Source: Escherichia phage vB_EcoM_G2248
Sequence record: MK327932.1
Strand: one strand, 5' to 3'
Length of the DNA: 64,000 nucleotides
The notes beneath the pieces were generated by a model, which worked only from the letters and a program-made list of their open reading frames with translations, searched no databases and was not told the origin of the DNA. The position numbers were made by a program, and so were the translations under genes. Within the stretch, counting starts at the first letter, position 1. Each line of letters starts with the position of its first letter. Positions 1 through 64,000 of the stretch are shown here, piece after piece.

Positions 1-2109
1 TTAAAATTTAACATTCTTAACCAGTTTCATAAAGTCTTGTGCGCGTTTGTCGTTATGTAGAATACGATACCAGTTATCTACAATATCATACAGTAACGGG
101 CTATTCTCTTTAAACTTCGCACAAACTGCTTTAATTCGTTCGTTTGCTGCCGTGAATTTTTCATCACAGATCTTTTTAGTTTCTTCGTCCATAATCCAAC
201 GAGTATGAAGGAGTAACTTGGAAACCTCTTTATTATAATGGCGACCGTACAGTCTGTCAATAAATTCTGGAATACAGCGTTCTAATTCATCGTCATGAAA
301 CAACATAGTGATCACACCCAGATATTCGCCATACCCCAGATGATTGGTCTTAACCTTCTTAGCCAGACCAGCCAGCTTACCGCGAACAAATTCTAGCGCA
401 CATTCCAATTGTTCGTCAACGAGATATTTTTGTGTCTCATTACGGGTAATAATATACTTTGTTACCCCGAAGTAGTCAAGCGCCATGTGTAATGTATTTT
501 CATTATAGATCGATTGACGGCTACGGCTTTCGAATGCATCCCCCACGCGGAACATGTGCAAGCCTGATAACTCGCGAATCTCTGCCGCTTTCATGTGATG
601 GCTGGTTTTATGCCAACTGTCACCAATCTTTTCCATGATATACACGTTAGGTAGCTTAGGAGTAGCTTCACGTTGTGTACGCTCGGTCTTCTCCGGCTTA
701 ACTGCTTTAGCACGCAGATCATCGGCCTCAGACACTTTAATCACGGTCATTTCAGATTCATCATAATACTGTTTGATGTACTCGAAAGTCTCCATATGTT
801 TTTCGTTGTTCTGACGGAACACCAGTACCTTTTTATTGATGCCGTATTCCTGGACCATGCCGTTAAGAGTCAGTGCACGCAGTTTCGGTTTATCGGTATC
901 ATCAATAAGACACAGAATATCTTCTTTATGCATCCATACAAAATGCGTAATGTTGTATTGACTGCTAACGAAAGCAGGGCGCAATTTACTGATTGTGTGT
1001 CGAGTACGATACAGAGTATACACTTGACCTTCTACGTCATTAGGCGAATCTTTACCAGCATTAACAAACTTATTATAGATTTCTACCGGATCATCCCATT
1101 GTCCGATCTTACCCATCTTGCTAATAATATTGCGTTGAGTCGATGAATACTCGCTCATAAATTGCGCAAGTTTACGCTCTGTTTTAATGTTGGCGATCTT
1201 CTCTTTGACCTTTTCCAACATCATTTCATTGATTTCTGCAATACGTTTTTCGATGTTCGCTTTAGTCTCAATTGACAAGTGAACTTCTTCACGCGATGGC
1301 ATCAGGTCCAGATCACCCAAATCAAAATTAATGTAAATGGTCTGGTGCTGACGGTTTACAGCTTCTAACCATGTTCCGCGAACATATTCATACGGGATCG
1401 GATACTGAATCTTACCCATGATTGCATATACTACATAGGAATCGTTATCACGCCCATTACAAACATAATAATTATCAAAGCTAGGGAAATAATTAATTTC
1501 GATTGCATTGATATTAGGTTTGTGTTCCCCAAAATGACGCAGTACAAATTGCGCTTCTCGATGCCATGTCTGAATATCTTTTTCTTTCACTGGAATAGTG
1601 ATTTTCAGACCATTGTCTTCATCAGTCGGTTCGTCGAAAATCTGCACCATTTTCGGCATAGAGTTTTGCACAAATGCCGTAAAGCCATAAGCGCGACCAT
1701 TGTAACAGTTTACGATTGTAAAGGTGTCAGTGTAGCTATAAGCAGATTTCGCACCTAAACCAAAAGATCCGATATAATCATTAGTTTGGTCTTTTGTTGA
1801 TTCAAAGTAAACCGTAAACAATTGTTCTAATTCTTTCTTAGACGGAATACCAGTACCATAATCACGCACAGAAAAATACGGTTCGATTGCAGTCGGTAAA
1901 TGAATATCAAACGGACGATCTAAGGTTCCGGCTTCTTTGTGAGTGTCGGTAGCATTGCACGAATACTCACGGACGCAAGCACGCTCACAATATTGATAAG
2001 TGTTCTTAGAAAGCACCATAAAAGCCTTGCTACTTGCTTTCAGTGAAAAATCAACCGCACCGCTCAAGTCACTGCCAAATACTTCTTCATTATCAATATG
2101 CATTTTCAT
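1..2109 (-). CDS. rIIA: rIIA-like protein with N-terminal GHKL-type ATPase motifs
   Basis: 702-aa ORF, stop at nt 1-3, ATG at 2107-2109 with GAGGA SD; GHKL G1/G2-like boxes RDYGTGIP and GSFGLGAKS; first gene of T4-like order next to topoisomerase. Confidence 0.75.
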   Translation of the reverse strand: MKMHIDNEEVFGSDLSGAVDFSLKASSKAFMVLSKNTYQYCERACVREYSCNATDTHKEAGTLDRPFDIHLPTAIEPYFSVRDYGTGIPSKKELEQLFTVYFESTKDQTNDYIGSFGLGAKSAYSYTDTFTIVNCYNGRAYGFTAFVQNSMPKMVQIFDEPTDEDNGLKITIPVKEKDIQTWHREAQFVLRHFGEHKPNINAIEINYFPSFDNYYVCNGRDNDSYVVYAIMGKIQYPIPYEYVRGTWLEAVNRQHQTIYINFDLGDLDLMPSREEVHLSIETKANIEKRIAEINEMMLEKVKEKIANIKTERKLAQFMSEYSSTQRNIISKMGKIGQWDDPVEIYNKFVNAGKDSPNDVEGQVYTLYRTRHTISKLRPAFVSSQYNITHFVWMHKEDILCLIDDTDKPKLRALTLNGMVQEYGINKKVLVFRQNNEKHMETFEYIKQYYDESEMTVIKVSEADDLRAKAVKPEKTERTQREATPKLPNVYIMEKIGDSWHKTSHHMKAAEIRELSGLHMFRVGDAFESRSRQSIYNENTLHMALDYFGVTKYIITRNETQKYLVDEQLECALEFVRGKLAGLAKKVKTNHLGYGEYLGVITMLFHDDELERCIPEFIDRLYGRHYNKEVSKLLLHTRWIMDEETKKICDEKFTAANERIKAVCAKFKENSPLLYDIVDNWYRILHNDKRAQDFMKLVKNVKF

Positions 2110-2123
2110 AATATAATCCTCAC

Positions 2124-2381
2124 TTAATTAAAATCTTCTTTGTCCATCTCTGCGTAGATTACATCCCACGCCCATAAATCAATAAACGCATTATATGTCA
2201 CGGTGCAATCGTTGTCAATCACTTCTTTCGCATATTTCTTGATGTTTTCGTAGGAAACTTGCGGGTCAATTTTGTGTTTACGAAGGTGCGCATATTCATA
2301 CCTCAAACATTTCATAAACAGGTCCATCGATTTCTTTTCTCGATGACACTTGGCGATCAGAAAATCAAAACTTCGACTCAT
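2124..2381 (-). CDS. hypothetical protein (rIIA.1 position)
   Basis: 85-aa ORF co-oriented, tightly packed between rIIA and downstream genes; no recognisable motif. Confidence 0.45.
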   Translation of the reverse strand: MSRSFDFLIAKCHREKKSMDLFMKCLRYEYAHLRKHKIDPQVSYENIKKYAKEVIDNDCTVTYNAFIDLWAWDVIYAEMDKEDFN

Positions 2382-2578
2382 TTTCTACTCCTTATACATT
2401 TTCAATCACCCATTGCAGATGGGCTTCTGCGTCAACCAGTTAAGCGCGGCTTTTCTCTAAGCACTTGCTGTATTCTTTACGTTCCCAATCAGCAATTTCG
2501 TTTTTCAGGACTTCTTCATAGTAAGCAATTACGCCTTTCAGGTCTGAAACTTTACGGCTTGCCAATTCGATGTAATGG

Positions 2579-2773
2579 TTACGCATTTTGATTCTCCTTT
2601 GTTACTAGATAACGAATTTGGTCTTGCATTGCGATCAGTTCCCAGCGTGCTACTTTCATCATGGAAACTGACTCTTTGAACATAATATTAGCTTTTTCCT
2701 TATTCCCTGTCAAGTAGATTTCTGCAATTTTTTCACAAAATTTTTGAGTTTCTTCATTCTTAAACGGTTTCAT
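2579..2773 (-). CDS. hypothetical small protein
   Basis: track ORF begins at TTG; first ATG gives MKPFKNEE...; preceded by promoter cassette at 2804-2832. Confidence 0.4.
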   Translation of the reverse strand: MKPFKNEETQKFCEKIAEIYLTGNKEKANIMFKESVSMMKVARWELIAMQDQIRYLVTKENQNA

Positions 2774-2803
2774 ATAAGTCAACCTTTTGTTTTCGATGGG
2801 GAC

Positions 2804-2832
2804 ATTATGATATATCCCCGATCCAGTGTCAA
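2804..2832 (-). promoter_or_regulatory. sigma70-type early promoter cassette
   Basis: minus-sense TTGACA-N17-CATAAT; G/C-rich inverted repeat in the spacer; then CATCGAAA leader. Confidence 0.5.
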
Positions 2833-2839
2833 CAGATTT

Positions 2840-3139
2840 TTAATCTTTTTTCAGTGCGTCCATTACTCGCTCTGCGATCAGTTCTCGTAAGCACTGATAA
2901 CCATGATATTTGATGGCAATGTCACGCAGATCATTAACCAGTTCCCGTACTTCATGGTCTTTCAGATCGTCTCTGTATTTCGATTTAACCGTGTCTTTAG
3001 GTGGATTGTGGATAACCTGAAAACCTTGTTCTGCAATCACTGCGGCTTCGCGCTGGCGTTCATGCTGTACTGTATTTTTGATCAGGTCTGCTTCCATGAA
3101 CTTTGCCATACTCATCATCATGTTATTCTTTTTGCTCAT
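2840..3139 (-). CDS. hypothetical protein
   Basis: track ORF starts at TTG; internal ATG at 3137-3139 has GAGGA SD 8 nt upstream (MSKKNNMMMS...); promoter at 3174-3201. Confidence 0.5.
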   Translation of the reverse strand: MSKKNNMMMSMAKFMEADLIKNTVQHERQREAAVIAEQGFQVIHNPPKDTVKSKYRDDLKDHEVRELVNDLRDIAIKYHGYQCLRELIAERVMDALKKD

Positions 3140-3173
3140 TATTAAATCCTCATAAAAGAAAAGGGAGACTCCC

Positions 3174-3201
3174 ATTATAGAGAATCTCCCTTGTATGTCA
3201 A
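3174..3201 (-). promoter_or_regulatory. sigma70-type early promoter cassette
   Basis: TTGACA-N16-TATAAT followed by GGGAGTCTCCC palindrome. Confidence 0.5.
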
Positions 3202-3204
3202 GTG

Positions 3205-5028
3205 TTATGATTGCATCCAAATTTTGCGCTGATCTGCATCTTCACTATAGAGCAAATCGAATAGCTCTTTATAGTTTTCCGGTAACGTGATGATCTCCAT
3301 GACAGGATCGTTGATCACGCGATGATAGTCTGATTCTGTGAGCGATGCTAAACCTTTGATATATCGAATGTTGTAACCTTTGATATTATCTCGGTCGTTC
3401 TCGAAATCTTCTAGGTCATAATACCATCGAACATCATCACCTTTCTTTGGTTCCGCAATGATAATAGGTGTTTTGATAAACCGGATTCGTCCATCTTCGA
3501 ACAATTCAGGCCAACGTGCAAAGAAAGAGATCAGACTAGGTTTAATAGACCCGATCCCGTCAGTATCAGCGTCTGTCATAATCGCAATATTTTTGTATTG
3601 CATAACGTCCAGCGCATCAACACCAAATTGCAAACCAGTGATCGCCATGATGTTAAAAATTTCGGCGTTCTTAACGATCTTTGCCTCTGGTTGTTCCCAC
3701 GTTGTAAGAGTTTTACCTCGCAACGGGAAACCGCCATGTAAATCTTGATCACGTACAGAGATCAGATAGTTGATCGCGGAATCACCTTCCGTCAAAAACA
3801 GGGTAGTTTCTGCGTCAGTTCCAATAAGGTTAGCTTTAACGTGTTTTGCCACCTTAGCCCGTTTCGCTGCCTTTGCTGCCTTAGTCGCTGCCGCTTTATC
3901 TGCTGCCTCTTTGCGTGCCAGGACTACAGCAATAATAGGCATGATAATGTTTTCTTTCTTAGCAATGACTTTAGCCAGCTTTTTAAAATCCAGATCAATG
4001 TGTCGCTTGATATCACCAGTTGGGTTAGTCAAGCGTTCTTTTGTCTGTGAATCAAAACGAAGGTTAGGCAATTCACGAACAATAAGAATACAGGTCAATC
4101 CAGACTTAACCGCAGCTTTAGTAACATCAACCTTATATTCTTTCTTGATTCGTTTTACAATCTCTTCACAAAGATCATCTGTCACGTAGTCTACGTGTGT
4201 TCCCCCGTTTTTGGTAAACAGACCGTTAGCAAAGGATACTGATTTAAAACCTTCTCCCTCGACCGCCGGAACTAGGGCAAGTGAAAAGTTTTTATCTTCA
4301 ATGACAAACGGATCATCATTGTATAGTTTAGCATAATCCTTGAACTTGCTGGTTATCTTTTTGCCATTAAACTTAAACGTGATCTTAGGAAAGATTACAC
4401 TCAATGAATACATTCGATCGCAAATCACATCTGAAATTTCTTGTGACATGATCATACCTTCAAAATGATCGAAATCGGGGCAGAACGTAACCTTAGTTCC
4501 TTTCAGTTTTGACGGCTTAGATGACCAGCTAATATTTTCTGCACCATTGGTACATTGAACGGTCAGTTCATTCTCTCCGTCACACGTCACACCAGTAAAC
4601 CAGGACGAGAAAAATGATGTGAGCGCGCTTCCGATCCCATTCATACCCATAGTAACACGATTTGTATCATCAAAGTTAGACCCTGCTTTAGCTCGTGTCC
4701 ATGCAGCAACTGGTTGTGGAATCTGTTTCCCTTCTGGCGTCGTAACAATATGTTGCGGAATACCGCGACCATTATCTGTTACTGACACAATGTTATCTTT
4801 TATATCCACACTAATAACATTAGCGTACTCAAAATTAGTGCGGATCGCCTCGTCCACAGAATTGTCGATAATTTCATCAATAATTTTAACTAGACCGGGA
4901 ACGTATGAAACTTTGGTCCATTTTCCAAATAGGAAACGATTGTGTGATTCATAAGTCGTTGACCCGATGTACATTGAAGGTCTCTTAAGACAGTGAGCGC
5001 GATCATCCAACAGCAAAAATTCAGACAT
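3205..5028 (-). CDS. 39: DNA topoisomerase II large (ATPase) subunit, gp39 with gp60-equivalent C-terminus fused
   Basis: 607 aa; GyrB-type GHKL ATPase motifs (DNGRGIP, GLHG-like) and TOPRIM-like region; length matches T2-type uninterrupted 39 rather than split T4 39+60. Confidence 0.9.
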   Translation of the reverse strand: MSEFLLLDDRAHCLKRPSMYIGSTTYESHNRFLFGKWTKVSYVPGLVKIIDEIIDNSVDEAIRTNFEYANVISVDIKDNIVSVTDNGRGIPQHIVTTPEGKQIPQPVAAWTRAKAGSNFDDTNRVTMGMNGIGSALTSFFSSWFTGVTCDGENELTVQCTNGAENISWSSKPSKLKGTKVTFCPDFDHFEGMIMSQEISDVICDRMYSLSVIFPKITFKFNGKKITSKFKDYAKLYNDDPFVIEDKNFSLALVPAVEGEGFKSVSFANGLFTKNGGTHVDYVTDDLCEEIVKRIKKEYKVDVTKAAVKSGLTCILIVRELPNLRFDSQTKERLTNPTGDIKRHIDLDFKKLAKVIAKKENIIMPIIAVVLARKEAADKAAATKAAKAAKRAKVAKHVKANLIGTDAETTLFLTEGDSAINYLISVRDQDLHGGFPLRGKTLTTWEQPEAKIVKNAEIFNIMAITGLQFGVDALDVMQYKNIAIMTDADTDGIGSIKPSLISFFARWPELFEDGRIRFIKTPIIIAEPKKGDDVRWYYDLEDFENDRDNIKGYNIRYIKGLASLTESDYHRVINDPVMEIITLPENYKELFDLLYSEDADQRKIWMQS

Positions 5029-5034
5029 ATTATA

Positions 5035-5778
5035 TCATTCTCCGTCAGTTCGTTTCAGGTATTCCAATGCCGCATATAATCTTTGAGGATCGTCTTTGAA
5101 CATCCCTAATCCGGCATTACATTTTCCACAAAGAACACCTCTTATCTTACCAGTCTTATGATTATGGTCAAGATGTTTCCACTTTTGGCGTTTTCTCACG
5201 CCGCATCGTTCATTTATGAATTTTACACCGCATATCTCGCAATTGTCAACTCTGCCTAAAATTTCTAACGCTTCTCTTTTTGATATTTTTATACCATTTT
5301 CGGCATGATGATATGGCCTATCTAGTTCTCGCTCTCGCTTCTCAAACAATCGACACTCATCAGAACAATACTTTTGAGATACGTTTATTGCAACAAATGG
5401 TTTACCACATTTAGCGCATTCTCGTTCAATCTTTATGTTTTGTGCCTGGTCCAACGATGCGCAACGAGAACAGCAAAATTTATGATAGCCTTTAGAGTAT
5501 GTATGATAATTTACAGGATTTGGGCATCTTGCACATTTAACTATTCCTGTTATTCCGTGGCGCAATCTATAAACAGCCTCGTTATATGGTTGTTGATTTC
5601 TGAGACCTCCATTACAGAACTTAAACTCATTCCTTATAATCTGAAATTCAGCAGGATACAATTTTTCCATTTCTGGAATTTTATTTTCTTTAAAAAGATT
5701 TGAGTTTAGTCTATTTCCGCTTTTCGCCTCCAGAACATCAACAATAAACTTTTTGATGTTCACTTTTTCTCTCTCCAA
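5035..5778 (-). CDS. HNH endonuclease of the Endo VII type with N-terminal zinc-ribbon repeats (probable homing endonuclease)
   Basis: C-terminal HLDHNHKTGKIRGVLCGKCNAGLG matches the T4 endonuclease VII catalytic signature; several CxxC...CxxC ribbons upstream; locally AT-rich. Confidence 0.65.
   Translation of the reverse strand: MEREKVNIKKFIVDVLEAKSGNRLNSNLFKENKIPEMEKLYPAEFQIIRNEFKFCNGGLRNQQPYNEAVYRLRHGITGIVKCARCPNPVNYHTYSKGYHKFCCSRCASLDQAQNIKIERECAKCGKPFVAINVSQKYCSDECRLFEKRERELDRPYHHAENGIKISKREALEILGRVDNCEICGVKFINERCGVRKRQKWKHLDHNHKTGKIRGVLCGKCNAGLGMFKDDPQRLYAALEYLKRTDGE
5035..5778 (-). mobile_element. free-standing HNH homing-endonuclease-like gene inserted between topoisomerase and dexA
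   Basis: endonuclease signature plus compositional shift; no T4 counterpart at this position. Confidence 0.45.
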
Positions 5779-5866
5779 TACATAACATAACCATAACTTA
5801 CTGCAACCGCCACAAAGACGGCTGCAACAATCATATTAAAAATTGAGTGATTGTCAAGTATATGAC

Positions 5867-6040
5867 TCATGACACGCGCACATTTTTATCATAGTACCCG
5901 CCATTAATCCCGCGCGGGGCGGTTAATCCCTGTTTGCATTCTTTACCACATTCAGGGCATTCTGCCTTTTCACGTTCGGAAATTTTGCGGATTTTCTGAA
6001 ATTGACCGTGTTCTTCACAAGAATAATCATATAATGGCAT
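5867..6040 (-). CDS. small zinc-ribbon protein (FmdB-like CxxC...CPxCG)
   Basis: internal ATG at 6038-6040 (MPLYDYSCEEHGQF...CPECGK); track ORF extends further 5' over dexA. Confidence 0.45.
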   Translation of the reverse strand: MPLYDYSCEEHGQFQKIRKISEREKAECPECGKECKQGLTAPRGINGGYYDKNVRVS

Positions 6041-6041
6041 A

Positions 6042-6710
6042 TTATCCCCTTTGTTTCTTAACTGAATTTGGATCTGGATTTTCTGGCAAGTCTTCCAGAC
6101 CCATAGCATAACGTTGTGCATAGATTAGCATAAGAATATCGCGAGCGCAATCATGAATCGCATCATGTGCGATAAAACCATCTAGCGTACCCATTGGTAA
6201 CGGACACTCACACATCCCGCGATGCATCAATGTACGCTCAATGGCGGTACGAACATCTCGGATGTTCCAGAATCGCACAGGTTCAAGATTGAACGTCTCT
6301 CGTGTATTGTGTGAACGGCGGATCATATCAACTAGTAACGGAATATCAAACGCATTACCGCGTGACCACATTACGGATTTAACCGGATCTACTCCTACGG
6401 CTTCACAGAATGCGTTAAAACGCGCTAAACCTTCTTTAGTTGATACTTCCGTACCATTTGTGATTAATTGCTTTCTCATGCCTTCTGAGGCGGTATTCTT
6501 CCACCATTCAACCACACCATGATCAAACACCCTTACACCTTTCTGGGAAGGAATATCAAATTTTACCAGAAAGGAATTGTCAACCAGTTCTTTAAATGTA
6601 GGTGGATTGTGCGGATCTTCTTTAAATCCGATTGCCGCCATATTGATCACCGCCCCATCAGGCGGATAACCTAAACTTTCAAAGTCAATCATTAAATCCA
6701 CTGGAAGCAT
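6042..6710 (-). CDS. dexA: exonuclease A (DEDD-type 3'-5' exonuclease)
   Basis: start at internal ATG (MLPVDLMIDFESLG...), about 222 aa as in T4 DexA; position upstream of dda. Confidence 0.75.
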   Translation of the reverse strand: MLPVDLMIDFESLGYPPDGAVINMAAIGFKEDPHNPPTFKELVDNSFLVKFDIPSQKGVRVFDHGVVEWWKNTASEGMRKQLITNGTEVSTKEGLARFNAFCEAVGVDPVKSVMWSRGNAFDIPLLVDMIRRSHNTRETFNLEPVRFWNIRDVRTAIERTLMHRGMCECPLPMGTLDGFIAHDAIHDCARDILMLIYAQRYAMGLEDLPENPDPNSVKKQRG

Positions 6711-6711
6711 T

Positions 6712-6954
6712 TTAAATATCCTCCGCGATGTGCCGGAATAACTCCAGATCATTTTTATCAAGAATGAAACCACTACAATCAATAATTCCTTTACCGTAAT
6801 TATCGATTAATAGTCGGTCCGTTGCCATGTATGCGCGTACTTTGTTGTTAAAATTAATTACATGTTGTGCATAGTCACAATGAATCTTTTGACGGTTCCA
6901 CGCGACAATTGATTGTAGATGTATTACATTAGCCATATCATTAATAACAACCAT
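6712..6954 (-). CDS. hypothetical protein
   Basis: 80-aa ORF, ATG at 6952-6954 with GAGG SD, stop abuts dexA start. Confidence 0.5.
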   Translation of the reverse strand: MVVINDMANVIHLQSIVAWNRQKIHCDYAQHVINFNNKVRAYMATDRLLIDNYGKGIIDCSGFILDKNDLELFRHIAEDI

Positions 6955-6957
6955 ATC

Positions 6958-7128
6958 AAAAACCTCGCTTAGTGAAATGCTCGATCATTTTATTGATACA
7001 TGCAGCTTCACTATCGCCGGACACGTTCCAGCCGTATAGACCCCATCTAAAGCACATGGTAACAGTTCCATTGTGACGGCTTACCGTCACATCATTAAAT
7101 TCTGGGATACTTCGCATAATCATAATAA
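6958..7128 (-). CDS. hypothetical small protein (56 aa)
   Basis: untracked short ORF with GAGGA SD, fills the gap between dda and the next gene. Confidence 0.3.
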
Positions 7129-7133
7129 TTTCC

Positions 7134-8525
7134 TCAAATATAGTCTACTCGATACCGCGCACGGGTAACACCCACATATAATAACTGCATTGCCAATTCA
7201 AAGTCAACATTGTCTGTACACATACAAGGAGTATACAGGAACACGCGGTCTACGCTGACCCCTTGTGACTTATGAATGGTGCAAGCTGGTAATGCTTTTA
7301 CATTCAAGAACATACGTTTAATCGTCCAGAAGGAATCCCAATCTGGTTTAAATTTTGGATTCTCTTTCTTCATTTCGCGATATTGTCCGGCGACCGTATT
7401 CAGATAGATAAAGAAAATGTTCTTCTGACGTTGTTCTGTCAGAATGTTGATTTCTACCAAATCCGGTTTATCTGTAGTGATTCCGACTGCATCTAAACCG
7501 ACTTTCTGATTTAGGATTTCTTTGTCTTCGTCATCATCGACGCTTTCCACTTTCAGAGTATAGCCTAAAACTGGTTGCGGATCTACCCCCGTGCAACGTA
7601 ATGTAAATTCACGCGGGATGACCTCTTTAACTCGGATCATCTCACCATTGTTAAAAATGACATTGGGAATCTTCTTCCCGCGTTCATCTCGCAGATATTC
7701 GATCAACGGTTCCTGAGTAACCAGAATTTCATCTACAATCACTGGTTCATCTGTGTTATAAACGCGCTTGCGCACAATTTCATTGAGTTTTTCGACGCTC
7801 TTGTTAGTGTAAGCCAGAATACGGTTTTCTAGAAGGTCTTCCGGCGTTTTAACGGTTTCGAAATAATGTTTCATAAACTCCGGCAGAGTTGAGCTATGGA
7901 ATACACCCTCGTTACCGCACTGCTTTTCGAATACCCATTTACCGTTACGGACAGCGGTCGCCACATCAATGATCGGTGCATTAGAACGTTTAATTTCTGT
8001 CAACTCCACGTTTTGAAAATTTTCATCCGTGAAGAAAGGAGAAATTGACGTTGCACCGCTCGGATCAACTGGTCGTAACTGGTGCGGATCGCCAACGGCA
8101 ATAATAACAATTCGACCGTTGATACTCTTCATGAGAATATCAAATAACTTCTTATCGACCATACTCGCTTCATCAACAATGATGATCTGAACATCATCTA
8201 GTTTAGGAGTATCTTTTTGTTCAAATACTTGAGTATCTTCATAGTTGGTCGGGTTTAGTCGCAATAAAGCATGTAAAGTAAATGCTTGACGACCTACCGC
8301 TTTACTCAAAACTTTTTTAGCCTGGTGGGTAGGCGTTGCCAAAACCACACCAGTTACACCACGGCGGACCATTTCCTGAACAATGAATTTCATCATTGCG
8401 GTTTTACCAGTACCCGCCGCACCACGGACAGTTGTATGCTTCTTTTGTTCAATTCGTTTCATTAGAACATCAAAAGCATGTTTTTGTCCGTCTGTCAACA
8501 TATCGAAAGTTAATACTCTGCTCAT
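7134..8525 (-). CDS. dda: Dda-type SF1 DNA helicase
   Basis: 463 aa; Walker A GAAGTGKT, Walker B IIVDEASM, C-terminal LYVGVTRARY; collinear with T4 Dda. Confidence 0.9.
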   Translation of the reverse strand: MSRVLTFDMLTDGQKHAFDVLMKRIEQKKHTTVRGAAGTGKTAMMKFIVQEMVRRGVTGVVLATPTHQAKKVLSKAVGRQAFTLHALLRLNPTNYEDTQVFEQKDTPKLDDVQIIIVDEASMVDKKLFDILMKSINGRIVIIAVGDPHQLRPVDPSGATSISPFFTDENFQNVELTEIKRSNAPIIDVATAVRNGKWVFEKQCGNEGVFHSSTLPEFMKHYFETVKTPEDLLENRILAYTNKSVEKLNEIVRKRVYNTDEPVIVDEILVTQEPLIEYLRDERGKKIPNVIFNNGEMIRVKEVIPREFTLRCTGVDPQPVLGYTLKVESVDDDEDKEILNQKVGLDAVGITTDKPDLVEINILTEQRQKNIFFIYLNTVAGQYREMKKENPKFKPDWDSFWTIKRMFLNVKALPACTIHKSQGVSVDRVFLYTPCMCTDNVDFELAMQLLYVGVTRARYRVDYI

Positions 8526-8839
8526 TATCCTAAAATCCTCACCTTGCGAACACAGATAGTATTGAGTTCCCGCCGTACCCGTTCTTTTTCATATTCAGGA
8601 ATTTTGTATTCTATACCATCCCGAACAATTTCAGAAGATCGGATTATACCAAATTTTCTTTTAGGCACAACCTTGTATTTCGGTTCGCCTGCCAATAGAC
8701 TCTCACAATAATCTATCTGATCACACATTGACGCTAACGCAGCATCATGTGTTTCGCAAGTTAGGACGCGACCTTTCGCGTCCACTGAGTATTGAAAGAA
8801 TCCGTCTTTATCACGATAACATACAGCAAATACATGCAT
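8525..8839 (-). CDS. hypothetical protein (dda.1 position)
   Basis: 104-aa ORF, start overlaps upstream stop. Confidence 0.5.
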   Translation of the reverse strand: MHVFAVCYRDKDGFFQYSVDAKGRVLTCETHDAALASMCDQIDYCESLLAGEPKYKVVPKRKFGIIRSSEIVRDGIEYKIPEYEKERVRRELNTICVRKVRILG

Positions 8840-9594
8840 TATAAACCTACCTTCGCTTTCATCAATTCAATCCACGACGCATCAATCGGAAGCCCGTATT
8901 TCACGCGTTCTTTTTGTGCTGGCGTTAAGTTCTCATACTTAGAAAGAGATTCAATCAAAACGCTGGTATATTTTAGCACGATTTCGGTATTGTTTGCAAT
9001 AGCCTTGAGTTTTTCCTCTTTCTTGTTGATTTCGCTAAGGGCTTGCTTGAGATCTGCAATTTTCTGATAACGTTCTTCCATACGGAAGATAGTATTTTTA
9101 ATCGCTCGCTCGGCTGCCTCTGCTTTCTCCGGTTCGTTGTGCTTTTTGTGGCGCTCGATTGCTAATTTCTTTTCTTCGATTGCTATTTCCTGATTTTTGA
9201 TGCGATTCTCGTTAAGTTCGATCCACTCGATGTACTTCGCACGTAGGGCAATTTCATCATCAGAAAGTTTACCGTTAGTTCCTAGTTCCTGAATCTCTTT
9301 AAGAGATTCGATAGTGTGATTGCCACGGAAAGAATTATATTTCAGTTTAACCGGAATTACATTGCCATCAACATATCCCAGATTGCAATCAATGCGCTCT
9401 AAGGAGAGTCCGTCATCACCTTCACCGAAAGCCTCACCTGAATAGGCGCAATGAGTCTGACGGTAAATGTTACGCACAGTGACTAAGCTCATAGAGAAGT
9501 CTTTGTTGCGACGTGAAGCGCCAGCCATGATAGAGTTCAGACGGAAAACAACCAGCGCCAGTTCTTCGTTAGATTTAAAAGCAAACAGTTTCAT
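8839..9594 (-). CDS. hypothetical protein with K/E-rich coiled-coil C-terminus (srd position)
   Basis: 251-aa ORF; ATG at 9592-9594 with GGAGAATCAATTATG; promoter cassette at 9624-9652. Confidence 0.5.
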   Translation of the reverse strand: MKLFAFKSNEELALVVFRLNSIMAGASRRNKDFSMSLVTVRNIYRQTHCAYSGEAFGEGDDGLSLERIDCNLGYVDGNVIPVKLKYNSFRGNHTIESLKEIQELGTNGKLSDDEIALRAKYIEWIELNENRIKNQEIAIEEKKLAIERHKKHNEPEKAEAAERAIKNTIFRMEERYQKIADLKQALSEINKKEEKLKAIANNTEIVLKYTSVLIESLSKYENLTPAQKERVKYGLPIDASWIELMKAKVGL

Positions 9595-9623
9595 AATTGA
9601 TTCTCCTTAGTTGGTATGTGTGT

Positions 9624-9652
9624 ATTATTGTCTATCTGGTTTGTGCTGTCAA
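9624..9652 (-). promoter_or_regulatory. sigma70-type early promoter
   Basis: TTGACA-N17-AATAAT upstream of GGAGAATCAATTATG. Confidence 0.45.
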
Positions 9653-9655
9653 CAC

Positions 9656-10159
9656 TTAAATTAAAGAAAATTTGTAAATCTCTATCAGATCGCCATTACA
9701 CGCGTAAACTTCCTCGATCTCATCAAGGATCATGGTCGTCCCTGTCTTGTATATGCACTCGCGCTCATCTGCCAACATAGCATACAAAGACAGTCGAGTA
9801 GTCGGATTGTCATACTCTTTAGACACCACTCGGTCAATAGCATGTTCGTAATAATTCATGCAAGGCTTGGTAGGTTTTATTGCAATAATCTTTCCTGTTG
9901 CATAAACATCGGTTGCAAAGTCCTCTGCTGTTGATTGCAGTGGCGTAAAGCTCATAGGACGCTCTACAACGAAAGAATCACCTACAATTAAGGTATCCAG
10001 CTTACGGCCTTCTCTTTTGCTCACACCGCGATACAAGGCTTCATGATGCACTAACCGCTCAGTCTTTTCGATCAATCCATTAAGGATCGACATATCGATA
10101 TTTTCTTTAGAGTTCATCACTTCATCAATGATGTTAAGTTCTTCTGGTGTAAATTGCAT
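9656..10159 (-). CDS. ADP-ribosyltransferase, ModA/ModB-like
   Basis: 167 aa at the T4 modA/modB position; R-S-ExE-like triad candidates (LYRG, QSTAED, ADERE). Confidence 0.5.
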   Translation of the reverse strand: MQFTPEELNIIDEVMNSKENIDMSILNGLIEKTERLVHHEALYRGVSKREGRKLDTLIVGDSFVVERPMSFTPLQSTAEDFATDVYATGKIIAIKPTKPCMNYYEHAIDRVVSKEYDNPTTRLSLYAMLADERECIYKTGTTMILDEIEEVYACNGDLIEIYKFSLI

Positions 10160-10162
10160 AAT

Positions 10163-10192
10163 AAAAAAGCCTCCAATCTTTCGACGGGAGGC
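10163..10192 (-). terminator. rho-independent terminator-like hairpin that also sequesters the SD of the Mod-like gene
   Basis: minus-sense GCCUCC-loop-GGAGGC followed by U6, ending 8 nt before the ATG at 10157-10159. Confidence 0.45.
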
Positions 10193-10228
10193 ATAATAAA
10201 ACCATGATAGAGTAGTGTCAACTAATTT

Positions 10229-10753
10229 TTAGTAGCCGCGTTCTTGACGGGCGAAGTTTTCAGCATTTTTCAGATAGTACAGAATAAAGAGTTCTTGAGC
10301 GTCAATACCCAGCGGGATCATCTTTGACAGAATGAAGTGGATCGCGTCCACAAATTCAAATTTCACTTCAAGCTGATCTTCTGGTGACAGTTCAGAGAAT
10401 TTACGCGCTCGCGCTTCCCCGTGGTTCTTTTTCCACATTTTCCAGATTGCACTTGCATCTTTACCATTGGACATTCCACCCAGCGATGTGTAAAGCTCTC
10501 GTGTTTCGTCTGCGATAGCGTCATCCATCCGTTGCATCCAATCCAGCATTTCACCGCAAGTCTCTAGCTTAGTTGGATTTGGGACCCAATCAAATTTTTC
10601 GGATAGTGCAACCTGCAAACCAGTTTGCATTTCTAGCATCACCTGAAACGGATCTTTACCTTCTGCAATCGCGTGATGATATGCGGCGATAGCCGCGTTA
10701 ATATCTTTTTCGTTAACCAGACCAGCACAAGAATTAAATTCTGACATATTCAC
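10229..10753 (-). CDS. 56: dCTPase/dUTPase (MazG-like), gp56
   Basis: 174 aa; matches my recollection of T4 gp56, notably the C-terminal LYYLKNAENFARQERGY. Confidence 0.8.
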   Translation of the reverse strand: MNMSEFNSCAGLVNEKDINAAIAAYHHAIAEGKDPFQVMLEMQTGLQVALSEKFDWVPNPTKLETCGEMLDWMQRMDDAIADETRELYTSLGGMSNGKDASAIWKMWKKNHGEARARKFSELSPEDQLEVKFEFVDAIHFILSKMIPLGIDAQELFILYYLKNAENFARQERGY

Positions 10754-10761
10754 CTCATTAA

Positions 10762-11790
10762 TTAAAATTTACAATATTTCATAAACCGCATTTTAGCCAT
10801 CAGACCTTGTACGGTGTTCTCTTTGATATATTCCATGATCTGGTCGCGTGTAGCGCCCTCGTCCTGAATCATGGCGTTAACGTCTTTAGAATGCCACGGG
10901 CAACGGTCCCACAATACAATCTTTTCCCCTGCATTGATAAACTTTTCCAGTCGGTGCATTGTATCGGCAGACCGTGGTTCCGCATCAAGTACAAACACTC
11001 GCTGATCAGGGAAAGGAATTTCATCTAATCCCAAAGTACCGCCAGTAATTGCACACCCGTTATCAATAAACAATGAATCGATCGGACCTTCTAAGAAATA
11101 CACTGGCCTACTCGGATCGGCGCGTTCAAGACCATAGACCTTACTCGCTAACTCATGAGTTTTAATCGTCATATATTTGGTCTTTCCGTAATCCTTTCTC
11201 AATGCTCGCCCCTGAATGGATTCTATCTTGTTCTCGCGGTTAAAGATAGGAATCACTAAACGCGGTTCAGGTTGTGGATTCTTGAAAGTATCAGCCTTAA
11301 TGTGATTTGCTACCTTTTGCCATTCTCTCGTGAAATACAGAAGATCCCATTTATCGTGGGGAATGCAACGATCACTGACATACTTTATTATAGGATGATT
11401 AGCCGGAAGAGTATCTAATCTCTCGCAGAAAGGCAATGTTTGCACTTTCTTAATCTCCGGCTTTTCTACCTTTTTAAGTGGCTTGAACGTGGTGTTCTTG
11501 TGGTCGCCTTGTTCCTTCCGTCGTTCCATAAGCCATTCCCTGAATAGGTCCGGCTTATACTGTTTGAGAAATTCACCTAACGGCTGATTGTAGTTACAGT
11601 TGAAACAACCACAACGCAAACTATCTTTATAGGTATAGATACGGAATCGCGCTTGAGTATGATTTTTCTTTGAGTCACCGCAGATCGGACAACTACAGAC
11701 CAGCGTAAATGAGCTAGTATGCAACCGTTTAAAATTTCGTTCGCCGTATATGGCTTTTTCCGCTATTTCATAATCTGCGTAGTAAATCAT
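10762..11790 (-). CDS. 61: DNA primase gp61
   Basis: 342 aa (T4 gp61 length); N-terminal zinc-binding CxxC...CxxC; position upstream of 41. Confidence 0.9.
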   Translation of the reverse strand: MIYYADYEIAEKAIYGERNFKRLHTSSFTLVCSCPICGDSKKNHTQARFRIYTYKDSLRCGCFNCNYNQPLGEFLKQYKPDLFREWLMERRKEQGDHKNTTFKPLKKVEKPEIKKVQTLPFCERLDTLPANHPIIKYVSDRCIPHDKWDLLYFTREWQKVANHIKADTFKNPQPEPRLVIPIFNRENKIESIQGRALRKDYGKTKYMTIKTHELASKVYGLERADPSRPVYFLEGPIDSLFIDNGCAITGGTLGLDEIPFPDQRVFVLDAEPRSADTMHRLEKFINAGEKIVLWDRCPWHSKDVNAMIQDEGATRDQIMEYIKENTVQGLMAKMRFMKYCKF

Positions 11791-11799
11791 AATAACCTC

Positions 11800-12003
11800 T
11801 TATAGCTCAAATTTCATGAAAGTTCCTACACTTTCATTTTCATTCTCTCCGTTTTCATCTAAGCCAAATTTGTAGACACTACCATCTGGCGATGTGTAAG
11901 AGAATACACGAAAACGGCCTACCGAATCAAGTTCTGTAAATTCATATTCTTTTCCGGCTTCAAAAAGTGCATATGTGCTTTTAAGACATTTCATCGTAAT
12001 CAT
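11800..12003 (-). CDS. hypothetical protein
   Basis: 67-aa ORF, start overlaps upstream stop (ATGA). Confidence 0.45.
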   Translation of the reverse strand: MITMKCLKSTYALFEAGKEYEFTELDSVGRFRVFSYTSPDGSVYKFGLDENGENENESVGTFMKFEL

Positions 12004-12143
12004 TTAAGCGCCACCGACAACAGAATGAGAACTACACCAACATACATTGTGATCTCGGATAACTTTTCTGTTTTTGTTTTGTGTCCAGATAATCCGAAAA
12101 CAACAACACCGATAATAGCGGACAGCAAGCCAACGATAAACAT
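12000..12143 (-). CDS. small membrane protein (47 aa)
   Basis: untracked ORF MFIVGLLSAIIGVVVFGL...; single TM segment; stop overlaps next ATG. Confidence 0.35.
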   Translation of the reverse strand: MFIVGLLSAIIGVVVFGLSGHKTKTEKLSEITMYVGVVLILLSVALK

Positions 12144-12150
12144 GATGATA

Positions 12151-12327
12151 CTAAGCACCGTCTTTCTCCTTTTTGCGTTTTTCTTTACCCGCTACACTAG
12201 GTCCACGATTGGTAATAGATCCGCTCGTTTCACCTGCTGCGATCTTCTCAGGATTGCCGCCAGCATCGCCAGCGGTCATATCTTCTTTGAGTTTATTTTC
12301 TTCAACAAACTGTTTAAATCCAATCAT
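12151..12327 (-). CDS. hypothetical small protein (58 aa)
   Basis: untracked ORF; ATG overlaps stop of upstream gene (ATGA). Confidence 0.3.
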   Translation of the reverse strand: MIGFKQFVEENKLKEDMTAGDAGGNPEKIAAGETSGSITNRGPSVAGKEKRKKEKDGA

Positions 12328-12701
12328 AGAATAATCTCTTTCAGTAAGTCAACAATTTGGTCTTTCGTCAGTTTATCCTGATTCTCTACAATCTTGATAA
12401 CACAAGCATTAACATCTTTTCGAGTCACGCGGGAGATCGTTTTAATACGATGAAACGGTTCGTAGAAATATACTGCTTCATTATAGAGCGCAGCAATTTT
12501 TCGACGCATTTGATCTTTATCTGACAAGAAAACAAGTGCTGTTTTATGACCTTCTACACCCGCCACGTTATATAGTTCAGCAACACCCCAGCGACCTTCC
12601 GGTTCAATCATTCCGGCGTGTTTACCGTCGATAAAAATAAGAATATCTCCGTTGAATGCGGTTTTGAATGCTACATCTTCCGGCGTAATCATATTTTTCA
12701 T
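12324..12701 (-). CDS. hypothetical protein
   Basis: 125-aa ORF in the 61-41 interval. Confidence 0.5.
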   Translation of the reverse strand: MKNMITPEDVAFKTAFNGDILIFIDGKHAGMIEPEGRWGVAELYNVAGVEGHKTALVFLSDKDQMRRKIAALYNEAVYFYEPFHRIKTISRVTRKDVNACVIKIVENQDKLTKDQIVDLLKEIIL

Positions 12702-12731
12702 AATATAGTCTCCTTAGAGTTTCATTATAGA

Positions 12732-13367
12732 TCAAGCGAATGTAGAAAGCAAATGTTTTGTTTCTTTCAGTTGTCGTTCAAGATCTTTGCGTTTCTCTTT
12801 AAGTTGCATTTTAGCATTATTTCGCTGTTTTTCAACATCTTTATCAATACTCTTATTCCAGTTATCAATATCAGAATAAGTTGGCATACCCAATTCTAGA
12901 CCTAATGCGGTTGGATACAGGGTAACAGTCCATAAACCGCTAATCTTCTTAAATAGGTCGGGGTGTAGTGTACTATCTACATCTTCCGGTGTCAACTCTT
13001 TTTCTTCTTTCAGTGGTGGGATCTCGTCATATGGTTCCAGTGCATTTACTTTAATATCAGATACCTCATCAAAGAATCCGCGTACATCCGCAGGAAATAC
13101 ACAAGCAATTTCCCAACCGTGATCACGCAGAGAAGTAATATTTTTCACTCCCCCGCCATGTGTGATGATTGATGTGACATTGCCATCAAGGTCCACCGAA
13201 TTTACGAGAAATGGCTTATCGTCTGTCAGATCATTATAAAACTGTGCTTCGGCTGTAGTCATCTCCAGAAACAGATCTCGGATCGGACGACCATCAGGTG
13301 CGTTACCTTCCTTGAGAGTATAAAAGCGACTTACGATCCATTTTGGCGGTAAAGCATTAGCGATCAT
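12732..13367 (-). CDS. hypothetical protein
   Basis: 211-aa ORF immediately downstream of 41; acidic middle region, basic coiled-coil tail. Confidence 0.5.
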   Translation of the reverse strand: MIANALPPKWIVSRFYTLKEGNAPDGRPIRDLFLEMTTAEAQFYNDLTDDKPFLVNSVDLDGNVTSIITHGGGVKNITSLRDHGWEIACVFPADVRGFFDEVSDIKVNALEPYDEIPPLKEEKELTPEDVDSTLHPDLFKKISGLWTVTLYPTALGLELGMPTYSDIDNWNKSIDKDVEKQRNNAKMQLKEKRKDLERQLKETKHLLSTFA

Positions 13368-13417
13368 GTTATATCTCCTATCAAATCATTCACCAGCGCC
13401 CCGCAGGGCGCATTTTA

Positions 13418-14830
13418 TTAGAAAGTCATGTTATTTGCTAGCTCGTCGAGTTTTTCTCGTTTCTCGGCTTGCTGTGCGCTTTGTGGTTTAACTTGTGCAT
13501 TCTCCTGATCTGCGATCTGGTTTGGAACTTCATACCAACGCTGATTTCCTTTTTTCACACCAACGTTAAACCGTGAATAGTAGTTCTTATCGCCGTAACG
13601 AGACTTGATCTGCTTCATGAGTTGGACGCCCATTTTAGCCAGGTCTTCGGTTTCGATAACACCCAACATAAAATCTGCTGTAGCCGGAAGACCTGCTGAT
13701 TCAGCGGTATCACTCATGTTAAGGTCTGACGCATCCCAACCCGCGCGGGTAGTCTGTGCCGCAGTCCAACCAACAACATCCCACTTAACAAAAAATCCTC
13801 GCAGTTCTTCCGCAATCGCCTTAACTAGTGTGTAACTATTTTCAGAGTATACACGCAAGCGAGACGATGCGCAAATCCCCAGATAGTCAACAATCACAAC
13901 ATCAGGTTTAAACTGTTTCTTGAGTCGCAATTCATTCATTAACGCCTCAAAGTGATTGGAGTTCGCGCCACCAGTCGGATACTGCTTGATCATCAATTTT
14001 CCAACCGGACGATCTCCGATCTTCTTATTCTTAACACGCTTCATACGTGCGGAATATTCCGCAAAAGAAACATTACCATTATCCAATTCATCTAATGTAA
14101 TGTCAAGCAAGTTTGCGTCAATACGTTTGGCTACGACATGCTCTGCCATCTCCATTGAGATATACAATACATCATAACCACATTCCATATAATCCGCAGC
14201 AAGAGAACACAATCCAAGCGATTTACCAACATTTACACCAGCAAGCAACACATTTAGCGTTTTTCTTTCCGCCCCTCCTTTCGTGATTTTATTCAACATC
14301 GGCAGCTTAAACGGGATCTTATTCGCCTTAGTCTGATATAGCAAGAATCGTTTTTCAAAGTCATTAAACCAGTCATGACCTACATCAGAATCAAACGTAA
14401 TTGATAGTGCTTCCTGCATAATCTCAGGAATAGCTCCCTCGCCAGGCAATTTCTTATTCTGTTTCTCTTTTGGTAGTTGTGCGTTCGCCTGAATCTCTAG
14501 CGCCCGTGACATTGCATTATACATGGCACGGTCACGAATAAATTTTTCGGTTTCCTTCATCAACCAATCAAGGTCTTCCGGTGTATTCTCAAGCGAATCA
14601 AGAAGAGTTTTAGCCCCTTCATATGTTGTCTGATTGCCTCTCTCCTTGTCTAAAGCAATCTGTAATGCAGTTGGCGTAGGAATATTGGAATATTCGTCTA
14701 CGTGCTTTTTAATCAGCTTATAAATCAGTTTTTCTTCGTCTTCGGTGAAGTAGTCCGCTTTAAGGTGAGGCCATACATTCGTAAAGAATGCGCCATTGTA
14801 AATCAACTGTGAAAAGATAGTTTTAATCAT
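13418..14830 (-). CDS. 41: replicative DnaB-like helicase gp41
   Basis: 470 aa; Walker A GVNVGKS; collinear with T4 gp41 over full length. Confidence 0.9.
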   Translation of the reverse strand: MIKTIFSQLIYNGAFFTNVWPHLKADYFTEDEEKLIYKLIKKHVDEYSNIPTPTALQIALDKERGNQTTYEGAKTLLDSLENTPEDLDWLMKETEKFIRDRAMYNAMSRALEIQANAQLPKEKQNKKLPGEGAIPEIMQEALSITFDSDVGHDWFNDFEKRFLLYQTKANKIPFKLPMLNKITKGGAERKTLNVLLAGVNVGKSLGLCSLAADYMECGYDVLYISMEMAEHVVAKRIDANLLDITLDELDNGNVSFAEYSARMKRVKNKKIGDRPVGKLMIKQYPTGGANSNHFEALMNELRLKKQFKPDVVIVDYLGICASSRLRVYSENSYTLVKAIAEELRGFFVKWDVVGWTAAQTTRAGWDASDLNMSDTAESAGLPATADFMLGVIETEDLAKMGVQLMKQIKSRYGDKNYYSRFNVGVKKGNQRWYEVPNQIADQENAQVKPQSAQQAEKREKLDELANNMTF

Positions 14831-14832
14831 AC

Positions 14833-15144
14833 TTAGCCCCCAACTACACGCATAACAAAGGTCTTGAGTTTATACCAGAAAGTTTCTTTTTTCAACTTTT
14901 CTTCTGCTTCTTTGATTTGCGCGGTTAACGCCTTAATGACGTGTGGATATACCACATCACGATCTGACGGCGTGGAGTAGTCGACCACAATACCTTTAGT
15001 GTCTGGATCGTATTCAACATTATGAATATAGACAATATGATGCTCTCCCTCTTCATCAACAATTATCAATTCCTGAATAACTGTCTTCATTGCTTCTTGA
15101 ATCAAGCCGTGTGCTTCTTCTAAACTTGTTGGTTTCTTATCCAT
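14833..15144 (-). CDS. hypothetical protein
   Basis: 103-aa ORF between 41 and uvsX. Confidence 0.5.
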   Translation of the reverse strand: MDKKPTSLEEAHGLIQEAMKTVIQELIIVDEEGEHHIVYIHNVEYDPDTKGIVVDYSTPSDRDVVYPHVIKALTAQIKEAEEKLKKETFWYKLKTFVMRVVGG

Positions 15145-15166
15145 AATATAATCCTCTCTAGATATG

Positions 15167-15186
15167 AAAAAGGGGCACGTAGCCCC
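15167..15186 (-). terminator. rho-independent terminator after uvsX
   Basis: hairpin GGGGC-ACGUA-GCCCC followed by U-run in minus sense. Confidence 0.5.
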
Positions 15187-15199
15187 TTTACTACCATTG

Positions 15200-16270
15200 T
15201 TATGCTAACATATCTTCGATTTCTTTGTCAACTGCTTCGTCGCTGATCACTTGCCCCAGCTTATAATGATCGTTGATTGCTTCGTTAAACTTATCGTTTG
15301 TCAGAAGTGGTTTCCAGAACTCAATGCTATTGGTTTCTTTAGCACGGAACTTGCGTTCTTCGGTTTCCATCTCTCCGGTCTCGGTATTCAGGATTGAACG
15401 AGAATACCAGCCGTTTGACGGTTTCACTACCCAGCCTAACTCTACAGCCAATTCCAGCAAGCCAGAATAAGGATCGATACCACCGCTAAATGTTACGCTA
15501 ATCGGGAACTTAGATTTTTCTTTAACGGTTCGTGATTTTTCCGCATTCAGGATAAAATCATAACCAGTAATTTCGGTTCCTTCTTTCTGCTGACGACGAC
15601 CAATAATGAAAACTTCATTGGCTGAATACATCGCGCCCGTACCGCCGGACATAACGGTCTTACTAAACATTTCTTGCGTTTCGTAAGTGTGGTTAATAGC
15701 GATGCACGGGATATCATTCATAGTCAGATACGGCGTCACCATACGGAACAAGCCTTTAAGTGCTTTAGCTCGCGTCATATCCTGTGCGGATTTCTCATTA
15801 ATCGCGTCTTCAACTTCTTTTTTACTTGCTAAGTTACCGATTGAGTCAATAAAGATGATCACTTTATCTTCACGGGTAATTTGCTCAAGCTGGTTCATGA
15901 TTTCAAATTTAAGTTCTTCGATGTTCTTGATTGGAACATGCACCACGCGATCAGGATCTACACCCATAGATTCAAGATAAGCGGATGTAATACCGAACTC
16001 AGAATCAAAGAACAAACACGCCGCATCAGGATTCTGTTTCATGTATGCACTAACACAAGTTAATCCCATGTTTGATTTAAAGTGCTTAGACGGACCAGCA
16101 AAGAAAATCAGACCAGATTGAAAGCCTTTTTTAACATCACCCGAAAACGCAATATTCAGCATCGGGATCTTAGTGCGAGTATTTGTTTTTTCGTTAAAGA
16201 AGCTGGATTTAGACAGTACCGCAGTAGTTTTCAGTGTAGAGTTCTTTTTCAGTTTTTCCAGTACAGACAT
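15200..16270 (-). CDS. uvsX: RecA-like recombinase UvsX
   Basis: 356 aa; Walker A GPSKHFKS; RecA-fold motifs. Confidence 0.9.
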   Translation of the reverse strand: MSVLEKLKKNSTLKTTAVLSKSSFFNEKTNTRTKIPMLNIAFSGDVKKGFQSGLIFFAGPSKHFKSNMGLTCVSAYMKQNPDAACLFFDSEFGITSAYLESMGVDPDRVVHVPIKNIEELKFEIMNQLEQITREDKVIIFIDSIGNLASKKEVEDAINEKSAQDMTRAKALKGLFRMVTPYLTMNDIPCIAINHTYETQEMFSKTVMSGGTGAMYSANEVFIIGRRQQKEGTEITGYDFILNAEKSRTVKEKSKFPISVTFSGGIDPYSGLLELAVELGWVVKPSNGWYSRSILNTETGEMETEERKFRAKETNSIEFWKPLLTNDKFNEAINDHYKLGQVISDEAVDKEIEDMLA

Positions 16271-16281
16271 TATTAATACCT

Positions 16282-16509
16282 CTATTCAGTTAATCCGTAA
16301 TACTTTAATTGCTTCATTGTTATTCGATCTTTGTAGTGCTCTTGAATTAACTTTTTCATCGCATCAACATCGATCGTCACAAATACTTCGTTGCTGTGAT
16401 TTCCGTGAACTTTCTTGAAATGCTCTATGCCTTCCTCACGTTCACGTTTAATCTTTTCAATGTCTCTCATAGTATATTTCTCACGTTGGCGGGTATCGTC
16501 ACACAACAC
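16282..16509 (-). CDS. hypothetical protein
   Basis: 75-aa ORF; the only ORF between uvsX and 43. Confidence 0.4.
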   Translation of the reverse strand: MLCDDTRQREKYTMRDIEKIKREREEGIEHFKKVHGNHSNEVFVTIDVDAMKKLIQEHYKDRITMKQLKYYGLTE

Positions 16510-16531
16510 CCGCCATTATACACACTTTATC

Positions 16532-19240
16532 TTAAATGTCAAACAGGTCAGTAAGCGATGCAACTTTTTCGTATTGCAGCTTTGCAGCCGTGGTAATGTT
16601 CTCCAGCGGTTTGACGAAAGTCTTATTAAACAACAAAGGCCAGTCTAACCACTTCAACACTTCTGATTCAATTTCTGGCGGAATACGAGTACCAGACAAC
16701 CAACCAAAACAGATTTCTCCAAACGGATTTCGATCTTTAAGCGGTACAATCATAACCTTCTCGCCTTCACGAATCGGATCTAGTCCGAATTTTCTGGCAT
16801 TACGATTATAACACAATACACTCTTAACCGCATACGGACAACCCTTAATCGGATACCCGTTTGAATCGCTGTATTTCTGTAGGTTGTTTGCCGATGATAC
16901 CGCAGCAACCTCAAGATAGTCAAGTTTTCGAAACTCTTGCTCAAAAATACCGTAGTATTCCTGCAATGACTCTTCCCCTTCCTGCAACATACGGCGAATA
17001 CATTCTTTCAGTGATTTCTGACATGCTTTAGGGGTGGAGCTACGTTGCGTTTCCAAGCCCATGATTTTTAGCTTAGGTTCAGCAAAGCGCGTTCCTTCCA
17101 TATCCCAAACATTAAGAGCATAACGCTTTTTGCCAGTCCAGAATCCACCGATACCCGCAGATTTCAACGGAGGACCAGCAATTGCCTCGCGGTCCATAAA
17201 CATCAAGTGCTCGTAGTTGTTCATGTACTCGCATAACTCGCGATATCCCTTGTCGATAATAGGTTCCATTCGATGTTTACCGAAATTATCAAGGAAGTCA
17301 ACAAGTTTTTCGGTATCGTCGAAACGGTCTTCCCCGCCAACCTTATCAATAACATTGTTAACCAGCACATAAACGGAGTCAGTATCACAATAACGAACAT
17401 ATGCAAAATCGGTTGTTCCGCAAAGATCGTTTAAGTATTCGTTAATCTTACGCTCAATCCACTGAATTGCAAGCTGACCGAACAGTGTGATCGCACTAGC
17501 GTTACGGAGATCATAAAAACGGAATTTAGGATTCCCCAACGCACCATAAAGGGAGTTGATCAAAACTTTTCGAGAAAGCTGGTTTGTATTGCACAAGATC
17601 GACTCGCCTTTACATTCTTCCAGCAATTTCTCTAAGGCATCTTTACTTAATTCAGAAAGCATCGATTTAAACGCTTCATCGAAGTCGTGACGCACTTCAA
17701 CGCTATAGCTAATGGTTCCCCCATAAACATGATTTTCATCGTGTAGAATCGCTTTACAGAGTTCAGCATTGCGATCACATGCCAACATCATGTTTTTGTA
17801 CTGCTTACGCTGATCGAATACCTTTTTAATCTCAATCGGTACGATACCATGAATATCTTTTCTATACATCCATCCGTTAGGCGAGCAAGAATACTCATCA
17901 CTCGGACGTGGTGCAGTTTTATTGATATACTCGTGCATCGGTGCAGCATCAAAAGATCCAGCGATTGTTTCAGGCGAAATGTTAACCTGTCGAATAATAG
18001 ATGGGTACAGACTTGTTAAGTCAAAGCTCATCATCCAACGGTAAGCATTCGGCACAGGTTCTTTTACGAATGCGCCTGGATACGTCTGCTTAGGCTGTAT
18101 CTTGTTCTCTGGTACTACTTTACCCTCAGCTTTCAGAGATCCGAAGATAATAGCATCCCATACTTTCATTGGGTTATAAACATGGTTAAATTTAATCTTT
18201 GCATAGAAACATAGGCTATACACCAGATCAATAAAACCACGCTTTTTATCAATCGCCAGCACACGGTCAACGTCGCCGATGTTATAATCTATGTAAAGTT
18301 GATGGTTGTCATCACGCAATTTCTTTAACGGACCATCATAATCAACCTTACCGATTCCGGTCTCATATTCAGCAACATAATCTAACGCATATGTTGGTTG
18401 AGTCGTAAAGCTAAATTTCTTGTACAGGTCAATATAATCAAGGCTTTCGATCCCCATGATCGTAAATGCTTCACGCTCGTTGCCAAAATCATCCTGTGAG
18501 ATTCGGGATTTAATCTTACCGCACGGGCTTAGACGGTTAGCGGTTCTACTTCCGAACTTATTACTGATACGTTTAATGATATACGGTATATCGAATGTTT
18601 CTGTGTTCCAGCCAGTGAAACCAACGGGTCGGTTTTCCTCAAAGAATCGGACGTATTCTAACAGCAATTCATCTTCTGTGTCATAGACGTTATAAACAAC
18701 GCGCTCTACAATATCAGGTCGAAGAATAGACTTGCTTGCTTCCCAGATTTCATCGTTTTTTCCTTTCAAATCAAATACAAAGAAACGATCATGTACGGAA
18801 TCATAATGCGTAATTGCATCGATAGGATATTTCGCTTCTTCTGGTTTAGGAAATTCTGGGGCAGTGACCTCGATATCAACCCATGCTACACGGATTTTAT
18901 TTCGGTCATATCGAATCTCTCCTTTATACGTATCGGACAGATAGGAGATGATAAAATCATCCATCCCTAGTGCCTCTTGCCCCATCTCCCCCATCTTTTT
19001 ACGCCATTTGTTGGCCTCGTTCATAGAGGGGAATTTTTTAGCAATGCAAGGCTTGCCATAGATATCTTTATAATTCGTCACCATACCAGGCGCGGCATGA
19101 TGAAATAAAGTTGGCGTATATTCAACGTAACGCTCTTGTTCTTGTCCAGCATCATCAATATAACGCTCGTAGATCTTATCACCCACTCGCTCACATGACA
19201 GAAAATACATAATATAAACTCCTTCACTTACGAAAGACAC
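16532..19240 (-). CDS. 43: family B DNA polymerase gp43
   Basis: 902 aa; exonuclease and polymerase motifs (DxE, YGDTDS-like CDTDSVYV, KxxxNSxYG) collinear with T4 gp43. Confidence 0.95.
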   Translation of the reverse strand: MSFVSEGVYIMYFLSCERVGDKIYERYIDDAGQEQERYVEYTPTLFHHAAPGMVTNYKDIYGKPCIAKKFPSMNEANKWRKKMGEMGQEALGMDDFIISYLSDTYKGEIRYDRNKIRVAWVDIEVTAPEFPKPEEAKYPIDAITHYDSVHDRFFVFDLKGKNDEIWEASKSILRPDIVERVVYNVYDTEDELLLEYVRFFEENRPVGFTGWNTETFDIPYIIKRISNKFGSRTANRLSPCGKIKSRISQDDFGNEREAFTIMGIESLDYIDLYKKFSFTTQPTYALDYVAEYETGIGKVDYDGPLKKLRDDNHQLYIDYNIGDVDRVLAIDKKRGFIDLVYSLCFYAKIKFNHVYNPMKVWDAIIFGSLKAEGKVVPENKIQPKQTYPGAFVKEPVPNAYRWMMSFDLTSLYPSIIRQVNISPETIAGSFDAAPMHEYINKTAPRPSDEYSCSPNGWMYRKDIHGIVPIEIKKVFDQRKQYKNMMLACDRNAELCKAILHDENHVYGGTISYSVEVRHDFDEAFKSMLSELSKDALEKLLEECKGESILCNTNQLSRKVLINSLYGALGNPKFRFYDLRNASAITLFGQLAIQWIERKINEYLNDLCGTTDFAYVRYCDTDSVYVLVNNVIDKVGGEDRFDDTEKLVDFLDNFGKHRMEPIIDKGYRELCEYMNNYEHLMFMDREAIAGPPLKSAGIGGFWTGKKRYALNVWDMEGTRFAEPKLKIMGLETQRSSTPKACQKSLKECIRRMLQEGEESLQEYYGIFEQEFRKLDYLEVAAVSSANNLQKYSDSNGYPIKGCPYAVKSVLCYNRNARKFGLDPIREGEKVMIVPLKDRNPFGEICFGWLSGTRIPPEIESEVLKWLDWPLLFNKTFVKPLENITTAAKLQYEKVASLTDLFDI

Positions 19241-19292
19241 TCATTATAGGGGAATCGACTTAGTTTGTCAATACCCCTATCTCATCAGTATC

Positions 19293-19655
19293 TTAGCGTC
19301 CGATCTGATATTTCTCGATCAGCGTCCACTCTTCTTTCTGTTTGAAAGACAGTACACGGAAATTATTAACTTCGGTAGTTTCAAAATCACTATCAATCAG
19401 GGTACACAGATTCCACTGCGCCAGAAGTTTTGCAATGTTATTACGGCGTAATTCATCTTCCCACGTCATTTTAACACTACGACCATCTAATTTCAACAAC
19501 TCCTTGAAATGAACGATGTAATAGCGCCCTTTCTTCTGGAGAATATGACAAGACTGATACAGTGTCTTGTCACGATTGTTGGCAATGCCGCAGCGGGTTA
19601 AAGTCTCCTTAATTTTAAGGAAGTTTTCAGGACTAATCAAATTAATTTCAATCAT
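19293..19655 (-). CDS. regA: translational repressor RegA
   Basis: 120 aa; near-identical blocks to T4 RegA (VLYQSCHILQKKG, NNFRV). Confidence 0.9.
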   Translation of the reverse strand: MIEINLISPENFLKIKETLTRCGIANNRDKTLYQSCHILQKKGRYYIVHFKELLKLDGRSVKMTWEDELRRNNIAKLLAQWNLCTLIDSDFETTEVNNFRVLSFKQKEEWTLIEKYQIGR

Positions 19656-19656
19656 T

Positions 19657-20235
19657 TTACCACCTTTCTATAATCTTTTTAAGTCGTTTCCTTTCTGTCT
19701 GATTCTTAGTAACACCCGCCAAAAGTTCATCGGTCGCATACGGTTTAATGTGCTTCAATAACTTGTCCATATATCCCTTTTCATTAGCCAAATCGAGATA
19801 AAACCGGGCGTCATCCATATTTACACAATATGCTTTCGCCACTGCCATTAAAACCAATTTTTGGTCCAATTCTTCTGTTAGTTTAGCCCATTTACCGTAT
19901 CGTTTCCCCTTAGAAATACTCTGTAAGAGATAATCAAAATGCATTTGATCTGGGAGGCCATGACCGATTAAATTCATCACATACGCGCTATATAGACAAT
20001 CTGCGTGCTGGGAAAGAGCGGTGTTAATCCATCTCTGGTTATATGCAGAATTGTTTCCCACATTAACGCGCTGTTTATCTAAGGTGATATGATCCATCAG
20101 AGCAAATAATGCATTGTCGGTTTTCTCGGTGAATGTGTCCGCTAGTTCAGACACTTTTTCCCAATCACGAGAGCGCCATGCAATTTCATGCTCGTTTAAT
20201 TGTGTATCATCTTCACCGAAAAATTGACCTAACAT
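19657..20235 (-). CDS. 62: clamp loader small subunit gp62
   Basis: 192 aa; position and KGKRYGKWAKL block. Confidence 0.85.
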   Translation of the reverse strand: MLGQFFGEDDTQLNEHEIAWRSRDWEKVSELADTFTEKTDNALFALMDHITLDKQRVNVGNNSAYNQRWINTALSQHADCLYSAYVMNLIGHGLPDQMHFDYLLQSISKGKRYGKWAKLTEELDQKLVLMAVAKAYCVNMDDARFYLDLANEKGYMDKLLKHIKPYATDELLAGVTKNQTERKRLKKIIERW

Positions 20236-21224
20236 TATACAAACTCCAATTCAACCATTAATTGCATTAACAAAAAGACAATGTGAATCTCTTTATCAGC
20301 CGCGTGCGCAAACATCTGATTATTTTCACCGATAATCTCGGTCAGACGGATAATCGACGCTGGCTTAACTTGAGTATACAACTCATTATAAAGTTTCTTG
20401 ACAAATTGAGCGTATGTATTGGTATATCGCGGTGCAAGTTTACGCACATTAGCAAACTGTTTAGTTTTCAGTGCTTCCACCACATCGGTTACTTCGGTAT
20501 TGCTACTTTCGATAACCATACTCAATACGCCAGCATCAATTTTACCATGTTTAGCGTAGCGGTCCAAAAGTTTCATTACGCGCCGGAAGTCTGGGAAGTT
20601 CTGCTTAACCAGTTCCGCTAATACGCGCATTTCTTCGACTGGCACACCTTCTTTATCAAGAATTGCTTTACACCGGACGATCATTTCTTTCATCATGCGA
20701 AGCTGATCATCTTTAGTCGGAGATCCAAACGTGATGGGATCAAAACGAGAACGTAACGCTGGGATAATACCTTCTAGATCGTTTGCTGTGATAATGAATG
20801 TCACGTTGTTTGAGTATGCCTCAGAGAAACTACGCAAGTGTCTTTGAGCGTCAGCCAACCCAGCTCGGTCATACTCATCGATAATAACAACTTTGCCTTT
20901 TTCTCGTTTTTCTTCATCGAGTGATACACTCTGCGCAAAGCGTGTAATCTCATCGCGGATAAAATCAATCTTACAATCTGCGCCGTTAACAAACAGATAA
21001 TCAACACCCACATCTTCGCAAAGCGCCTTAGCAACGGTTGTTTTACCAGTACCCGGCGATGGGCTATGCAGGATCATAGAAGGGATTCGGCCTTGCTTAA
21101 CAATCTGCGCGAAGATCTTTTTATCTGCTTCCGGCAGAATACATTCAGAAATTGATTTCGGACGGTATTTCTGTTCCCACTGAAACTCATTTTCATTAAC
21201 ACTCAGCATATAATCACCTCTCAC
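20235..21224 (-). CDS. 44: clamp loader ATPase gp44
   Basis: 329 aa AAA+; Walker A PSPGTGKTT. Confidence 0.9.
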   Translation of the reverse strand: MRGDYMLSVNENEFQWEQKYRPKSISECILPEADKKIFAQIVKQGRIPSMILHSPSPGTGKTTVAKALCEDVGVDYLFVNGADCKIDFIRDEITRFAQSVSLDEEKREKGKVVIIDEYDRAGLADAQRHLRSFSEAYSNNVTFIITANDLEGIIPALRSRFDPITFGSPTKDDQLRMMKEMIVRCKAILDKEGVPVEEMRVLAELVKQNFPDFRRVMKLLDRYAKHGKIDAGVLSMVIESSNTEVTDVVEALKTKQFANVRKLAPRYTNTYAQFVKKLYNELYTQVKPASIIRLTEIIGENNQMFAHAADKEIHIVFLLMQLMVELEFV

Positions 21225-21274
21225 AAATTACATCATTAAAACGGGGAGTATTTACACTCCCCACAAACATTATA

Positions 21275-21964
21275 TTAGTCGGTGTAGCTGGAGTCAAGGT
21301 CACACGCGATCATATAAGATACGGTTTCACTTGCCAGCCATACAGCCTTACGGCGAGTGAAGCTCAGTTTGTAATCGCCGAAGTCAGTAGCAACCAGTTT
21401 CATGTTATCTTTACGAATAAAGAAATGGAAGTCTGCGGTTCCGGTATATTCGCCCATATCAAGACAAAACATCTCATTAGGATTATTTTTGTCAATCTCT
21501 TCCCAACCTTTGATCATCAGACGACCATCAATCGGAAGAAATTCAAGGCGATCCACTTTAAGCTGATTGCTCATTTTCATAAGCTGTTTCAGATCGTCGT
21601 TGCTCAGTTCGTAATCTACATCGCTTGCGGGTGGAGTAACTCGGCCTTTCGGTGATACGATAGCAGCAGCACTAGCACCAGGGTAATTAATTTTCAGACG
21701 ATCATTAGACACACGAATGTTACCAGTGCGGTCATCAACCGTAATATCTGCTTCATCGCCTACCAGATTCAGAATACCCAGGAAAGAGTTAAGGTCATAG
21801 ATCCCGATTTCGTGTTCCAGTTCTTGATTCAGAGTCGCTTCACCATATACAACGTTTGTCATGTTTTTGGTGATCAGGACGTTTCCTTTTTTCAGGATGA
21901 TACCTGGGTTAATAGCGGAAAAGTTTTTCAGGGTAGCAATGGTTTCTTTAGTCAGTTTCATCAA
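21275..21964 (-). CDS. 45: sliding clamp gp45
   Basis: 229 aa; collinear with T4 gp45. Confidence 0.9.
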   Translation of the reverse strand: MMKLTKETIATLKNFSAINPGIILKKGNVLITKNMTNVVYGEATLNQELEHEIGIYDLNSFLGILNLVGDEADITVDDRTGNIRVSNDRLKINYPGASAAAIVSPKGRVTPPASDVDYELSNDDLKQLMKMSNQLKVDRLEFLPIDGRLMIKGWEEIDKNNPNEMFCLDMGEYTGTADFHFFIRKDNMKLVATDFGDYKLSFTRRKAVWLASETVSYMIACDLDSSYTD

Positions 21965-21991
21965 ATCACCTTTATCATGTTAATCAATTAA

Positions 21992-22390
21992 TTATGGGTT
22001 TACTGCGTGTTCGTTACGAATCTTGAGCATTTTGTTTTGGAAGTTTTCCGCAGCTTGCTCATCAATAGCATGAGTATACTTAAATCCAATGTATGCTGTC
22101 AAGTATTGTTGCAGAGCATAGACAGTAACAGGATTCTTTGCGGTCTTCTTGCCTTCGAGATATATCAGATCACCACGAACATCAAACGCAAGTTTACGAC
22201 GAATCACATTATCAACAAACTCATCAACAACAAAATGCCAAATGTTGCTATCGGTTCCAATATCAAAATTAACCACACATCCTCGTTTGACATAATCAAA
22301 CGGTATCGGGAATAGTTTATAGTCAAGTTCGATAAACATTAATTGTTCTTTTAGGCTCATACGTTTCATTCTATCACTTCCCATCAGCAA
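21992..22390 (-). CDS. hypothetical protein at the rpbA position
   Basis: 132 aa; synteny only (45-rpbA-45.x-46). Confidence 0.45.
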   Translation of the reverse strand: MLMGSDRMKRMSLKEQLMFIELDYKLFPIPFDYVKRGCVVNFDIGTDSNIWHFVVDEFVDNVIRRKLAFDVRGDLIYLEGKKTAKNPVTVYALQQYLTAYIGFKYTHAIDEQAAENFQNKMLKIRNEHAVNP

Positions 22391-22766
22391 TTGCGATCAG
22401 ACGAGTTACTACTACGCCAGCGGCTTCAATCAGCAGTTCATCAGTGTCAATCTGATAACCCTTTTCGAGAATATCTTTACCTCGAATAGTTTTAGCGCCT
22501 TTAGCAATTGAATCATCGTAATACTTGCGCATTGCAGCGATCCATTCTTTTTGCACCATATCATCAATATGCGCGTACAGTTCAAAGCGTGCTTGCTGCG
22601 GGATAACCTTCATTTTAGCTTTCTCGCTTTCTGGCATTTGTAGTACCCACGCTTTACGGATCTTGTTCATTGCTCGGTCAAATTCGAGACTGGTTTTCTT
22701 GTTCTGAATGTCTGCTACAGTAATTTTAGCCAGGTTTGCGGAAGTAGTCATAATATTAATCTCCAA
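22374..22766 (-). CDS. hypothetical protein (45.x position)
   Basis: 130-aa ORF. Confidence 0.45.
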   Translation of the reverse strand: MEINIMTTSANLAKITVADIQNKKTSLEFDRAMNKIRKAWVLQMPESEKAKMKVIPQQARFELYAHIDDMVQKEWIAAMRKYYDDSIAKGAKTIRGKDILEKGYQIDTDELLIEAAGVVVTRLIAIADGK

Positions 22767-22781
22767 AATAAAATCAGTATA

Positions 22782-23012
22782 TCACGTTCTAAAGTTTGTT
22801 GCAACCCCAGCATCAGGGTAATCAAGTTTATCAAAGTTGGGGACCAGCATAAACTCATGATGACGACAAGACAACATTTTTGTTATGTCTTCATCGCTGT
22901 ATATGCTGTTTTTCATATCCCACATACTAACTACATATTCTTCACCGGAATATAGATTGATTAATGTATACAATTCTAACTCCGGCTGCGTTACTCTGTC
23001 AAATGTTAACAT
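22782..23012 (-). CDS. hypothetical protein (45.x position)
   Basis: 76-aa ORF. Confidence 0.4.
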   Translation of the reverse strand: MLTFDRVTQPELELYTLINLYSGEEYVVSMWDMKNSIYSDEDITKMLSCRHHEFMLVPNFDKLDYPDAGVATNFRT

Positions 23013-24696
23013 TCATTTCAGTGAATCGCCCACGTTTAACCATCTTGAGATGACGGCTAAAATCATCAGGGTTATGGTCACGATGGCTGATAATATACAC
23101 GTTATCATCTAACTTGTCAATGATGGAATCAAGTGCTTTTACGCCTTGAACGTCCGTAGCCCCATCATAAATTTCGTCGAGTACCAACAAAGAAATGTTA
23201 GTACCAGATACTTTACCAGCAACATCACGCCATGTAAAGAGCATCGCAAGGTCAATACGTGCCTTTTCGCCTTGACTGAATGATGTATACGAAAACGATT
23301 CACGCCCCCGTGATTTGATTGTTTCGTTAAACTCTTCATCTAGCGTAAAGATATAATCCGCTTCCATGATATCAAGATAATATGCAATCCGATCATTGAA
23401 ATATGGAATATATTTCTTGACGATAGACGCCTTAACACCGGAATCCTTCAACATTTCTGTTACAAATCCACGATGATATTTTTCAAGAACTAGTTTTGAT
23501 TTTTCATTAGTGATCTCTACCAGTTCGTGTTCCAGTTTAGCAAGTTCTTCGGAATTGTCAACCCTTTCTTTTTGCAATTCCTGCATTGCTTTCTGGATCT
23601 GTTTAGCCCGACCTACAGATGCCGTTAAATTCGCTCTCTGTGACTCTATAGCGCGTTTAATTTCCAAGACCTTAGTTTGTGCTGTCTGGAAAGAATTTGC
23701 TTTCTCTGCGTATTCTACGCGTTTCTCGTCAATAAGAGACAGTTTATGTTCCGCTTGTGCTTTTTGTTCGCGTACAGCCTGATCATTACCCTGAATGATC
23801 GGTTGTGTGCACGTAGGACAGATCCCGCCTTTCTCGTGCATATGGATAACACGGTCAAAGTTCTGGATCTGCGCACCAATCTGTGCGATAGCCGTATTAA
23901 TTTTCGCCAATGCCGCGCTAGGATCTTCCGGCATAACAACAGCCAATAGCTCATCGGTCAAGCGCGTTTCTTCGGCTTTAAATGCTTTAGCCGATTCTAC
24001 CTCTTTATCATACATATTCTGTAAACGCTGGATATTCTCGGCACTCGCCTTGCTAGCGTCTTCTATGTACTTTTTATGAGTGTTGATTTGTTGCTGAACG
24101 TGATTAGCTTTCATTTCCTGCATTTGGATATTCTGGGTAATCTCGCGCACATACGCTTTATTCAGTTTATCCATTTCGCCTAGCGTAGCAATATCAAGCA
24201 AATCCTCGACCAGTTTACGGCGACCCGCTGCCGGAAGACTCATAAACGGAACATAACCAGCAGTGCCTAAAACAACGATCTGTTTAAAGCTGGCTAGGTT
24301 CATGCCTATGATACCTTCAAAATATTCCTGAAAGTCTTTGGTGCTTGCGCTCTCGTCGATCTTTTGACCGTCGCGATGCACTTCGAATACTTCCGGCTTT
24401 TGACCACGTTTGATATAAAACTCTTTCCCGTCCAGTTCAAACCAGACTTCGACTAACAGTTTCTTTTTGTTGACGCTGTTAATCAATTGGCCTTTCTTGA
24501 TACTACGAAACGGTTTACCAAACAGCACAAAGCAAAGCGCCTCGATCATTGTTGATTTACCAGCACCGTTAACACCAGTGATCAGTGTCTTTTTGAATCC
24601 GTCTAGCTGAATCTCTACAGGTTCAGCACCCACGCTCATTATATTTTGATAGCGCAAGGTTTTAAAATTTAACTTTGCCATTAATCCACTCCGCAA
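22999..24696 (-). CDS. 46: recombination endonuclease subunit gp46 (SbcC/Rad50-like)
   Basis: 565 aa; Walker A GVNGAGKST, central coiled coil, C-terminal signature/Walker B. Confidence 0.9.
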   Translation of the reverse strand: MRSGLMAKLNFKTLRYQNIMSVGAEPVEIQLDGFKKTLITGVNGAGKSTMIEALCFVLFGKPFRSIKKGQLINSVNKKKLLVEVWFELDGKEFYIKRGQKPEVFEVHRDGQKIDESASTKDFQEYFEGIIGMNLASFKQIVVLGTAGYVPFMSLPAAGRRKLVEDLLDIATLGEMDKLNKAYVREITQNIQMQEMKANHVQQQINTHKKYIEDASKASAENIQRLQNMYDKEVESAKAFKAEETRLTDELLAVVMPEDPSAALAKINTAIAQIGAQIQNFDRVIHMHEKGGICPTCTQPIIQGNDQAVREQKAQAEHKLSLIDEKRVEYAEKANSFQTAQTKVLEIKRAIESQRANLTASVGRAKQIQKAMQELQKERVDNSEELAKLEHELVEITNEKSKLVLEKYHRGFVTEMLKDSGVKASIVKKYIPYFNDRIAYYLDIMEADYIFTLDEEFNETIKSRGRESFSYTSFSQGEKARIDLAMLFTWRDVAGKVSGTNISLLVLDEIYDGATDVQGVKALDSIIDKLDDNVYIISHRDHNPDDFSRHLKMVKRGRFTEMNVNI

Positions 24697-24925
24697 TCAC
24701 ACATTCCATAATATTAAATGCTAACACATCTTCATCAATGTTGTAAACACTTGCCGCCTTCACTTTAACTAGTGTGTCTCTGCGATCTGGCAACATGATC
24801 ACATAATCCAGTGTCGCCGGATCATATGTCATAAAGGGATCAACATAAATCCCTTTATTCAATGCCAGATATTCGCGAAGACCTTCTATAACCCTGTGTC
24901 TAAGGTAGGTCATCGATAGAATCAT
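24662..24925 (-). CDS. hypothetical protein
   Basis: 87-aa ORF in the 47-46 interval. Confidence 0.45.
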   Translation of the reverse strand: MILSMTYLRHRVIEGLREYLALNKGIYVDPFMTYDPATLDYVIMLPDRRDTLVKVKAASVYNIDEDVLAFNIMECVIAEWINGKVKF

Positions 24926-25518
24926 TTTAGTTTATGTTCCTCTAAAAATTCTTCAATTTCACCTTGCAGGTCTTCCGCTTGTTGTTCCAGAATATCGCGA
25001 AATTCACCTACAGTCAAGCGGTAATCACATTTCACCAGTCGATGCGGGAGAATATACCCTTTATACATTGTCTCTGACGCTTCCAGGAATACCCCACTAT
25101 GCATGACAGAGATCCAACCTGTTAGCGTCAATGGAGTATTCGGAAAATAATACTTGCTGGATTGTTTCCACTGGACGAAAGCACTATATACAATCGGATT
25201 ATATTCACCAACCACACTCTTAATAATTGCTTCTACTTTGTCTTTTACAAAGTCGCCAATACCCACAGTCACCATCAATTCTTGTGGGTGAATCACTTTA
25301 AGGTAACGACGGTAGCCGTCATCATACCACAGCTTAACCACTGGCTGACCCCACATTTTAGCAATACGCGCTTTCAGATAACCATAAATCGGATTCTTGT
25401 AATATGATTGTTTTAGTGTGTATGCGTGCACTAATTCAATAAAATATTCCATTGCTATCGAATCAGGATCAGCCGCGACCATAGTCGTATTCATAATATG
25501 TTCCTCGTTCAATTTCAT
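24922..25518 (-). CDS. hypothetical protein
   Basis: 198-aa ORF; true start probably an internal ATG. Confidence 0.45.
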   Translation of the reverse strand: MKLNEEHIMNTTMVAADPDSIAMEYFIELVHAYTLKQSYYKNPIYGYLKARIAKMWGQPVVKLWYDDGYRRYLKVIHPQELMVTVGIGDFVKDKVEAIIKSVVGEYNPIVYSAFVQWKQSSKYYFPNTPLTLTGWISVMHSGVFLEASETMYKGYILPHRLVKCDYRLTVGEFRDILEQQAEDLQGEIEEFLEEHKLK

Positions 25519-25786
25519 ATTGTTTCAGGTCTTCTAACATTTCATCAATAGCTTGTTTCAGCATATGACGCAGCGTAAAGTAATAGCTTTCATCAAATTC
25601 TATTTCCGCGCGAGGAATAGAGCGAAACTTGCACTTAACGGTAGTATCGGTGAGTCGCTTTTCGACCATCATCCGAACTTCTTCATGCTCTTTGGAATAC
25701 CATACATCAACGGAGATCCCCTTGCGTCGAGCAAACATAGGCAATGCCGCATTAAATTCCATTACCTTTTGTGCAAGTGTTTTCAT
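25469..25786 (-). CDS. hypothetical protein
   Basis: 105-aa ORF. Confidence 0.45.
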   Translation of the reverse strand: MKTLAQKVMEFNAALPMFARRKGISVDVWYSKEHEEVRMMVEKRLTDTTVKCKFRSIPRAEIEFDESYYFTLRHMLKQAIDEMLEDLKQYEIERGTYYEYDYGRG

Positions 25787-26034
25787 CGTACAGACTCCAT
25801 AGATCCACGCGCAATAACATTCTGGGTAATATCAGCAACCTTACGGGATACAATGTTTGTTAGCCCCTCTTTGGTGATATGTTCACGATCAAATGGGATT
25901 TCGTCATGAGTCCACAAACCATAGTTAGACCGAAATGATAGCATATACTGACCATCTCGCACAACCTCAAATACATGGATCTTAGTGAATTTCGATAAAC
26001 CTTCGTTGATTTCTTTCAGTGCATTAGCAATCAT
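25783..26034 (-). CDS. hypothetical protein
   Basis: track start is TTG; ATG 12 nt in has GGAGG SD; promoter at 26060-26088. Confidence 0.45.
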   Translation of the reverse strand: MIANALKEINEGLSKFTKIHVFEVVRDGQYMLSFRSNYGLWTHDEIPFDREHITKEGLTNIVSRKVADITQNVIARGSMESVR

Positions 26035-26059
26035 AACAACCTCCAATCAATTTTTAGAG

Positions 26060-26088
26060 AGTATACCGGGGATTTCTCCCCGCGTCAA
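26060..26088 (-). promoter_or_regulatory. early promoter cassette with spacer palindrome
   Basis: TTGACG-CGGGGAGAAATCCCCGG-TATACT. Confidence 0.5.
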
Positions 26089-27114
26089 CTAACTTTTTGC
26101 GCTATTTACTTCGGCTAAAAGTTCATCAGAAATACGCTTGACCGCCGCAAGTTCTTCCGGTTCTAGGTTTTGTTCTTCCAGATATTCATAGACCATCTGA
26201 ATAGTGCTTTTAACTTCAATAACACCTGTTTCCTGTGATGCGCTACTCTCCAGTTTATGGACCACTTTTAGCTTGTGTACAACGGCCTCTAACGCGCTTT
26301 CTAACTTAGTTAACCCATTATCAGCAACCGTTGCGATAAGACGCACACTAAGCCCCTTAAAGCGTTCTACATCGATTTTATCATCTGACGGGTAAGTGAT
26401 ACGCACATGATAAGTTTTGTCATTCTGGATAAACTCTTTTTTGTGTGTATCGGTATCGAATACCCAAAACCCACGCGGATCGTTTTCGTCACCCGCCGTT
26501 AGTGTGTATGGTGTACCAATATACGTTACGTTACCGCCATCACTGATAGTATGAAAGTGACCCGAAAACACTTCACGGTATTTCTTGAGGAAGTCCGCGC
26601 TATAACCTTCGGATTTTAGCCCTTTATAGAAATAGTAACCGGACAATTCCCAATGGCCTACACAATATTCGCTGAATGAGTTTTGAATAAACTCTAAAAT
26701 CTCTGATTTATTGTCATCACAAAACCACGGGAACAGATCAAATGATACACCATCAAAGGTAACTGTTTCCGGTTTATCGATAACCTTAATGCAATCATAC
26801 TGGCTTAACACTTCACGCGGTGCGTTAGGCTGGATCTTGTTTCGTTTAAACATATCATGATTCCCGACCGTGGTATAACAAGTAATATCAGCCTCTTCCA
26901 GTAGCGGTATGACCTTAGTACGGTTAAATTTCATGGTTTCATGGGTAATTGCTTTTCGGCAATCAAACCAATCCCCTGTTTGAATCCATGTCTTAATATT
27001 ATGCTCTTTGGAGTATTCAACCGCTTTCTTGATGGTGTCAAGAATATACTCATGCACCCACGGATCATCGCCACCGATACCAGTATGCAGATCACCTAAA
27101 AGCAAAATTTTCAT
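26089..27114 (-). CDS. 47: recombination endonuclease subunit gp47 (Mre11/SbcD-like phosphoesterase)
   Basis: 341 aa; calcineurin-like motifs (MKILLLGDLH, GNHD). Confidence 0.9.
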   Translation of the reverse strand: MKILLLGDLHTGIGGDDPWVHEYILDTIKKAVEYSKEHNIKTWIQTGDWFDCRKAITHETMKFNRTKVIPLLEEADITCYTTVGNHDMFKRNKIQPNAPREVLSQYDCIKVIDKPETVTFDGVSFDLFPWFCDDNKSEILEFIQNSFSEYCVGHWELSGYYFYKGLKSEGYSADFLKKYREVFSGHFHTISDGGNVTYIGTPYTLTAGDENDPRGFWVFDTDTHKKEFIQNDKTYHVRITYPSDDKIDVERFKGLSVRLIATVADNGLTKLESALEAVVHKLKVVHKLESSASQETGVIEVKSTIQMVYEYLEEQNLEPEELAAVKRISDELLAEVNSAKS

Positions 27115-27205
27115 AGTCTCTTCCTCTCTTCGTTTTCGATGCTCTCACTATATCACAGAAAAATAAAAAGGGAAACCCCTTTCAGAGTCTCCCTTATAAA
27201 AGCCA

Positions 27206-27493
27206 TTACAGCATACTTAATACCGTTTGCCGTGTACTAATCCACATAGCAGAAAGCAGTTCTGGCGTGTGTGGCTGTTTGTAGATATCACGTAACTTTC
27301 CGATAGCGTAGATATACGCATCACGGTTATCATCGATGATAGCTTGTTCAGCCCACCGCTTAAGGCGTGCAATCTCTCGCGAGTTCTTACGCAAGATCTT
27401 TTCCGCTTTCTTAGCGGCTTTAGCCTCTAGTTCTGCTTGTACTTTGTCTACTTCATTCACTGCAATCTGGTCATGCTGTTCATTGCAAGTCAT
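27206..27493 (-). CDS. hypothetical protein
   Basis: 95-aa ORF between 47 and 55. Confidence 0.45.
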   Translation of the reverse strand: MTCNEQHDQIAVNEVDKVQAELEAKAAKKAEKILRKNSREIARLKRWAEQAIIDDNRDAYIYAIGKLRDIYKQPHTPELLSAMWISTRQTVLSML

Positions 27494-27494
27494 A

Positions 27495-27728
27495 TTATTT
27501 TACCTCTGGGATATAATCAATTATTAAAGAAAATTCATCTTCTGATACATTATAGCTATGTGAGATTGTACCCGTAAAGACCTCAAGATCCGGTGATTTG
27601 ATATTGCACGGATCGATAATCACCGGAACGCCGCAATCTCTCAAAAATAATTTGGCGAAATACGGCACAAGGTCAGTTTCAAACTCTGCTTCTTCCAGCA
27701 AACGGGAAATGTTAATTTTCAATCTCAT
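27495..27728 (-). CDS. hypothetical protein
   Basis: 77-aa ORF between 47 and 55. Confidence 0.4.
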
Positions 27729-28245
27729 AAAATTGGTCCAGGCTAGGCAATTCCTCGGTCAATACATCTTCAACCTTTGGCGCTTTCGGTTTATTGACCG
27801 ATTCCTCGTAGTTGTTGATTTTATCGTAAATGTCCTGTATGAATGCCTCATCAGCAATCTGGCACATATCAGCGTCGCGTTCGTCATATACATGATGCAC
27901 AAAATATTTGTATTTTGCGGCTGTCGCTGTTCTCTCTTTTTTAATGCGCTGTACAAAAGCATTAAAGCACGCTTGCGTGATGTAAGCATGAGGATTTTTA
28001 TACTTTGTCTCGTCAAAATTAATCAAACCCTTGACCGCCGCTTCGATTCCGTCGTCGATCATTTCTTCGCGCCATGTTTGACTATAACCAGAAAAGTTAA
28101 AACGACGTGATAGATTTTTAGAGATTTGCATAATTGCTAGGCCGATTTGATCGCTCATTGGAACTTGCCGACCTTCTGCTGCAATTTGTTGTTTCCAACG
28201 GCAAATTTCTTCGTAAAGCTCTTTATTGTTTACATAATCAGACAC
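27712..28245 (-). CDS. 55: late-transcription sigma factor gp55
   Basis: 177 aa; long identical blocks to T4 gp55 ([33 protein letters not shown]). Confidence 0.9.
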
Positions 28246-28285
28246 TTCGCACCCTCGCTATTATTTAGGAAATAACCCTTTCGGG

Positions 28286-29755
28286 CTATTCCCCATTGCC
28301 ATTATACTTTCTTTGCTTAGTTATCCACACTCTAACCATCTCTACAGATTCGCCGTCAGACGGATCAAGAGTTTTTCCTTTTTTCTTCATACGGTACTTA
28401 AATCCGTTAAATCTTGCATTCTCTTGCTCGTTAAAGTCGAACATCTTTTTAAATGATTTTCGCCCTTTACGCTCGCCACATTCTAGCGGAATCATTCGGT
28501 CTGTTATTACATTGGCATTAGGTAGAAACGTTTTTAGATAATCTACCAACGCCCAATCAGGAACATATAGATTAACATTCTCCTTGCTCTCGTTGTCTCT
28601 CAGGTTACAACGCAAACATAATTGAAATGCTGGTTCCAGATAATCAGACACATGACGCGCTTTCAAAAACTCGTTTGTCGGGAGATCGCAACTATTAGCA
28701 AGACCTTTTAAAATATCAATCTCCCATCGTTGAGGGTTAAAGCTGAACATCACAGCAACATTTTTATGATGAATGTAAGAGTTAAGACCATAAGATCCGT
28801 AAGGTATCCTCTCACCAATACCATTTGTGCACGCTTCACGGTCCCGATTCACGGTATAAATGAAGTCATCACCACATTCATTTTTAACCATATCAACAAG
28901 ACGTTCAAAGGTATTGTTTGTTTCTGACTGGTGACGCGACCATCGTTCAGAATCCGTCATAAGGATGATGTTAACTCTATCTGTATTTTTATACTCTTTG
29001 AAATATAGTCTGGATTCTAGCGCACTCGGAACAAAATCGCAATTTGCATAGTATCGTAGATACTTCCCACTATATGTATCAAAGAGATTTGCACATGCTA
29101 TCGTAACCTTTTTAAAGTCTCCCCACGTACCGTGTTTGTTATCGTTCAAGAAAACAATTTTCGACCCATTCTTCCGGTGTCCTTCGTTATGTTTTACCAT
29201 AACGTTGATTTTCTTCTCTAATAACGCCTCATAAAGCCCTCTAAGAGAAGAATCGATCATATCAGTACCATCCTTTGCACTTTCTATCTTTTCTTTGATA
29301 ACGGCCTTCTCAGAGTCTTTTAGAACTAAGTTCTGTAGGCATTCCGATTCGTCGGCGATTGGTTCGCAATGCTTCGTGATAAGTTCAAGATTAGACTTAA
29401 ACGGATACTCATTAAATTCAACCAGTTGAGGAACTTCATCAATGTAAAGAGCATATTCACCAAACATTTTTGAACGTTCCATATTAGATAACGCTGTATG
29501 TGTAATGAATATCACATCAGCACCATCTTTAACTGATTGCATTATCGACGCTTGCACTGTCTTAAGGCTTCTTAGTCTTGTGCTATCAATCAAGACAGCA
29601 CGACCGCCCATTCTTTTAAACTTATTGTAAGATTGTTCACTTAAAACACGAGATGGCGAAGCAATAACCGCTTTTTCTTTTGTCTCTAGGACGTGGGAAA
29701 GTATAGCATCAGTTTTCCCCGCCGCTGGCAATGCGATTAATGTTTCAATCTTCAT
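28286..29755 (-). CDS. helicase-like P-loop NTPase, function unknown
   Basis: 489 aa; Walker A-like LPAAGKTD, motif Ia-like ASPSRVLSEQ, Walker B YIDEVPQ; C-terminal ~300 aa without recognisable motifs. Confidence 0.55.
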   Translation of the reverse strand: MKIETLIALPAAGKTDAILSHVLETKEKAVIASPSRVLSEQSYNKFKRMGGRAVLIDSTRLRSLKTVQASIMQSVKDGADVIFITHTALSNMERSKMFGEYALYIDEVPQLVEFNEYPFKSNLELITKHCEPIADESECLQNLVLKDSEKAVIKEKIESAKDGTDMIDSSLRGLYEALLEKKINVMVKHNEGHRKNGSKIVFLNDNKHGTWGDFKKVTIACANLFDTYSGKYLRYYANCDFVPSALESRLYFKEYKNTDRVNIILMTDSERWSRHQSETNNTFERLVDMVKNECGDDFIYTVNRDREACTNGIGERIPYGSYGLNSYIHHKNVAVMFSFNPQRWEIDILKGLANSCDLPTNEFLKARHVSDYLEPAFQLCLRCNLRDNESKENVNLYVPDWALVDYLKTFLPNANVITDRMIPLECGERKGRKSFKKMFDFNEQENARFNGFKYRMKKKGKTLDPSDGESVEMVRVWITKQRKYNGNGE

Positions 29756-30042
29756 TAGAAACCCTTACGTCGTGCTTTCTGACATTTCTTGATCATTTTA
29801 TCAGAAATTTCGCGCTTAGGTGCAATCTCTTTCACACCGAAAGCACTAATGCCAAATTCAGAGAGAATATATTCAACCAACAATTCACGCACACGCGCTT
29901 TACCGATATTCACGCCGTTATTTTTCAGATATGTCTGACCTTCGACTTGCATCAGATCTAAATCTGCGTCTGTGATATTGATTTCTTCCATGCGCCCAAA
30001 TCGAGAATAAACCATGTGTGCGATTGCATTGTGTACTAACAT
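29755..30042 (-). CDS. hypothetical protein
   Basis: track start is TTG; ATG at 30040-30042 with GAGGAA SD (MLVHNAIAH...). Confidence 0.45.
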   Translation of the reverse strand: MLVHNAIAHMVYSRFGRMEEINITDADLDLMQVEGQTYLKNNGVNIGKARVRELLVEYILSEFGISAFGVKEIAPKREISDKMIKKCQKARRKGF

Positions 30043-30063
30043 AATATATTCCTCACTCAAGAA

Positions 30064-30222
30064 TTACTTAATGATACTTACTTTACCAGATCCGTGACAA
30101 TGAGCACAACACCCATCACCACGCAATCCTGTTCCGTTACAGTGTTTACACTTCTTCAACGGTAAAGCCATTATAGCAAATAAAGCAATAATGAATACCG
30201 AAACTAAATTCTCAATAATCAT
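30064..30222 (-). CDS. small membrane-anchored zinc-ribbon peptide (52 aa)
   Basis: untracked ORF MIIENLVSVFIIALFAIMALPL... then CKHCNGTGLRGDGCCAHCHGSGK; start overlaps nrdH stop. Confidence 0.3.
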   Translation of the reverse strand: MIIENLVSVFIIALFAIMALPLKKCKHCNGTGLRGDGCCAHCHGSGKVSIIK

Positions 30223-30481
30223 AAATCGCCCTCAGTTCTTTATAGCCTCCAATGTGCTCGTTGTCAATGAATATCTGGGGGTATACAAACCGGAGGCTCT
30301 TTGAGTTCAGCCTCCCCGCCAGTTCTTCAATCATATCACGGTCGGGAATAATGTCAACCCCGACCTGCTTGAATACTGGTTTAAGTGTATACGGAATACC
30401 CAGATCATCCAGTAGCTTCATTGCACCAATACAACCATAACAATGATAAGCCTCTTTCGGTATGCCGTATATCTCGATCAT
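30212..30481 (-). CDS. nrdH: glutaredoxin-like protein NrdH
   Basis: 89 aa; CYGC redox motif near N-terminus; position near nrdG/nrdD. Confidence 0.7.
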   Translation of the reverse strand: MIEIYGIPKEAYHCYGCIGAMKLLDDLGIPYTLKPVFKQVGVDIIPDRDMIEELAGRLNSKSLRFVYPQIFIDNEHIGGYKELRAIYDY

Positions 30482-30978
30482 TTCTCAGCCTTTAATCTTT
30501 CTAGTTCTTCTTCCAGTTCCTTGATCCGTTGGTCACGTTCAAAGTCACGCTGTAGCTTAGTGGCAAATACTCGCTTAAACTGATTGTAATCATCGATTTT
30601 AAACACTTCTTCTTCGCCATAGCGACGTACAGAAACTTCGTAGTTATTGAAGAATTGTTGCATCATTGCTTCGGATGATAGTTCTGCTGATACTACTTTA
30701 AAATATTGATCTTCTGTAGGCGAAAACCAATTACAAGCATAAAGATAAACCTTTTCATTGTCTGGACACTGGTAAGCCTTACCATCGATTTCAATCACAG
30801 AAACATATTCAGGTATAGTAGATGAATCAATAGCTAAGACTTTAAACGAACGGTCCCCGATAAACTCGGAGATCACACGATTCGCATCACTGGTTGCAAA
30901 TGCTTTACGCGCTTGTTCGTTTTTCCACTGATAGGTCATGCCAACAACAAACATATTACCATCCTCGCTCTTTACCAA
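30478..30978 (-). CDS. paralogous family member A (beta-rich domain + charged coiled-coil tail)
   Basis: 166 aa; shares domain pattern with ORFs at 30956, 31793, 32283, 36635, 37184, 38419 and 39000. Confidence 0.5.
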   Translation of the reverse strand: MVKSEDGNMFVVGMTYQWKNEQARKAFATSDANRVISEFIGDRSFKVLAIDSSTIPEYVSVIEIDGKAYQCPDNEKVYLYACNWFSPTEDQYFKVVSAELSSEAMMQQFFNNYEVSVRRYGEEEVFKIDDYNQFKRVFATKLQRDFERDQRIKELEEELERLKAEK

Positions 30979-31780
30979 TCAAAAATTCAACTTCACGACG
31001 TTTAATATCTTCTTGAAGGTCTTTAATCTTCTGGCGATCTTGCATGATTTCATCCATCTTGTCAAGTGCCGCAATGAAATCATCGAAACGTTCAAAGGTT
31101 TTACCTTCATTTGCTTCGCCAAATTTAACCATTGTCAGGCCGTAACGACTACTAAACAGACGTTTCAACTGTCCAACGATTTTAGAATCAGTGGTTATAA
31201 CTTCCAATTCTTCTACCTCTTGAAAGAATTTTCTATCAGAATCAATAAACCAGCTAGTTCCCTTATGGTCGCTATCTTCGGTTGCGCTCATTAGAGTATG
31301 GTCTTTACCATCAATTTCAATTACATTAACTTGCCCACATAGACTAACATTTTTAACAGTAAAAGGTCTATAATTTATTGCTCGTGCAATAACATAATTA
31401 AGGTTAGATACGTTTTCAGCATAATGACAGAAGTCGGTCATAGCATTCGCATCTTTCCAAGTATAAGTTTTACCAACTTCCCATTTCTGGGGAACTTCTT
31501 CAACTTCACGAAAGAATTTTCGATCGAATGGACTAAAGAAATATGTTGCAGTCCAAATGTCTTTTCCTGTAGCAGTTTTCGCCGTATGATAAACACCGTC
31601 TAGCTCTATTGCATTAATCCAACCGTTACCCTCGATCTCGATGATGGTAAATGGCTTGTCACCAATAGCTGCACTAATATCGCTGTTAAGTGGAGAAAGA
31701 ACACCTTCTCCGTTAGTAATAAACTCAGTTTTAGCGTTTTCATCTTTCCAGGTGTAAGTTTTACCAATTTCCCATTTCAT
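30956..31780 (-). CDS. paralogous family member B (two tandem copies of the domain)
   Basis: 274 aa; repeats MKWEIGKTYTWKDENAKTEF and KWEVGKTYTWKDANAMTDF, each ending RKFF(R/Q)EVEE. Confidence 0.5.
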   Translation of the reverse strand: MKWEIGKTYTWKDENAKTEFITNGEGVLSPLNSDISAAIGDKPFTIIEIEGNGWINAIELDGVYHTAKTATGKDIWTATYFFSPFDRKFFREVEEVPQKWEVGKTYTWKDANAMTDFCHYAENVSNLNYVIARAINYRPFTVKNVSLCGQVNVIEIDGKDHTLMSATEDSDHKGTSWFIDSDRKFFQEVEELEVITTDSKIVGQLKRLFSSRYGLTMVKFGEANEGKTFERFDDFIAALDKMDEIMQDRQKIKDLQEDIKRREVEFLIGKERGW

Positions 31781-31792
31781 AATATATTCCCC

Positions 31793-32293
31793 TTAACCGA
31801 TTTTATCAAGTTCGTTTAATGCTTTCTCAGCTTCCTGTATAGCTTGCACTCTTTCCGGCATTTTGTCAAGAAAATCTTTCAACTCTTCAAAACTGGAGAT
31901 ATGACGCAAGGCGTTAGCACCGATAGCCGCATGTGATTTGCATTCAAAGCGGATTTTATAATTATCCATAGCCAATTTTAGAAGGTCTATTAGATCATAT
32001 TCATGACCAGGCAATAAAACTTCTTTGAAGCACGCTCGGTCGCCATCGGAAAACCATATATTATCACCAACATCGATAGAACTAATATAATCCCCTTCGT
32101 GATTATAGATTGAACGTACATTACCCCAACGGTCTACCGTAGCGACAGTAAATGGTTTATCTAGATATGTAAACACACCATCAATATTAGGTTTTTGTTC
32201 GTAACGCCAACAATCACGCAAAATACGCTTTTCGTCCTCACCAACCAACTTATATGTCTTCCCTTCTTCCCATTTCATAATATCATCTCTCAT
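31793..32293 (-). CDS. paralogous family member C
   Basis: 166 aa; MKWEEGKTY... domain plus helical tail. Confidence 0.5.
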   Translation of the reverse strand: MRDDIMKWEEGKTYKLVGEDEKRILRDCWRYEQKPNIDGVFTYLDKPFTVATVDRWGNVRSIYNHEGDYISSIDVGDNIWFSDGDRACFKEVLLPGHEYDLIDLLKLAMDNYKIRFECKSHAAIGANALRHISSFEELKDFLDKMPERVQAIQEAEKALNELDKIG

Positions 32294-32819
32294 TTTTGAT
32301 ACGTGATTCTAATTGGATCATACGGTCTCGCGTTTGCTTGTATTCGCGGATAGCACCAATCCGGCTAGGCATACCATTTAGAACGCTCTTAATACCTTCT
32401 AGGGTAGTGATTTTGGCAATACTATGTTGTAGCCCCGTCTTATCGATCAACTGAATGTCGTAGGCTTCCATAAGCAGACCCAGACGTTCTAAAGTTAGGT
32501 CTTCTTCTTTTTCTTCCGATTCTGGAATCTTAGGTTCAATAGTAACTTCGGTAAAGAAACGACGCTCACCCGACCAAAACCACACACCGGAACAGCCAAT
32601 AGGGGATTCTTTTAACGTCATAGAGTCGAAATCACTACCAATAATAGTAATTTCTCTAACATCACCATCATCGTCAATGTCTTCTACCCTAAACGGGCGA
32701 CCAGCCAACAAGTCAACAATACATCTGTTAATAGACGACGAAAATTTAGTCAGTTCGGCTTTCGACGCTTCGCATTCAATCTTGTAAGTTTTACCAACTT
32801 CCCATTCCATAATAATCAC
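32283..32819 (-). CDS. paralogous family member D
   Basis: 178 aa; MEWEVGKTYK... domain, ERRFFTEV motif, helical tail. Confidence 0.5.
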   Translation of the reverse strand: MIIMEWEVGKTYKIECEASKAELTKFSSSINRCIVDLLAGRPFRVEDIDDDGDVREITIIGSDFDSMTLKESPIGCSGVWFWSGERRFFTEVTIEPKIPESEEKEEDLTLERLGLLMEAYDIQLIDKTGLQHSIAKITTLEGIKSVLNGMPSRIGAIREYKQTRDRMIQLESRIKNER

Positions 32820-32820
32820 C

Positions 32821-33330
32821 TCAAATAATTTTCACTGGAATACTATTAACAATCTTGTATTGTACTTGATTGTCGGACCCACGCCACGGTTTTTTCGTTG
32901 GCATGTCTTTAATATACCGACCATCGATGAACATGTCAACTGATTCTACAATTTTTCTTTGCTCATCATTCAATTGGTCAAGGGTATAACCGGACCATAG
33001 CCAAATATCTTTATTTGGCATCCATGATTTTACTTCATCGATGATCCGCTGTACACCCTTTAAATTGCGTTTATACAGTGGATCGCCACCTAAGAATGTT
33101 AGCCCCTGAATAAAATCAGGTCTAAGCAGATCCAGAATCAATCCCATTGTATCATCGGTGAATGGTTCCCCGTTCTTAGGATTGAGTATGCTAGCATTAA
33201 AGCAACCATCACATGCGTGTGAACATCCGGTAACGTAAAGGGAGACTCTCACTCCCTCACCGTTAACCATATCACAATCTTTAATATCGGCATAGCGTAG
33301 TTTGCCGTATGTATCAGAACTCATATTCAA
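32821..33330 (-). CDS. nrdG: anaerobic ribonucleotide reductase activating protein NrdG (radical SAM)
   Basis: 169 aa; CxxxCxxC cluster CSHACDGC; adjacent to nrdD. Confidence 0.85.
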   Translation of the reverse strand: MNMSSDTYGKLRYADIKDCDMVNGEGVRVSLYVTGCSHACDGCFNASILNPKNGEPFTDDTMGLILDLLRPDFIQGLTFLGGDPLYKRNLKGVQRIIDEVKSWMPNKDIWLWSGYTLDQLNDEQRKIVESVDMFIDGRYIKDMPTKKPWRGSDNQVQYKIVNSIPVKII

Positions 33331-33466
33331 TTACCCCGAACTCGTTTACAATCTGCGCTTTATAGTAACCACCGCGAGATGCCAATAGATAAGCTGGGCT
33401 TAGGTATTCGTATTCACGGATTTCTACTTGTGCGTTTTCAGTTTCCCAAATCAGTAAAGTCCACAT
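33314..33466 (-). CDS. hypothetical small protein (50 aa)
   Basis: track ORF 33314-33541 overlaps the promoter at 33509-33537; ATG at 33464-33466 follows GGAGAATCAAATATG. Confidence 0.3.
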   Translation of the reverse strand: MWTLLIWETENAQVEIREYEYLSPAYLLASRGGYYKAQIVNEFGVIEYEF

Positions 33467-33508
33467 ATTTGATTCTCCTGTAAGGTTGTATCTCGTCTTG
33501 ATGAATAT

Positions 33509-33537
33509 AGTATAGGGGATCTCGCGATCCCCGTCAA
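33509..33537 (-). promoter_or_regulatory. early promoter cassette with spacer palindrome
   Basis: TTGACG-GGGATCGCGAGATCCCC-TATACT. Confidence 0.5.
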
Positions 33538-33541
33538 GCAT

Positions 33542-34069
33542 TTATTTTAAATTTTTTCGAATGTATTCAGACCATTCCTTCCCTGTCATTTCGGACCCGT
33601 TCTGGAAACTGAAATATTCATACGGCATCGAGTCAAGATAAAACAGGATCATACATCGCGCCATATAATACCAATCACGATTAAAGTAAACTACGTTATC
33701 ACCAGTACCATCAGCACCTTTATCATAACCATCGCGGGTACGGGCGACCCATTGAATAGTATCATTTTTCTCACGGATAGTAACAGGTTCCCAATATCCA
33801 GCACATCCAGCATGACCACACGAACAAGTAAGGAAATATTGACCTTTTGCTTTGTTGTCATCCCATTCACGATGGATTGGTTCGATCTCGTGAAACAATG
33901 CCAAGCAATCATGATTATGCAACACTGGCTTACCATCAATCAATGCATGGAATGTATACAAACGACCAGTAGACAGATAGCTATCCTCACGCTCAACCAG
34001 TTCAATAGCAATCTTTTTAGCTCGTTCTTTGTGTCGTTGTGCTTTACGCTTACGGTTTAATGATTTCAT
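33542..34069 (-). CDS. hypothetical Cys/His-rich protein
   Basis: track start is TTG; first plausible ATG gives MKSLNRKRK...; CSCGHAGCAGY cluster. Confidence 0.45.
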   Translation of the reverse strand: MKSLNRKRKAQRHKERAKKIAIELVEREDSYLSTGRLYTFHALIDGKPVLHNHDCLALFHEIEPIHREWDDNKAKGQYFLTCSCGHAGCAGYWEPVTIREKNDTIQWVARTRDGYDKGADGTGDNVVYFNRDWYYMARCMILFYLDSMPYEYFSFQNGSEMTGKEWSEYIRKNLK

Positions 34070-34086
34070 ATTCACCCCACACATTA

Positions 34087-34626
34087 TCAAAGGTCGCGAT
34101 ATAGTACATTATGAAAATGAGAACTTGCATTACCAATATTGTAGATAATAAATTCTTCATCCGGCGCTTGCGCTACAAATTGAGTATGAGCAACCGCCAC
34201 AACCTTAAAAATACGATCCGTGATCTTGTGTTTAATTTCTGCCCCTACTTCCATAGGAACATATTCATTTGTTTCTGTTTCAGTCGCAAAACAGCCATCT
34301 TCTTCATAAGCACGAATAAATCGGTCGCAATCAGTACGCTTAACAAATTCAAGAGTATATAATTCTCGTGAATTGTCGGTATAGACCAATACAGAATTAT
34401 TATGATAGCGAATCACATACAGGTTATTATCATCGTCAATTACGCAAAAGCTACGGATTCCTTCGCCTTGACTCCAGCAGATATTAACCACCGTTCCTCT
34501 AATAAAAAAACTTTCCTTTAAATTAAAACTAGCCAATGTGCTAGCGTGCATTTTAACAACAACACCATCACCAATTTCCAGTTTACGAAGTTTAACTTCT
34601 TTGCTCAGTACACAAAACATCATCAT
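34087..34626 (-). CDS. hypothetical protein
   Basis: 179-aa ORF; triple ATG with GAGGA SD; promoter at 34656-34683. Confidence 0.5.
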   Translation of the reverse strand: MMMFCVLSKEVKLRKLEIGDGVVVKMHASTLASFNLKESFFIRGTVVNICWSQGEGIRSFCVIDDDNNLYVIRYHNNSVLVYTDNSRELYTLEFVKRTDCDRFIRAYEEDGCFATETETNEYVPMEVGAEIKHKITDRIFKVVAVAHTQFVAQAPDEEFIIYNIGNASSHFHNVLYRDL

Positions 34627-34655
34627 GTTGTCCTCTCGTTGTTTTCGATGTGAGC

Positions 34656-34683
34656 ATTATACATTAGCTAATCATGTTGTCAA
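34656..34683 (-). promoter_or_regulatory. early promoter
   Basis: TTGACA-N16-TATAAT then CATCGAAAAC leader. Confidence 0.5.
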
Positions 34684-34695
34684 CACCCCAAAACG

Positions 34696-34720
34696 AAAAA
34701 GCCGACCCTTTCGGATCGGC
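34696..34720 (-). terminator. rho-independent terminator after nrdD
   Basis: hairpin GCCGAUCC-GAAAG-GGUCGGC + U-run, 6 nt after nrdD stop. Confidence 0.6.
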
Positions 34721-34726
34721 TAAAAA

Positions 34727-36589
34727 TTACATGTGCTTAACGCGGTTTACCATCTCGGAGTGTTTCCCGTGGTTGAATGGACGCAGATCAACAGATCCAA
34801 GATATCCACTAACGCGACGGATAACATTCATCTTTTCCAGATTGTCATTGCCGCAATCAGGACAAACAAAACCAGACTCGGTCGCTCTCATTTCCTTAGT
34901 AGATCCGCATACATGACATACATCAGAAGGAGTATTAACACCGAAGTAGTGCAATTTATCCATTGCATAGTCTACTACAGTTTCAAGACCTTTCAGGTTG
35001 TTTTTCATGTCTGGGAACTCAACATAAGAGATCATGCCACCGGACGCCAGCCAGTGATAATCTTTCTCAAAGTCGATTTTCTCAAATGGAGTGACTTTCC
35101 GGTCTACGTCAAGGTGGAATGAGTTGGTGTACCAGTCTTTATCGGTAGCACCCTTAACAATACCAAATTGCTCTCGGTCCAGTCGATTAAATCGATAGCA
35201 AAGGCTCTCGGCTGGCGTACCGTAAAGACTAAACCCAAGTCCGGTTTCATCCTTCCATTTTTCAGTATAATGACGCAAGATCTTAAGAATATGTTTACCG
35301 TATCGCTGCGCATCTTCCGAATCAAACGGATGAACACCAAACAGGACGCTCAATACCTCATGTAAACCAATATATCCAAGAGAGATACTAGCGCGACCAT
35401 CTTTCAGAACTTCCAAAATTTCATCGTTTTGATGAATACGGAAAAATGCACCTTCTGTATACAGTACAGGAGCAACATTGGCTTTAGCCCCTTTTAAAGC
35501 GTCTACGCGACTCATGAGCGCATCAAAGCAAATAGGCATACGATTAGCTAGCTCTTGTTCGAATAGCTCAATTCTGCGCATTACAGACGCTTTACCAGCA
35601 CGACGCGCGGCAATAAGGGCAATACGCGGAAGATTTAGAGTCACAACACCTAAGTTATTACGTCCGTCTAATACTTCTTCGCCTTTCTCATTATGCCACA
35701 CACCCAGGAAGCTACGACAACCCATCGGGCTAACCGGAACACTAGATCCAGTGATACTACGGTTATTCTTCGCAGAGATATAATCAGGGTAAAGACGCTT
35801 ACTAGAACATTCCAATGCAAGTTGCTTAATGTCGTAGTTCGGATCTTCCGGTTTAAGGTTTAATCCTTCTTCTAAGAACATCACCAGCTTAGGAAACACC
35901 GGAGTTATACCGTCTTTACCTAAACCTTTAGTTCGAACTTTCAGGATCGCTTTCTGAATCAGTTTTTCTTCCCAGCTAGTACCCATACCAAAGGTTAAAG
36001 TCACAAAAGGCGTTTGACCGTTGGTGGAGAACAAAGTGTTGATTTCATATTCCAACGCTTGATACCCGTCTAGCGTTTCTTTTTCTGTCTTCTCTTGTGC
36101 ATAGAGAGTATCAGCTTTGATTCCGTAGGTTTCGGCATCAGCAAGGTGTTTATGATATGTTTTCTCAACGTATGGCGCTAAAACCTGATCGATGTTTGCA
36201 ATTGTGGTCCCGCCATATTGATGACTTGCCACCTGTGCGATAATTTGAGCGGTTACAGCACAAGCAACGCCGATCGATTTCGGACTTTCGATTTGTGCGC
36301 TACCCAATTTAAAACCATTCTCTAACATGTCTTTGAGATTAACAAGACAGCAGTTAGTAAACGGCATAGCGGGTGCATAATCCATATCATGATAATGAAT
36401 ATCACCATCTACATGCGCTTTATAGATGTGCTCAGGTAACACGGTTTTAGCAATCTGTTTAGACACAGCACCAGCAATCAGATCTCGACGTGTCGGGAAT
36501 GTTCGCGCGTCTTTGTTCGCGTTCTCTTTGCTTACTTCGTTTTCTTTACCCGTTGCGATCTCTGTAATGTCTTTGATTAGTTTTTCCAT
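34727..36589 (-). CDS. nrdD: anaerobic ribonucleoside-triphosphate reductase NrdD
   Basis: 620 aa, uninterrupted; C-terminal zinc ribbon CHVCG...CPDCG. Confidence 0.9.
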   Translation of the reverse strand: MEKLIKDITEIATGKENEVSKENANKDARTFPTRRDLIAGAVSKQIAKTVLPEHIYKAHVDGDIHYHDMDYAPAMPFTNCCLVNLKDMLENGFKLGSAQIESPKSIGVACAVTAQIIAQVASHQYGGTTIANIDQVLAPYVEKTYHKHLADAETYGIKADTLYAQEKTEKETLDGYQALEYEINTLFSTNGQTPFVTLTFGMGTSWEEKLIQKAILKVRTKGLGKDGITPVFPKLVMFLEEGLNLKPEDPNYDIKQLALECSSKRLYPDYISAKNNRSITGSSVPVSPMGCRSFLGVWHNEKGEEVLDGRNNLGVVTLNLPRIALIAARRAGKASVMRRIELFEQELANRMPICFDALMSRVDALKGAKANVAPVLYTEGAFFRIHQNDEILEVLKDGRASISLGYIGLHEVLSVLFGVHPFDSEDAQRYGKHILKILRHYTEKWKDETGLGFSLYGTPAESLCYRFNRLDREQFGIVKGATDKDWYTNSFHLDVDRKVTPFEKIDFEKDYHWLASGGMISYVEFPDMKNNLKGLETVVDYAMDKLHYFGVNTPSDVCHVCGSTKEMRATESGFVCPDCGNDNLEKMNVIRRVSGYLGSVDLRPFNHGKHSEMVNRVKHM

Positions 36590-36602
36590 TGTATCACCTA
36601 TG

Positions 36603-36624
36603 AAAAAGCGGGATTTTCTCCCGC
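36603..36624 (-). terminator. rho-independent terminator upstream of nrdD
   Basis: hairpin GCGGGA-GAAAA-UCCCGC + U5 between family member E and the nrdD RBS. Confidence 0.55.
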
Positions 36625-36634
36625 TCGTTGATAG

Positions 36635-37129
36635 TTATTTTACCAGTTCTGCTAATTCTTTTTCTTTAGCTTCTAGTTCAGCTTTAAGCTGTTTAATCTC
36701 TTGTCGCTTCTTATTAGCGGCTTCTTGCTTACTATTTCGGATAACCTGATCTAGATACAACTCCCAATCCTGAATATTTTTGATAATGTAACCGTCAACA
36801 TTAATTGGTCGGAGATTCAGTACAGCTTCCAGTTTAGTTGCAAAAACTTTAATTGCTGGTGTGAAGTATTCATATTCGTTATCTTCAAACCAATAACCTA
36901 GACTTGCATTCTCAATACGAAGATGAAGTTTAAGATCAAGGTCTTTATCATCGGTATATAGGTCTTTTACACACCCAATAGAATTAACAACAACTTTAAA
37001 ACGAATTTTATCTACACCACCAAACACATCTTCAAGAATATCAGCAATTGAGCTATTAGCGCAAGATTGGTCGCTGAATGCGTCAAGGTTTTCTTTAGTT
37101 ACAGTATACCAAACATCTTGTACCCACAT
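36635..37129 (-). CDS. paralogous family member E
   Basis: 164 aa; family-like N-terminal domain with K/E-rich coiled-coil tail. Confidence 0.45.
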   Translation of the reverse strand: MWVQDVWYTVTKENLDAFSDQSCANSSIADILEDVFGGVDKIRFKVVVNSIGCVKDLYTDDKDLDLKLHLRIENASLGYWFEDNEYEYFTPAIKVFATKLEAVLNLRPINVDGYIIKNIQDWELYLDQVIRNSKQEAANKKRQEIKQLKAELEAKEKELAELVK

Positions 37130-37159
37130 AATATAATCCTCTCGTTGTTAAGTGGGAGT

Positions 37160-37187
37160 ATTATAGCATACTCCCTTCGCATGTCAA
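37160..37187 (-). promoter_or_regulatory. early promoter cassette, stem-loop enclosing the -10
   Basis: TTGACA-N16-TATAAT with GGGAGTA...TACTCCC inverted repeat around the -10. Confidence 0.5.
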
Positions 37188-38362
37188 GCACTAACTTTTT
37201 TCTTTACTGCTTTCACCTTCTGGCGAATTGCTCGAATCTCTTCGATCTCTTTTTCAGTCTCTTTAACAATTTCTTTGCGATTCTGAATATCTGTATCTAG
37301 ATTATCATCAAGTTTAGGCAGCATGTCAATCAAGAACTTTTTAAAGTCTTTCAGGTTTCGGATAACAGCACCTTCACCCATTACCGCCACGCCTACACCA
37401 TCCGGCAGGTCGCCAAACAGTTTAACCAGTTCAGACAGATGATCATGATCTTCTAGTGCTTCTTCCGGTTCAGATGGCAGTTCCACAAAGTAATAACGTT
37501 CATCATTGCTGATCAGGTGATACCAGCAAAGCCCAAAAGATTTAGGAGTATATTCTACACCACCAACTTCAACTGCGTCAACACTTCCGAAAGAATCTAC
37601 TTTAGTTACCTTAAATCCATGTTCCAGCGTTTTAATAATTTCAATAACATGACTGGATACGGTTTCAGTATTAAACCAATGAGGCAAATTATGTGGATTT
37701 GGCTTGTATCGTTCGCCTACTTTAAATCTCTGACCACGCTCTTGCATACGGACATATTCAACTCGCGTGATTTCCGCGAAGTATTCAAATTCGCCACCGT
37801 CAAACACAGAAGCCCATTGATCACAAAAACGATCTGCCTTAACAGTTTCACCTTTCGCGGTGATCATGGTAGCTGATCCGTGCAATTCTTCTTCAACTAA
37901 AAAGCCATATTCGACAAAATCAACAAGTTTCATAGCTTCTTTGTGATCTGGATCATGCTCTCCCCAGAATCGCTTAAATTCTTGCAAACCTTCTGGGGTA
38001 AACGAATAACATTTACCTTTTTCAAAGTAAGTCGGCATTGCATCCTCTTTCTTGTTCATCGCTTCGTATGCCTCTTTTGAGATGCGTTTAAAGTATTTAC
38101 GCTCATTGTGCATAATCATAGTAGCCCAATAATCAACAATATCATTAGCGGAATAAACTACATCTCCAGCTTCAATAGTAATAACATGACCGTGGTCATC
38201 TTTTTCTAATACTTTAAAGCCCTTTTCTACGATTTCAGCAACACGAATATGACCACGGCGCGAAGCATCGGTCAGAATAATTGAATAGCGAGAAAAGTCT
38301 AGAAACTCATCTTTACCGCCTTCACGGAATGCATAGCAATGACCTTCAAAGAATTTAGCCAT
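37184..38362 (-). CDS. paralogous family member F (three domain copies)
   Basis: 392 aa; repeated ERKYFKRI / FEYFAEI / ERYYFVEL motif blocks; K/E-rich tail. Confidence 0.5.
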   Translation of the reverse strand: MAKFFEGHCYAFREGGKDEFLDFSRYSIILTDASRRGHIRVAEIVEKGFKVLEKDDHGHVITIEAGDVVYSANDIVDYWATMIMHNERKYFKRISKEAYEAMNKKEDAMPTYFEKGKCYSFTPEGLQEFKRFWGEHDPDHKEAMKLVDFVEYGFLVEEELHGSATMITAKGETVKADRFCDQWASVFDGGEFEYFAEITRVEYVRMQERGQRFKVGERYKPNPHNLPHWFNTETVSSHVIEIIKTLEHGFKVTKVDSFGSVDAVEVGGVEYTPKSFGLCWYHLISNDERYYFVELPSEPEEALEDHDHLSELVKLFGDLPDGVGVAVMGEGAVIRNLKDFKKFLIDMLPKLDDNLDTDIQNRKEIVKETEKEIEEIRAIRQKVKAVKKKVSA

Positions 38363-38393
38363 AATATAATCCTCTCGTTGTTTAGATGGGAGT

Positions 38394-38422
38394 ATCTTAC
38401 TACTCCCGTTTCATCATGTCAA
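38394..38422 (-). promoter_or_regulatory. early promoter cassette, stem-loop enclosing the -10
   Basis: TTGACA-N17-TAAGAT within GGGAGTAGTAAGATACTCCC. Confidence 0.5.
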
Positions 38423-38985
38423 GCGTTAAATGACTTTTGGATCTCTTTCAGTTCAGCTACTTTATCGGCGCTATATTTTGCTTGATGTTCCATGCGCTTA
38501 AGCTCACCTTTGATATAGGTTTCTAGCTTAGGTTTATTCTCAATCAGAAAATCTTTCAGGTCATCGGCATTTTTAAAGTATAGCTGATTATCAAAGCTAA
38601 AATCTTCCAGCGTCAATGATACCAAAGAAGACTTCGCAAACAAGTTAATCAGATCTTCCAGAGATTCTTCTTTCTTAATTGGTTTCATTTCTTCAAACTG
38701 CTTTTTAGTGATGCGTTTAAAGTATTTTCGCTCGTTTGCAGCAATCAGAACAGATGCACCTTCATACTCATGAGTTTCTACCAGATACACACGCCCCATC
38801 GCATCAACAGTGAGAACTTTAAAGCCGTTACAAAGCACGTCATACAAGAACTTATTATGTTGCGGACATCGTTTGATAAATTCTGCGACTGTTTCTGCAC
38901 TACGGAAAGTATAGTAACGACCTCGTTCAAAAACAGCGTCATTGGGTGACTTAACCGAATATACTTTGTATGTTTTCTGTACCAT
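38419..38985 (-). CDS. paralogous family member G
   Basis: start at internal ATG with GAGGATTATATT SD (MVQKTYKVY...); ERKYFKRI motif. Confidence 0.5.
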   Translation of the reverse strand: MVQKTYKVYSVKSPNDAVFERGRYYTFRSAETVAEFIKRCPQHNKFLYDVLCNGFKVLTVDAMGRVYLVETHEYEGASVLIAANERKYFKRITKKQFEEMKPIKKEESLEDLINLFAKSSLVSLTLEDFSFDNQLYFKNADDLKDFLIENKPKLETYIKGELKRMEHQAKYSADKVAELKEIQKSFNA

Positions 38986-38999
38986 AATATAATCCTCTA

Positions 39000-39272
39000 T
39001 CATTTCACTAATTGAACAGCACGGAACAGAATGCGGTCACACGGAAGCAGCATAAATTCCCAACGCGGATCAAAGTCTTTAGCGGTATATGTTTTCCCAT
39101 CAACCGAGATTTCACTTACATAACCAATAGGTGACACTTTAAGAACAGTAAATCCATTCTTGATGACTTCGTAGGTATCTTTCAATCCTTCGTAGTCATC
39201 CTCTAGGAAGTCTTTACGTGCTTGCTCAGATTTAAAAACATAGGCCACACCGGATTTAAACATCTTACGCAT
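39000..39272 (-). CDS. paralogous family member H (single domain, no tail)
   Basis: 90 aa; GFTVLKVSPIGYVSEISVDGKTY resembles the family core. Confidence 0.45.
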   Translation of the reverse strand: MRKMFKSGVAYVFKSEQARKDFLEDDYEGLKDTYEVIKNGFTVLKVSPIGYVSEISVDGKTYTAKDFDPRWEFMLLPCDRILFRAVQLVK

Positions 39273-39303
39273 TGTTGATTCTCCTTCTTGATTAGATGGG
39301 AGT

Positions 39304-39332
39304 ATTTTACTACTCCCATTTCATGTTGTCAA
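39304..39332 (-). promoter_or_regulatory. early promoter cassette, stem-loop enclosing the -10
   Basis: TTGACA-N17-TAAAAT within GGGAGTAGTAAAATACTCCC. Confidence 0.5.
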
Positions 39333-39335
39333 CCA

Positions 39336-39809
39336 CTATCTTAATCTTTGTATGAATTGTTTCTTATACTTCTTCGTGATCTCTTCTCTTGTATCCGCGT
39401 CACAGTAATCGAAACCTTCTGCGTCCATAATAGCAACCATCTCCGCTCGTGTCAAGCGTGAAAATCGTTTTACTTTATCAACAGCATATTGAGGATGTAA
39501 ATGATTGTTGGTGTAGTCTCCTTTGATGTAATTAACATAGTTTGTAGCCCAAACAACGAAATCAGCACCTAAAGCACCAACACCAAACCGTTTAAAGTCT
39601 CCGGTCAACGATCCTTCTAGGCGGTTGCAACACGAATGAAGCAATCCCCTTACGCGGCCTTGCCCTTTCCCATCTAGATCGTGGTCGTGGTCAAGATGGT
39701 TTTTGCTCATATCCTCAAAAAGTGGCAATTGACAAAGGGGGCAAATGCCCCCCTGTTTTTCGAATAGTTCTTGTTTGTACTCTTTAGCACTCTTAGCAGT
39801 CAGTAACAT
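39336..39809 (-). CDS. 49: recombination endonuclease VII (gp49)
   Basis: starts at ATG giving MLLTAKS... as in T4 gp49; HLDHDH...RGLLHSCCN catalytic/zinc motif. Confidence 0.85.
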   Translation of the reverse strand: MLLTAKSAKEYKQELFEKQGGICPLCQLPLFEDMSKNHLDHDHDLDGKGQGRVRGLLHSCCNRLEGSLTGDFKRFGVGALGADFVVWATNYVNYIKGDYTNNHLHPQYAVDKVKRFSRLTRAEMVAIMDAEGFDYCDADTREEITKKYKKQFIQRLR

Positions 39810-39833
39810 AAATTCACCCTCCAAAGAAGGTAT

Positions 39834-40115
39834 TTAACCATTAATCTTGTTTTTGACTACAAAGGATCGGAACTCATCAAAACCACCGATATAATCACCA
39901 TCATAGAAAATCTGCGGCATGGTGGCAATAACTTCTACCCCTGCGCGATCCTGAATATCGGCAATGATAGAATCAATCTTTACCGGACGACCGTTTTCGT
40001 CCACACCATCATTAACCGGAATGTAGATGTAAGGGATCTTACGCGCTTCACAAAGGCGCTTTGCATTCTGGCAATACTTACAGTTGTAACCTTCAAAACC
40101 AAAAATTTCTACCAT
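39834..40115 (-). CDS. nrdC: glutaredoxin/thioredoxin NrdC
   Basis: CKYCQNAKRL redox motif comparable to T4 NrdC CVYCDNAKRL. Confidence 0.75.
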   Translation of the reverse strand: MVEIFGFEGYNCKYCQNAKRLCEARKIPYIYIPVNDGVDENGRPVKIDSIIADIQDRAGVEVIATMPQIFYDGDYIGGFDEFRSFVVKNKING

Positions 40116-40123
40116 GTTATACC

Positions 40124-40936
40124 TCAATCTACGTTAGTTACATAAACTTCTTGCGTATCAGAAGACTTACCACCTGAACGATCTAGGCAATAGGTCTTAT
40201 TCAACAGGACGCAGTTTAAATCATTCCGCTTGATAAAGTCAAGGAGATGATCATTTACCTTTCCCTTATGATGCGTGACATTACTGATACCAAACTGAAA
40301 ACCACGCGCCATAATCGATTCTACCCACTGATAGAATTTAATCTCTTCCTCGTCACTCCAGAACTTATTATATTCCGCAGAAGTGATAAGGTACGGCGGG
40401 TCCAAATAAACGAAATCACCTGGCAAGATCTCGATCTCGTCATAGCGACCAGACGTAAAACTGATTCGACCGTCTTTGTTTTCTTCCTTAAAATTCAGGA
40501 CACGCTCTACCGCGTTTTCGTTAAAAGTCCGGCGACCAAAATTAGCATTAAATTCTCCCTTCCTGTTATGGCGGTTAATGTTGCTAAAACTGTGCTGAAT
40601 CAGAACAAACAGAGATAGCGGATCTGGATTCTCATTATACTTCTTGCGGAATGCCATATAAGAATCTTTATCATCACGAGACAAACCATTCTCGGCAATA
40701 ATCAGCTTGATCGTAGAAACCGGATCAGGACACTCGTCAATCGCTTTGTACGCGTCAATTAAGCGGTGATCATAGTCATTAGCCAGAACACCCCCTTCGA
40801 CGTACAGAGACACGCTCAAGCCACCACAAAAGGCATCAACAAAGCGGTTATAGTGCTTAGGGAAATACTTACTAACACTTGGCAATAACTTTTCCTTATT
40901 GCCAGTATAGGGAATTAAACCTAATGCTTTCTTCAT
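40124..40936 (-). CDS. dam: DNA adenine methyltransferase (Dam)
   Basis: 270 aa; SAM-binding FCGGLS and catalytic DPPY motifs. Confidence 0.85.
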   Translation of the reverse strand: MKKALGLIPYTGNKEKLLPSVSKYFPKHYNRFVDAFCGGLSVSLYVEGGVLANDYDHRLIDAYKAIDECPDPVSTIKLIIAENGLSRDDKDSYMAFRKKYNENPDPLSLFVLIQHSFSNINRHNRKGEFNANFGRRTFNENAVERVLNFKEENKDGRISFTSGRYDEIEILPGDFVYLDPPYLITSAEYNKFWSDEEEIKFYQWVESIMARGFQFGISNVTHHKGKVNDHLLDFIKRNDLNCVLLNKTYCLDRSGGKSSDTQEVYVTNVD

Positions 40937-41367
40937 TATCCCTTCCTCAAATAAGTTCGCTCAATCTCTACCAGTTCGAAAAATTCATCCCAATCACACG
41001 GAAAATTGCAGTTTCCAAAATGGTCTTCATTGTAAAGCTCTTTACCGGATGGCAACTTAATATCTGTTACAGTATACCAACCGCAACAATCACAATCACC
41101 CTCAACAACAGAAACTTTCGTCGGAATTTGCATCATTGCCAGATAGGTCGGCACGTCAGACTGTTCAAAGATCATGTAACCTTCATTGTCAAACGAAACA
41201 AAATTATCATCGCCCAAAAAAGGGATATAGTGGTCATAATCGGTTACAGGTTGACCGTGCAATTCCCATTCTACAATTTTAACATTACCACTAAACTTGA
41301 TACCCATCATATCAACCATAAAATGAGTATCGTCAATGTAAATCTTACTAGGAGTTGGATAAACCAT
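40936..41367 (-). CDS. hypothetical Cys-rich protein
   Basis: 143-aa ORF; CDCCGW...CNFPCDW. Confidence 0.45.
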   Translation of the reverse strand: MVYPTPSKIYIDDTHFMVDMMGIKFSGNVKIVEWELHGQPVTDYDHYIPFLGDDNFVSFDNEGYMIFEQSDVPTYLAMMQIPTKVSVVEGDCDCCGWYTVTDIKLPSGKELYNEDHFGNCNFPCDWDEFFELVEIERTYLRKG

Positions 41368-41377
41368 TATATAATCC

Positions 41378-41674
41378 TCATATCTCAGAGAATAGAATCT
41401 CTGTTAGCTTCACTGACTGCTCTCTGAATGTTAGCGTATACTCGAAAGGAAAGTCAACACCTAATTTCAGAAGAGAATAGCCTACCGCCTCTTTATGCTT
41501 ATCTGTTAGGGCAATCCTAACCAATTCCAGTTGAATCTCTTTAGGCGGTGAATGGATAGTAACACGGGTATCATGCAATGTCCAGTCACCATTACGAATC
41601 AAGATTAACGGTTTATCGTCATTGAAGATCACCGACCCCTTTCCGGTCGGTGAGTGTTTTATACTAATCATCAA
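41378..41674 (-). CDS. hypothetical protein
   Basis: 98-aa ORF. Confidence 0.45.
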   Translation of the reverse strand: MMISIKHSPTGKGSVIFNDDKPLILIRNGDWTLHDTRVTIHSPPKEIQLELVRIALTDKHKEAVGYSLLKLGVDFPFEYTLTFREQSVKLTEILFSEI

Positions 41675-41885
41675 ATTCTAAGAAATATTCTGGAACGATA
41701 TAACCGTTAAAGTCATTGCACTTATAAAAATGTGGTGCATTTAATGCTGGATGAGCGTTTGTAAAGAGTTTACCCTCTAGAAACAGAATGTAATTAATAG
41801 GTCTAATACCTACAGAATCAGGGTCTAAACCTTTTTCTTTCAGTTCAGCCAGCGTTAAAACTCGTCCAGATCGTAACTTAGCCAT
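41664..41885 (-). CDS. hypothetical protein
   Basis: 73-aa ORF. Confidence 0.4.
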   Translation of the reverse strand: MAKLRSGRVLTLAELKEKGLDPDSVGIRPINYILFLEGKLFTNAHPALNAPHFYKCNDFNGYIVPEYFLEFDD

Positions 41886-42171
41886 GATTTACCCCTAATT
41901 CATCAAGATTATGTCGCAGCATTTCAGAGTATTTTTCTACTTCCTTGATCTTAGTGTGGATCTCCACGATCTCATCTTCACTATCAGATAGTTTAATGGC
42001 AATTGCGAGCGTGCTTTTACCAGCTTTCATAGTCTCTTTCCGTTCAACCAATAGATCCGCGTGTTTCAATAGCAATTCTTCACGTCGAACATAAGCGACG
42101 GTCAAAGCCTCATCAGCAATTTCTAAAGCGTTTTCAGCGACACCAACAACCATTTTACGAGTAGACAGCAT
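41878..42171 (-). CDS. hypothetical helical protein
   Basis: 97-aa ORF. Confidence 0.45.
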   Translation of the reverse strand: MLSTRKMVVGVAENALEIADEALTVAYVRREELLLKHADLLVERKETMKAGKSTLAIAIKLSDSEDEIVEIHTKIKEVEKYSEMLRHNLDELGVNHG

Positions 42172-42185
42172 AAATTCACCTCACA

Positions 42186-42494
42186 TTATTTCACGTTAAC
42201 GCCGTCATCAATCCAGCCGACGCTATTTGGTTTAACAGTTTTACCATAGGATGCATACTTAATCAAGCATGGTTTAACATCATTATCAAATCTTCCTAAA
42301 CGTACTCCCAAATCAGGAATATCCATGTATGCGGCTTTATATCCCCATGTGCCATATTCAGAATCAATCTCAACCGGACGGCCTTTAAAAGCATACACTA
42401 CACCGTGACGGTCAACGATAACATAGCAATAGCCAGCCGGAAGATACACAGTTTCGCCGTAAACTTTAACTGGAGTAGCAGAAGAGATAAACAT
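42186..42494 (-). CDS. hypothetical protein
   Basis: 102-aa ORF; GAGGATTATATT SD; promoter at 42529-42557. Confidence 0.5.
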   Translation of the reverse strand: MFISSATPVKVYGETVYLPAGYCYVIVDRHGVVYAFKGRPVEIDSEYGTWGYKAAYMDIPDLGVRLGRFDNDVKPCLIKYASYGKTVKPNSVGWIDDGVNVK

Positions 42495-42528
42495 AATATA
42501 ATCCTCACATCGTTCATTTGATGCGGTT

Positions 42529-42557
42529 ATTATAGGATAACCGCATTTTCATGTCAA
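42529..42557 (-). promoter_or_regulatory. early promoter cassette, stem-loop enclosing the -10
   Basis: TTGACA-N17-TATAAT within GCGGTTATCCTATAATAACCGC. Confidence 0.5.
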
Positions 42558-42563
42558 CAGTTT

Positions 42564-42938
42564 TTAAAAATCTTCTTCCGGTTTATATCGACCGTCATCA
42601 ACTGGTTTTGGACTGAATCCGGTATGTTTGCGCGGCTTCGCTTCCGGTTTCCCCGCAATCATCAAACCAAAACATTTCATCCCCTTATAACACATAACAA
42701 TATCAACCACGGTCCACGTTATAGGCCATACGATTGCAGCAATACAAAATGCTCCTGTATCGACCTCTTTGGTGTCCTTATCGAATCTGGCATACAAGCA
42801 GAATACTAGATACGAGATCATTGCACCAGTAAGCCAGATATAAAGCACATTAACAATATCTTGTGTTGTCACGTTATCCTCCTTACATGTCTTGCAGTGC
42901 ATAAAAGCATTTTTCTTCATAGTCATAGAAAATGTCAA
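42564..42938 (-). CDS. hypothetical membrane protein
   Basis: two hydrophobic segments; true start probably internal. Confidence 0.4.
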   Translation of the reverse strand: MTFSMTMKKNAFMHCKTCKEDNVTTQDIVNVLYIWLTGAMISYLVFCLYARFDKDTKEVDTGAFCIAAIVWPITWTVVDIVMCYKGMKCFGLMIAGKPEAKPRKHTGFSPKPVDDGRYKPEEDF

Positions 42939-43161
42939 AGTATGCTTTTTCTACATACTCACCATTGATCCAAGCGGCAGTAACAATCAGAGTGGTCCAG
43001 TTCGATCCACTCTCAACGGTAAAGGTTTTAATACCCAGCTTCGCTGCCAAGTCGAACGCAAACCGGACGCAACCACGGCAGGAAGTGATATTTGAAGTTT
43101 TGATTTTAAAGCCACCGCGAGTTTTGGTAATTTCTACTTTAGCGAAAGACAGGTTGCTCAT
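42883..43161 (-). CDS. hypothetical protein (small-protein family 2)
   Basis: 92-aa ORF; GGAGAATCAAAATG start; promoter at 43204-43232. Confidence 0.5.
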   Translation of the reverse strand: MSNLSFAKVEITKTRGGFKIKTSNITSCRGCVRFAFDLAAKLGIKTFTVESGSNWTTLIVTAAWINGEYVEKAYFDIFYDYEEKCFYALQDM

Positions 43162-43203
43162 TTTGATTCTCCTTAAGAAAGTGTGTTTCGTTTTGATGTG
43201 TGT

Positions 43204-43232
43204 AGTATAGGGGATACGTGATCCCCTGTCAA
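43204..43232 (-). promoter_or_regulatory. early promoter cassette with spacer palindrome
   Basis: TTGACA-GGGGATCACGTATCCCC-TATACT then CATCAAAACGAAACAC leader. Confidence 0.55.
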
Positions 43233-43240
43233 CAACTTTT

Positions 43241-43570
43241 TTATGATTTTAGTGAATTAACCACTACATCAAAATGATGTACAGAGTACACCTTATTAAA
43301 CACATATTCATCGTGTTTAGGAATAGCCCCTAATCGCTCTATTTCGCTCGCTGACACGATAAACCGTTTATCCGGTGCATTTACCTTATATGCTTCAACA
43401 ACGCACGGAAAACGCGTTTTAGCGAGTTCGGGATAGTTTTCTGACTCCATCAGGACAATGAATACCCTGTTACATTGATTGTAGAATCCTGTTTTTGATT
43501 TCATCAAGTTTTCTTCTATGTTCAAGTCGTGCAATCTTCTTTTCATGATTTCGTTGGTTCTTGTCTTCAC
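43241..43570 (-). CDS. hypothetical protein (family 2-like)
   Basis: track start is GTG and overlaps upstream gene; true start uncertain. Confidence 0.35.
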   Translation of the reverse strand: MKTRTNEIMKRRLHDLNIEENLMKSKTGFYNQCNRVFIVLMESENYPELAKTRFPCVVEAYKVNAPDKRFIVSASEIERLGAIPKHDEYVFNKVYSVHHFDVVVNSLKS

Positions 43571-43811
43571 AGTTTACCCACTCAACAAGATCTTTACCTA
43601 ACTCGAAAGCCCATTCTCGGTCTTGCTTTACGTTTTGTAGGTATGGACTTTCTGACACTCTACGAAGTGATGTTGTCGTAACAAGAATGATCCCAGGAAT
43701 GGTCGGATGTTCCTTTCCATATACAATCGGACGGGAATCACTTTCGACACCTTGTAAGAAGGTGTATCCTGAATCATTCAGCAACAAATACATTTTCGGT
43801 TCGTTCATCAC
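43470..43811 (-). CDS. hypothetical protein (family 2-like)
   Basis: 113 aa; N-terminus similar to ORF at 43808. Confidence 0.45.
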   Translation of the reverse strand: MMNEPKMYLLLNDSGYTFLQGVESDSRPIVYGKEHPTIPGIILVTTTSLRRVSESPYLQNVKQDREWAFELGKDLVEWVNCEDKNQRNHEKKIARLEHRRKLDEIKNRILQSM

Positions 43812-44065
43812 AGATTCCTCAACCAGTTATTAAAGCGAGCAAAGCATGATTCTTTTCGTGCTTTTTCTGCTTTACGGGCAAATCTATCCAAGAAACACCA
43901 TTCATAATCATCATTGTAAATTCCCTCAAAGGAAGCTCCAGCTTTGCGTAATTCTTTGGTTGTTACCAAGAAACTATCATAGAAGGGAGTTCCTCTAACA
44001 ATGACCGGAAGTTTAACACCTTTCAAGAAAGAATAATCGGCATCATTAATAATTTCAATTTTCAT
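43808..44065 (-). CDS. hypothetical protein (family 2-like)
   Basis: 85 aa; IINDADYSFLKGV...FLVTTKELRK parallels LLNDSGYTFLQGV...ILVTTTSLRR in neighbour. Confidence 0.45.
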   Translation of the reverse strand: MKIEIINDADYSFLKGVKLPVIVRGTPFYDSFLVTTKELRKAGASFEGIYNDDYEWCFLDRFARKAEKARKESCFARFNNWLRNL

Positions 44066-44310
44066 TTTACATTATCTCCATAGATCTTTCCAGCAATATC
44101 AATTTCACCAGCACGAACATCTAGGATAAGATGCGGTAGGTGTATGCAGTTTTCCCACCCTACGCGCTTCATTTCTTCTACGGTAACGTAAGCCCACCCG
44201 TTAGCTGTAATAAAGTCTACTTCAACCTTGAGAGGAAAGCAAGACTTTTCTATGTCTCCGAATCCGACAATATGTTTTGTTGTTGAATATGGAATATATC
44301 CTGTGATCAT
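44062..44310 (-). CDS. hypothetical protein (family 2-like)
   Basis: 82-aa ORF. Confidence 0.45.
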   Translation of the reverse strand: MITGYIPYSTTKHIVGFGDIEKSCFPLKVEVDFITANGWAYVTVEEMKRVGWENCIHLPHLILDVRAGEIDIAGKIYGDNVK

Positions 44311-44768
44311 TTTGTGATCTCCTTATACTCAACACACCATAAGCGTGTAGCCCATGATAAACGCTCATAACGCTGGCAGAAATCGGACCATAGATATTGT
44401 GTACCGTCTTGCATAGTTGAAATATGCGTTTTCTCGCCTACTTTCACGAAAGATGTATTTGACTTCGTGATCTCGACCGGAGTATATCCGAAAGCGGGTT
44501 CCAAGTCAACATCTGAACTAAATGCCAATTTAACAGAATTTGTTTTTCTGACCGCTGTCCGGTTTCCTTCTGGGTACAGCACAGCAGGTTTAGAGCCTAA
44601 GCGGATAAACTCAGTATTTTTAATGAACAGAATATCATGATAACCGTCATATTCCGACACTTCCATAGTAACAGGAAAATCGATATGTGCTAAACCTGGT
44701 AGATCTCGCATATCATGAAATGTAGCCATCAACTTTTTCATTCTATATTCCTCACTCTTCTGTTTCAT
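44307..44768 (-). CDS. hypothetical protein (family 2-like N-terminus)
   Basis: 153-aa ORF; start probably internal. Confidence 0.45.
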   Translation of the reverse strand: MKQKSEEYRMKKLMATFHDMRDLPGLAHIDFPVTMEVSEYDGYHDILFIKNTEFIRLGSKPAVLYPEGNRTAVRKTNSVKLAFSSDVDLEPAFGYTPVEITKSNTSFVKVGEKTHISTMQDGTQYLWSDFCQRYERLSWATRLWCVEYKEITK

Positions 44769-44988
44769 TTCTTTTATATGGTACTATAACAGGATTAATA
44801 CAGCAAGCACCAATTACGTTATGAGCACCACAATTTAAGCATTTATAATCATGGAACTTATTAAGGAATCGCCCGAACTCATAACCGACTAACGCCGCGT
44901 GTACTTGAGTATCGATCTCATCCATATCAGCCAATGTTTTAACCTTCATAATATAATCCTCAAATACTGGTTTTGCGAAGATGGTCAT
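44752..44988 (-). CDS. hypothetical Cys-rich protein
   Basis: 78-aa ORF; CLNCGAHNVIGACC. Confidence 0.4.
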   Translation of the reverse strand: MTIFAKPVFEDYIMKVKTLADMDEIDTQVHAALVGYEFGRFLNKFHDYKCLNCGAHNVIGACCINPVIVPYKRNETEE

Positions 44989-45250
44989 TACATGCTTTTA
45001 ATGCATCAGTCGAGGTGTCATAGCGAGTATTATCATAGCACCAATAACCATCTGTCAACTGATAAATTAATCCATCCTTTTTAGCGTCGATGAAAGACAA
45101 TTCTTTGAAAGTTTCTACTTTCTTTGCTGATACTCCACGGTCACGGCGTTTATAGAGTTTAGCTAAAACGCGTTCAGCTTGTTCCTCTTTATCGCCAGAC
45201 AGATCCCAGATGACGTTTCTGATATGCTTGATTAATTGTTCAGTGGTCAT
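44960..45250 (-). CDS. hypothetical protein
   Basis: 96-aa ORF; GGAGAATCAAATATG start; promoter at 45281-45308. Confidence 0.5.
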   Translation of the reverse strand: MTTEQLIKHIRNVIWDLSGDKEEQAERVLAKLYKRRDRGVSAKKVETFKELSFIDAKKDGLIYQLTDGYWCYDNTRYDTSTDALKACNDHLRKTSI

Positions 45251-45280
45251 ATTTGATTCTCCTTAGTTGGTATGGTTATC

Positions 45281-45308
45281 ATTATACGGGGATTTCTCCC
45301 CGTGTCAA
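45281..45308 (-). promoter_or_regulatory. early promoter cassette with spacer palindrome
   Basis: TTGACA-CGGGGAGAAATCCCCG-TATAAT. Confidence 0.55.
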
Positions 45309-45311
45309 CAA

Positions 45312-45533
45312 TTAAATGATCTCTGCTTCACCGTTAAGGAAGAAAGACCATGTTTTGTTAGGATAACGAAGCGCCCATGATTCAGCAGTTTTAACACCAG
45401 CTTCGAACAATTGACGGCTGGTTACTTTAGCCATACCATCTTCGATGGCAACGTTTTCAATAATCATCGGGTACTTAGCGCCACGCATGAAACCGAAGCC
45501 AGTGGAAGATTTGATAATTTTAACAGTTGCCAT
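45312..45533 (-). CDS. hypothetical protein (family 2-like)
   Basis: track ORF overlaps promoter 45573-45601; ATG with GGAGAATCAAAAATG gives MATVKIIK... Confidence 0.5.
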   Translation of the reverse strand: MATVKIIKSSTGFGFMRGAKYPMIIENVAIEDGMAKVTSRQLFEAGVKTAESWALRYPNKTWSFFLNGEAEII

Positions 45534-45572
45534 TTTTGATTCTCCTAGAAAGTGTCGTGTTTCGATGGGTGT

Positions 45573-45601
45573 ATTATGCAATAACACCGGATCGCTGTCA
45601 A
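45573..45601 (-). promoter_or_regulatory. early promoter
   Basis: TTGACA-N17-CATAAT then ACACCCATCGAAACACGAC leader and GGAGAATCAAAAATG. Confidence 0.55.
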
Positions 45602-45619
45602 CACTTTCTAAGAAAAATT

Positions 45620-45904
45620 TTAAATTAATCGAATATAACCAAGAATTTCAGCGCCTTTAGCCAGTCCTAAAACTTCCCATTCAAGGTCGCCGTAGTCATA
45701 ATTTGCAACCATCAACTGACCATTTTTCATGCAGCAATCATGAGAGAAAATTTTCCCCGTATAAACTACGATAGTAATAAACTTTCCTGATTCTGGCGGT
45801 GTGGAAGACAAAGCGACCATATGACCATTCAGCTTAGTCACCAGTGATGGAACAATAAAATTCGGGCTTACCTGAATACCGTTAAATTCGTTTGTGTCTT
45901 TCAT
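45620..45904 (-). CDS. hypothetical protein
   Basis: 94-aa ORF. Confidence 0.45.
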   Translation of the reverse strand: MKDTNEFNGIQVSPNFIVPSLVTKLNGHMVALSSTPPESGKFITIVVYTGKIFSHDCCMKNGQLMVANYDYGDLEWEVLGLAKGAEILGYIRLI

Positions 45905-46251
45905 GCCAGACCTCGCAAAACACTAATAGCATAATCATGCTGGTTATTCATAATATCAATTGCATTGTGATAACGAGCTAAACCATCAAGGATAAATTCT
46001 TGTTTATCCTGTTTCAGTTTTGTATCACGCGCAGCCATAAGAGCATCAAGAACAGGTCCAAAGTGATTATCTAATTCATCTTCGGTTGCAATGTTTCCTA
46101 TTGCCTCGTCGATCCGTGATTCTAATGCTTGCTTTTCGTTGATCACTTGCTGGGTATATTCCAACACATCAAGAATATCGCGGGTAACGTCGCCATGATA
46201 AGGTATTCCCGCATGAAAATGATCAATTAATCGCTGAATATCAATGTTCAT
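45901..46251 (-). CDS. hypothetical protein
   Basis: 116-aa ORF. Confidence 0.45.
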   Translation of the reverse strand: MNIDIQRLIDHFHAGIPYHGDVTRDILDVLEYTQQVINEKQALESRIDEAIGNIATEDELDNHFGPVLDALMAARDTKLKQDKQEFILDGLARYHNAIDIMNNQHDYAISVLRGLA

Positions 46252-46586
46252 TTGTAACCCTCCTCTGAAAGCACATCCCAGATCGTTGCGTCAAGATGCA
46301 TTAAATTCCACATAATAGAGTCATAACTACCGAAGCCAGAAGTAAAAATTACATCACACTGGCGATATGTCTTATGAAAATCGGTGGCTGTCTCTGCATC
46401 AATCGGCATATCGTCACCGGAAAGCACCAGACATTTAAGAATCATAACTCTGTTAGCCGTTGGCGCTTGCTTAGTCTTTTCAGCATATTTTTCGATGATC
46501 CGTTTTGCCTTTTCTTCTTTGATACGTCCAGACCAAATCCGGTTTCGGTATTGATTCATAATAATTTCAATCACATCATTTTGCAT
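46248..46586 (-). CDS. hypothetical protein
   Basis: 112-aa ORF. Confidence 0.45.
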   Translation of the reverse strand: MQNDVIEIIMNQYRNRIWSGRIKEEKAKRIIEKYAEKTKQAPTANRVMILKCLVLSGDDMPIDAETATDFHKTYRQCDVIFTSGFGSYDSIMWNLMHLDATIWDVLSEEGYK

Positions 46587-46785
46587 TCTTCACGGTCTCC
46601 ATAATTGTTTTGTAAGCCAGCTTAAAATGATCACCGAAAAACTTTGCGGTGTTACCATTCGGATCGCGGAGCATGGTTTCTACGATCTCATCGGCAGTAA
46701 CAATTTCTCCTTTCTTTGCTGCATGTTCTACCATATACTTCAAAGTTTCTTCGGAGGCAAGTGCTGCGGCTACTGGATTAATCAT
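46576..46785 (-). CDS. hypothetical protein
   Basis: 69-aa ORF; promoter at 46815-46843. Confidence 0.45.
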   Translation of the reverse strand: MINPVAAALASEETLKYMVEHAAKKGEIVTADEIVETMLRDPNGNTAKFFGDHFKLAYKTIMETVKNAK

Positions 46786-46814
46786 TTTGGTTCTCCTTTG
46801 TTGTCGATGTGTGC

Positions 46815-46843
46815 ATTATGCTATACCCTATTCCGGTTGTCAA
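46815..46843 (-). promoter_or_regulatory. early promoter
   Basis: TTGACA-N17-CATAAT then CATCGACAA leader; just downstream of terminator 46856-46883. Confidence 0.5.
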
Positions 46844-46855
46844 CACCTAAAAACG

Positions 46856-46883
46856 AAAAAGCCACCCTTTCGGATGGCTTTTT
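46856..46883 (-). terminator. rho-independent terminator after the 714-aa gene
   Basis: hairpin AGCCAUCC-GAAA-GGGUGGCU flanked by A-run and U-run. Confidence 0.6.
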
Positions 46884-46892
46884 GATTATATT

Positions 46893-49037
46893 TTATTCAC
46901 GTCCATTTGTATAGTAGTGTTTGAATCGACCGTAACCAGTTTCAATGGTCATTGTTCTTTGGTGAACAATAGCCCAATAACCGTTACAGGAATCTTGCAG
47001 ATACAAATCTTTACCTTTCATAAACTCATTAAAGATTGTTTTCTGCCAGTCATAATAGACAGAATCTTCAATCTTATCCATCCAACCGTGTGGGTCTTCA
47101 AGCAGTTCAACAAGTTCATCGATAACCCAATACGGACACGGACTAAATCGACCTTTACTAAATTCGTTGAACACAGTAACGGTTTTAGCTTCCGGTCTAG
47201 GTTCATCAGGTTCTTCCGGTCGACGATTAACCACAACCTGAACATATTTTGTATAACCGATAATTTCCCCAGAGTCCAACTCATCGTTATTGTTCTGGTC
47301 AGCAAAAGCAACGAATCTATAGACTCCAGAGTCACCTATAGTAGCATTAACTTTTGTGTATATCGGTGTTTTGGGATCGATAATCGGCAACCGAACACCA
47401 TTTTTACTAAACTCATACGTTGGAACGTATGTAGAAGGAGGATTTAATGTCGTTGCTTCTAATGTCAAAGTATCCCCTTCCATAATCTGTACAGGATGAG
47501 GTCCGTCAAATTCCATATTAGGAACAACTTCAACATTATAGGTTGCACGCCCTGCAATATCATAATCATGATGCGCACTATATGGGTCTACACTAGGACT
47601 ATCTCTATATTCATGCGCCCAAATGCCATTATGTTCACGATCCGCAGAGTCAGTAATTTTATACTCTTTAGCCTCAATTGGTAGTTCGGTCACAAAAACA
47701 TCATTTTTTGTTATAACCAAAGAACGAGTTTGAGTAAAATCGCTACTTGCGGGTGGCTCTGGATCGACGATCTTAATAACAATAGGTTCACCAACCTCAA
47801 TATTTCGATAATCGTATTCTTTGTCATAAATGTCAAGCATACGACGGTCGTAAAATAATGGCCTTCCTTTATTGAGGTCATATGCACCATCTTGATTAGA
47901 AGGGGCAACTAGTAATTGTAAAGCAACGCTATTATCATACTGCAAGTCCGATAAAGTAATTCGGTCATAACCTTCATCGCCATATTTTTTGCTTTGTAGA
48001 GTTTTACCACCCAACATCCACGTAAAATAAACATTATTATTAATCAAACTATAATGTCGATTCCACGTATTATCGGATGTTACTAATGGCATATCTAGAT
48101 TGACGGTGGACCCAGAAGGATAACGAAATTCAACGGAATTAAAATCACGATCAAAAAATTCATTGTCTTTGATTGTTACCGTGAATCTATGACGATCACC
48201 ATCAATATATGCTGTCCCTTCTCTGGTTTCACTTGCGGCCTTATATGCACGAACCAAAGCAACATAAACACCCGCATCGGTTTCTTGAGCATGTTTCGTT
48301 ACAAACAGAGTCCTGTCTGTAGATTCATAAATTAAGCTACCATCTTCTCTTTCCAGACGATAACGGACAACGGTATATTCATCATTGGCGGGAGAATCGT
48401 CTGTCACCGTAAAATAGACAGGAGCATATTTCTGTGCGTTAAAAATTTCCGCGCTTTCCTGAATGGTGGCCTCAAACGGATAAACAAATTTCACGTCACC
48501 CGCTTCATCGCTAAGTTCCATTCTATATGTGCCAGAAAATTCAGGCCATGCAAATTTTGCAATTTTAAATTCACGATGGTCTAAACCAAGATCCCCGTCA
48601 ATAGTATCAACAAGACCGTCATTATAATAAAGGTCGATAGAAATGTTTTCTGGGATATGAATACGAAAAACAATTTTAGCCTTTATTTCGTCACCAACCA
48701 CAAAGGAAGTTGGAGGATATACATATTCAACATACTGATTATCAAATAATTCAAATGTGAAATTTTCCGTGCCGATATCAACGGATTCACCAGCAAAATC
48801 ATTATCATCTTGGGCATAGCCACGAACATTAACAGACCATCCTGTTTTATCGCTTTCTTTCACAGATTTTAATTCAAAAGACGGTGTATCGGTTGTAGCA
48901 ACAACCACCCCACCTTTTTTCCAAACATAACCTTTTTTCGGTTTAGTTGGATCATCTGATTCGGCAGCAATTGAGCACGCGAACGTATGAGGAAGCCAAA
49001 TGGTTGTGTTAATGCTAGTATCTTTTACTTCTGGCAT
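46893..49037 (-). CDS. large beta-rich protein, function unknown
   Basis: 714 aa; strong SD GGGGGAA; repetitive beta-strand-like segments and distinct C-terminal domain; followed by terminator 46856-46883. Confidence 0.55.
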   Translation of the reverse strand: MPEVKDTSINTTIWLPHTFACSIAAESDDPTKPKKGYVWKKGGVVVATTDTPSFELKSVKESDKTGWSVNVRGYAQDDNDFAGESVDIGTENFTFELFDNQYVEYVYPPTSFVVGDEIKAKIVFRIHIPENISIDLYYNDGLVDTIDGDLGLDHREFKIAKFAWPEFSGTYRMELSDEAGDVKFVYPFEATIQESAEIFNAQKYAPVYFTVTDDSPANDEYTVVRYRLEREDGSLIYESTDRTLFVTKHAQETDAGVYVALVRAYKAASETREGTAYIDGDRHRFTVTIKDNEFFDRDFNSVEFRYPSGSTVNLDMPLVTSDNTWNRHYSLINNNVYFTWMLGGKTLQSKKYGDEGYDRITLSDLQYDNSVALQLLVAPSNQDGAYDLNKGRPLFYDRRMLDIYDKEYDYRNIEVGEPIVIKIVDPEPPASSDFTQTRSLVITKNDVFVTELPIEAKEYKITDSADREHNGIWAHEYRDSPSVDPYSAHHDYDIAGRATYNVEVVPNMEFDGPHPVQIMEGDTLTLEATTLNPPSTYVPTYEFSKNGVRLPIIDPKTPIYTKVNATIGDSGVYRFVAFADQNNNDELDSGEIIGYTKYVQVVVNRRPEEPDEPRPEAKTVTVFNEFSKGRFSPCPYWVIDELVELLEDPHGWMDKIEDSVYYDWQKTIFNEFMKGKDLYLQDSCNGYWAIVHQRTMTIETGYGRFKHYYTNGRE

Positions 49038-49059
49038 GTATTCCCCCTTGTGACTGGCA

Positions 49060-49458
49060 TTAAGCCAGTCGAGTGAGTTTATAAATGGTTTTAAAGCATA
49101 GAGCTTTGATATCGTCTAAAACGCTCTGTAACGAGCTATCAACATCATTATAAATCTCACTAGCCATTTGCGTTAACTCTTGCAAATAGGCAATTTCGCT
49201 AATCTCCTTGCGGACGACCAACGTTGGTTGATAACGACCAGTGATCCCAATATTGGTTTCAGTGAAATTATCAACCAATTCTTGCATTTCAAGATAGAAC
49301 TCTTCTAGCGCCTTATGTTTTGCATAAGAACCAGGACCAGTCACCCCAAAATGCGCAGAATGCATATAAGTAACACTCATCAGACATTCACCGATAAAGC
49401 GGTCAACTTTATTAGCTTTCCCGTCTTCGGACGTCTTTCGAAAATCACTGAATTTCAT
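49060..49458 (-). CDS. hypothetical protein, possibly ferritin/Dps-like
   Basis: start at internal ATG with GGAG SD (MKFSDF...); HSAHFGVTGPGSYAKHKALEEFY resembles the Dps H-x12-H ferroxidase helix. Confidence 0.35.
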   Translation of the reverse strand: MKFSDFRKTSEDGKANKVDRFIGECLMSVTYMHSAHFGVTGPGSYAKHKALEEFYLEMQELVDNFTETNIGITGRYQPTLVVRKEISEIAYLQELTQMASEIYNDVDSSLQSVLDDIKALCFKTIYKLTRLA

Positions 49459-49747
49459 GTTCTCGATTCTCCATATTATGCAACATAACAAATTGGTTTG
49501 CGGCATATTCCCCCATAATAAAACACTGCTTAGAGTCCATACATTTACTACGAGCGTACATCTTCATAATGTGGGCATGAAATTTCTGGCTGGTTTCAAT
49601 GGAAGGAGATATTTTGTTTACATATACTATCATCGCACCGTCGAAATAATCAGTAAAGTCACCAGTTAGATCATATTGATCAGCACTGACACTTCCGACC
49701 GCTGTCAAGCATATTGCCGTTGTTAGAGTTTTACGAATAAATGACAT
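49445..49747 (-). CDS. small secreted protein (signal peptide)
   Basis: 100 aa; N-terminal MSFIRKTLTTAICLTAVGSVSA; late-promoter motif TATAAATA about 33 nt upstream. Confidence 0.5.
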   Translation of the reverse strand: MSFIRKTLTTAICLTAVGSVSADQYDLTGDFTDYFDGAMIVYVNKISPSIETSQKFHAHIMKMYARSKCMDSKQCFIMGEYAANQFVMLHNMENREHEIQ

Positions 49748-49780
49748 GAGTCATTCCCCCAGATTGAAAATATTCAGTTA

Positions 49781-49788
49781 TATTTATA
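49781..49788 (-). promoter_or_regulatory. candidate T4-type late promoter (TATAAATA)
   Basis: minus-sense TATAAATA about 33 nt upstream of the ATG of the secreted-protein gene 49445-49747. Confidence 0.35.
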
Positions 49789-49815
49789 ATCTGGGGCTTT
49801 ATTTATGATTAACTC

Positions 49816-50412
49816 TTAGTTGGTAGTGCCGTCAATAAAATGTTTACGGCACACAGAAACATATTTATCCTCTGCACCAACTTCTATTTGAGCACCATCG
49901 CGAACAACATTACCCTCTTTATCTACACGAAGGACCATAGTTGCTTTCTTACCGCAATGACAAATACCCTTCATTTCGACCAGTTTATCAGCAAATGCCA
50001 TCAATGCCGCAGATCCTTCAAATAGATTGCCCTGAAAGTCGGTGCGAAGCCCATAACACAAAACAGGGATATTGGCATCATCAACCAGTGCACACAAGCC
50101 TAAAACATGCTCTTTAGTCATAAATTGGGCTTCATCTACAAACACAGCAGCAGGACGCCAGCGATCTGGTCTACGCTTACCTAGTGATTCACGATAAACC
50201 AAATCGAAAAGATCATCTGATTTAGTGAATGTGATCGCTGGAGCACTTAGACCAATTCGGGAAACAACTTCACTCTCTGAATCTCGATTATCAATCGCTG
50301 GCTTAAGAATCAATACTCGCATATCACGTTCGGTATAGTTATAAGCACTTTGTAACAGAGAAGTTGATTTGCCAGCGTTCATAGATGCATAGTAGAAATA
50401 TAATTGCGCCAT
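49816..50412 (-). CDS. tk: thymidine kinase
   Basis: 198 aa; P-loop SMNAGKST and C-terminal zinc ribbon CHCG...CRKH. Confidence 0.9.
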   Translation of the reverse strand: MAQLYFYYASMNAGKSTSLLQSAYNYTERDMRVLILKPAIDNRDSESEVVSRIGLSAPAITFTKSDDLFDLVYRESLGKRRPDRWRPAAVFVDEAQFMTKEHVLGLCALVDDANIPVLCYGLRTDFQGNLFEGSAALMAFADKLVEMKGICHCGKKATMVLRVDKEGNVVRDGAQIEVGAEDKYVSVCRKHFIDGTTN

Positions 50413-50705
50413 TAATTAATCTCCAAAAATCCAACAAGACCTAAACCGATATAAGTCCAGATACCAATGAAAAAGATGTTAATGCTCATGGCAAGGATAA
50501 ACCCTTTCAGAGTTTTGGGATACCCGACCCAATATTCCAGACCATCTTCTAACCGGATCAACTTATTGCCTTGCGAGTCCATATCAACTACAACATGTTT
50601 ATTTCGAGATTGCAATAGATATTGTTTTACAATCTCTACACCCGCCATAATAACAATAACGAAAATAAAAGTCCACACAACAAGATTAATGATAGTCTCA
50701 AGCAT
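50412..50705 (-). CDS. small membrane protein
   Basis: 97 aa, two hydrophobic segments. Confidence 0.45.
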   Translation of the reverse strand: MLETIINLVVWTFIFVIVIMAGVEIVKQYLLQSRNKHVVVDMDSQGNKLIRLEDGLEYWVGYPKTLKGFILAMSINIFFIGIWTYIGLGLVGFLEIN

Positions 50706-50940
50706 TTTCTATCACCTCCACCCAATCAGGTGTTTCCTGAAAGACTCCTTCACCTTCATGATGGTCGCAACCTTTATTGCTGCAATACATCCACCAATCC
50801 CACATTCCCCACGGTAAACGCTGCATATCGTCGTTACAGCAAGTGAATACAATAGGCCAACCACATCTACCACAACGGCAGTTTTCCTTCATGTGAGCGG
50901 TATTAGGCTTCTTCATAGATGACTCCAATATAATCGACAT
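50698..50940 (-). CDS. Cys-rich zinc-ribbon-like protein
   Basis: 80 aa; CRCGRCG...CCND...CSNKGC. Confidence 0.4.
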   Translation of the reverse strand: MSIILESSMKKPNTAHMKENCRCGRCGWPIVFTCCNDDMQRLPWGMWDWWMYCSNKGCDHHEGEGVFQETPDWVEVIENA

Positions 50941-51143
50941 TTACATTTAGGGCAATGCGGTTCTTTAATATAATACCCGTCTGTCTTTGGAACACTAACA
51001 GGAGCGGTTTTTATATTGTATTCAGTGAAACAACGAAAACAAGTTACGTTTTCTACAGACTGACGTTTCACCCAATCACCGGAATAGAGATCATTTTTAT
51101 TTGTCATATTCCACCACCACAATGTTAATGTCTGGAGTGGCAA
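50913..51143 (-). CDS. Cys-rich zinc-ribbon-like protein
   Basis: 76 aa; CFRCF...CPKCKC. Confidence 0.4.
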   Translation of the reverse strand: MPLQTLTLWWWNMTNKNDLYSGDWVKRQSVENVTCFRCFTEYNIKTAPVSVPKTDGYYIKEPHCPKCKCRLYWSHL

Positions 51144-51552
51144 TATTAATGATTTCTTCTACACATTCCCACTCAAGGCCACCGATACCGCAACCGATTT
51201 TAGGAATATAGAAAGGCTGTATAGCACCTTCAAAAACATCATTGAGAGCCTCAAATCCTTTCAGGATAGCACCATATTCAGCATTTGGACCCGGTCGGAA
51301 TTGGGTATAGAGATTAACCCCGCACCAATTATAACCATTAACTTGATGCGTCCAGACACTAAACCCACCCAGCTTTTCGACCTTACCGCGAGAAGTTTGC
51401 TTGTCAATCTCTAACGCTTGCGGGAACTCTTTCGCGATCTTCGCAGCAATACCAGCGCCCATAGTATGAAAACAATTACAACCATGAATTAAATGACCTT
51501 TTCCTTGTTTAAACAGGGCGATGAGATCGCCCTTTACAGTATCAATAATCAT
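51097..51552 (-). CDS. macro domain protein (ADP-ribose binding/hydrolase fold)
   Basis: 151 aa; VKGDL...HGCNCFHTMGAGIAAKI and IPKIGCGIGGLEWE resemble macro-domain glycine-rich loops. Confidence 0.6.
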   Translation of the reverse strand: MIIDTVKGDLIALFKQGKGHLIHGCNCFHTMGAGIAAKIAKEFPQALEIDKQTSRGKVEKLGGFSVWTHQVNGYNWCGVNLYTQFRPGPNAEYGAILKGFEALNDVFEGAIQPFYIPKIGCGIGGLEWECVEEIINIATPDINIVVVEYDK

Positions 51553-51567
51553 AATATAAACCTCTCA

Positions 51568-51927
51568 TTAGTCACGGGAAGACAACCCAGCCATAAAACG
51601 GCTTAACAGTGTGTCGCGATAAGCAAAGCATAATTGCTTATCAGGGGCAGTATCACACAGGTTGCGTTTTGTTTTAGCAAAGCTGGCAATACTCAGATCC
51701 CATGCTCGATTTTTTCGTTTTTCGTCTCGACCTTGTTTGTATGCTTCATCAAGTTCGAGCGCGATAAAATCACTACACATGTTATCATCATCACAGAAAG
51801 TTTTAATGATCTTTTTGTTGATCTCAAATCCTTTGTATTCGAACTTTGGATAATGGCGCTCATTACTAGCAAGCGCACCAGCCGATAACATCATAGCAAT
51901 CATAGCAATTATTGTCAACTTTTTCAT
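51568..51927 (-). CDS. small secreted protein (signal peptide)
   Basis: 119 aa; N-terminal MKKLTIIAMIAMMLSAGALA. Confidence 0.5.
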   Translation of the reverse strand: MKKLTIIAMIAMMLSAGALASNERHYPKFEYKGFEINKKIIKTFCDDDNMCSDFIALELDEAYKQGRDEKRKNRAWDLSIASFAKTKRNLCDTAPDKQLCFAYRDTLLSRFMAGLSSRD

Positions 51928-51934
51928 ATATTCC

Positions 51935-52525
51935 TCAATAGCGTTTAGTCTTAAGAATGCCTTTACTCTTTAGATGGTTGGCCTTTTTTAGTACGTCATC
52001 AGCATAACCTAATCCGGCTTTATAGTTCCATCCAGCATTGTAAGAAGCTAGCGCGAGTCGGATATTACCGTTTCGAACATCCAGCCAGTATGCTAACTCA
52101 TCCATCGCGTAGAATGCAGAAACCTCGCGATTCATGATAAAGTTGATAGTCTGGCGATCACTCATTTTAACACCGCGCTTTGCATTTTTCGCTTTCACCG
52201 TTTTAAGGTAATTTTGAAATAATCCATAAGCATGATGATTTTTCTTTGGTGCTAAGTTTGCACCCGCGCTTGATTCTTGCCATGCGATACCCGCCAGGAT
52301 GTGGCCTAAACCCTTTCCGTCATAGCGAATATTCGGATGGTCATTTTTCAACTTACCGCTTTTCTCGAATTGTTCGCCATATTGATAGGCGAAATGTAAA
52401 TTATCTAGTTGGTGTGCTGTAAAGTTGTCTATCGGCGCTTTTTTGATCGGTGCGCTAGTCGATGCGTGTGTAGCACCAACGGCTAGTGACAGACTCAATA
52501 CTATCGCTTTTAGAACTTTTAACAT
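51935..52525 (-). CDS. secreted lytic transglycosylase (SLT domain)
   Basis: 196 aa; signal peptide; SLT catalytic motif GIAWQESS and AYNAGWN. Confidence 0.65.
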   Translation of the reverse strand: MLKVLKAIVLSLSLAVGATHASTSAPIKKAPIDNFTAHQLDNLHFAYQYGEQFEKSGKLKNDHPNIRYDGKGLGHILAGIAWQESSAGANLAPKKNHHAYGLFQNYLKTVKAKNAKRGVKMSDRQTINFIMNREVSAFYAMDELAYWLDVRNGNIRLALASYNAGWNYKAGLGYADDVLKKANHLKSKGILKTKRY

Positions 52526-52612
52526 TAATTTCTCCTGTTTGGCTTAACTTTCTGATTCCATAATATAGCCCTATCACCAGAAAGTCAAGCATTATTTTTA
52601 ACCAATTTTCCA

Positions 52613-53035
52613 TTATTGGTCTACCTTCAAAACAACCGCCGACATTTTACCCGCCAGTCGTTTTGGATTCTCTATAATCATTCGACAGCATAGACCGTGA
52701 TATGGCTTACCCTCTTCGATTAGATCTACTGTCATCCCGATCCACATGTTGCCGTCAGTAATTTCTAATCGATTAGGTCGGTCTTCCATTTTCAGGAAGT
52801 CGAAGATCTCCGGCAAACGAGTTTCTATCTTATTGAATAATTCCATTGTCTTATGTTCATCGATATGACGATCGGTTAGACGGTCGATCATATGCGGACT
52901 AAAGCGAATGAAAATATACTCACCGTAACCATCATTCAAGCACTTTTCTTTGATCTGCGCATTGGTTTTGCGCATTTCGGTTTCGAAGAATCTACGCAGC
53001 TTACTACGGCGAACATGTACGTTAATTGTTTCCAT
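52613..53035 (-). CDS. regB: RegB endoribonuclease
   Basis: start at internal ATG (METINVHVRRSKLRRFFE...) paralleling T4 RegB; RLEITDGN block. Confidence 0.6.
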   Translation of the reverse strand: METINVHVRRSKLRRFFETEMRKTNAQIKEKCLNDGYGEYIFIRFSPHMIDRLTDRHIDEHKTMELFNKIETRLPEIFDFLKMEDRPNRLEITDGNMWIGMTVDLIEEGKPYHGLCCRMIIENPKRLAGKMSAVVLKVDQ

Positions 53036-53039
53036 TTTA

Positions 53040-53375
53040 TTATCCTTTCTTAAACAAATTGCGAATCCAGTATACAAACGGGATTTCTTTAAACTTGAAT
53101 TTCTCTATAGTTAATTCTTTAGTAGCAAGATGAATACCATAAGCATCATGTGTCACGATATGCCATTTTCTATAGTCCAAATGTGAACAACCGTCTGGAT
53201 CTAGGTTAATAAGAGTTTCTCGCTCACTAGGATTATTTTTCCACAATTTTGTAATAGGATCGCACATAATTCGACCTAGCGTACCATGAATAATCTCACA
53301 ACGGTAAAGTTTTCCAGCAGTGAGATAGGCGCACCCGTCATAGTCGGTATAAACAAACACTTCTTTAATACTCAT
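53040..53375 (-). CDS. hypothetical protein (triplet family, CxHLD...W)
   Basis: track ORF overlaps promoter 53404-53432; ATG at 53373-53375 (MSIKEVF...). Confidence 0.45.
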   Translation of the reverse strand: MSIKEVFVYTDYDGCAYLTAGKLYRCEIIHGTLGRIMCDPITKLWKNNPSERETLINLDPDGCSHLDYRKWHIVTHDAYGIHLATKELTIEKFKFKEIPFVYWIRNLFKKG

Positions 53376-53403
53376 TTTAATACTCCTTTGTTTCGATGGG
53401 GGT

Positions 53404-53432
53404 ATATTACTACCCCCGTTTTGTTGTGTCAA
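53404..53432 (-). promoter_or_regulatory. early promoter cassette, stem-loop enclosing the -10
   Basis: TTGACA-N17-TAATAT within GGGGGTAGTAATATACCCCC. Confidence 0.5.
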
Positions 53433-53693
53433 CTACTTTTTCAAGATTTTTTTAATTGCGTTCCAAAGACCTTTATTCTCAGGTTGTTTTGGTTCTTCGA
53501 TCAGTGTCCATGTTCGACCGTCTAAGTGTGCACAATTTTTAAGACAAATAAAAATCTGGTGTCCCTTATCATCACGGATATAACCACTATTCGCAAATCT
53601 TTCATGTGGTGTATATTCATACAGTGTATTTGGTGTAATATACTTGCGGTTACTATAAGGTGTCATCACATACATCATGGTACTAACTCCCAA
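53433..53693 (-). CDS. hypothetical protein (triplet family)
   Basis: 86 aa; ...GYIRDDKGHQIFICLKNCAHLDGRTW. Confidence 0.45.
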   Translation of the reverse strand: MGVSTMMYVMTPYSNRKYITPNTLYEYTPHERFANSGYIRDDKGHQIFICLKNCAHLDGRTWTLIEEPKQPENKGLWNAIKKILKK

Positions 53694-53869
53694 CGATCAC
53701 CGCGAAGATGAGAACATCCACCATCAAGAAGTATCGTAATACGATAACCTATATCATCTTTGATGTAACCGATTGTCGGTGGATTTTCGTCGTCTCGTGC
53801 CGGGGTAAAATCATACATCTTTCCGGGCGTAATATCTTGTCCTTTATTACTATTGGTATAAACTTGCAT
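53675..53869 (-). CDS. hypothetical protein (triplet family)
   Basis: 64 aa; ...GYIKDDIGYRITILLDGGCSHLRGDRW. Confidence 0.45.
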   Translation of the reverse strand: MQVYTNSNKGQDITPGKMYDFTPARDDENPPTIGYIKDDIGYRITILLDGGCSHLRGDRWELVP

Positions 53870-53890
53870 TTTCTTAATCTCCTATATTAA

Positions 53891-54589
53891 CTAACCACGG
53901 GTATAGTGTTCCAGAACAACGGTCAGATGAATATATTCTAATAGATCTTTCCAAAAGTCAACATCTGGTTCTTCCGGCATACCGTTTTTCTTTGCCTCTT
54001 CACGCGCGAGTTTAACACGCTCGTAGAGATCTTTCAATTCTTCCCGCACATTATCAAAGGTTCTTTCTCCTAACTTACACGCTAAGATAGAAGAACGTCG
54101 CGCGAGCGGGAATTGTAGATCACCAGTTTGATAGATTTCAAGTAGCTGATAACCAACACGCAGAGCATGAGAAAGATCTTTCCAGTTACTGAAATACTTT
54201 TCAGATTTGGCTACCTGTTTCTTGAGATAACCAGACAAACCCCACATACCAACATGATAGAATTTATCGCGATGTGTTCGGATGTATTCCCATTCTCTGG
54301 AGGATTCGATCAACATGTTACTAGGCGCGTGCACCATATCAATAGCGCCGATATCACCTTTACATGCCAGATTGATAAACCGTTTTAGACTGAACATATT
54401 AACGTCAATATCGTCTTTGGTGTTCTTGATACCTTGACCGCTAGTGCTTTGGTCATAGTGTTCTTTCATCGATCCTAAGATAATTTCTTTCGCAGTCGGA
54501 ACAAAGATACCACGATAATCTTTATCGGAATTTTCAGTATCAAGGCCGTATAAGTGAGATCCGAAGACCATTTTAACCATTGTATGCAT
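53891..54589 (-). CDS. nucleotidyltransferase-fold protein (Pol-beta-like minimal NTase)
   Basis: 232 aa; hG[GS]x9-13DxD signature FGSHLYGLDTENSDKD, downstream acidic DIDV, helical C-terminal half. Confidence 0.5.
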   Translation of the reverse strand: MHTMVKMVFGSHLYGLDTENSDKDYRGIFVPTAKEIILGSMKEHYDQSTSGQGIKNTKDDIDVNMFSLKRFINLACKGDIGAIDMVHAPSNMLIESSREWEYIRTHRDKFYHVGMWGLSGYLKKQVAKSEKYFSNWKDLSHALRVGYQLLEIYQTGDLQFPLARRSSILACKLGERTFDNVREELKDLYERVKLAREEAKKNGMPEEPDVDFWKDLLEYIHLTVVLEHYTRG

Positions 54590-54638
54590 AATTAAACCCT
54601 CAGTTGATTAAGAGATTGCATCATATCATCATAAAACG

Positions 54639-54664
54639 AAAAAGCCAACCCTTTTCGGATTGGC
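54639..54664 (-). terminator. rho-independent terminator after the GrcA-like gene
   Basis: hairpin GCCAAUCC-GAAAAG-GGUUGGC + U5. Confidence 0.55.
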
Positions 54665-54675
54665 TTGATGAAAAA

Positions 54676-55092
54676 TTAGAGAGATTCGGTAAAGGTACGA
54701 GCGATAACATCACGTTGCTGGTCTGGAGTCAGACTATTGAAGCGCACTGCGTAACCAGAAACGCGAATTGTAAGCTGCGGGTACTTCTCAGGATTAGCAA
54801 CAGCATCCAGAAGAAGGTCGCGACTCATCACATTGATATTCGCGTGCTGACCACCTTCGACAACCGGAGCACCATTATCTACAATCACCGGACGGAAGCT
54901 AGTTGTGTGCAGTGCCAGCGAATCGACGTCTTCTTCGGTGATCACATGGTCTTCTGCGAAAGTTTTACTAACAATTACTTTAGCGCCGATCAGTGCTTTC
55001 GGTTCGGATACCAAAATCATAGGCGCGAAGTGTCCACCGATAATAGTACCTTTATGCTCACCTTTCATGATTTGAATTGCTTTAAATTCCAT
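54676..55092 (-). CDS. autonomous glycyl radical cofactor (GrcA/YfiD-like)
   Basis: 138 aa; C-terminal glycyl-radical signature [32 protein letters not shown]. Confidence 0.8.
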
Positions 55093-55226
55093 AATTCACC
55101 TCTTATAGATCAGGACGTTCGTCATTAATTTTACCAACCAAAACACCATAGAGTTTATCAGGTTGGATTTTACGATTCTTTTTAATTGTAGCACGAAATC
55201 GACGAGCTACGCTATCTTTATTTTCA

Positions 55227-55718
55227 TTAGTTGATACCTAAGCCAATGAAAATAGGTTGGTCTTCTACATTACCCATCCCAACACTAAGTCGATTCAATT
55301 CTAAAAACTGCAATACGCTGTCAGTAAATCCGCGCATGGTAGTATCTAGGATAAAAATTGTTTTGTCAAGACTACGACCTCGCCATGTGATCGGATTCAG
55401 GAAAGTTCGGATCGACGTACAATCTACATCTGAAATATTTACATTTTCACCACGACCGCGATCTCGGATCGTTTTGGCATGTTCCCGCGTTGTTGAAACG
55501 ATAAAGACACTATAGCCTTTTCGCGTATAATGGTCATATAACTTGATTGTAGCGTCTGTATGCCCTGTCTGACGGCCTAAATTGATTGAGACAATGGAAT
55601 CTAGGTCATCAGCAAAATTGCGTCGCTTACGGCGTTCCATGATGCCATTTACAGCAGATACACACGCAGCATAAATCAAATCTTTACTTTCTAATTCTAA
55701 ATCAATGTCAATATTCAT
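55227..55718 (-). CDS. hypothetical protein
   Basis: ATG at 55716-55718 with GGAG SD (MNIDIDLELE...). Confidence 0.45.
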   Translation of the reverse strand: MNIDIDLELESKDLIYAACVSAVNGIMERRKRRNFADDLDSIVSINLGRQTGHTDATIKLYDHYTRKGYSVFIVSTTREHAKTIRDRGRGENVNISDVDCTSIRTFLNPITWRGRSLDKTIFILDTTMRGFTDSVLQFLELNRLSVGMGNVEDQPIFIGLGIN

Positions 55719-55780
55719 GGTAAAGTCTCCAGTGAACGGGGAGAGATCCTTAGATTGTCTCCCCATTGATGGTTAATATT

Positions 55781-56356
55781 TTATTTTGGATCTGGGAAAT
55801 TCAATAGAGCATATTCTCCATAAAATTTCCTAGCTGCATTATCATAAGCGATTGCAGCTTCGATTTCTGTGTCATATTGTCCAAGAACATGTCTTTGTAG
55901 GTTGACCATTATACTAGCTCTCCATTTCTTACGCAAATCCTTCCTGTTACACTTACTAACACCCTTATACACACTAGAAAACTTTTTAGACTTCTTCTTT
56001 CTATTATGTTGATTTTGCGCGTCGGTTGCCTCCCTAAGATTTGGAGGATTGTTATTAGCAGGATTACCGTCAATATGATCAATTAATCTAACTTGCGTCC
56101 CATGTTCTAGAAACCAAACAACCCTATGCACGAATAGATGAACTCTAGGAAGACCGTCATCTCTACTATGCCAAAATCTAAGATGACCATCTTTATTTGT
56201 TCTGACTTTAACTAAATCGCCGTGTTTATATCTACTCCCTAATGGTCGTCCTTTGATAGCTTTACTATCGACTCTATAATATAAGATACCCTCTATATGA
56301 GCATATCTAAGTTTTATCTCGTTTTGTAGGGATTCATCCCAATATTTAAAAGCCAT
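55781..56356 (-). CDS. HNH homing endonuclease with C-terminal AP2 DNA-binding domain
   Basis: 191 aa; HNH motif IDHIDGNPANNNPPNLREATDAQNQHN; AP2-like YKGVS...WRASI...YDNAARKFYGEYALLNFP; AT-rich. Confidence 0.75.
   Translation of the reverse strand: MAFKYWDESLQNEIKLRYAHIEGILYYRVDSKAIKGRPLGSRYKHGDLVKVRTNKDGHLRFWHSRDDGLPRVHLFVHRVVWFLEHGTQVRLIDHIDGNPANNNPPNLREATDAQNQHNRKKKSKKFSSVYKGVSKCNRKDLRKKWRASIMVNLQRHVLGQYDTEIEAAIAYDNAARKFYGEYALLNFPDPK
55781..56356 (-). mobile_element. free-standing HNH-AP2 homing endonuclease gene
   Basis: domain architecture typical of phage homing endonucleases; compositional shift; own SD and a hairpin upstream. Confidence 0.5.
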
Positions 56357-56401
56357 TTTATAATCCTCACAAAGCCAGCGATTAAGCTGGCTTGATTTTA
56401 G

Positions 56402-56791
56402 TTATACCGGGTCTGGATATACCTTTTTATCGAGTTCCATATGCGGTCCGTCTTTAAAAGTAACCCAATCAACACCGCAGATAACAGGAACACCCAATTC
56501 TCGACCAGCTTGTTTAAATGCATCCGCGATCATGCGGTAGTATTTCATGTTCCATGTATCCTTATCTTTCGGATACGCTACAACGTCAACCGCGAAACCG
56601 TGAAGATGACGAGATTTCATAGTCTTAGATTTACCTTCCGCAACATATTTCTTTTGCGTTTCTAGACTACGTACACCTTCCGTAATACCAAAATCGACCG
56701 GAGTCAGTTCTAACGCACGATGAACGACTTTTACCAGGTCAGGATGCACACCAACAAGCCGATCTTTGCTTCTTTGAGATAATTTAAACAT
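56402..56791 (-). CDS. peptidase M15-type cell-wall peptidase (candidate endolysin)
   Basis: 129 aa; zinc-ligand pattern SRHLHGFAVD ... DGPHME as in L-Ala-D-Glu peptidase endolysins. Confidence 0.65.
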   Translation of the reverse strand: MFKLSQRSKDRLVGVHPDLVKVVHRALELTPVDFGITEGVRSLETQKKYVAEGKSKTMKSRHLHGFAVDVVAYPKDKDTWNMKYYRMIADAFKQAGRELGVPVICGVDWVTFKDGPHMELDKKVYPDPV

Positions 56792-56819
56792 TATTCACCC
56801 CCTTTGTGAGTGATAATAT

Positions 56820-57011
56820 TTAGATTCCGGCGATCCTGCATAGAGTTCTTGTATTAGCACCAATCAGGATCGCATTAACGACAACCATTCCCCAATCAAC
56901 CCACTGATTATTATAAATGCTAAACCCGTTTGCAAGACCAAATACAAGCATTCCGGTACACATACTCAGAGCAATAATCAACATCACGGTAAAACCAAAT
57001 GCAAATTTCAT
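56820..57011 (-). CDS. small membrane protein
   Basis: 63 aa, two TM-like segments. Confidence 0.45.
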   Translation of the reverse strand: MKFAFGFTVMLIIALSMCTGMLVFGLANGFSIYNNQWVDWGMVVVNAILIGANTRTLCRIAGI

Positions 57012-57012
57012 A

Positions 57013-57279
57013 TTATTTTCCTTTTCTCTGTTTACGTTTATAAAAGTAATACATTACCTCATCACGTCCGGTGATCCAACATGCTAGGGCGGTAAACAGG
57101 TTTACAATTCCCAACACACCTACTGACGCGGCGCTGTCAACAGACATAGGAACAGTAAAGGCCATAGCTAACATAGCAACGCCACAAATGACATTAAGCA
57201 CCATTATAATAAGACCGAAGAAAACCATTGTCAATCCTCCGACACAAGAAAACCAACAATCACGCCAGTGATAAGACAT
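57013..57279 (-). CDS. small membrane protein
   Basis: 88 aa, hydrophobic, basic C-terminus. Confidence 0.45.
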   Translation of the reverse strand: MSYHWRDCWFSCVGGLTMVFFGLIIMVLNVICGVAMLAMAFTVPMSVDSAASVGVLGIVNLFTALACWITGRDEVMYYFYKRKQRKGK

Positions 57280-57422
57280 GATGCGCCGCTAATCAGACAA
57301 CCCGCACCAAGTGATTCCCACCAGATCAGAGAAGCGACAATAACACAGAATCCCCATACTACCGCAATCACAACATAGGCAAGGGTCGCCCAAAACATAT
57401 ATTTGTTCATAATAAATCCCAT
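57231..57422 (-). CDS. small membrane protein
   Basis: 63 aa, hydrophobic. Confidence 0.4.
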   Translation of the reverse strand: MGFIMNKYMFWATLAYVVIAVVWGFCVIVASLIWWESLGAGCLISGASCLITGVIVGFLVSED

Positions 57423-57595
57423 TCACCAAACAAATAAGAAAAAAGCCATATCAACAGAAACGAGGCAATTGATCCGGCAAGCAAAATGATATTAGAGAAT
57501 CCGCCGTCTATCCAGGCGACAAAACAGAATACGCCAGTATAGAAGCATAAACCCATTACAAAGCATACTATAAGCAACCATAGACAAAACGCCAT
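57407..57595 (-). CDS. small membrane protein
   Basis: 62 aa, hydrophobic; GGAGGG SD. Confidence 0.45.
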   Translation of the reverse strand: MAFCLWLLIVCFVMGLCFYTGVFCFVAWIDGGFSNIILLAGSIASFLLIWLFSYLFGEWDLL

Positions 57596-57639
57596 AGAAA
57601 GCCCTCCATCGAGATAAATTAGTGCGGGTAGGGGACTGC

Positions 57640-57798
57640 ACTACCCGCTTTGTTAATCATCGCAGAGCGTGTTCTAGAACGATTCCACACCAACCGCTAA
57701 CCACACCAAAACACACAGCAACAAGCAGATTCATTCGGTCTTTTGGAATCATCGCAAACAGAACAACACCCACACAGAAAGCCATCACCATTGAAGTT
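57640..57798 (-). CDS. small membrane protein (about 52 aa)
   Basis: untracked ORF MVEQMLTSMVMAFCVGVVLFAM...; coordinates approximate. Confidence 0.3.
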
Positions 57799-57817
57799 AA
57801 CATTTGTTCAACCATTA

Positions 57818-58156
57818 TCACACCTTTAAAGTCATAGACGCATAAACATTAATGCCAGGCCAGTTAGGATCGCAATTATACTCAACATCCCACAAATAAA
57901 GCGGTTTAGATGTATCAGCCAAGTTTTTAAAATCTTCTACCCACATTTCAAGGCTATATGATGGATAAACTAGGCTATCATATCCGCCGTAACGTTGGCC
58001 TACTGGTCGGTCAGTAAAAACTACATCAAGATCCGGTAATTCTTTTTCAAGGATAACCGCCAGCGCATAAATCAGACTGTCTTCCTTGTTACGCTGCCGA
58101 AGGACCGTTGTCAGTTGGTTTTTCTGGTTCACTAGCAAGCACCTCCACATTTTCAC
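57818..58156 (-). CDS. hypothetical protein
   Basis: 112-aa ORF; true start likely internal (overlaps upstream ORF). Confidence 0.4.
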   Translation of the reverse strand: MKMWRCLLVNQKNQLTTVLRQRNKEDSLIYALAVILEKELPDLDVVFTDRPVGQRYGGYDSLVYPSYSLEMWVEDFKNLADTSKPLYLWDVEYNCDPNWPGINVYASMTLKV

Positions 58157-58409
58157 AGAATGAAATTTTCACAGACACAATTTTACCATAAGTGAAGAAT
58201 GAATATACATTATCGAGATATTCAACGTCACCTACAATCACATCAAACTGAGGATCAGCCACCGCCGCAACATATTCTACCAGTTCATCAAGAGAATGCA
58301 ACTTAATTTCATCAATTCGGCTGTATTTGGTTGCATCTTTGATTTTAAAACCACGTTCTTTCAGCTTATCAATTAGAATTTCACGCGGAGTTTCAAACAG
58401 TTTGCTCAT
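58089..58409 (-). CDS. hypothetical protein
   Basis: 106-aa ORF. Confidence 0.45.
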   Translation of the reverse strand: MSKLFETPREILIDKLKERGFKIKDATKYSRIDEIKLHSLDELVEYVAAVADPQFDVIVGDVEYLDNVYSFFTYGKIVSVKISFCENVEVLASEPEKPTDNGPSAA

Positions 58410-58430
58410 AATATAATCCTCACATTAAAT

Positions 58431-58631
58431 CTAAAATTTGTTAACGACGAATTGCATAATTAGACTAATCACAAACATTGCAAACCAAGTATAAATGCAA
58501 CAGATAAAAGCTACATACAATTCAATCTGGTCAGAGAATACACCGGGTAAAAGCATTAGCAAAATAACAACAGTAAAAACGCTAGCGATACCCGCAACAA
58601 AACCAATATCATTTTTACTAATCGTCATCAA
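58431..58631 (-). CDS. small membrane protein
   Basis: 66 aa, two TM-like segments. Confidence 0.45.
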   Translation of the reverse strand: MMTISKNDIGFVAGIASVFTVVILLMLLPGVFSDQIELYVAFICCIYTWFAMFVISLIMQFVVNKF

Positions 58632-58825
58632 GTCACCGTTTTGTAAAGAAACACAATAAAATCCCAGACAAAAAAGACAGTGAAAATAATCATCGTCAAG
58701 ACAATAAACACTGTCAGATTTTCATCGTTAGTTAATTCATGACCGTCCATCCATATAATCACCAGATAAAACATCGAAATCAAGGAGGCGAATACCAAAT
58801 TATAAAACTCTTCCTTTAATGACAT
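58628..58825 (-). CDS. small membrane protein
   Basis: 65 aa. Confidence 0.45.
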   Translation of the reverse strand: MSLKEEFYNLVFASLISMFYLVIIWMDGHELTNDENLTVFIVLTMIIFTVFFVWDFIVFLYKTVT

Positions 58826-58826
58826 A

Positions 58827-59009
58827 CTACACCTCGTCGCGGCTTAAGTCAACAGCAATTGCATACAGCATAATGAATATGCTAGCCGATCCGAGAATCA
58901 ATACACCCTCACATTTTGAAACTCGCTCATCAAAATGTAACATTATCCATCCGAGGATGTTAAAGGCGCAGACCGCGCCTATGTTCGCTAACCAATTAAT
59001 CTTTTTCAT
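58827..59009 (-). CDS. small membrane protein
   Basis: 60 aa. Confidence 0.4.
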   Translation of the reverse strand: MKKINWLANIGAVCAFNILGWIMLHFDERVSKCEGVLILGSASIFIMLYAIAVDLSRDEV

Positions 59010-59017
59010 AATATACC

Positions 59018-59344
59018 TTAGAAAGAAACAGTTTTCAAGAAATCCAGATTTTTAGTACCGAAAACAGAAAAGTAGTGTTTTCCTTTTTCGGTTTTAGAGA
59101 AAGCGATTGTCTTCTCTACATGGTGACGGAAGCCAGACAGACGATCACCCAGGTCAAGGCGGCAAGCGTAAGTAGTGCCGTTTTCGAAAGTAACCTCGAT
59201 TTGAGTTTTGTCATATTCGCTTTCATAGGCTTTTGCTGCCGCGTCCTGTGCTTTACGCTCGAAGTCTTCGAAGTGGAATACTTCGTTTGCGTTAGCGAAT
59301 ACAGAAGATTCAGAGAAGATAACTTTAACAGATACTGGTTTCAT
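59018..59344 (-). CDS. hypothetical protein
   Basis: 108 aa; GGAGTATCAAAATG start; promoter at 59387-59415. Confidence 0.5.
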   Translation of the reverse strand: MKPVSVKVIFSESSVFANANEVFHFEDFERKAQDAAAKAYESEYDKTQIEVTFENGTTYACRLDLGDRLSGFRHHVEKTIAFSKTEKGKHYFSVFGTKNLDFLKTVSF

Positions 59345-59386
59345 TTTGATACTCCTTAGTAGTTCGTGTTTCGTTTCGATGGGTGT

Positions 59387-59415
59387 ATTATGCTATACAC
59401 CCTCTCTCGTGTCAA
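59387..59415 (-). promoter_or_regulatory. early promoter
   Basis: TTGACA-N17-CATAAT then ACACCCATCGAAACGAAACAC leader. Confidence 0.55.
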
Positions 59416-59423
59416 CAACTTTT

Positions 59424-59612
59424 TTAGTCTTTTTTCATAATTTCTAGAGCAGTTTCTACAGCACCTTTCCAACCTTCCCACATAATGGACATAGTAAGGA
59501 AGTTAAAGCACCCGCAGGAATCAACCTTTTTAGAGATAAACCATTCTACAAACGCTTCGCTCATACCATGCTCTTTAGCGGATTCGCGTAATTGTTCAAT
59601 TTGGTCTTCCAT
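59424..59612 (-). CDS. hypothetical protein
   Basis: 62-aa ORF. Confidence 0.4.
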   Translation of the reverse strand: MEDQIEQLRESAKEHGMSEAFVEWFISKKVDSCGCFNFLTMSIMWEGWKGAVETALEIMKKD

Positions 59613-59634
59613 AGTATCACCTCAACACTTAACG

Positions 59635-59829
59635 TTATTCAAACTCAAACGGTCTATTCATCCTATTGTAAAAGTACATATAACAAGCATAGTTATGTTT
59701 TGGTTGTACCGTATCAGATAGACACGCTTTTACAGCCTCGCGGTCCGATGGGTCTACACCCTCAGCTTTAAGTAATGCTAAAATCTGGTTATAGCGTACT
59801 CTTAGTTGTACTAATGGTTTATCCCCCAT
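59635..59829 (-). CDS. hypothetical protein
   Basis: 64-aa ORF. Confidence 0.4.
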   Translation of the reverse strand: MGDKPLVQLRVRYNQILALLKAEGVDPSDREAVKACLSDTVQPKHNYACYMYFYNRMNRPFEFE

Positions 59830-59838
59830 ATTACCCCC

Positions 59839-60060
59839 TTATAGTTGATCAGCGATGTAAGCGTGACAAGCGCGGAGTTTCATTAATGCACTACCTTTCA
59901 CTTCGCCTACGATGTTCATAACTTCTAAGCGGTCGGATGGATTCATCTTAGAGCACCAGATCTGGTTAGCCAATTCCAGTTTACTCATATTTGGTTCCAT
60001 CTCAAACAGTTCACGCTCAAAGTCGATAATTTCTTTTGCTGCGTCTTTAAAGTTAATCAT
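59839..60060 (-). CDS. hypothetical protein
   Basis: 73 aa; GGGAGAATCAAAATG start; promoter at 60090-60118. Confidence 0.5.
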   Translation of the reverse strand: MINFKDAAKEIIDFERELFEMEPNMSKLELANQIWCSKMNPSDRLEVMNIVGEVKGSALMKLRACHAYIADQL

Positions 60061-60089
60061 TTTGATTCTCCCGTTTCGTTGATGGTTGT

Positions 60090-60118
60090 ATTGTAGGGGA
60101 GTTATCCTCCCCTGTCAA
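60090..60118 (-). promoter_or_regulatory. early promoter cassette with spacer palindrome
   Basis: TTGACA-GGGGAGGATAACTCCCC-TACAAT. Confidence 0.55.
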
Positions 60119-60126
60119 CACTTTTA

Positions 60127-60312
60127 TCAGAAATATGCAATATAGTTTGCCAGTCCTACAGAGTCATCATTCGGCATTGCTTTTACTGCCAGTTCAAACC
60201 CTACTTCAACTTTCTGTTTAGCGGATTCTTCGTTATAACCCCAGATTACCAGAATAGCTACTACGTTTTCTTTGCTTACTGCTTTCAGTGCTTTAGTGAT
60301 GCGACGTGCCAT
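60127..60312 (-). CDS. hypothetical protein
   Basis: 61 aa; GGAGAATCAAATTATG start; promoter at 60359-60387. Confidence 0.5.
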   Translation of the reverse strand: MARRITKALKAVSKENVVAILVIWGYNEESAKQKVEVGFELAVKAMPNDDSVGLANYIAYF

Positions 60313-60358
60313 AATTTGATTCTCCGTTTAAGAAAGTGTGTTTCGTTTCGATGGGTGT

Positions 60359-60387
60359 ATTATGCTATAGGCCGGATCTGGTGTCAA
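60359..60387 (-). promoter_or_regulatory. early promoter
   Basis: TTGACA-N17-CATAAT then ACACCCATCGAAACGAAACAC leader. Confidence 0.55.
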
Positions 60388-60415
60388 CAACTTTTTTAAA
60401 AAAATTTTAGGCAAT

Positions 60416-60439
60416 AAAAAAGCCACTCCGAAGAGTGGC
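60416..60439 (-). terminator. rho-independent terminator ending the structured RNA region
   Basis: hairpin GCCACUC-UUCG-GAGUGGC + U6. Confidence 0.6.
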
Positions 60440-60584
60440 TTATAGGGAAGGTAGCGAATCTTCCTTGTCTCCAACCTGCTAGCGGCCTAGCAAGTGAATG
60501 CTTTAGCGTACCGGATCGCCCATACGCTGCAATAAATGCGGCTAGGTGACGTCCAAATCATTCTAACCGCGCTGTCTTTAGTTC
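60416..60584 (-). ncRNA. candidate structured small RNA between a late-promoter motif and a terminator
   Basis: about 170 nt without convincing ORF; four consecutive hairpins (8-bp GCGGTTAG/CTAGCCGC, 6-bp AGCGTA/TACGCT, 8-bp CTTGCTAG/CTAGCAGG, 5-bp GGAAG/CTTCC) then terminator GCCACTC-CGAA-GAGTGGC + U-run; TATAAATA at 60590-60597 upstream. Confidence 0.35.
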
Positions 60585-60588
60585 ACTA

Positions 60589-60807
60589 TTATTTATATCG
60601 CTTTCTCTCGCGACGTTTTTGATCTTCTTCCTTGATAGAGTTAAATGCATCAAAAAGACACATGACACTAATAATAAACATAACCGTATTTTCTACGGTA
60701 TCCCACGGCTTCGCATCAGTACAGATCCCCCAAACGGTAAGAAATGCAAATAAGGCAGAAGAGATCACAAGAATGATACTTGCTAAAATATAAAAAGTCA
60801 TTTTCAT
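60589..60807 (-). CDS. small membrane protein
   Basis: 72 aa, hydrophobic N-terminus, basic C-terminus. Confidence 0.45.
   Translation of the reverse strand: MKMTFYILASIILVISSALFAFLTVWGICTDAKPWDTVENTVMFIISVMCLFDAFNSIKEEDQKRRERKRYK
60590..60597 (-). promoter_or_regulatory. candidate T4-type late promoter (TATAAATA)
   Basis: minus-sense TATAAATA overlapping the stop of ORF 60589-60807, directly upstream of the structured non-coding region. Confidence 0.35.
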
Positions 60808-60998
60808 GGTTTTACCTCAATTCTTCGATATTCATCACACATCCACGCAGTAAGCAAGAATCCCAACACATAAGCAACAAAATACGTTAATGCTTCTTCT
60901 GGTTCGGTGCTATGCGCCATCATCAGACCAGCGAGAAAGGTCTTAACAATTACATTTAAAATAATTAGCCACGCAAATAATTTCATCGTTTGCCCCAT
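60804..60998 (-). CDS. small membrane protein
   Basis: 64 aa. Confidence 0.45.
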   Translation of the reverse strand: MGQTMKLFAWLIILNVIVKTFLAGLMMAHSTEPEEALTYFVAYVLGFLLTAWMCDEYRRIEVKP

Positions 60999-61222
60999 TT
61001 CGGTCGAGTCTTTTCAAACTTATACATTCCGTAACAATCTCGAATCATCCACGTAACAAGAGCACCAGTCAACACAGACAATACACAGAAGAAGTAAAAC
61101 GGTCCGGTTGCATTATCAACATGAGCAAGCCAGGTAAAGAAAACACATGCAAGGAATGTAAAGAACATCATAAAGCACAAGAAAGCGAAATATTTTATAC
61201 TACTCATAGCGCCACCATACAA
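60983..61222 (-). CDS. small membrane protein
   Basis: 79 aa. Confidence 0.45.
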   Translation of the reverse strand: MYGGAMSSIKYFAFLCFMMFFTFLACVFFTWLAHVDNATGPFYFFCVLSVLTGALVTWMIRDCYGMYKFEKTRPKWGKR

Positions 61223-61310
61223 CAGATCATAAGAAACCCCAACGCAATAAGAATTGCATCAAATTTAGTGAACTCAGGTCCACCTATCAACATCATTCGT
61301 TCCTGTTCAT

Positions 61311-61553
61311 TCATAGATCACAGAGCCATCTTACAGCACCACATAAAGCGATCAAAAGACTAGGTATAAACGAGACTAAAACAAGACTACAAAAATCATC
61401 TAAGGTAACGCCGGAATAGCTACCTACTGTAACAACACCGATCATCAGACACAGAAAGAAAACAAATGCAATCAGAAACAAAGTATTGCTAAACAGTTTA
61501 GTGATCATTAGACACCCCACGACGATCAATTTCAAAAACTTTTTTATCATCAA
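61311..61553 (-). CDS. small membrane protein
   Basis: 80 aa, three hydrophobic segments. Confidence 0.45.
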   Translation of the reverse strand: MMIKKFLKLIVVGCLMITKLFSNTLFLIAFVFFLCLMIGVVTVGSYSGVTLDDFCSLVLVSFIPSLLIALCGAVRWLCDL

Positions 61554-61701
61554 CGAAGCATGTCACAACTGCATCGTTGACTTCCGCAAATTGTTGTGTT
61601 ACCCACTTAAGGTCAGAGCGAAACAATGTTCTATTAATAACAAATGTTTTACCGCTCTTATCCTTACCCATAAATTTTGCTTTAACCATATCAAATTCCA
61701 T
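61498..61701 (-). CDS. hypothetical protein
   Basis: 67-aa ORF. Confidence 0.4.
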   Translation of the reverse strand: MEFDMVKAKFMGKDKSGKTFVINRTLFRSDLKWVTQQFAEVNDAVVTCFVDDKKVFEIDRRGVSNDH

Positions 61702-61710
61702 ATTATCACC

Positions 61711-61869
61711 TTATTTGCTAATCGCTAAACCCAATCCGAAGAGAGCACCCGATGCTACAGTATACCCGAAAGTTTCAAATGCAGTAAAGATATCTAAGCC
61801 ACCAGCTAACAGAGTTGCAGTAAACAGAGTACCAGCTACGAACATAAAAGTTTTACCGATAAATTTCAT
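61711..61869 (-). CDS. small hydrophobic protein (52 aa)
   Basis: untracked ORF MKFIGKTFMFVAGTLFTATLLAGG...; GGAGAATCAAAATG start; promoter at 61901-61929. Confidence 0.4.
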   Translation of the reverse strand: MKFIGKTFMFVAGTLFTATLLAGGLDIFTAFETFGYTVASGALFGLGLAISK

Positions 61870-61900
61870 TTTGATTCTCCTTTCGTTTGTTTGTGGGGGT

Positions 61901-61929
61901 ATCTTACTACCCCCGTTTCATGTTGTCAA
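61901..61929 (-). promoter_or_regulatory. early promoter cassette, stem-loop enclosing the -10
   Basis: TTGACA-N17-TAAGAT within GGGGGTAGTAAGATACCCCC. Confidence 0.5.
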
Positions 61930-61935
61930 CTATTT

Positions 61936-62310
61936 TTAAGAATATTTTACTTCGTCTACAATGTCTTTCATGACATTGATTTCCATTCCGGTCAGAACAC
62001 GTTGGAACATGTGCTGCACATACGCTTTCAGGTATTCATTTGATGGCTTACTATCGAAAGTCTTTTTAGTGTAGTAGTCATCACCGAAAGCTACTGTAAT
62101 TACATTTTCGTCGTCGTTCCAAGCGATATAAGCAAATTTGCCGTTATCCCAGAAGCGAGCACTAATTGCTACTTTTGTTGAATCGAATCCTACTTCGCTG
62201 TGAGATTCAAGAACTACTTGCGTACCAGTTTCTTTATGAATGTAGTAGCGGGATACTAAGTCAAAGTTACGGGTGTAGTGACATTCGAATTTATCTTTAA
62301 ACATCATCAT
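61936..62310 (-). CDS. hypothetical protein
   Basis: track ORF overlaps promoter 62348-62376; ATG with GGAGAATCAAAATG gives MMMFKDKFECHYT... Confidence 0.5.
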   Translation of the reverse strand: MMMFKDKFECHYTRNFDLVSRYYIHKETGTQVVLESHSEVGFDSTKVAISARFWDNGKFAYIAWNDDENVITVAFGDDYYTKKTFDSKPSNEYLKAYVQHMFQRVLTGMEINVMKDIVDEVKYS

Positions 62311-62347
62311 TTTGATTCTCCTAAGTGTGTTTCGTTTCGATATGTGC

Positions 62348-62376
62348 ATTATGCTATAGTCGTTTATGGTTGTCAA
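62348..62376 (-). promoter_or_regulatory. early promoter
   Basis: TTGACA-N17-CATAAT then GCACATATCGAAACGAAACAC leader. Confidence 0.55.
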
Positions 62377-62385
62377 CACCTAAAA

Positions 62386-62412
62386 ACAAAAAACCCCGAA
62401 AAATTTTCGGGG
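62386..62412 (-). terminator. rho-independent terminator after the Acb1-like gene
   Basis: hairpin CCCCGAAAA-UU-UUUUCGGGG + U-run, 8 nt after stop. Confidence 0.6.
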
Positions 62413-62419
62413 TATAAAA

Positions 62420-62890
62420 TTACAGTTTGGTCGTCCACTCCAGGTCTAGATCTTCGACATACTCATGAGATCGGACAATCTCTAAATCGAACTCTAGGTC
62501 AGTGCCAAATTTACGCGCACCAACATCATAAGAAAGCGTGATATGCGGTACATATTCAGGATAATCCCACGTCGCACCTAAAGCAGTGCCGATATCGTGT
62601 CTGAATTGCATGTAGTCGCTTTCAAATGCCAGCACAAGCGCATTAGTACCGGATTGAGTTTCAAACACTTTCAGATGGCATAGAGAGCCTAAGAACTTCT
62701 CCCCTTCTTCTGGGATAAACGGAACATAGACACGAGAATATAAGATAGTGCTATGCAGTTTATCACGAGGAACGGCATTAGGCAGATCGTAGAACTCCTG
62801 CAATTTTTCAATGCGGTCTAGTGTATCCTCAGTGAATTTAACCGCCGCATATGTACCTTTAACGGATTCTCTAAACGGGGTCATAATCAA
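62420..62890 (-). CDS. 57B: 2H phosphoesterase, Acb1/57B-like (anti-CBASS-type cyclic-nucleotide phosphodiesterase)
   Basis: 156 aa; two H-x-T/S-x motifs (HSTILYS, HITLSYD); position immediately downstream of 57A and 1 as T4 57B. Confidence 0.65.
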   Translation of the reverse strand: MIMTPFRESVKGTYAAVKFTEDTLDRIEKLQEFYDLPNAVPRDKLHSTILYSRVYVPFIPEEGEKFLGSLCHLKVFETQSGTNALVLAFESDYMQFRHDIGTALGATWDYPEYVPHITLSYDVGARKFGTDLEFDLEIVRSHEYVEDLDLEWTTKL

Positions 62891-63153
62891 GCCTCCGTGA
62901 TCAGTTCTACTTCCTCTTCTGCGTCTTCCGCTGCTTCGTCTTTAGGGAGAAGTGCTTTCACTTCTTCGACAATAGCATCAAGGGAAACAGTCCCGTTTTC
63001 GTCTGGCTGAATACCCAGAATGCGTACCAGTTCCATCAATACACGCTCACGATCTTTCAGTTGGCCTTCTAAGAATGCGGCCTTTTCTTGAGTGTCAAAC
63101 AGACGTACTTTCAGGACATTAATCATTTGTTCATGCTGATTGGACATATTCAC
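62887..63153 (-). CDS. 57A: tail fiber assembly chaperone gp57A
   Basis: 88 aa, coiled-coil, acidic C-terminus; position between 1 and 57B. Confidence 0.65.
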   Translation of the reverse strand: MNMSNQHEQMINVLKVRLFDTQEKAAFLEGQLKDRERVLMELVRILGIQPDENGTVSLDAIVEEVKALLPKDEAAEDAEEEVELITEA

Positions 63154-63179
63154 ATCTCCTACTTGTTGATAACTTTTTA

Positions 63180-63836
63180 TTAAATGTTCGCGAGAATCGC
63201 GCTTTCAAATTCTTCTAATGTACCATTATTTATGATAATGGTTTCACCGTCAATAGGCAAAATTCCTTTTTCGGTGGAGTGAGTCGATACAATACCAGTA
63301 TCACGCTGAATATGCAACACCTTAGCACCCATAGCACGCATGAGAGCAATTTCAATAGGCTGACGCACATCAACCACTACAAAATACCCTTCTTCATTTT
63401 TGCGCTTCATAAACTCATTCACGAAGAGATTACACCAATAAAGCGGATTGATCAAGTTAACCATTATATCAGTACCGAGAGTGGTTAACATGAGACGAAT
63501 AGACCAGACGTTATTATGTTTTTCGCCGATCTCATTAACGACCTTGTAAATCTCAGCCAGACGATCACAAGTAAAGGAACTACCGCCATACTTCGAATCT
63601 AGCATAAGCAGACACTGAATAAACCACTTATGCGCGGTATAGGTATCAATACCTAGATCGGCTTCTCTGTCACGCCCTAACCCGTCAAAGTCAAGATAAG
63701 TCAGACCTAAGTCTGGTTGACATTCGCATAAGATTTCTTTGATCGGTGCTGCCAGTTGATAACTGTGTCCATCAATGATTAACGCGGCAGTATCTTTTCC
63801 TACTCGCTTTTTACCACAAAGTGCAATCAATTTCAT
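63180..63836 (-). CDS. 1: deoxynucleoside monophosphate kinase gp1
   Basis: 218 aa; P-loop CGKKRVGKDT, QLAAPIK, LMLTTLGTD, ALMRAMGA blocks as in T4 gp1. Confidence 0.9.
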   Translation of the reverse strand: MKLIALCGKKRVGKDTAALIIDGHSYQLAAPIKEILCECQPDLGLTYLDFDGLGRDREADLGIDTYTAHKWFIQCLLMLDSKYGGSSFTCDRLAEIYKVVNEIGEKHNNVWSIRLMLTTLGTDIMVNLINPLYWCNLFVNEFMKRKNEEGYFVVVDVRQPIEIALMRAMGAKVLHIQRDTGIVSTHSTEKGILPIDGETIIINNGTLEEFESAILANI

Positions 63837-63848
63837 TATATAAGCCTC

Positions 63849-64000
63849 TTATTACTTTCTAAAAGCAGGGTGCATAGCTTTAATACCTTCCACCCTCTGA
63901 CGATCCGCCGCCTGAATTGCTGGGCGAGGAACGATCAGTTGACCATCACGTTCAATGCTCATTGTTTTAAAGGGAAGAATTGCAGTACACACCAGAGATT
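63849..64000 (-). CDS. C-terminal fragment of an upstream gene (gene 3 position), truncated by window end
   Basis: open frame running to the window edge, ending ...AMHPAFRK-stop; synteny only. Confidence 0.3.

Follow-up and report, generated by a model that had tools for sequence, protein, structure and literature searches.

The 64,000-nucleotide stretch of Escherichia phage vB_EcoM_G2248 that we analyzed (MK327932.1; the window) covers the early-gene region of a T4-type coliphage that resembles RB49 and belongs to the genus Krischvirus, with 94-99% identity to the Krischvirus genomes RB49, phi1, and G37-3. It contains 25 intergenic units that combine a promoter with, in most cases, a hairpin, and the best explanation for them as a whole is that they are the PeSL (promoter-early stem-loop) cassettes of a Krischvirus (we put the probability of this at about 85%). 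The element is not new: PeSLs were defined and named in RB49 and phi1, where their promoter and terminator activity was tested (Arbiol et al., 2010, PMC2839356), and all 25 cassettes have positional orthologues in those two genomes. The earlier note had likened these elements to the PeSLs of RB49-type phages, and both the orthology and the published anatomy bear this out. The details that our analysis adds are the low variability of the stems, a bias of stem changes towards the sense strand, and the mutual exclusivity of embedded hairpins and upstream terminators.

A family of intergenic promoter cassettes

Inspection of every intergenic region gave 25 cassettes, all on the minus strand (Table 1), as compared to the 20 or more that the earlier note had claimed. 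The motif TTGACA-N16-18-TANNNT has 31 matches in the window, all on the minus strand, while 2.94 are expected by chance and the maximum in 100 shuffles was 8, so the elements are commoner than chance. When up to 1 mismatch is allowed in the −35 and up to 2 in the −10, this relaxed model has 106 matches on the minus strand and 31 on the plus strand, versus 38 ± 6 in shuffles. The cassettes also make up the largest dispersed repeat families in an unbiased repeat search (D1-D5, D7, D9, D10, D14, and D18). The outermost cassettes, 2832 and 62376, are the limits of the region that the earlier note described (2804 is the −10 end of the former and 62376 the −35 start of the latter).

Could the excess be a by-product of the base composition or codon usage of the coding strand? 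TTGACA is found 59 times on one strand and 6 times on the other, many matches lie within genes, and the shuffles do not preserve codon structure. However, relaxed matches on the minus strand are 3.6-fold denser in intergenic DNA (26 in 5.25 kb, or 4.95/kb) than in coding DNA (80 in 58.7 kb, or 1.36/kb); the copies between genes have a stop codon on one side and a Shine-Dalgarno/ATG on the other; and the hexamers are nearly invariant among 8 genomes (variable columns: 1 of 140 in the −35 and 1 of 144 in the −10), although 16% of the neighbouring non-stem spacer columns vary (36 of 222). These three observations refute a compositional origin, which we give practically no chance.

Table 1. The 25 promoter cassettes of the window, in order of position.
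Cassette	Class	Coordinates	Strand	Features
62376	C	62348..62413	-	upstream intrinsic terminator 62393-62413, TTGACA-17-CATAAT, leader GCACATATCGAAACGAAACAC, then GGAGAATCAAAATG
61929	B	61895..61929	-	TTGACA-17-TAAGAT; −10 enclosed by hairpin GGGGGTAGTAAGATACCCCC
60387	C	60359..60441	-	terminator GCCACTCTTCGGAGTGGC-T6 (60420-60441), A/T tract, TTGACA-17-CATAAT, exact 21-nt leader
60118	A	60090..60118	-	TTGACA, spacer hairpin GGGGAGGATAACTCCCC, TACAAT
59415	B	59381..59415	-	TTGACA-17-CATAAT; hairpin GGGTGTATAGCATAATACACCC; 32-nt exact match with 60387
53432	B	53398..53432	-	TTGACA-17-TAATAT; hairpin GGGGGTAGTAATATACCCCC
52588		52560..52588	-	TTGACT-17-TATTAT, upstream of vs.1; long hairpin spans promoter
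46843	C	46815..46883	-	terminator 46856-46883, then TTGACA-17-CATAAT
45601	B	45568..45601	-	TTGACA-17-CATAAT; weaker stem GGTGT/ACACC
45308	A	45281..45308	-	TTGACA, CGGGGAGAAATCCCCG, TATAAT
43232	A	43204..43232	-	TTGACA, GGGGATCACGTATCCCC, TATACT
42557	B	42522..42557	-	TTGACA-17-TATAAT; hairpin GCGGTTATCCTATAATAACCGC
39332	B	39296..39332	-	TTGACA-17-TAAAAT; hairpin GGGAGTAGTAAAATACTCCC
38422	B	38388..38422	-	TTGACA-17-TAAGAT; hairpin GGGAGTAGTAAGATACTCCC; upstream of frd.2
37187	B	37154..37187	-	TTGACA-16-TATAAT; hairpin GGGAGTATGCTATAATACTCCC
34683	C	34656..34721	-	terminator after nrdD (34700-34721), then TTGACA-16-TATAAT
33537	A	33509..33537	-	TTGACG, GGGATCGCGAGATCCCC, TATACT
26088	A	26060..26088	-	TTGACG, CGGGGAGAAATCCCCGG, TATACT; 16-nt hairpin identity with 45308
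19271		19243..19277	-	upstream of gene 43; TTGACA-17-TATAAT; weak GGGG...CCCC pairing across −35 and spacer
16542	D	16488..16542	-	downstream of gene 43; TTGACA-16-TATAAT, 12-bp hairpin immediately after
10221	D	10169..10221	-	upstream of modB; TTGACA-17-TATTAT, then terminator-like hairpin GCCTCC...GGAGGC-T6
9652		9624..9652	-	upstream of srd; TTGACA-17-AATAAT; no hairpin
5857	D	5801..5857	-	TTGACA-16-TATGAT and downstream hairpin
3201		3161..3201	-	TTGACA-16-TATAAT; −10 within 13-bp hairpin, T-run after (terminator-like)
2832	B	2798..2832	-	TTGACA-17-CATAAT; hairpin GGGGATATATCATAATGTCCCC with one G.U pair

The layout is, in order, a stop codon, an A/T tract, the promoter, a Shine-Dalgarno sequence, and ATG. 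The tract is 72% A+T (the background is 60%), with the consensus AAAA(A/G)TTG ahead of TTGACA. For comparison, the early consensus of RB49 has C/T at −12, is C-rich at −3 to −1 and A-rich at −40 to −44, and was reported to agree with 5'-end mapping (PMC1524935). A conserved leader and start region had been claimed for many copies. The start region GGAGAATCAAAATG has 5 exact copies and 12 within 2 mismatches, versus 1.1 expected. (One exact copy, at 2584, has no cassette ahead of it.) The leader was overstated: the 21-nt ACACCCATCGAAACGAAACAC has just 2 exact copies and 5 with 3 mismatches or fewer, and about 14 cassettes have a shorter CATC start motif after the −10. Most cassettes (18/25) precede hypothetical ORFs, and two of them bracket gene 43 (19271 upstream and 16542 downstream). 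The published traits of PeSLs include this flanking of gene 43 on both sides, as well as five stem-loop positions and GGGG...CCCC stems (PMC2839356). The least certain copy is 5857, because it partly overlaps small ORFs.

As the earlier note had said of most copies, a G/C-rich hairpin is embedded in the promoter (15/25 cassettes: 5 in the spacer and 10 around the −10), and the three inverted repeats that it quoted are all present (GGGGAGGATAACTCCCC at 60118, GGGGATCACGTATCCCC at 43232, and GGGAGTAGTAAGATACTCCC at 38422). Four other cassettes have a canonical terminator just upstream and no embedded hairpin, and three have a hairpin just downstream. (In 10221, the Shine-Dalgarno sequence lies within the 3' arm of this hairpin.) Over positions −2 to +44, 16/25 cassettes fold at −8 kcal/mol or below, as compared to 25% of random 46-mers, and the cassettes are also enriched in hairpins relative to 70 promoter-like matches inside coding sequence (P = 7e-4, Mann-Whitney test).

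Conservation and likely role of the hairpins

By BLAST, the cassettes are confined to Krischvirus, except for partial matches in 4 Cronobacter phages. Among the 8 genomes, the stems are under selection: 7 of 331 stem columns vary, versus 15 of 63 (24%) in the loops, and variability in the stems is roughly one tenth of that in the loops and non-stem spacer taken together (odds ratio 0.10, P = 5e-12). Between paralogues, the stem sequences vary (GGGGG, GGGAG, GGGTG, GCGGTT, GGGGAT) while pairing is retained.

Our data suggest that the hairpin works in transcripts that come from upstream and not on the promoter DNA, because stem changes and G.U pairs favour the sense strand and because cassettes with an upstream terminator lack an embedded hairpin. 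Specifically, of the 7 substitutions in stems, 4 are transitions after which the sense strand has a G.U pair and none produces A.C, and there are 11 native G.U pairs in the sense strand versus 1 in the antisense strand, the majority of them in class C/D hairpins. As most class A/B stems are perfect palindromes, the choice between RNA and DNA depends on few events (substitutions of 4 to 0, P = 0.06). Embedded hairpins are found in 0/4 cassettes with a canonical upstream terminator and in 15/21 of the others (P = 0.017).

We propose that every unit has a strong early promoter of the host sigma-70 type, which opens a short early transcription unit. The promoter would consist of an A/T-rich UP-like tract, (G)TTGACA, a spacer of 16-17 nt, the −10, a C-rich segment at −6 to −1, and a CAT start, and it is joined to a G/C-rich stem-loop and then to a stereotyped leader and a GGAG Shine-Dalgarno/ATG. 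Because the stem-loop lies wholly or mostly upstream of its own promoter's +1, it would form only in transcripts that run in from the preceding unit, and in these it most likely terminates or attenuates transcription or else protects the 3' end. The outcome would be that neighbouring small early genes are insulated from each other by very compact intergenic sequences. Apart from that of 3201, the embedded hairpins (14 of 15) have no sense-strand U-run and fail the terminator rule, and termination by such hairpins is something we infer from the sequence. Published terminator activity concerns one stem-loop only, PeSL211/210, which is outside the window, and promoter activity was demonstrated for one wild-type PeSL of RB49/phi1 (PMC2839356); that every copy is active in this genome is presumed from its sequence.

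Alternatively, the hairpin could work as DNA, either by tuning its own promoter (as a cruciform, a supercoil-sensitive element, or a protein-binding palindrome) or as the target of a recombination protein. Nearly every class A/B stem is a perfect Watson-Crick palindrome that sits exactly in the spacer or around the −10, and the 3' arm coincides with the C-rich −6 to −1 segment, a promoter feature of RB49, RB69, and 44RR in its own right (PMC1524935). Also, the authors of the PeSL paper raised the idea of a binding protein and speculated that GGGG...CCCC is a recombination-protein target (PMC2839356). This seems unlikely to us. As the stems differ between paralogues while pairing is kept, there is no common recognition sequence; the loops are free to evolve; and, the lone antisense pair apart, G.U in the sense strand is the only form in which substitutions and native wobble pairs are tolerated. 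Furthermore, cassettes in which a terminator lies upstream have no hairpin, yet their −10, discriminator, and leader are identical to those of cassettes that have one (60387 versus 59415). The sense-strand bias and the missing hairpins beside upstream terminators also disfavour the earlier note's idea that promoter strength could be modulated by the hairpin in the spacer.

Possible exchange between cassettes

The earlier note had further proposed that the cassettes are portable recombination modules, which is weakly supported here. In comparisons with 7 relatives, we found 14 indel loci. Seven of these are homing-endonuclease genes, and two of the seven lie directly against a −35. Just one of the 14, the gene 38 module at 45308, has a junction within a cassette that does not involve an endonuclease. 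In RB49, phi1, and JSE, the core of 45308 is replaced by the gene 38 module with a class C promoter, and homology between the genome groups, which differ in the promoter core, returns at +1. This is a replacement, and its left junction falls at a stop codon and not in a second cassette. The hairpin of 45308 is identical over 16 nt to that of 26088, which lies 19 kb away.

The homologies between cassettes (20-32 nt exact and 45-80 nt imperfect) would be sites at which phage recombination could swap or delete gene modules, probably as a side effect. It is also possible, though we lean against it, that the cassettes are independently maintained early promoters with adjacent transcript-end structures, which do not drive modular shuffling and seem linked to indels only because insertions are tolerated in intergenic DNA. 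Homing endonucleases have their own mobility mechanism, and the six other indel loci have no end in a cassette. Also, as cassettes account for about one-fifth of intergenic sequence, having 3 junctions among the intergenic events is no excess. Against this, paralogues share sequence at positions that have no known promoter function (TATAG before CATAAT and ACATGAAAC before the stem) as well as the 32-nt exact match, which implies copying or gene conversion and not convergence. In addition, the 45308 junction lies between the −10 and +1, in the zone of the crossovers (between the −10 and ATG) of the mini-circles that were sequenced in RB49 and phi1 (PMC2839356). Overall, the observation in the earlier note is confirmed as correct and ordinary, and its interpretation as a whole is partly supported.

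Comparison with known systems

Lambdoid morons (Hendrix et al., 2000) and integron cassettes resemble these units in that single genes travel with their own promoter and terminator. However, morons lack the conserved flanking sequence that is found here, and the integrase and attC sites of integrons do not apply (PMC2839356). Intrinsic (Rho-independent) terminators next to promoters resemble the four class C cassettes, 10221, and 3201, all of which have a G/C stem and then a T-run; the other 14 class A/B hairpins are not canonical intrinsic terminators because they have no U-tract and lie within the promoter itself.

PeSL-like composite terminator/promoter motifs are known from T4/PST and KVP40/nt-1 (Comeau, Arbiol, and Krisch, 2014, PMC4122927), along with elements at the internal-protein loci of T-even phages. 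These also combine an intergenic promoter with a stem-loop in hyperplastic regions and were proposed as exchange points. They are described as analogues in which the early-promoter consensus is that of the phage concerned and the stems are weaker and richer in A/T, whereas the present cassettes are homologous in sequence to the RB49 type.

The PeSLs of RB49 and phi1 (Arbiol, Comeau, Kutateladze, Adamia, and Krisch, 2010, Genome Biol Evol 2:140, PMC2839356) agree in anatomy (an A/T-rich tract, consensus sigma-70 −35 and −10, a GGGG...CCCC-type stem-loop in any of the published positions, and Shine-Dalgarno/ATG), in all 25 genome positions, in their preference for small hypothetical early ORFs, in the pair around gene 43, and in one swap junction between the −10 and ATG, as in the mini-circles. 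The indels here are mainly homing endonucleases rather than the products of cassette-to-cassette recombination, and site 45308 has another type of cassette. There is no essential difference, and this phage is another isolate of the same genus.

Promoter cassettes in the early region

A 10-kb sample of the window matched 58 phage records, all of them Krischvirus (RB49-like T4-type coliphages), with 99% identity to vB_EcoM_G37-3 and 94–95% identity to RB49, phi1, and JSE. The window starts at the rIIA stop codon, which is the conventional genome origin, and is the leftward-transcribed early region: every called gene is on the minus strand. The G+C content is 40% throughout, and an Rfam search of the whole window gave zero matches.

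An earlier note claimed that minus-strand intergenic DNA carries at least 20 copies of a promoter with a stem-loop. By inspecting all intergenic regions of at least 25 nt, we confirmed this and found 25 such cassettes, which we name by the window position at which the −35 starts. The outermost ones, 2832 and 62376, match exactly the limits that the note had set, and the hairpins and motifs that it quoted were all found in the window. Its 21-nt leader is present but is rarer than the "many" copies proposed (2 exact, 5 within 3 mismatches). Each of the 25 occupies a gap between called genes and points the same way as the downstream gene, with a stop codon within about 15 nt on the upstream side and a Shine-Dalgarno sequence and ATG downstream. 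Eighteen are ahead of hypothetical ORFs (by the RB49 annotation), and gene 43 is flanked by cassettes 19271 and 16542. The −35 is exactly TTGACA in 21 cassettes, TTGACG in two, and TTGACT in one. Spacers are 16–17 nt, and the −10 hexamers are at most 2 mismatches from TATAAT (TATAAT itself in 7 copies, CATAAT in 6, and near variants in the remainder). After the −10 there is usually a C-rich 6-mer and then CATC, which would fit with a transcription start at its A. Upstream of the −35 (−20 to −1), the A+T content is 0.72, as compared to 0.60 window-wide; there is an A at −5 in 20 of the 25 cassettes, and the consensus ahead of TTGACA is AAAA(A/G)TTG.

In a motif search against chance, as the earlier note had suggested, the strict pattern TTGACA-N16-18-TANNNT occurred 31 times, always on the minus strand, versus about 2.9 expected and a shuffle maximum of 8. 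A relaxed promoter model gave 106 minus-strand and 31 plus-strand matches, versus 38 ± 6 in shuffles. Because the shuffles leave codon structure unpreserved, and because TTGACA alone occurs 59 versus 6 times on the two strands of the window, the more telling figure is the same-strand density under the relaxed model: 26 matches in 5.25 kb of intergenic DNA versus 80 matches in 58.7 kb of coding DNA. Also, in an unbiased repeat search, no dispersed repeat family of the window was larger than those formed by the cassettes.

Promoter-like sites inside coding sequence on the minus strand are about twice as frequent as in shuffles and lack hairpins. Some of them are annotated in RB49 as "hypothetical early promoter" (upstream of gene 44, within gene 46, and within gene 41). 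The translation-initiation region GGAGAATCAAAATG has 5 exact copies and 12 within 2 mismatches (1.1 expected). Beside this type, GAGGATTATATTATG is a second stereotyped initiation region, at about 10 gene starts. The RegB nuclease of the phage (gene at 52613–53035) might act on initiation regions of the GGAG type.

Features of the window and homing-endonuclease genes of related phages (window positions unless a genome is named)
Feature	Location	Strand	Type
Homing endonuclease	5035–5778	minus	Endonuclease_7
Homing endonuclease	55781–56356	minus	HNH_3 + AP2
Homing endonuclease	G37-3 ORF6		HNH_3 + AP2
Homing-endonuclease genes in relatives	G37-3 3198–3761, 10275–11204, 53328–53921; RB49p040; JSE 36850–37371, 55282–55812		HNH_3 + AP2 or Endonuclease_7 type
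GAGGATTATATTATG initiation regions (examples)	2107–2132, 15130–15157, 37127–37152, 38360–38385, 41362–41384, 42492–42517, 44935–44962, 51550–51575, 56351–56373
Promoter-like sites in genes (examples)	260, 2218, 21297, 22102, 23002	minus

Hairpins and terminators

A stem-loop is present in 22 of the 25 cassettes. It is in the spacer in five (class A, such as 60118), around the −10 in ten (class B, such as 38422), upstream in four (class C), and downstream of the −10 in three (class D). We refer to the 15 hairpins of classes A and B as embedded. The remaining three cassettes are odd or lack a hairpin; they are 19271, with weak pairing across the −35, 52588, with a long hairpin, and 9652, with no hairpin at all. 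The −2 to +44 segment folds at −8 kcal/mol or below in 16 of the 25 cassettes, versus 25% of random segments, and cassette folds are more stable than those of 70 in-gene promoter-like matches (P = 7 × 10−4).

Each of the four class C cassettes is directly preceded by a canonical terminator (a stem and a T-run) and lacks an embedded hairpin. A rule for intrinsic terminators (a G/C-rich stem and a U-rich tract) picks out these four together with 10221 and 3201, with 5–8 T in the 9-nt tail; after the other 14 embedded hairpins, a U-tract is absent (0–4 T in the tail). No cassette combines an embedded hairpin with a canonical upstream terminator: an embedded hairpin is found in 0 of 4 cassettes with such a terminator and in 15 of 21 without (P = 0.017). 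For example, 60387 has the terminator without the hairpin and 59415 has the hairpin without the terminator, and the two, 972 bp apart, are identical at 32 nt across the −10, discriminator, and leader.

On the plus (antisense) strand, two class B hairpins (53395–53420 and 61893–61916) are also picked out by this rule, since the A-rich spacer that precedes their stems becomes a T-run when read on that strand. We rejected the idea that the hairpins terminate antisense transcripts, as no gene or promoter on the plus strand leads into the region and as the wobble pairs favor the sense strand.

Selection on the stems

We aligned each cassette with its orthologs (up to 8 genomes in all) and counted the variable columns of each element. 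The hexamers are nearly invariant (1/140 columns for the −35 and 1/144 for the −10). The stems vary at 7/331 columns (2.1%), as compared to 15/63 (24%) for the loops and 36/222 (16%) for the non-stem spacer; the upstream and downstream flanks vary at 5.3% and 3.3% of columns. As the stems are far less variable than the loops and spacer (odds ratio 0.10, P = 5 × 10−12), the pairing is under selection and is not incidental. The stems of paralogous cassettes differ yet still pair (GGGGG/CCCCC, GGGAG/CTCCC, GGGTG/CACCC, GCGGTT/AACCGC), which would argue against a site for a sequence-specific protein. Furthermore, among the 7 substitutions in stems, there are 4 transitions that give rise to a sense-strand G·U pair and no case that gives rise to an A·C pair. 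There are 11 native G·U pairs in the sense folds versus 1 in the antisense folds, mostly in the upstream and downstream hairpins.

What might the hairpins do? The earlier note suggested that the spacer hairpin modulates promoter strength. The position of the embedded hairpins, within the spacer or around the −10 of a promoter, would fit with such tuning, but the evolution of the stems, the bias towards sense G·U pairs, and the exclusivity with terminators all point to the RNA level. Also, the 3′ end of the hairpin is at or before the predicted +1 (in 3201 and 10221, the start falls inside the hairpin), so the only RNA able to fold into it is RNA that reads in from upstream. From these sequence patterns, an RNA-level insulator that acts by termination, attenuation, or protection of 3′ ends seems more likely than a hairpin that tunes the promoter in which it is embedded. 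Embedded hairpins would then arise only in transcripts from upstream, with the cassette's own +1 lying beyond or inside the 3′ arm, and they would stop or cap the incoming transcripts without a U-tract. The weak point of the insulator reading is the absence of a U-tract from 14 of the 15 embedded hairpins; in addition, the sole published terminator test is of an element outside the window.

A late-promoter motif and a candidate small RNA

The T4 late-promoter consensus TATAAATA has only two copies in the window. Neither is inside the promoter core of any cassette, and we rejected the idea that the cassettes are tandem early/late promoters. One copy, at 60590–60597, is followed by a strongly folding stretch of about 170–175 nt (60410–60597 with the motif, minus strand; fold −65 kcal/mol, z = −4.4) that ends in a canonical terminator (60420–60441). 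Across 8 Krischvirus genomes, the region hardly varies, but the 1–2-nt indels that do occur would break its only ORF (24 codons). It falls in an unannotated 278-nt gap of RB49, and it has no Rfam match. By these features, it may be an unannotated small structured RNA that is transcribed late.

Indels and recombination

We chained alignments of the whole window to G37-3, RB49, and phi1 and of its hyperplastic part to JSE, G2494, FL15, and ECD7 (7 GenBank Krischvirus genomes; an IMG/VR search for relatives of ORF113 gave a single contig). Counting indels of at least 40 nt, there are 14 loci between the window and these relatives. Homing-endonuclease genes account for 7 of the 14 (the loci other than the first three rows of the table were assigned by annotation). 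Two of these insertions exactly adjoin the 5′ edge of a −35, at 3201 and 10221. We do not consider them to be recombination of promoter-early stem-loops (PeSLs, the published elements of RB49 and phi1), as the inserted genes are HNH homing endonucleases.

The one non-endonuclease junction inside a cassette (1 of the 14 loci) is at 45308, between the −10 and the +1. In RB49, phi1, and JSE, a terminator–gene 38–terminator–promoter segment of about 910 nt replaces a 38-nt class A core. On the left, the replaced segment is bounded by the stop codon of the gene upstream, and homology picks up again at the +1. The class A hairpin of 45308 has a 16-nt stretch of identity with the hairpin of cassette 26088, which is 19 kb away. 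In addition, sub-families of cassettes share sequence at positions without promoter function, so there has clearly been copying or conversion of cassettes. This copying and the swap at 45308 lend some weight to the earlier note's proposal that the cassettes are portable recombination modules, which is plausible and which others have documented experimentally. In the compared genomes, however, indels mainly have sources other than cassette recombination. As cassettes are about one-fifth of the intergenic DNA, the junction count is no excess over other intergenic sites.

The window also contains a 714-codon ORF (46893–49037, minus strand) without a match in Pfam. None of the 7 compared genomes has more of it than short 5′ and 3′ remnants. 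Full-length relatives, with 73–78% amino-acid identity, are found in just five other phages (Brandy, SSG23, SFHK24, UPWr_E1, and JK32).

Comparison with known PeSLs

PeSLs were described and named in RB49 and phi1 (Arbiol et al., 2010, PMC2839356). They consist of an A/T-rich tract, sigma-70 hexamers, and a stem-loop, followed by a Shine-Dalgarno sequence and start codon. The stem-loop is often polyG...polyC and takes one of five positions (in the spacer, over the −35, over the −10, or upstream or downstream of the −10). There are 51–52 PeSLs per genome, mainly in hyperplastic regions upstream of ORFans, and gene 43 is flanked on both sides. In lacZ fusions, wild-type PeSL206/205 had promoter activity and the stem-loop of PeSL211/210 had terminator activity (both are outside the window). 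PeSLs also gave rise to mini-circles, by crossing over in the loop, close to the A/T tract, or in the interval from the −10 to the ATG (all from PMC2839356). The early consensus of RB49, with C or T at −12, a C-rich −3 to −1, and an A-rich −40 to −44, is reported to agree with 5′-end mapping (Nolan et al., 2006, PMC1524935).

The earlier note was correct to liken the cassettes to PeSLs. They share the hexamers and spacing, the A/T tract, the stem-loop positions, the intergenic location, and the bracketing of gene 43. At all 25 sites, there is an orthologous cassette in both RB49 and phi1 (24 of the same type, with 45308 swapped for another type). A BLAST search with one cassette hit 566 places in 62 phage records (58 Krischvirus, and partial matches in 4 Cronobacter phages). 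Thus, the cassettes are PeSLs, and the window represents another member genome of an already known element. As discovery this adds little, since work on phages that are 94–95% identical already gave PeSLs their description, their name, and some of their tests in 2010. For annotation, the cassettes mark 25 probable boundaries of early transcription units, in a group whose genomes are mostly annotated without promoters. Promoter and terminator/attenuator activity of the cassettes in the window would be indirectly supported by the conservation of their stems, the sense G·U bias, and the terminator exclusivity.

A more far-reaching reading is that the embedded hairpins could be one-way RNA insulators under selection at the RNA rather than the DNA level, and that cassette recombination would be minor relative to homing endonucleases in the plasticity of Krischvirus. 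We hold this tentatively (probability about 0.4). If true, it would revise two emphases of the published PeSL model. The comparative counts by themselves offer testable refinements of that model, namely the roughly ten-fold constraint on stems over loops, the sense-specific wobble, the exclusivity of hairpin and terminator, and the finding that endonucleases make up half of the indels.

What the first reader, a model, noticed from the sequence alone, without database searches (positions are those of the whole stretch)
3205..5028. Topoisomerase large subunit encoded as one uninterrupted 607-aa ORF
T4 splits this function into 39 and 60 with a mobile insert and a translational bypass in gene 60. 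Here the reading frame is continuous and the insertion-prone region downstream instead holds small ORFs and the HNH gene at 5035-5778.
Basis: partly seen in the sequence, partly recalled or inferred. Interest (0 to 1): 0.2.

Follow-up and report, generated by a model that had tools for sequence, protein, structure and literature searches.

The report
Unsplit phage topoisomerase gene, endonuclease neighbour
This is the ordinary, already-annotated one-piece form of the T4-type phage topoisomerase large subunit; the only unusual thing nearby is an optional selfish endonuclease gene just upstream that appears to have brought a foreign first third of the topoisomerase gene with it.

Summary
Window 3205-5028 (minus strand) is one intact 607-aa ORF with GHKL ATPase, transducer and Toprim domains. 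Residues 2-474 align to T4 gp39 (56%), residues 476-605 to T4 gp60 (55%), and the whole protein is collinear with T2 gp39.

It is not new. The window is an RB49-like phage (Krischvirus). RB49's GenBank record already says gene 39 'corresponds to gp60 and gp39 in T4', and Phi1 names it '60+39'. The unsplit form is the norm and T4's split is the exception.

ORF 5035-5763 lies upstream of gene 39 on the same strand, not at T4's insertion site, and it is not MobA-like.

That ORF is the more interesting part. It is an endonuclease VII/Hpy99I-type nuclease carried by 12 of 58 Krischvirus genomes. It is always linked to a 5' gene 39 tract (coding nt 1-681) that is 25% divergent from RB49, against 1% for the rest of the gene. 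Homologues occupy the same position in VR7-like phages and metagenomic contigs, with linked tracts of about 57, 700 and 1140 nt. I read it as an uncharacterised free-standing homing endonuclease that targets the start of gene 39. No cleavage was tested.

The parts
3205..5028 (-). Gene 39: unsplit topoisomerase II large subunit ('60+39'), 607 aa. The motifs read intact: N-box EIIDNSVDEA aa 52-61, G1 DNGRGIP 85-91, G2 GMNGIGS 128-134, QTK loop SQTKERL 327-333, Toprim LTEGDSA 412-418 and IMTDADTDG 483-491.
   Evidence: RB49 and Phi1 annotation
3601..3636 (-). Codons ~465-476 (GLQFGVDALDVM). This is the position equivalent to where the MobA/bypass cassette splits T4 gene 39 from gene 60. Here it is continuous, with no extra residues relative to T2.
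   Evidence: alignment; T4 annotation; insertion site aa 466-473 per bioRxiv 10.1101/2022.08.31.505936; coordinates
4348..5028 (-). Variant 5' tract of gene 39 (coding nt 1-681, roughly the GHKL ATPase domain). It has 172 differences from RB49 (25%), against 11 in the remaining 1143 nt (1%). dS 1.39, dN/dS 0.10. It is shared by all 12 endonuclease-carrying Krischvirus records and by G37-3.
4969..5028 (-). First 60 nt of gene 39, equivalent to the inferred endonuclease target. It is the second most divergent 60-nt bin against RB49 (25 of 60 nt; nt 361-420 has 26). It corresponds to the only strongly divergent patch between VR7 (carrier) and VR25 (non-carrier).
5035..5763 (-). Optional 242-aa endonuclease gene. 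It has an N-terminal region, two Cys-rich CxxC...(F/Y)C(C/S)xxC motifs (aa 77-101 and 116-137), and a C-terminal beta-beta-alpha-Me/HNH core (CEIC 175-178, HLDHNH 197-202, CGKCN 212-216). Inferred free-standing homing endonuclease.
5029..5780 (.). A 752-nt segment that replaces 13 nt of RB49 (net +739 bp), directly after the shared ...GGTTATGTTATG. It holds the endonuclease gene with its Shine-Dalgarno sequence and a new Shine-Dalgarno sequence (GGAG) for gene 39.
5760..5870 (-). ORF006.1 homologue (36 aa). Its last 6 codons are rewritten by the insertion, and its stop overlaps the endonuclease GTG start (GTGA).
5830..5857 (-). Sigma-70-like early promoter match (TTGACA-16-TATGAT, 11 of 12) in sequence shared with RB49. 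The endonuclease gene is inserted between this site and gene 39, so it would be co-transcribed with gene 39. This is a consensus match only.
3161..3192 (-). Intrinsic-terminator-like stem-loop (13 pairs plus a T tail) just after the gene 39 stop. It overlaps a 12/12 promoter match (3201->3174). Both are annotated at the same place in GEC-3S and G5211.

Best explanation
Window 3205-5028 (minus strand) is gene 39 of an RB49-like T4-type phage (Krischvirus). It encodes the GyrB-like ATPase/Toprim subunit of the phage type IIA topoisomerase in its usual one-piece form, and would work together with the gp52 subunit, which is encoded outside this window. T4's gp39+gp60 arrangement is the derived state, created by the MobA/bypass cassette. 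Here that site is simply unoccupied. The neighbouring ORF 5035-5763 is not part of the topoisomerase. It is most likely a free-standing homing endonuclease with an endo VII/Hpy99I-type nuclease domain and two Cys-rich motifs. It is inserted between gene 39 and its upstream promoter, is translated by coupling to ORF006.1, and supplies gene 39's ribosome-binding site. I infer that it cuts endonuclease-free gene 39 alleles within the first ~60 nt, which encode the conserved LSDxEHxxKRxGMYIG segment. Repair from the carrier genome would then copy in the endonuclease gene together with flanking gene 39 sequence. That would explain why this window's first ~681 nt of gene 39 are a foreign allele, which I infer to be cut-resistant. 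What is shown: the identity, integrity and collinearity of gene 39; the presence/absence polymorphism; and the linked divergence. What is inferred: nuclease activity, the target site and the homing.
For: Gene 39 identity: Pfam domains. BLASTP to T4 gp39, T4 gp60 and T2 gp39, and a four-way alignment showing that only T4 has the ~70-residue insert. 93% aa identity to RB49 gp39, whose record says it corresponds to T4 gp60 plus gp39; Phi1 names it '60+39'. All 17 Krischvirus alleles examined are intact 1824-nt ORFs. Catalytic motifs are present. dN/dS is 0.10 in the tract and dN is 0 elsewhere. Gene 52 is present in RB49 at 160.4-161.8 kb. Literature: the MobA cassette inserts at aa 466-473 and was found in only 28 genomes; mobA's listed target gene is 39.

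Endonuclease: it is a 739-bp net insertion relative to RB49 and Phi1 at a precise junction. It is present in 12 of 58 Krischvirus records, always at this site. The variant 5' allele is found in exactly those 12 plus G37-3, and about 45 others have a ~79%-identical allele. Against RB49 there are 172 differences in 681 nt versus 11 in 1143 nt, and only 3 mismatches in the 300 nt on the other side of the junction. The nuclease core is intact, with Hpy99I as best PDB match (E 8e-10). A canonical gene 49 exists separately at 39339-39809. Full-length homologues (40-76% aa) sit immediately 5' of an intact gene 39 in VR7, VR26, RZ and the metagenomic contigs L035 and L036, and are optional within Gaprivervirus. 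VR7 vs VR25 differ at 19 positions in the first 60 nt (1.9 expected, P 3e-14), with only 3 aa changes. The linked tracts differ in length, ~57 nt in VR7, ~681 nt here and ~1140 nt in VR26/RZ, and all are anchored at the gene 39 start.
Against: No cleavage, target site or homing has been shown for this protein, and I found no paper describing it. All 13 Krischvirus carriers share the same tract boundary (~nt 681-762), which fits one old recombination event followed by descent rather than ongoing homing. The variant tracts of different genera do not share a donor (61-63% aa identity to each other), so their origin is unknown. The promoter and terminator calls are consensus matches only. The Toprim Pfam hit is marginally below its cutoff. 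Topoisomerase activity and pairing with gp52 were not tested.
Confidence: 0.85

Rival explanations
1. The 5035-5763 ORF is an ordinary accessory nuclease that is not mobile. The divergent 5' third of gene 39 came from routine homologous recombination (module exchange at the ATPase/transducer boundary) with an unsampled relative, and the two are linked only because they are adjacent.
For: All 13 Krischvirus carriers share one tract boundary near nt 681-762, which is consistent with a single event. The boundary lies near the end of the GHKL domain (Pfam). G37-3 carries the tract without the ORF. There is no experimental evidence of cleavage.
Against: The same gene family sits at the same junction in five lineages at 40-98% aa identity, each with its own linked gene 39 divergence of different length (~57, ~681, ~1140 nt) anchored at the junction. 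The VR7/VR25 patch is 19 changes in 60 nt with only 3 aa changes (P 3e-14), which simple adjacency does not predict. The flank on the other side of the insertion is nearly identical to RB49 (3 of 300 nt).
Confidence: 0.2
2. The one-piece gene 39 is not ancestral. It is a re-fusion after a MobA/bypass cassette inserted and was later lost ('hit and run'), as proposed for some Aeromonas phages.
For: The preprint read describes such re-fused genes, so the process exists in this gene family.
Against: Re-fused genes keep cassette-derived CTE/NTE sequence at the insertion site. Here aa 461-490 align residue for residue with T2 and RB49 with no insert (only 1 extra residue relative to T2), and all 17 Krischvirus alleles are 1824 nt.
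Confidence: 0.03
3. ORF 5035-5763 is the phage's endonuclease VII (Holliday-junction resolvase/packaging nuclease), as several GenBank records label it.
For: Pfam Endonuclease_7 hit (E 6e-16); PHROGs 'endonuclease VII' families; labels in MIZ6 and JEP8.
Against: The window has a canonical gene 49 at 39339-39809 that is 100% identical in protein to RB49 gp49. The ORF matches gp49 and T4 endo VII only over ~31-38 residues of the metal-binding core. It is absent from 46 of 58 close relatives, which an essential resolvase would not be. Its best solved relative is the sequence-specific enzyme Hpy99I.
Confidence: 0.03

Closest known systems
RB49 gene 39 / Phi1 gene '60+39' (Krischvirus topoisomerase II large subunit); T2 gp39
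   Same: Same gene, same coordinates relative to rIIA, same 1824-nt length. 93% aa identity to RB49 gp39, with aa 241-607 identical. Collinear with T2 gp39 (605 aa) at 56% identity.
   Different: The first ~227 codons are a different allele (42 aa differences, 25% nt divergence from RB49). This allele is found in the 12 phages that carry the upstream endonuclease gene and in G37-3, which lacks it.
T4 gp39 + gp60 with the mobA / 50-nt translational bypass cassette
   Same: Homologous protein: aa 2-474 match gp39 and aa 476-605 match gp60. Gene 39 is a homing-endonuclease target in both systems.
   Different: Here there is no split, no C- or N-terminal extension, no bypass and no mobA. The endonuclease is assigned by Pfam to Endonuclease_7 and best matches Hpy99I (not compared directly with MobA). 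It sits outside the ORF at its 5' end and does not disrupt the coding sequence.
Free-standing homing endonucleases of T-even phages that cut a neighbouring gene and co-convert flanking markers (SegG/gene 32, MobE/nrdB, SegF/gene 56)
   Same: A cassette with no promoter assigned to it, lying between conserved genes, with overlap of the upstream ORF's stop. It is sporadically distributed among close relatives and is flanked on one side by a divergent tract in an essential conserved gene (general properties from PMC2988022).
   Different: A different nuclease and DNA-binding architecture (endo VII/Hpy99I-type core plus two Cys-rich motifs). Neither cleavage nor homing has been demonstrated.
T4 endonuclease VII (gp49) and restriction endonuclease Hpy99I (PDB 3FC3)
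   Same: Shared beta-beta-alpha-Me core with CxxC...H-x-D-H-x-H...CxxCN. Hpy99I aligns over aa 162-239 (E 8e-10) and T4 endo VII over aa 195-225 (E 0.005).
   Different: No similarity outside the core. It is not the gp49 orthologue, which is at 39339-39809. There is no evidence that it is part of a restriction-modification system.

Membership tests
Type IIA topoisomerase ATPase/Toprim subunit (GyrB/ParE-like; T4-type Topo II large subunit) | GHKL ATPase domain with N-box, G1 and G2 motifs | tested here: met
   Pfam HATPase_c E 4e-08, above cutoff. EIIDNSVDEA, DNGRGIP and GMNGIGS located. Motif definitions come from established GyrB knowledge.
Type IIA topoisomerase ATPase/Toprim subunit (GyrB/ParE-like; T4-type Topo II large subunit) | Transducer domain with QTK loop | tested here: met
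   Pfam DNA_gyraseB E 5e-17; SQTKERL at aa 327-333.
Type IIA topoisomerase ATPase/Toprim subunit (GyrB/ParE-like; T4-type Topo II large subunit) | Toprim domain (E-G-D-S-A glutamate and DxD acidic cluster) plus C-terminal tail domain | tested here: met
   LTEGDSA at 412-418 and IMTDADTDG at 483-491. TOPRIM_C 29.7 bits against a cutoff of 29. The Toprim Pfam hit (21.6 bits) is slightly below its 23.1 cutoff.
Type IIA topoisomerase ATPase/Toprim subunit (GyrB/ParE-like; T4-type Topo II large subunit) | Collinear orthology with T2 gp39 and with T4 gp39+gp60 | tested here: met
   BLASTP and MAFFT alignment.
Type IIA topoisomerase ATPase/Toprim subunit (GyrB/ParE-like; T4-type Topo II large subunit) | Partner GyrA-like subunit (gp52) and ATP-dependent strand-passage activity | not testable with these tools
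   Gene 52 is annotated in RB49 at 160404-161768, outside the window. Activity needs biochemistry.
MobA/bypass-split topoisomerase gene (T4 39/60 type) | ORF split at aa ~466-473 with C- and N-terminal extensions, a 50-nt coding gap and a mobA gene or remnant | tested here: not met
   Continuous alignment with T2 across aa 461-505, with no insert. Definition and the T4 annotation.
Free-standing homing endonuclease (for ORF 5035-5763) | Intact nuclease catalytic core of a family known to include homing endonucleases (HNH / beta-beta-alpha-Me) | tested here: met
   Pfam Endonuclease_7 E 6e-16. CEIC, HLDHNH and CGKCN are conserved in all five homologues. Hpy99I alignment.
Free-standing homing endonuclease (for ORF 5035-5763) | Presence/absence polymorphism at one precise site among close relatives | tested here: met
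   12 of 58 Krischvirus records. Exact junction after GGTTATGTTATG, also used in L036. Optional in Gaprivervirus.
Free-standing homing endonuclease (for ORF 5035-5763) | Linked sequence divergence (co-conversion tract or resistant target variant) in the adjacent conserved gene | tested here: met
   Window vs RB49: 172 of 681 nt against 11 of 1143 nt. VR7 vs VR25: 19 of 60 nt against 1.9 expected. VR26/RZ: ~1140-nt tract.
Free-standing homing endonuclease (for ORF 5035-5763) | Site-specific cleavage of the endonuclease-free allele and super-Mendelian inheritance in mixed infection | not testable with these tools
   Requires purified protein and phage crosses. No report was found in the literature searches.
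T4 endonuclease VII (gp49) resolvase orthologue (for ORF 5035-5763) | Full-length orthology to gp49 (157 aa, including the C-terminal dimerisation region) and a single essential copy | tested here: not met
   Only a ~31-38-residue core matches. The true gp49 is at 39339-39809. The ORF is absent from most relatives.

The most novel reading that the evidence does not exclude
ORF 5035-5763 and its homologues in VR7/VR26-type phages and metagenomic T4-like contigs form an uncharacterised family of free-standing homing endonucleases. The family has an endo VII/Hpy99I-type nuclease plus two Cys-rich motifs and is specialised on the first ~60 nt of topoisomerase gene 39. It would drive replacement of anything from ~57 nt up to the whole ATPase-domain coding region. 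Together with MobA (internal site, T4) and the HNH_3+AP2 gene found after the stop codon in some Krischvirus genomes, gene 39 would then be a target for three unrelated endonuclease lineages at three sites.
Probability: 0.6. Interest if true: 0.35.

Novelty: already known. Interest (0 to 1): 0.18.

Why it matters
The flagged feature itself matters little. One-piece gene 39 is the default in T4-like phages and is annotated as such in near-identical genomes. It only confirms that T4's split gene and bypass are the exception. The neighbouring endonuclease is of modest interest. It offers a clean, testable natural example of a selfish nuclease linked to replacement of the 5' part of an essential enzyme gene, with a narrowly predicted target in the first ~60 nt of gene 39. 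It also shows that 'endonuclease VII' labels in these genomes are misleading, because the real gene 49 lies elsewhere.

Tried and rejected
1. Common donor for the carrier-linked tracts. I tested whether the carrier-linked gene 39 N-terminal tracts of Krischvirus and Gaprivervirus share one donor. They do not: 61-63% aa identity to each other, no closer than non-carrier alleles. The shared 'HCLKRP' motif is therefore local to the putative target.

2. Donor of the window's tract. No phage record lies between the two allele classes; the next best match outside the genus is ~64% nt. L036 (87% aa) is the nearest relative but is not a donor.

3. Multiple independent homing events within Krischvirus. 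I expected different tract ends but found one shared boundary in all 13 carriers. Independent events are supported only between lineages.

4. IMG/VR scan with the endonuclease alignment. It returned VR26 itself plus distant nuclease-domain-only relatives, none next to a topoisomerase gene, so it added little.

5. Literature. Searches for this endonuclease in RB49, Krischvirus or VR7 papers found no description. Many relevant papers are outside the searchable library.

6. MobA susceptibility. The window's DNA at the empty MobA site is only 64% identical to T2 over 78 nt, and no conclusion can be drawn.

7. Failed calls. Searches failed because of coordinate or term-length errors and were repeated.
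Full report
OBSERVATION

The window has one ATG-initiated ORF at 3205..5028 on the minus strand, 607 aa, with no internal stop. Pfam places HATPase_c (aa 45-186), DNA_gyraseB (258-383), Toprim (409-518, marginally below cutoff) and TOPRIM_C (519-606) in that order. The diagnostic motifs can be read directly: N-box EIIDNSVDEA, G1 DNGRGIP, G2 GMNGIGS, QTK loop SQTKERL, Toprim LTEGDSA and IMTDADTDG.

WHERE THE WINDOW COMES FROM

Megablast of window 1-9000 finds 58 phage records, all RB49-like (Krischvirus), at 90-99% identity. The window starts at the rIIA stop codon, the conventional genome start. On the minus strand the gene order is srd, dda, dexA, 39.2, ORF006.1, [5035-5763 ORF], 39, four small ORFs, rIIA.

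I built T4 gp39 and gp60 (joining across the annotated 50-nt bypass) from NC_000866 and T2 gp39 from AP018813.
- Window aa 2-474 align to T4 gp39 4-475 at 56% identity.
- Window aa 476-605 align to T4 gp60 31-158 at 55% identity, E 1e-50.
- The whole protein aligns to T2 gp39 at 56% over 605 residues.
- In the four-way alignment only T4 has extra residues, about 70 (the gp39 C-terminal extension plus the gp60 N-terminal extension), at window aa ~473-476.

The C-terminal part is therefore gp60-like and the reading frame is continuous.

WHY THIS IS ALREADY KNOWN

- RB49's GenBank record annotates gene 39 at the same coordinates as 'corresponds to gp60 and gp39 in T4 which are disrupted by an insertion'.
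- Phi1 calls it '60+39' and ECD7 'gp60+39'.
- The review PMC2988022 describes the mobA insertion that splits the T4 gene.
- The preprint 10.1101/2022.08.31.505936 found the MobA/bypass cassette in only 28 genomic sequences, inserted at aa 466-473.

The unsplit gene is the rule. A 'hit-and-run' re-fusion is unlikely here, because no cassette-derived residues remain at the site. The partner subunit gene 52 lies at 160.4-161.8 kb in RB49, outside this window.

Both genes are on the minus strand, so the '5035-5778 HNH gene' is upstream of gene 39. It is about 1.4 kb from the T4-equivalent insertion point (window 3601-3636). Pfam assigns it to Endonuclease_7 (E 6e-16). The small ORFs at 2124-3139 are downstream but conserved in RB49 and Phi1.

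THE NEIGHBOURING ORF

Insertion and distribution:
- Relative to RB49 and Phi1 the window carries a net 739-bp insertion directly after ...GGTTATGTTATG, at the end of ORF006.1.
- Only 12 of the 58 Krischvirus records have it, always at this position.

Gene structure:
- The likely start is the GTG at 5763 (242 aa). It has a GGAG Shine-Dalgarno sequence, a GTGA overlap with the ORF006.1 stop, and agrees with the N-termini of the homologues.
- Its 3' end supplies a GGAG for gene 39.
- A promoter-like site (5857->5830) lies in shared sequence upstream of the junction, and a terminator-like hairpin (3192->3161) follows gene 39. The ORF would therefore be co-transcribed with gene 39. These are consensus matches only.

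Protein:
- Two Cys-rich CxxC...(F/Y)C(C/S)xxC motifs (aa 77-101, 116-137) and a C-terminal CEIC...HLDHNH...CGKCN core.
- Best solved relative is the sequence-specific restriction enzyme Hpy99I (E 8e-10, aa 162-239). T4 endo VII matches only 31 residues.
- The window has its own canonical gene 49 at 39339-39809, 100% identical in protein to RB49 gp49. The ORF is therefore not the resolvase that several records label it as.

LINKED DIVERGENCE IN GENE 39

- Against RB49, the window has 172 differences in coding nt 1-681 (25%) and 11 in the remaining 1143 nt (1%). There are only 3 differences in the 300 nt on the other side of the insertion.
- All 42 amino-acid differences fall in aa 1-240.
- The tract is old and under purifying selection (dS 1.39, dN/dS 0.10). 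It is a functional allele from a diverged relative.
- blastn shows the allele (92-100% identity) in exactly the 12 carriers plus G37-3, while about 45 other Krischvirus genomes have a ~79%-identical allele.
- G37-3 has the tract but no endonuclease gene. It switches from RB49-like to variant-like sequence at the start codon.
- All carriers share the same tract end. Within Krischvirus this looks like one ancient acquisition.
- JEP8 and E26 carry a sub-allele that differs from the window's tract by 56 synonymous and 0 non-synonymous changes.
- JK32 and Skers have a small RB49-like patch at nt 121-180.

OTHER LINEAGES

Full-length homologues occupy the same position, immediately 5' of an intact gene 39:
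- VR7 (40% aa), VR26, RZ and TH15 (43-45%) in Gaprivervirus. The TH15 position was not inspected.
- A 169-kb metagenomic T4-like contig, L035 (60%), with the same 6-nt spacer before gene 39.
- A short Krischvirus-like contig, L036 (76%), inserted after the same GGTTATGTTATG.

In Gaprivervirus the gene is again optional. VR7 (carrier) and VR25 (non-carrier) differ at 19 positions in the first 60 nt of gene 39, where 1.9 are expected (P 3e-14), with only 3 amino-acid changes. There are then 0, 0, 1 and 1 differences in the next four 60-nt bins. VR26 and RZ have a ~30% divergent tract from nt 1 to ~1140.

There are thus three linked tract lengths, all anchored at the junction. The shortest points to gene 39 nt ~9-57 as the critical site. 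Carrier-linked alleles change the same codons:
- Window: LLDDRAHCLKRPSMYIGS
- L036: MLDDRTHCLKRPHMYIGS
- L035: LLDDRSHVLKRPSMYIGS
- VR26: LLSDKDHCLKRPGMYIGS
- Non-carrier RB49: ILSDREHVLKRAGMYIGS

The tracts of the two genera do not share a donor.

INTERPRETATION

Gene 39 here is the ordinary unsplit large subunit (confidence about 0.97). The upstream ORF is most likely a free-standing homing endonuclease that targets the start of gene 39, and the variant ATPase-domain tract is its co-conversion or resistance footprint (confidence about 0.65-0.7). This matches the behaviour described for SegG, MobE and related enzymes in PMC2988022. Cleavage, target and homing are all inferred. The main rival is a non-mobile accessory nuclease linked only by adjacency to an ordinary recombination patch. 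That rival is disfavoured by the VR7 patch and by the recurrence of the arrangement across lineages.

VERDICT

The flagged feature is real, correctly identified and already known, so its interest is low. The adjacent endonuclease with its linked tract is a probable new member of a known kind and deserves a brief experimental test.

Noticed in passing
window 3140-3204 (intergenic, just after the gene 39 stop); compare L006 3198-3761, L007 3198-3761, L016 3019-3582, L019 2841-3404: Some Krischvirus genomes (G5211, G37-3, JSE, kvi) carry an optional 187-aa HNH_3+AP2 endonuclease gene immediately after the gene 39 stop. This window lacks it. All four carriers share a divergent patch at the extreme 3' end of gene 39 (9 of the last 24 nt differ from both the window and RB49). 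That suggests a second endonuclease lineage targeting the other end of the same gene.
   Followed up: partly
window 55781-56356 (-): A 191-aa HNH_3+AP2 ORF lies inside a 644-bp insertion that RB49 lacks. It is 47% identical to the G5211 endonuclease found downstream of gene 39. It is probably another free-standing homing endonuclease.
   Followed up: partly
window ~27111-27115 (junction); RB49 26366-26930: The window lacks RB49 ORF040c, an annotated HNH/AP2 putative endonuclease downstream of gene 47. This is another presence/absence endonuclease polymorphism.
   Followed up: no
window 46893-49037 (-), and window 45275-45311: A 714-aa ORF with no Pfam match and only a weak Hoc-like PHROG match (aa 478-698) sits in ~2 kb that RB49 lacks. 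Conversely, a 908-bp RB49 stretch containing the gene annotated '38' (45367-46143) has no counterpart at window 45275-45311.
   Followed up: partly
window 2392-2586 (-): The homologue of RB49 ORF003c (64 aa, intact in RB49, G5211, E26 and others) contains an in-frame stop in the window. Only a 48-aa ORF remains (2440-2586), which still matches phrog_9544.
   Followed up: no
L009 (JEP8) and L010 (E26), gene 39 coding nt 1-720: A second version of the carrier-linked tract differs from the window's by 56 synonymous and 0 non-synonymous substitutions (dS 0.49, against 0.13 in the rest of the gene). The protein is unusually constrained despite a deep split.
   Followed up: no
L007 (G37-3) 5559-5649; L012 (JK32) and L013 (Skers), gene 39 coding nt 121-180: G37-3 has the variant gene 39 tract but no endonuclease gene, with the crossover at the start codon. 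It could be a resistant empty site or a case of loss. JK32 and Skers have a ~60-nt RB49-like patch inside the variant tract.
   Followed up: partly
L002 (MIZ6), L006 (G5211), L014 (FL04), gene 39 annotation: Several endonuclease-carrying genomes annotate gene 39 from an internal ATG (590 aa, starting at MYIGS). This drops the conserved N-terminal 17 residues that align with T2 and T4. The same genomes label the upstream ORF 'endonuclease VII', although the true gene 49 lies elsewhere.
   Followed up: yes
L023 (SP18) 1899-2297: In many Gaprivervirus genomes the same slot upstream of gene 39 holds an unrelated 132-aa ORF (RB69ORF005c-like) instead of the endonuclease gene. The junction is a general insertion hotspot.
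   Followed up: no

Follow-up and report, generated by a model that had tools for sequence, protein, structure and literature searches.

What is a gene for an endonuclease VII-type nuclease doing immediately upstream of gene 39, which encodes the large (GyrB-like) subunit of the phage topoisomerase II, in Escherichia phage vB_EcoM_G2248? We analysed a stretch of 64,000 nucleotides of this Krischvirus (RB49-like; sequence record MK327932.1), referred to here as the window. An earlier reading of the letters without database searches (the sequence-only reading) had suggested a homing endonuclease, possibly directed against a neighbouring essential gene. From comparative sequence analysis we regard a free-standing homing endonuclease as the probable answer, and gene 39 as its most likely target. 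The features of the locus are listed in Table 1.

The ORF listing of the window contains the expected minus-strand ORF with an Endo VII-type motif at 5035-5778, which encodes 247 aa if read from a TTG codon. Most likely, however, translation starts at the GTG at 5763 rather than at the TTG at 5778, because the CDS of most annotated relatives is 729 nt long (the exception being MIZ4 with a fused CDS of 834 nt), M-[ND]-[IL]-K is the common N-terminus in the alignment of homologues, the GTG shares bases with the TGA stop codon of the upstream 36-aa ORF (GTGA), and a GGAG is located 9 nt upstream of it. In RB49, the same 36-aa ORF overlaps the start of gene 39 instead (ATGAGTGA). The gene had been placed between the topoisomerase gene and dexA. 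It does adjoin gene 39, but its other neighbour is the 36-aa ORF, followed by gp39.2, and dexA lies further upstream. It had also been described as richer in AT than its neighbours, which is true yet modest: its GC content is 36.8% compared with 40.2% for the window (z=-1.9, 2.4th percentile of 729-nt windows), and its GC3 is 28% compared with 36-40% in the adjoining genes. None of the 10 carrier sequences compared shows a disrupted ORF, and dN/dS values of 0.08-0.25 indicate purifying selection; 20 further carrier loci were retrieved by exact protein match, so that their ORFs are intact by construction. A predicted RNA hairpin at the 5' end of the ORF (5733-5761; -9.8 kcal/mol, z=-0.59) was not significant.

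Table 1. Features of the endonuclease locus in the window
Feature	Position	Strand	Basis or remarks
Gene 39, topoisomerase II large subunit (GyrB-like)	3205..5028	-	Pfam DNA_gyraseB, HATPase_c, Toprim, TOPRIM_C; RB49 annotation
Divergent 5' tract of gene 39, nt 1-681, allele B (MSEFLLLDDRAHCL...)	4348..5028	-	found with the gene in all carriers
Segment missing from RB49-type relatives	5029..5780	-	752 nt here, 13 nt there; junction alignments
Endonuclease ORF, GTG start, 242 aa + stop	5035..5763	-	TTG at 5778 is the alternative start
C-terminal Endo VII-motif (DHHRN) beta-beta-alpha-metal nuclease domain, aa 175-242	5038..5241	-	C175, C178, D199, H200, H202, R208, C212, C215, N216
GGAG in the last endonuclease codons (D-G-E-stop), 11 nt before the gene 39 ATG	5040..5043	-	sequence
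Sigma-70-like promoter match, TTGACA-18-TAAAAT, 11/12, inside the endonuclease ORF	5220..5249	-	consensus match only
Zinc ribbon 2, C116-x2-C119 ... C133-x3-C137, motif KYCSxxC	5353..5418	-	
Zinc ribbon 1, C77-x2-C80 ... C97-x3-C101, motif GYHKFC(C/S)xxC	5461..5535	-	invariant in the full-length family
Helical N-terminal part, aa 1-76	5536..5763	-	AF2 model, pLDDT 89.5, helices at residues 3-69
36-aa hydrophobic ORF, RB49p006.1 homologue	5760..5870	-	phrog_25974, E=5e-23
Sigma-70-like promoter match, TTGACA-16-TATGAT, 11/12	5830..5857	-	consensus match only

The nuclease domain, which contains the motif KHLDHNHKTGKIRGVLCGKCN, is matched by Pfam PF02945 (Endonuclease_7) at aa 178-242 of the 247-aa TTG-start translation (E=6e-16, 58.5 bits, cutoff 23.6). 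Its zinc site, formed by C175-x2-C178 and C212-x2-C215, is invariant in family alignments of 12 and 54 sequences, and so are D199, H200, H202, R208 and N216, the last of which directly follows the second CX2C. In alignments to the structures 1e7d and 3fc3, these D-H-x-H...R...N residues correspond to D40, H41, H43, R54 and N62 of Endo VII. By analogy with the corresponding residues of T4 Endo VII, Hpy99I and F-CphI, D199 and N216 would be the metal residues and H200, H202 and R208 would belong to the active site. E65 of T4 Endo VII is replaced by Leu in the 1e7d alignment, as in other members of the endonuclease clade. The predicted fold matches both Hpy99I and T4 Endo VII. The Endo VII catalytic core named in the sequence-only reading is thus present, but its designation as an HNH endonuclease has to be corrected: in the DHHRN classification of Fang et al. 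2018 (PMC6083498), the Endo VII motif is set apart from HNH, which has a central Asn, and no Pfam HNH family matched the protein at E<=0.1. The protein shows the zinc site and the D-H-x-H/R/N residues of the DHHRN endonuclease clade, with the motif in C-terminal position (aa 175-216 of 242). With classical HNH homing endonucleases (Pfam HNH/HNH_3, e.g. I-HmuI and the Mob proteins) it has only the beta-beta-alpha-metal superfold in common.

Several GenBank records label the gene "endonuclease VII", and its Pfam Endonuclease_7 catalytic domain is shared with gp49, which raises the question whether it is a paralogue acting as a second Holliday-junction resolvase. We consider this extremely improbable. 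Gp49 is encoded separately at 39336-39809, as had been noted before (157 aa, minus strand), and there PF02945 is accompanied by the PF09124 dimerisation domain (E=1e-15), which was not found in the endonuclease protein at E<=0.1. In T4 endonuclease VII (gp49), a junction resolvase annotated across the T4 group (VR7 gp81), the motif is N-terminal and followed by PF09124; the C-terminal position observed here is that of the endonuclease clade of Fang et al. In pairwise comparisons, F-CphI matches at 49% identity over 47 aa (E=6e-12), compared with 37% over 38 aa (E=3e-4) for the phage's own gp49, and Hpy99I matches with E=8e-10, compared with E=4.5e-3 for Endo VII. The protein is therefore closer to F-CphI and Hpy99I than to the resolvase gp49. 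Nor is it encoded by a core gene, being missing from 46 of 58 Krischvirus and from most Gaprivervirus records. The labels "endonuclease VII" and "recombination endonuclease" on this gene are thus misleading, as the resolvase is the separate gp49.

The "at least two extra CxxC...CxxC ribbons" recognised earlier proved to be two four-cysteine ribbons conserved in the full-length family; the cysteines of ribbon 2 do not vary among the 12 aligned sequences, and in the alignment of 54 sequences their conservation is 90% or higher. The helical N-terminus together with ribbon 1 represents one copy of a helical-plus-ribbon module of about 105 aa, which recurs in tandem (2-8 matched stretches per protein) in larger metagenomic proteins, some of them with DUF559 or MTES_1575 nuclease domains. 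Presumably, aa 1-150 (the module and the second ribbon) read DNA. Alternatively, YacG-like ribbons might bind the phage topoisomerase or the host gyrase and modulate its activity, which would explain the constant adjacency to gene 39, a GyrB-like gene that the endonuclease gene invariably adjoins. Ribbon 1 indeed shows Pfam YacG matches (E=0.011-0.022) and a Foldseek match to gyrase-bound YacG (4tma; 35 residues, E=0.63, prob 0.9), and ribbon 2 shows treble-clef/YacG-type Pfam matches. However, all these Pfam matches are sub-threshold, and those to YacG are typical of any C-x2-C...[FY]-C-S-x2-C treble clef; moreover, the tandem occurrence of the module in proteins with other nuclease domains points to DNA binding, and a regulator of topoisomerase would need neither an intact nuclease centre nor a linked divergent target allele. 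A modulator of topoisomerase is therefore very improbable.

The comparison with insert-free relatives called for by the sequence-only reading showed that the gene is optional. It is found in 12 of 58 Krischvirus records and is therefore far from universal, and the locus is 739 nt shorter in the remaining 46. The outcome that would have spoken against the sequence-only reading, a gene of normal composition in all relatives, was thus not observed. RB49 shows a precise empty site, with a clean replacement of 752 by 13 nt; the additional segment consists of the ORF, the 6 nt (TATAAT) that separate it from the gene 39 ATG, and the last part of the 36-aa ORF, whose 3' end is rewritten. The type phages of the species to which carriers are assigned (RB49, gec3s) are without the gene. 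Carriers and non-carriers, which are 97-99% identical elsewhere in the locus compared, are mixed on the backbone tree, but they are cleanly split on a tree of the gene 39 tract. No terminal inverted repeats, direct repeats or target-site duplications were found at 5029/5780, and the segment is thus not transposon- or IS-like. A search of positions 2500-7500 against Rfam gave no match at E<=1, neither to a group I intron nor to any other RNA family. IMG/VR yielded no close relatives, only distant Endo VII-motif proteins, and the exact 30-nt junction pattern was not found in JGI metagenomes.

The gene does not stand alone in its optional distribution. Compared with RB49, gene 39 is only 78% identical over nt 1-720 (75% over nt 1-681 alone) and 99% identical beyond, and on the upstream side an identity of about 98-100% extends as far as the junction. 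The last diagnostic site between the two gene 39 alleles, A and B, is nt 681 in every carrier examined. Allele B is present in exactly 13 records, namely the 12 carriers and G37-3, and its linkage to the gene is complete among the carriers (Fisher p=1.5e-11, with the relatedness of records ignored). All of the 20 carrier loci from public assemblies, three of which are GenBank records already included in the 58-record set, also hold the B tract. Scored as far as each sequence reached, they agree with B at 142-148 of 148 diagnostic sites, and at 47 of 48 on one short contig that spans only 204 nt of gene 39. The exception, G37-3, is a natural recombinant with the B allele but without the endonuclease gene, which demonstrates that the B allele can exist alone. 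Partial conversion tracts that would bracket the target were sought among the 20 additional loci, but all of these were B throughout the sequence available and hence uninformative, the identical runs between A and B being 29 nt at most. The outgroup carrier lineages L008 and L007 were considered as donors of the B tract, but their identity to B barely exceeds that to A (77.6 versus 74.0% and 67.6 versus 63.1%, respectively), so that no donor was identified and A-versus-B ancestry is not set by them. We presume that the B tract is a cleavage-resistant, co-converted segment.

The same observations could be accounted for by a mosaic patch, in which the gene and 681 nt of foreign gene 39 were acquired once by lateral recombination; the gene would since have been carried along passively, either inactive or having ceased to home, and would spread only by ordinary homologous recombination among co-infecting Krischviruses. 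The identical end-point of the tract in all carriers would fit this, and G37-3 shows that allele and gene are separable. Indeed, a single end-point provides no direct trace of repeated independent conversions, and one old recombination followed by ordinary spread also fits. However, a fixed end-point at nt 681 is to be expected anyway, because the longest identical run between A and B within the tract is 29 nt, and 80 nt of identity start at nt 682. In addition, a passive passenger is difficult to reconcile with the purifying selection on the ORF, with the integrity of every examined copy including all catalytic residues, and with a family that holds one site across 34-99% protein identity. 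The same architecture of gene plus divergent tract is found independently in Gaprivervirus. A passive patch is therefore unlikely.

In this second genus, the sequence of VR26, a carrier whose enzyme is 45% identical, follows that of VR25 as far as the endonuclease ATG; gene 39 of the two phages is then about 68% identical for about 1170 nt and 92-100% identical thereafter. This architecture thus arose independently in Gaprivervirus. Furthermore, in 11 of 11 full-length homologue lineages whose context was read (34-76% identity) the gene is located 0-7 nt from the start of gene 39, even where the upstream genes are different. Two distant lineages retain what appear to be fossils of the junction. 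In L023, the ORF opens with MSEFKILSERE, a copy of the start of its own gene 39 (25 of 34 nt identical, then 1 of 11), and in L007 MAEEFHLLTNKEHV is kept immediately 5' of the ORF as a fossil of the resident gene 39 start. Both place one junction at gene 39 nt ~34-43 (R-E-H-V codons), which suggests a break near the very start of gene 39; any site within the first ~680 nt is also possible. An 8-nt match between the endonuclease start (GTGAACAT) and nt 29-36 of RB49 gene 39 was not relied on as a third fossil, because all family members start with M-[ND]-[IL]-K and the sequence upstream is not gene 39-like; the resemblance of the N-terminus of L021 (MWVSEKH) to a gene 39 start is likewise weak and unconvincing. 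More tentatively, one might see in these genes a site-faithful family that tracks the 5' end of gene 39 through at least two named T4-like genera and several unclassified T4-like metagenomic lineages, each with its own divergent replacement of 0.7-1.2 kb, and that drives allelic replacement in an essential enzyme. The fossils of L023 and L007 would then mark a break at codons ~11-14, and the unit of about 105 aa would be an undescribed modular DNA-recognition domain. We consider this extended scenario possible, but rather less likely than not to hold in full.

The homing endonuclease proposed in the sequence-only reading is thus borne out in several respects. The gene is optional, is located between conserved genes without an intron or intein, and is co-inherited with a flanking tract of 681 nt of gene 39; the arrangement recurs in Gaprivervirus, and one site is held in 11 lineages. 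The ORF is under purifying selection with its catalytic residues intact, and the protein has affinity to F-CphI and Hpy99I. In a mixed infection, the enzyme would nick or cut an endonuclease-free relative in or beside the 5' part of gene 39, with the C-terminal domain (aa 175-242) cutting and the N-terminal aa 1-150 reading DNA. Resection and recombinational repair from the carrier genome would then copy the endonuclease gene and the linked 5' segment of gene 39 (681 nt) into the recipient. The 22-25% divergence of this segment would render the carrier immune to its own enzyme, and it would also force the right-hand crossover past nt 681, where long identical stretches start.

A nuclease might also be kept by purifying selection because it serves the phage, as a site- or structure-specific enzyme that cuts the DNA of competitor phages or of the host, or as an accessory of recombination or repair, and not because it copies itself. 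Hpy99I, the closest solved relative, is a restriction enzyme, and since homing endonucleases can bring about marker exclusion, selfish and useful functions are not sharply separated in them (Edgell et al. 2010, PMC2988022). However, the gene is dispensable in 46 of 58 relatives, and neither a methylase nor another partner gene was found among the neighbouring ORFs. In addition, one fixed site beside gene 39 together with a linked divergent allele is what self-propagation predicts and is unexpected for a defence or host-shutoff gene. We thus give a role in the service of the phage little credence, roughly as little as the passive patch.

As a homing endonuclease gene, the ORF would be read from a resident promoter, in an operon immediately upstream of gene 39, and its translation would be coupled to the preceding 36-aa ORF via the GTGA overlap. 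The putative promoter at 5830..5857 is shared with RB49, where it lies about 75 nt upstream of gene 39; in the present phage, transcription from it would run through the endonuclease gene into gene 39. From the second putative promoter (5220..5249), gene 39 could be expressed on its own. All 10 carriers have the same sequence at this site, but because the site coincides with the conserved CEIC codons, its conservation is no independent evidence for a promoter. The GGAG at 5040..5043, a consensus match, is a probable ribosome-binding site for gene 39 supplied by the cassette; the C-terminal DGE is conserved in closer homologues.

A similar function has already been predicted for a homologue of 40% identity: Fang et al. 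2018 (PMC6083498) list VR7 gp6 as a predicted homing endonuclease, and the present gene is thus another, fairly ordinary member. VR7 gp6 (VR7ORF006c) of phage vB_EcoM-VR7 and its Gaprivervirus relatives (VR26_006, RZ) have the same full-length architecture at 40-46% identity and the same place immediately upstream of gene 39. They differ in belonging to another genus and subfamily, in having gp39.1 and not the 36-aa ORF as upstream neighbour, and, in VR26, in the longer linked gene 39 tract (~1170 nt versus 681 here). The founding member of the DHHRN homing endonuclease family is F-CphI of cyanophage S-PM2, for which site-specific sequential nicking via the DHHRN residues is proven (Fang et al. 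2018, PMC6083498). It resembles the present enzyme in its C-terminal Endo VII motif with the same CX2C...DHxH...R...CX2C-N residues (49% identity over the 47-aa core), and it is likewise free-standing and adjoins its target gene (psbA). In contrast, F-CphI is 142 aa long, has no N-terminal helical-plus-ribbon module, and differs in its target gene and host. It also works together with a psbA group I intron, and at our locus no intron was found. Hpy99I (PDB 3fc3) differs in being a bacterial type II restriction enzyme with a partner methylase; its N-terminal domain is unmatched to the helical-plus-ribbon module, and the significant fold match is confined to the nuclease core.

With respect to its genomic setting, the gene is comparable to T4 segF, segG, mobE and mobA, which are promoterless cassettes between conserved genes: they extend into the upstream ORF, adjoining essential-gene sequence undergoes co-conversion or marker exclusion, and promoters of downstream genes can be embedded in them. 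For T4 free-standing endonucleases, co-conversion, cleavage sites far from the gene and promoterless cassettes are established, and MobA adjoins and also targets gene 39 (Edgell et al. 2010, PMC2988022). However, the Seg and Mob enzymes are GIY-YIG or classical HNH proteins (with an N-terminal nuclease domain in Mob) and show no sequence relationship beyond the generic beta-beta-alpha-metal fold.

The present gene adds a natural example to the small DHHRN homing endonuclease family, in which F-CphI is the one characterised member, and it marks topoisomerase gene 39 as a recurrent target of selfish nucleases in T4-like phages. Near-identical carrier and non-carrier phages, two defined gene 39 alleles and the recombinant G37-3 provide a ready experimental system. 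Besides MobA of T4, nucleases known or annotated at gene 39 include an HNH_3 protein encoded at its 3' end in some Krischviruses; in Klebsiella phages, genes of the GIY-YIG or HNH type are annotated next to it.

The sequence-only reading had proposed a likely free-standing homing endonuclease for the gene directly upstream of gene 39. Sequence evidence makes this the best reading, with DHHRN as the type: the protein belongs to that family by motif and fold, and the analysis further shows that the gene is optional, linked to a divergent gene-39 tract, faithful to its site and under purifying selection, and that the pattern recurs in a second genus. We infer an activity that would cut endonuclease-free relatives at a predicted target in or beside the 5' part of gene 39; repair would then copy the endonuclease gene into them along with a gene-39 segment presumed to be resistant. 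The kind is already known, and a homing-endonuclease prediction is already in print for the homologue in phage VR7; new here are a member from Krischvirus, the linkage to a divergent gene-39 allele in two genera, the junction fossils and the repeats of the N-terminal module.

A 5.6-kb stretch around the endonuclease gene is matched at 90-99% identity by 58 phage records, all RB49-like (genus Krischvirus), with vB_EcoM_G5211 as top match (99.4%). The query is fully covered in 12 records, and in 46 the insert is missing and the locus is 739 nt shorter. Phages such as RB49 and Phi1 have the 36-aa ORF in direct overlap with the gene 39 start (ATGAGTGA); in the window, the 752 nt of the insert take the place of 13 nt there. 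Neither terminal repeats around the insert nor an intron or other Rfam match were found. Phage FL04 diverges abruptly from the window, to 32-44 mismatches per 60 nt, in the dexA-distal region beyond 960 nt upstream of the junction, which marks a further mosaic patch close to this locus.

Features of the endonuclease locus and of gp49 (window coordinates)
Feature	Position	Strand	Remark
36-aa ORF		minus	RB49p006.1 homologue
Endonuclease ORF	5035 to 5763 (GTG) or 5778 (TTG)	minus	
Gene 39		minus	GyrB-like topoisomerase II large subunit
Insert	5029-5780		752 nt
Divergent gene 39 tract	4348-5028		gene 39 nt 1-681
Length-variable run GAGAGAGAAAAAG	5764-5778		immediately 5' of endonuclease start
N-terminal query	5440-5763		aa 1-108
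Ribbon 2 stretch	5401-5422		ECAKCGK
gp39.2 zinc-ribbon stretch	5942-5963		ECPECGK
Candidate promoter TTGACA-16-TATGAT	5857-5830	minus	consensus match
Candidate promoter TTGACA-18-TAAAAT	5249-5220	minus	consensus match, inside endonuclease ORF
14-bp stem-loop	5798-5830	minus	inside 36-aa ORF, just downstream of promoter-like site
True gp49	39336-39809	minus	carries Endo VII dimerisation domain

On the minus strand the genes run dda ... dexA, gp39.2, 36-aa ORF, endonuclease ORF, gene 39. We take the GTG as the probable endonuclease start (242 aa) in view of the 729-nt CDS of most annotated relatives, the alignment of homologues from M-[ND]-[IL]-K onwards, its overlap with the TGA of the 36-aa ORF and the GGAG 9 nt upstream of it. 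The exception among the annotations is MIZ4, where a 2-nt deletion in the GAGAGAGAAAAAG run accompanies a fusion of the 36-aa ORF to the endonuclease (834-nt CDS, L012 2036-2869); in JK32 (L010) and Skers (L011) a 1-nt deletion in this run stretches the small ORF across the endonuclease start (2739-2870). The gene had been described as AT-richer than its neighbours, and with 36.8% GC against 40.2% for the window (z=-1.9) and 28% GC3 against 36-40% in neighbouring genes this bias is real but modest.

In Krischvirus, the insert is linked to a divergent tract in gene 39. Compared with RB49, nt 1-720 of gene 39 are 78% identical and the remainder 99%; the tract alone (nt 1-681) is 75% identical. 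On the upstream side, each 60 nt of the 300 nt nearest the junction contains 0-1 differences. A search with only the tract splits the genus in two (13 records at >=92%, all others at <=79%, none between), and the 13 records with this allele are the 12 carriers plus G37-3 (Fisher p=1.5e-11 for the association, a calculation ignoring the relatedness of records). Among 20 further carrier loci picked by exact protein match (17 from metagenome assemblies and three already-known GenBank genomes), the carrier state is found at 142-148 of 148 diagnostic sites, and in one short contig at 47/48. Carriers and non-carriers are mixed on the backbone, taken as the remainder of gene 39 and 940 nt upstream, and on the tract they separate into two deep clades. 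The species given for carriers are RB49 and gec3s, and the type phages of both lack the endonuclease gene. The last diagnostic difference between the alleles lies at nt 681. Because the longest identical run inside the tract is 29 nt and 80 identical nt start at nt 682, any homologous crossover is forced past nt 681, and this fixed end-point is uninformative on the number of transfer events.

The pattern is replicated independently in Gaprivervirus, where VR26, RZ, TH15 and VR7 encode a full-length homologue (40-46% identity; 40% for VR7 gp6) immediately upstream of gene 39, and VR25, VR20, VR5, SP18 and many others lack it. The VR26 and VR25 sequences do not differ before the endonuclease ATG; their gene 39 sequences are ~68% identical for ~1170 nt, then 92-100%. 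The endonuclease ORF is intact in 10 of 10 Krischvirus carriers compared and is under purifying selection (dN/dS among alleles 0.08-0.25). A now-passive mosaic patch is less well supported than a homing endonuclease, and so is a nuclease retained for the phage's own benefit.

Gene 39 follows within 0-7 nt in all 11 full-length homologue lineages whose context was read (34-76% identity; GenBank phages and metagenome contigs L007, L008 and L021-L028, with the contexts of proteins P0010 and P0012 left out), including contig L023 with its different upstream genes. There the endonuclease ORF opens with MSEFKILSERE, which copies the opening 11 codons of that contig's gene 39 (MSEFRVLSERE); 25 of 34 nt are identical, then 1 of 11, and the next-best match in the locus reaches 20/34. 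In L007 the 36-aa-ORF homologue is followed by a gene-39-like start (MAEEFHLLTNKEHV, 43 nt) and the endonuclease ORF. These copies place the left junction of both contigs inside gene 39 at ~nt 34-43; the Krischvirus and Gaprivervirus junctions are located 13-19 nt before the gene 39 ATG. That four junctions fall within ~60 nt of where gene 39 begins suggests breaks in that region. The cleavage site could also be hundreds of nt away from the endonuclease gene, as is possible for SegG and other free-standing enzymes (Edgell et al. 2010, PMC2988022).

The expected Endo VII catalytic core was recovered at the C-terminus (Pfam Endonuclease_7, E=6e-16), with all motif residues (C175, C178, D199, H200, H202, R208, C212, C215, N216) present and invariant; the AlphaFold2 model has a mean pLDDT of 89.5 (54-sequence alignment). 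The core is 49% identical (E=6e-12) to F-CphI of cyanophage S-PM2, a site-specific endonuclease working through Endo VII motif residues, for which the family name DHHRN and an 'endonuclease clade' (C-terminal motif) set apart from a 'resolvase clade' were introduced (Fang et al. 2018, PMC6083498). Identity to the phage's own gp49 is 37% (E=3e-4). As previously noted, gp49 is encoded separately; in contrast to gp49, the endonuclease has no dimerisation domain in a Pfam search, and a second resolvase is a less well supported reading. gp49 itself reads RGLLHSCCN (RGLLCNLCN in T4), a His taking the place of zinc ligand Cys58 and the two cysteines being adjacent. A close endonuclease variant (P0003, 180 aa, ENA contig of 753 nt; 91% identical where aligned) looks like a decaying copy, since an internal deletion takes out ribbon 2 along with the first of the cysteine pairs at the nuclease zinc site.

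Both predicted extra zinc ribbons (C77/C80/C97/C101 and C116/C119/C133/C137) are present and kept throughout the family; a YacG-like topoisomerase modulator is less well supported than a homing endonuclease. A search with aa 1-108 against 1.8 billion representative proteins retrieved the endonuclease family and large unnamed metagenomic proteins, which match aa ~55-105 in 2-8 stretches each (P0123-P0129, P0152; E-x-[IV]-Y-R-[IL]...C-x2-C...G-Y-x2-[FY]-C-[SC]-x2-C), some ending in DUF559 or MTES_1575 nuclease-type domains. This recurrence suggests a modular DNA-binding unit; no Pfam family covers this N-terminal helical-plus-zinc-ribbon unit. DUF7487 is another domain present among these proteins, and one of them is encoded on a 396-kb contig. 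The ribbon 2 and gp39.2 stretches share 22 nt at 91% identity, probably by convergence on one peptide motif.

The promoter-like site upstream of the insert is also found in RB49, ~75 nt before gene 39, and would in the window serve the endonuclease gene as well; gene 39 probably uses the GGAG within the last endonuclease codons (D-G-E) for ribosome binding. This layout fits the 'promoterless cassette' pattern of T4 seg and mob genes. The stem-loop, also present in RB49, was flagged by a terminator scan.

A second optional endonuclease gene (187 aa, Pfam HNH_3) lies directly past the gene 39 3' end in G5211 (L006:699-1262) and G37-3 (L003:699-1262) and is absent from the window (gap ~3200), so that gene 39 can have an unrelated selfish nuclease gene on either side. 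Both HNH_3 carriers show clustered substitutions at gene 39 nt 1785-1818, and JEP8 has a similar cluster. Annotated HNH or GIY-YIG homing endonuclease genes lie beside the topoisomerase large-subunit gene in other T4-like phages, the Klebsiella phages Wolf_ER13, Nispero and KMI12 (H101-H104), which, together with T4 MobA, makes gene 39 a recurrent target.
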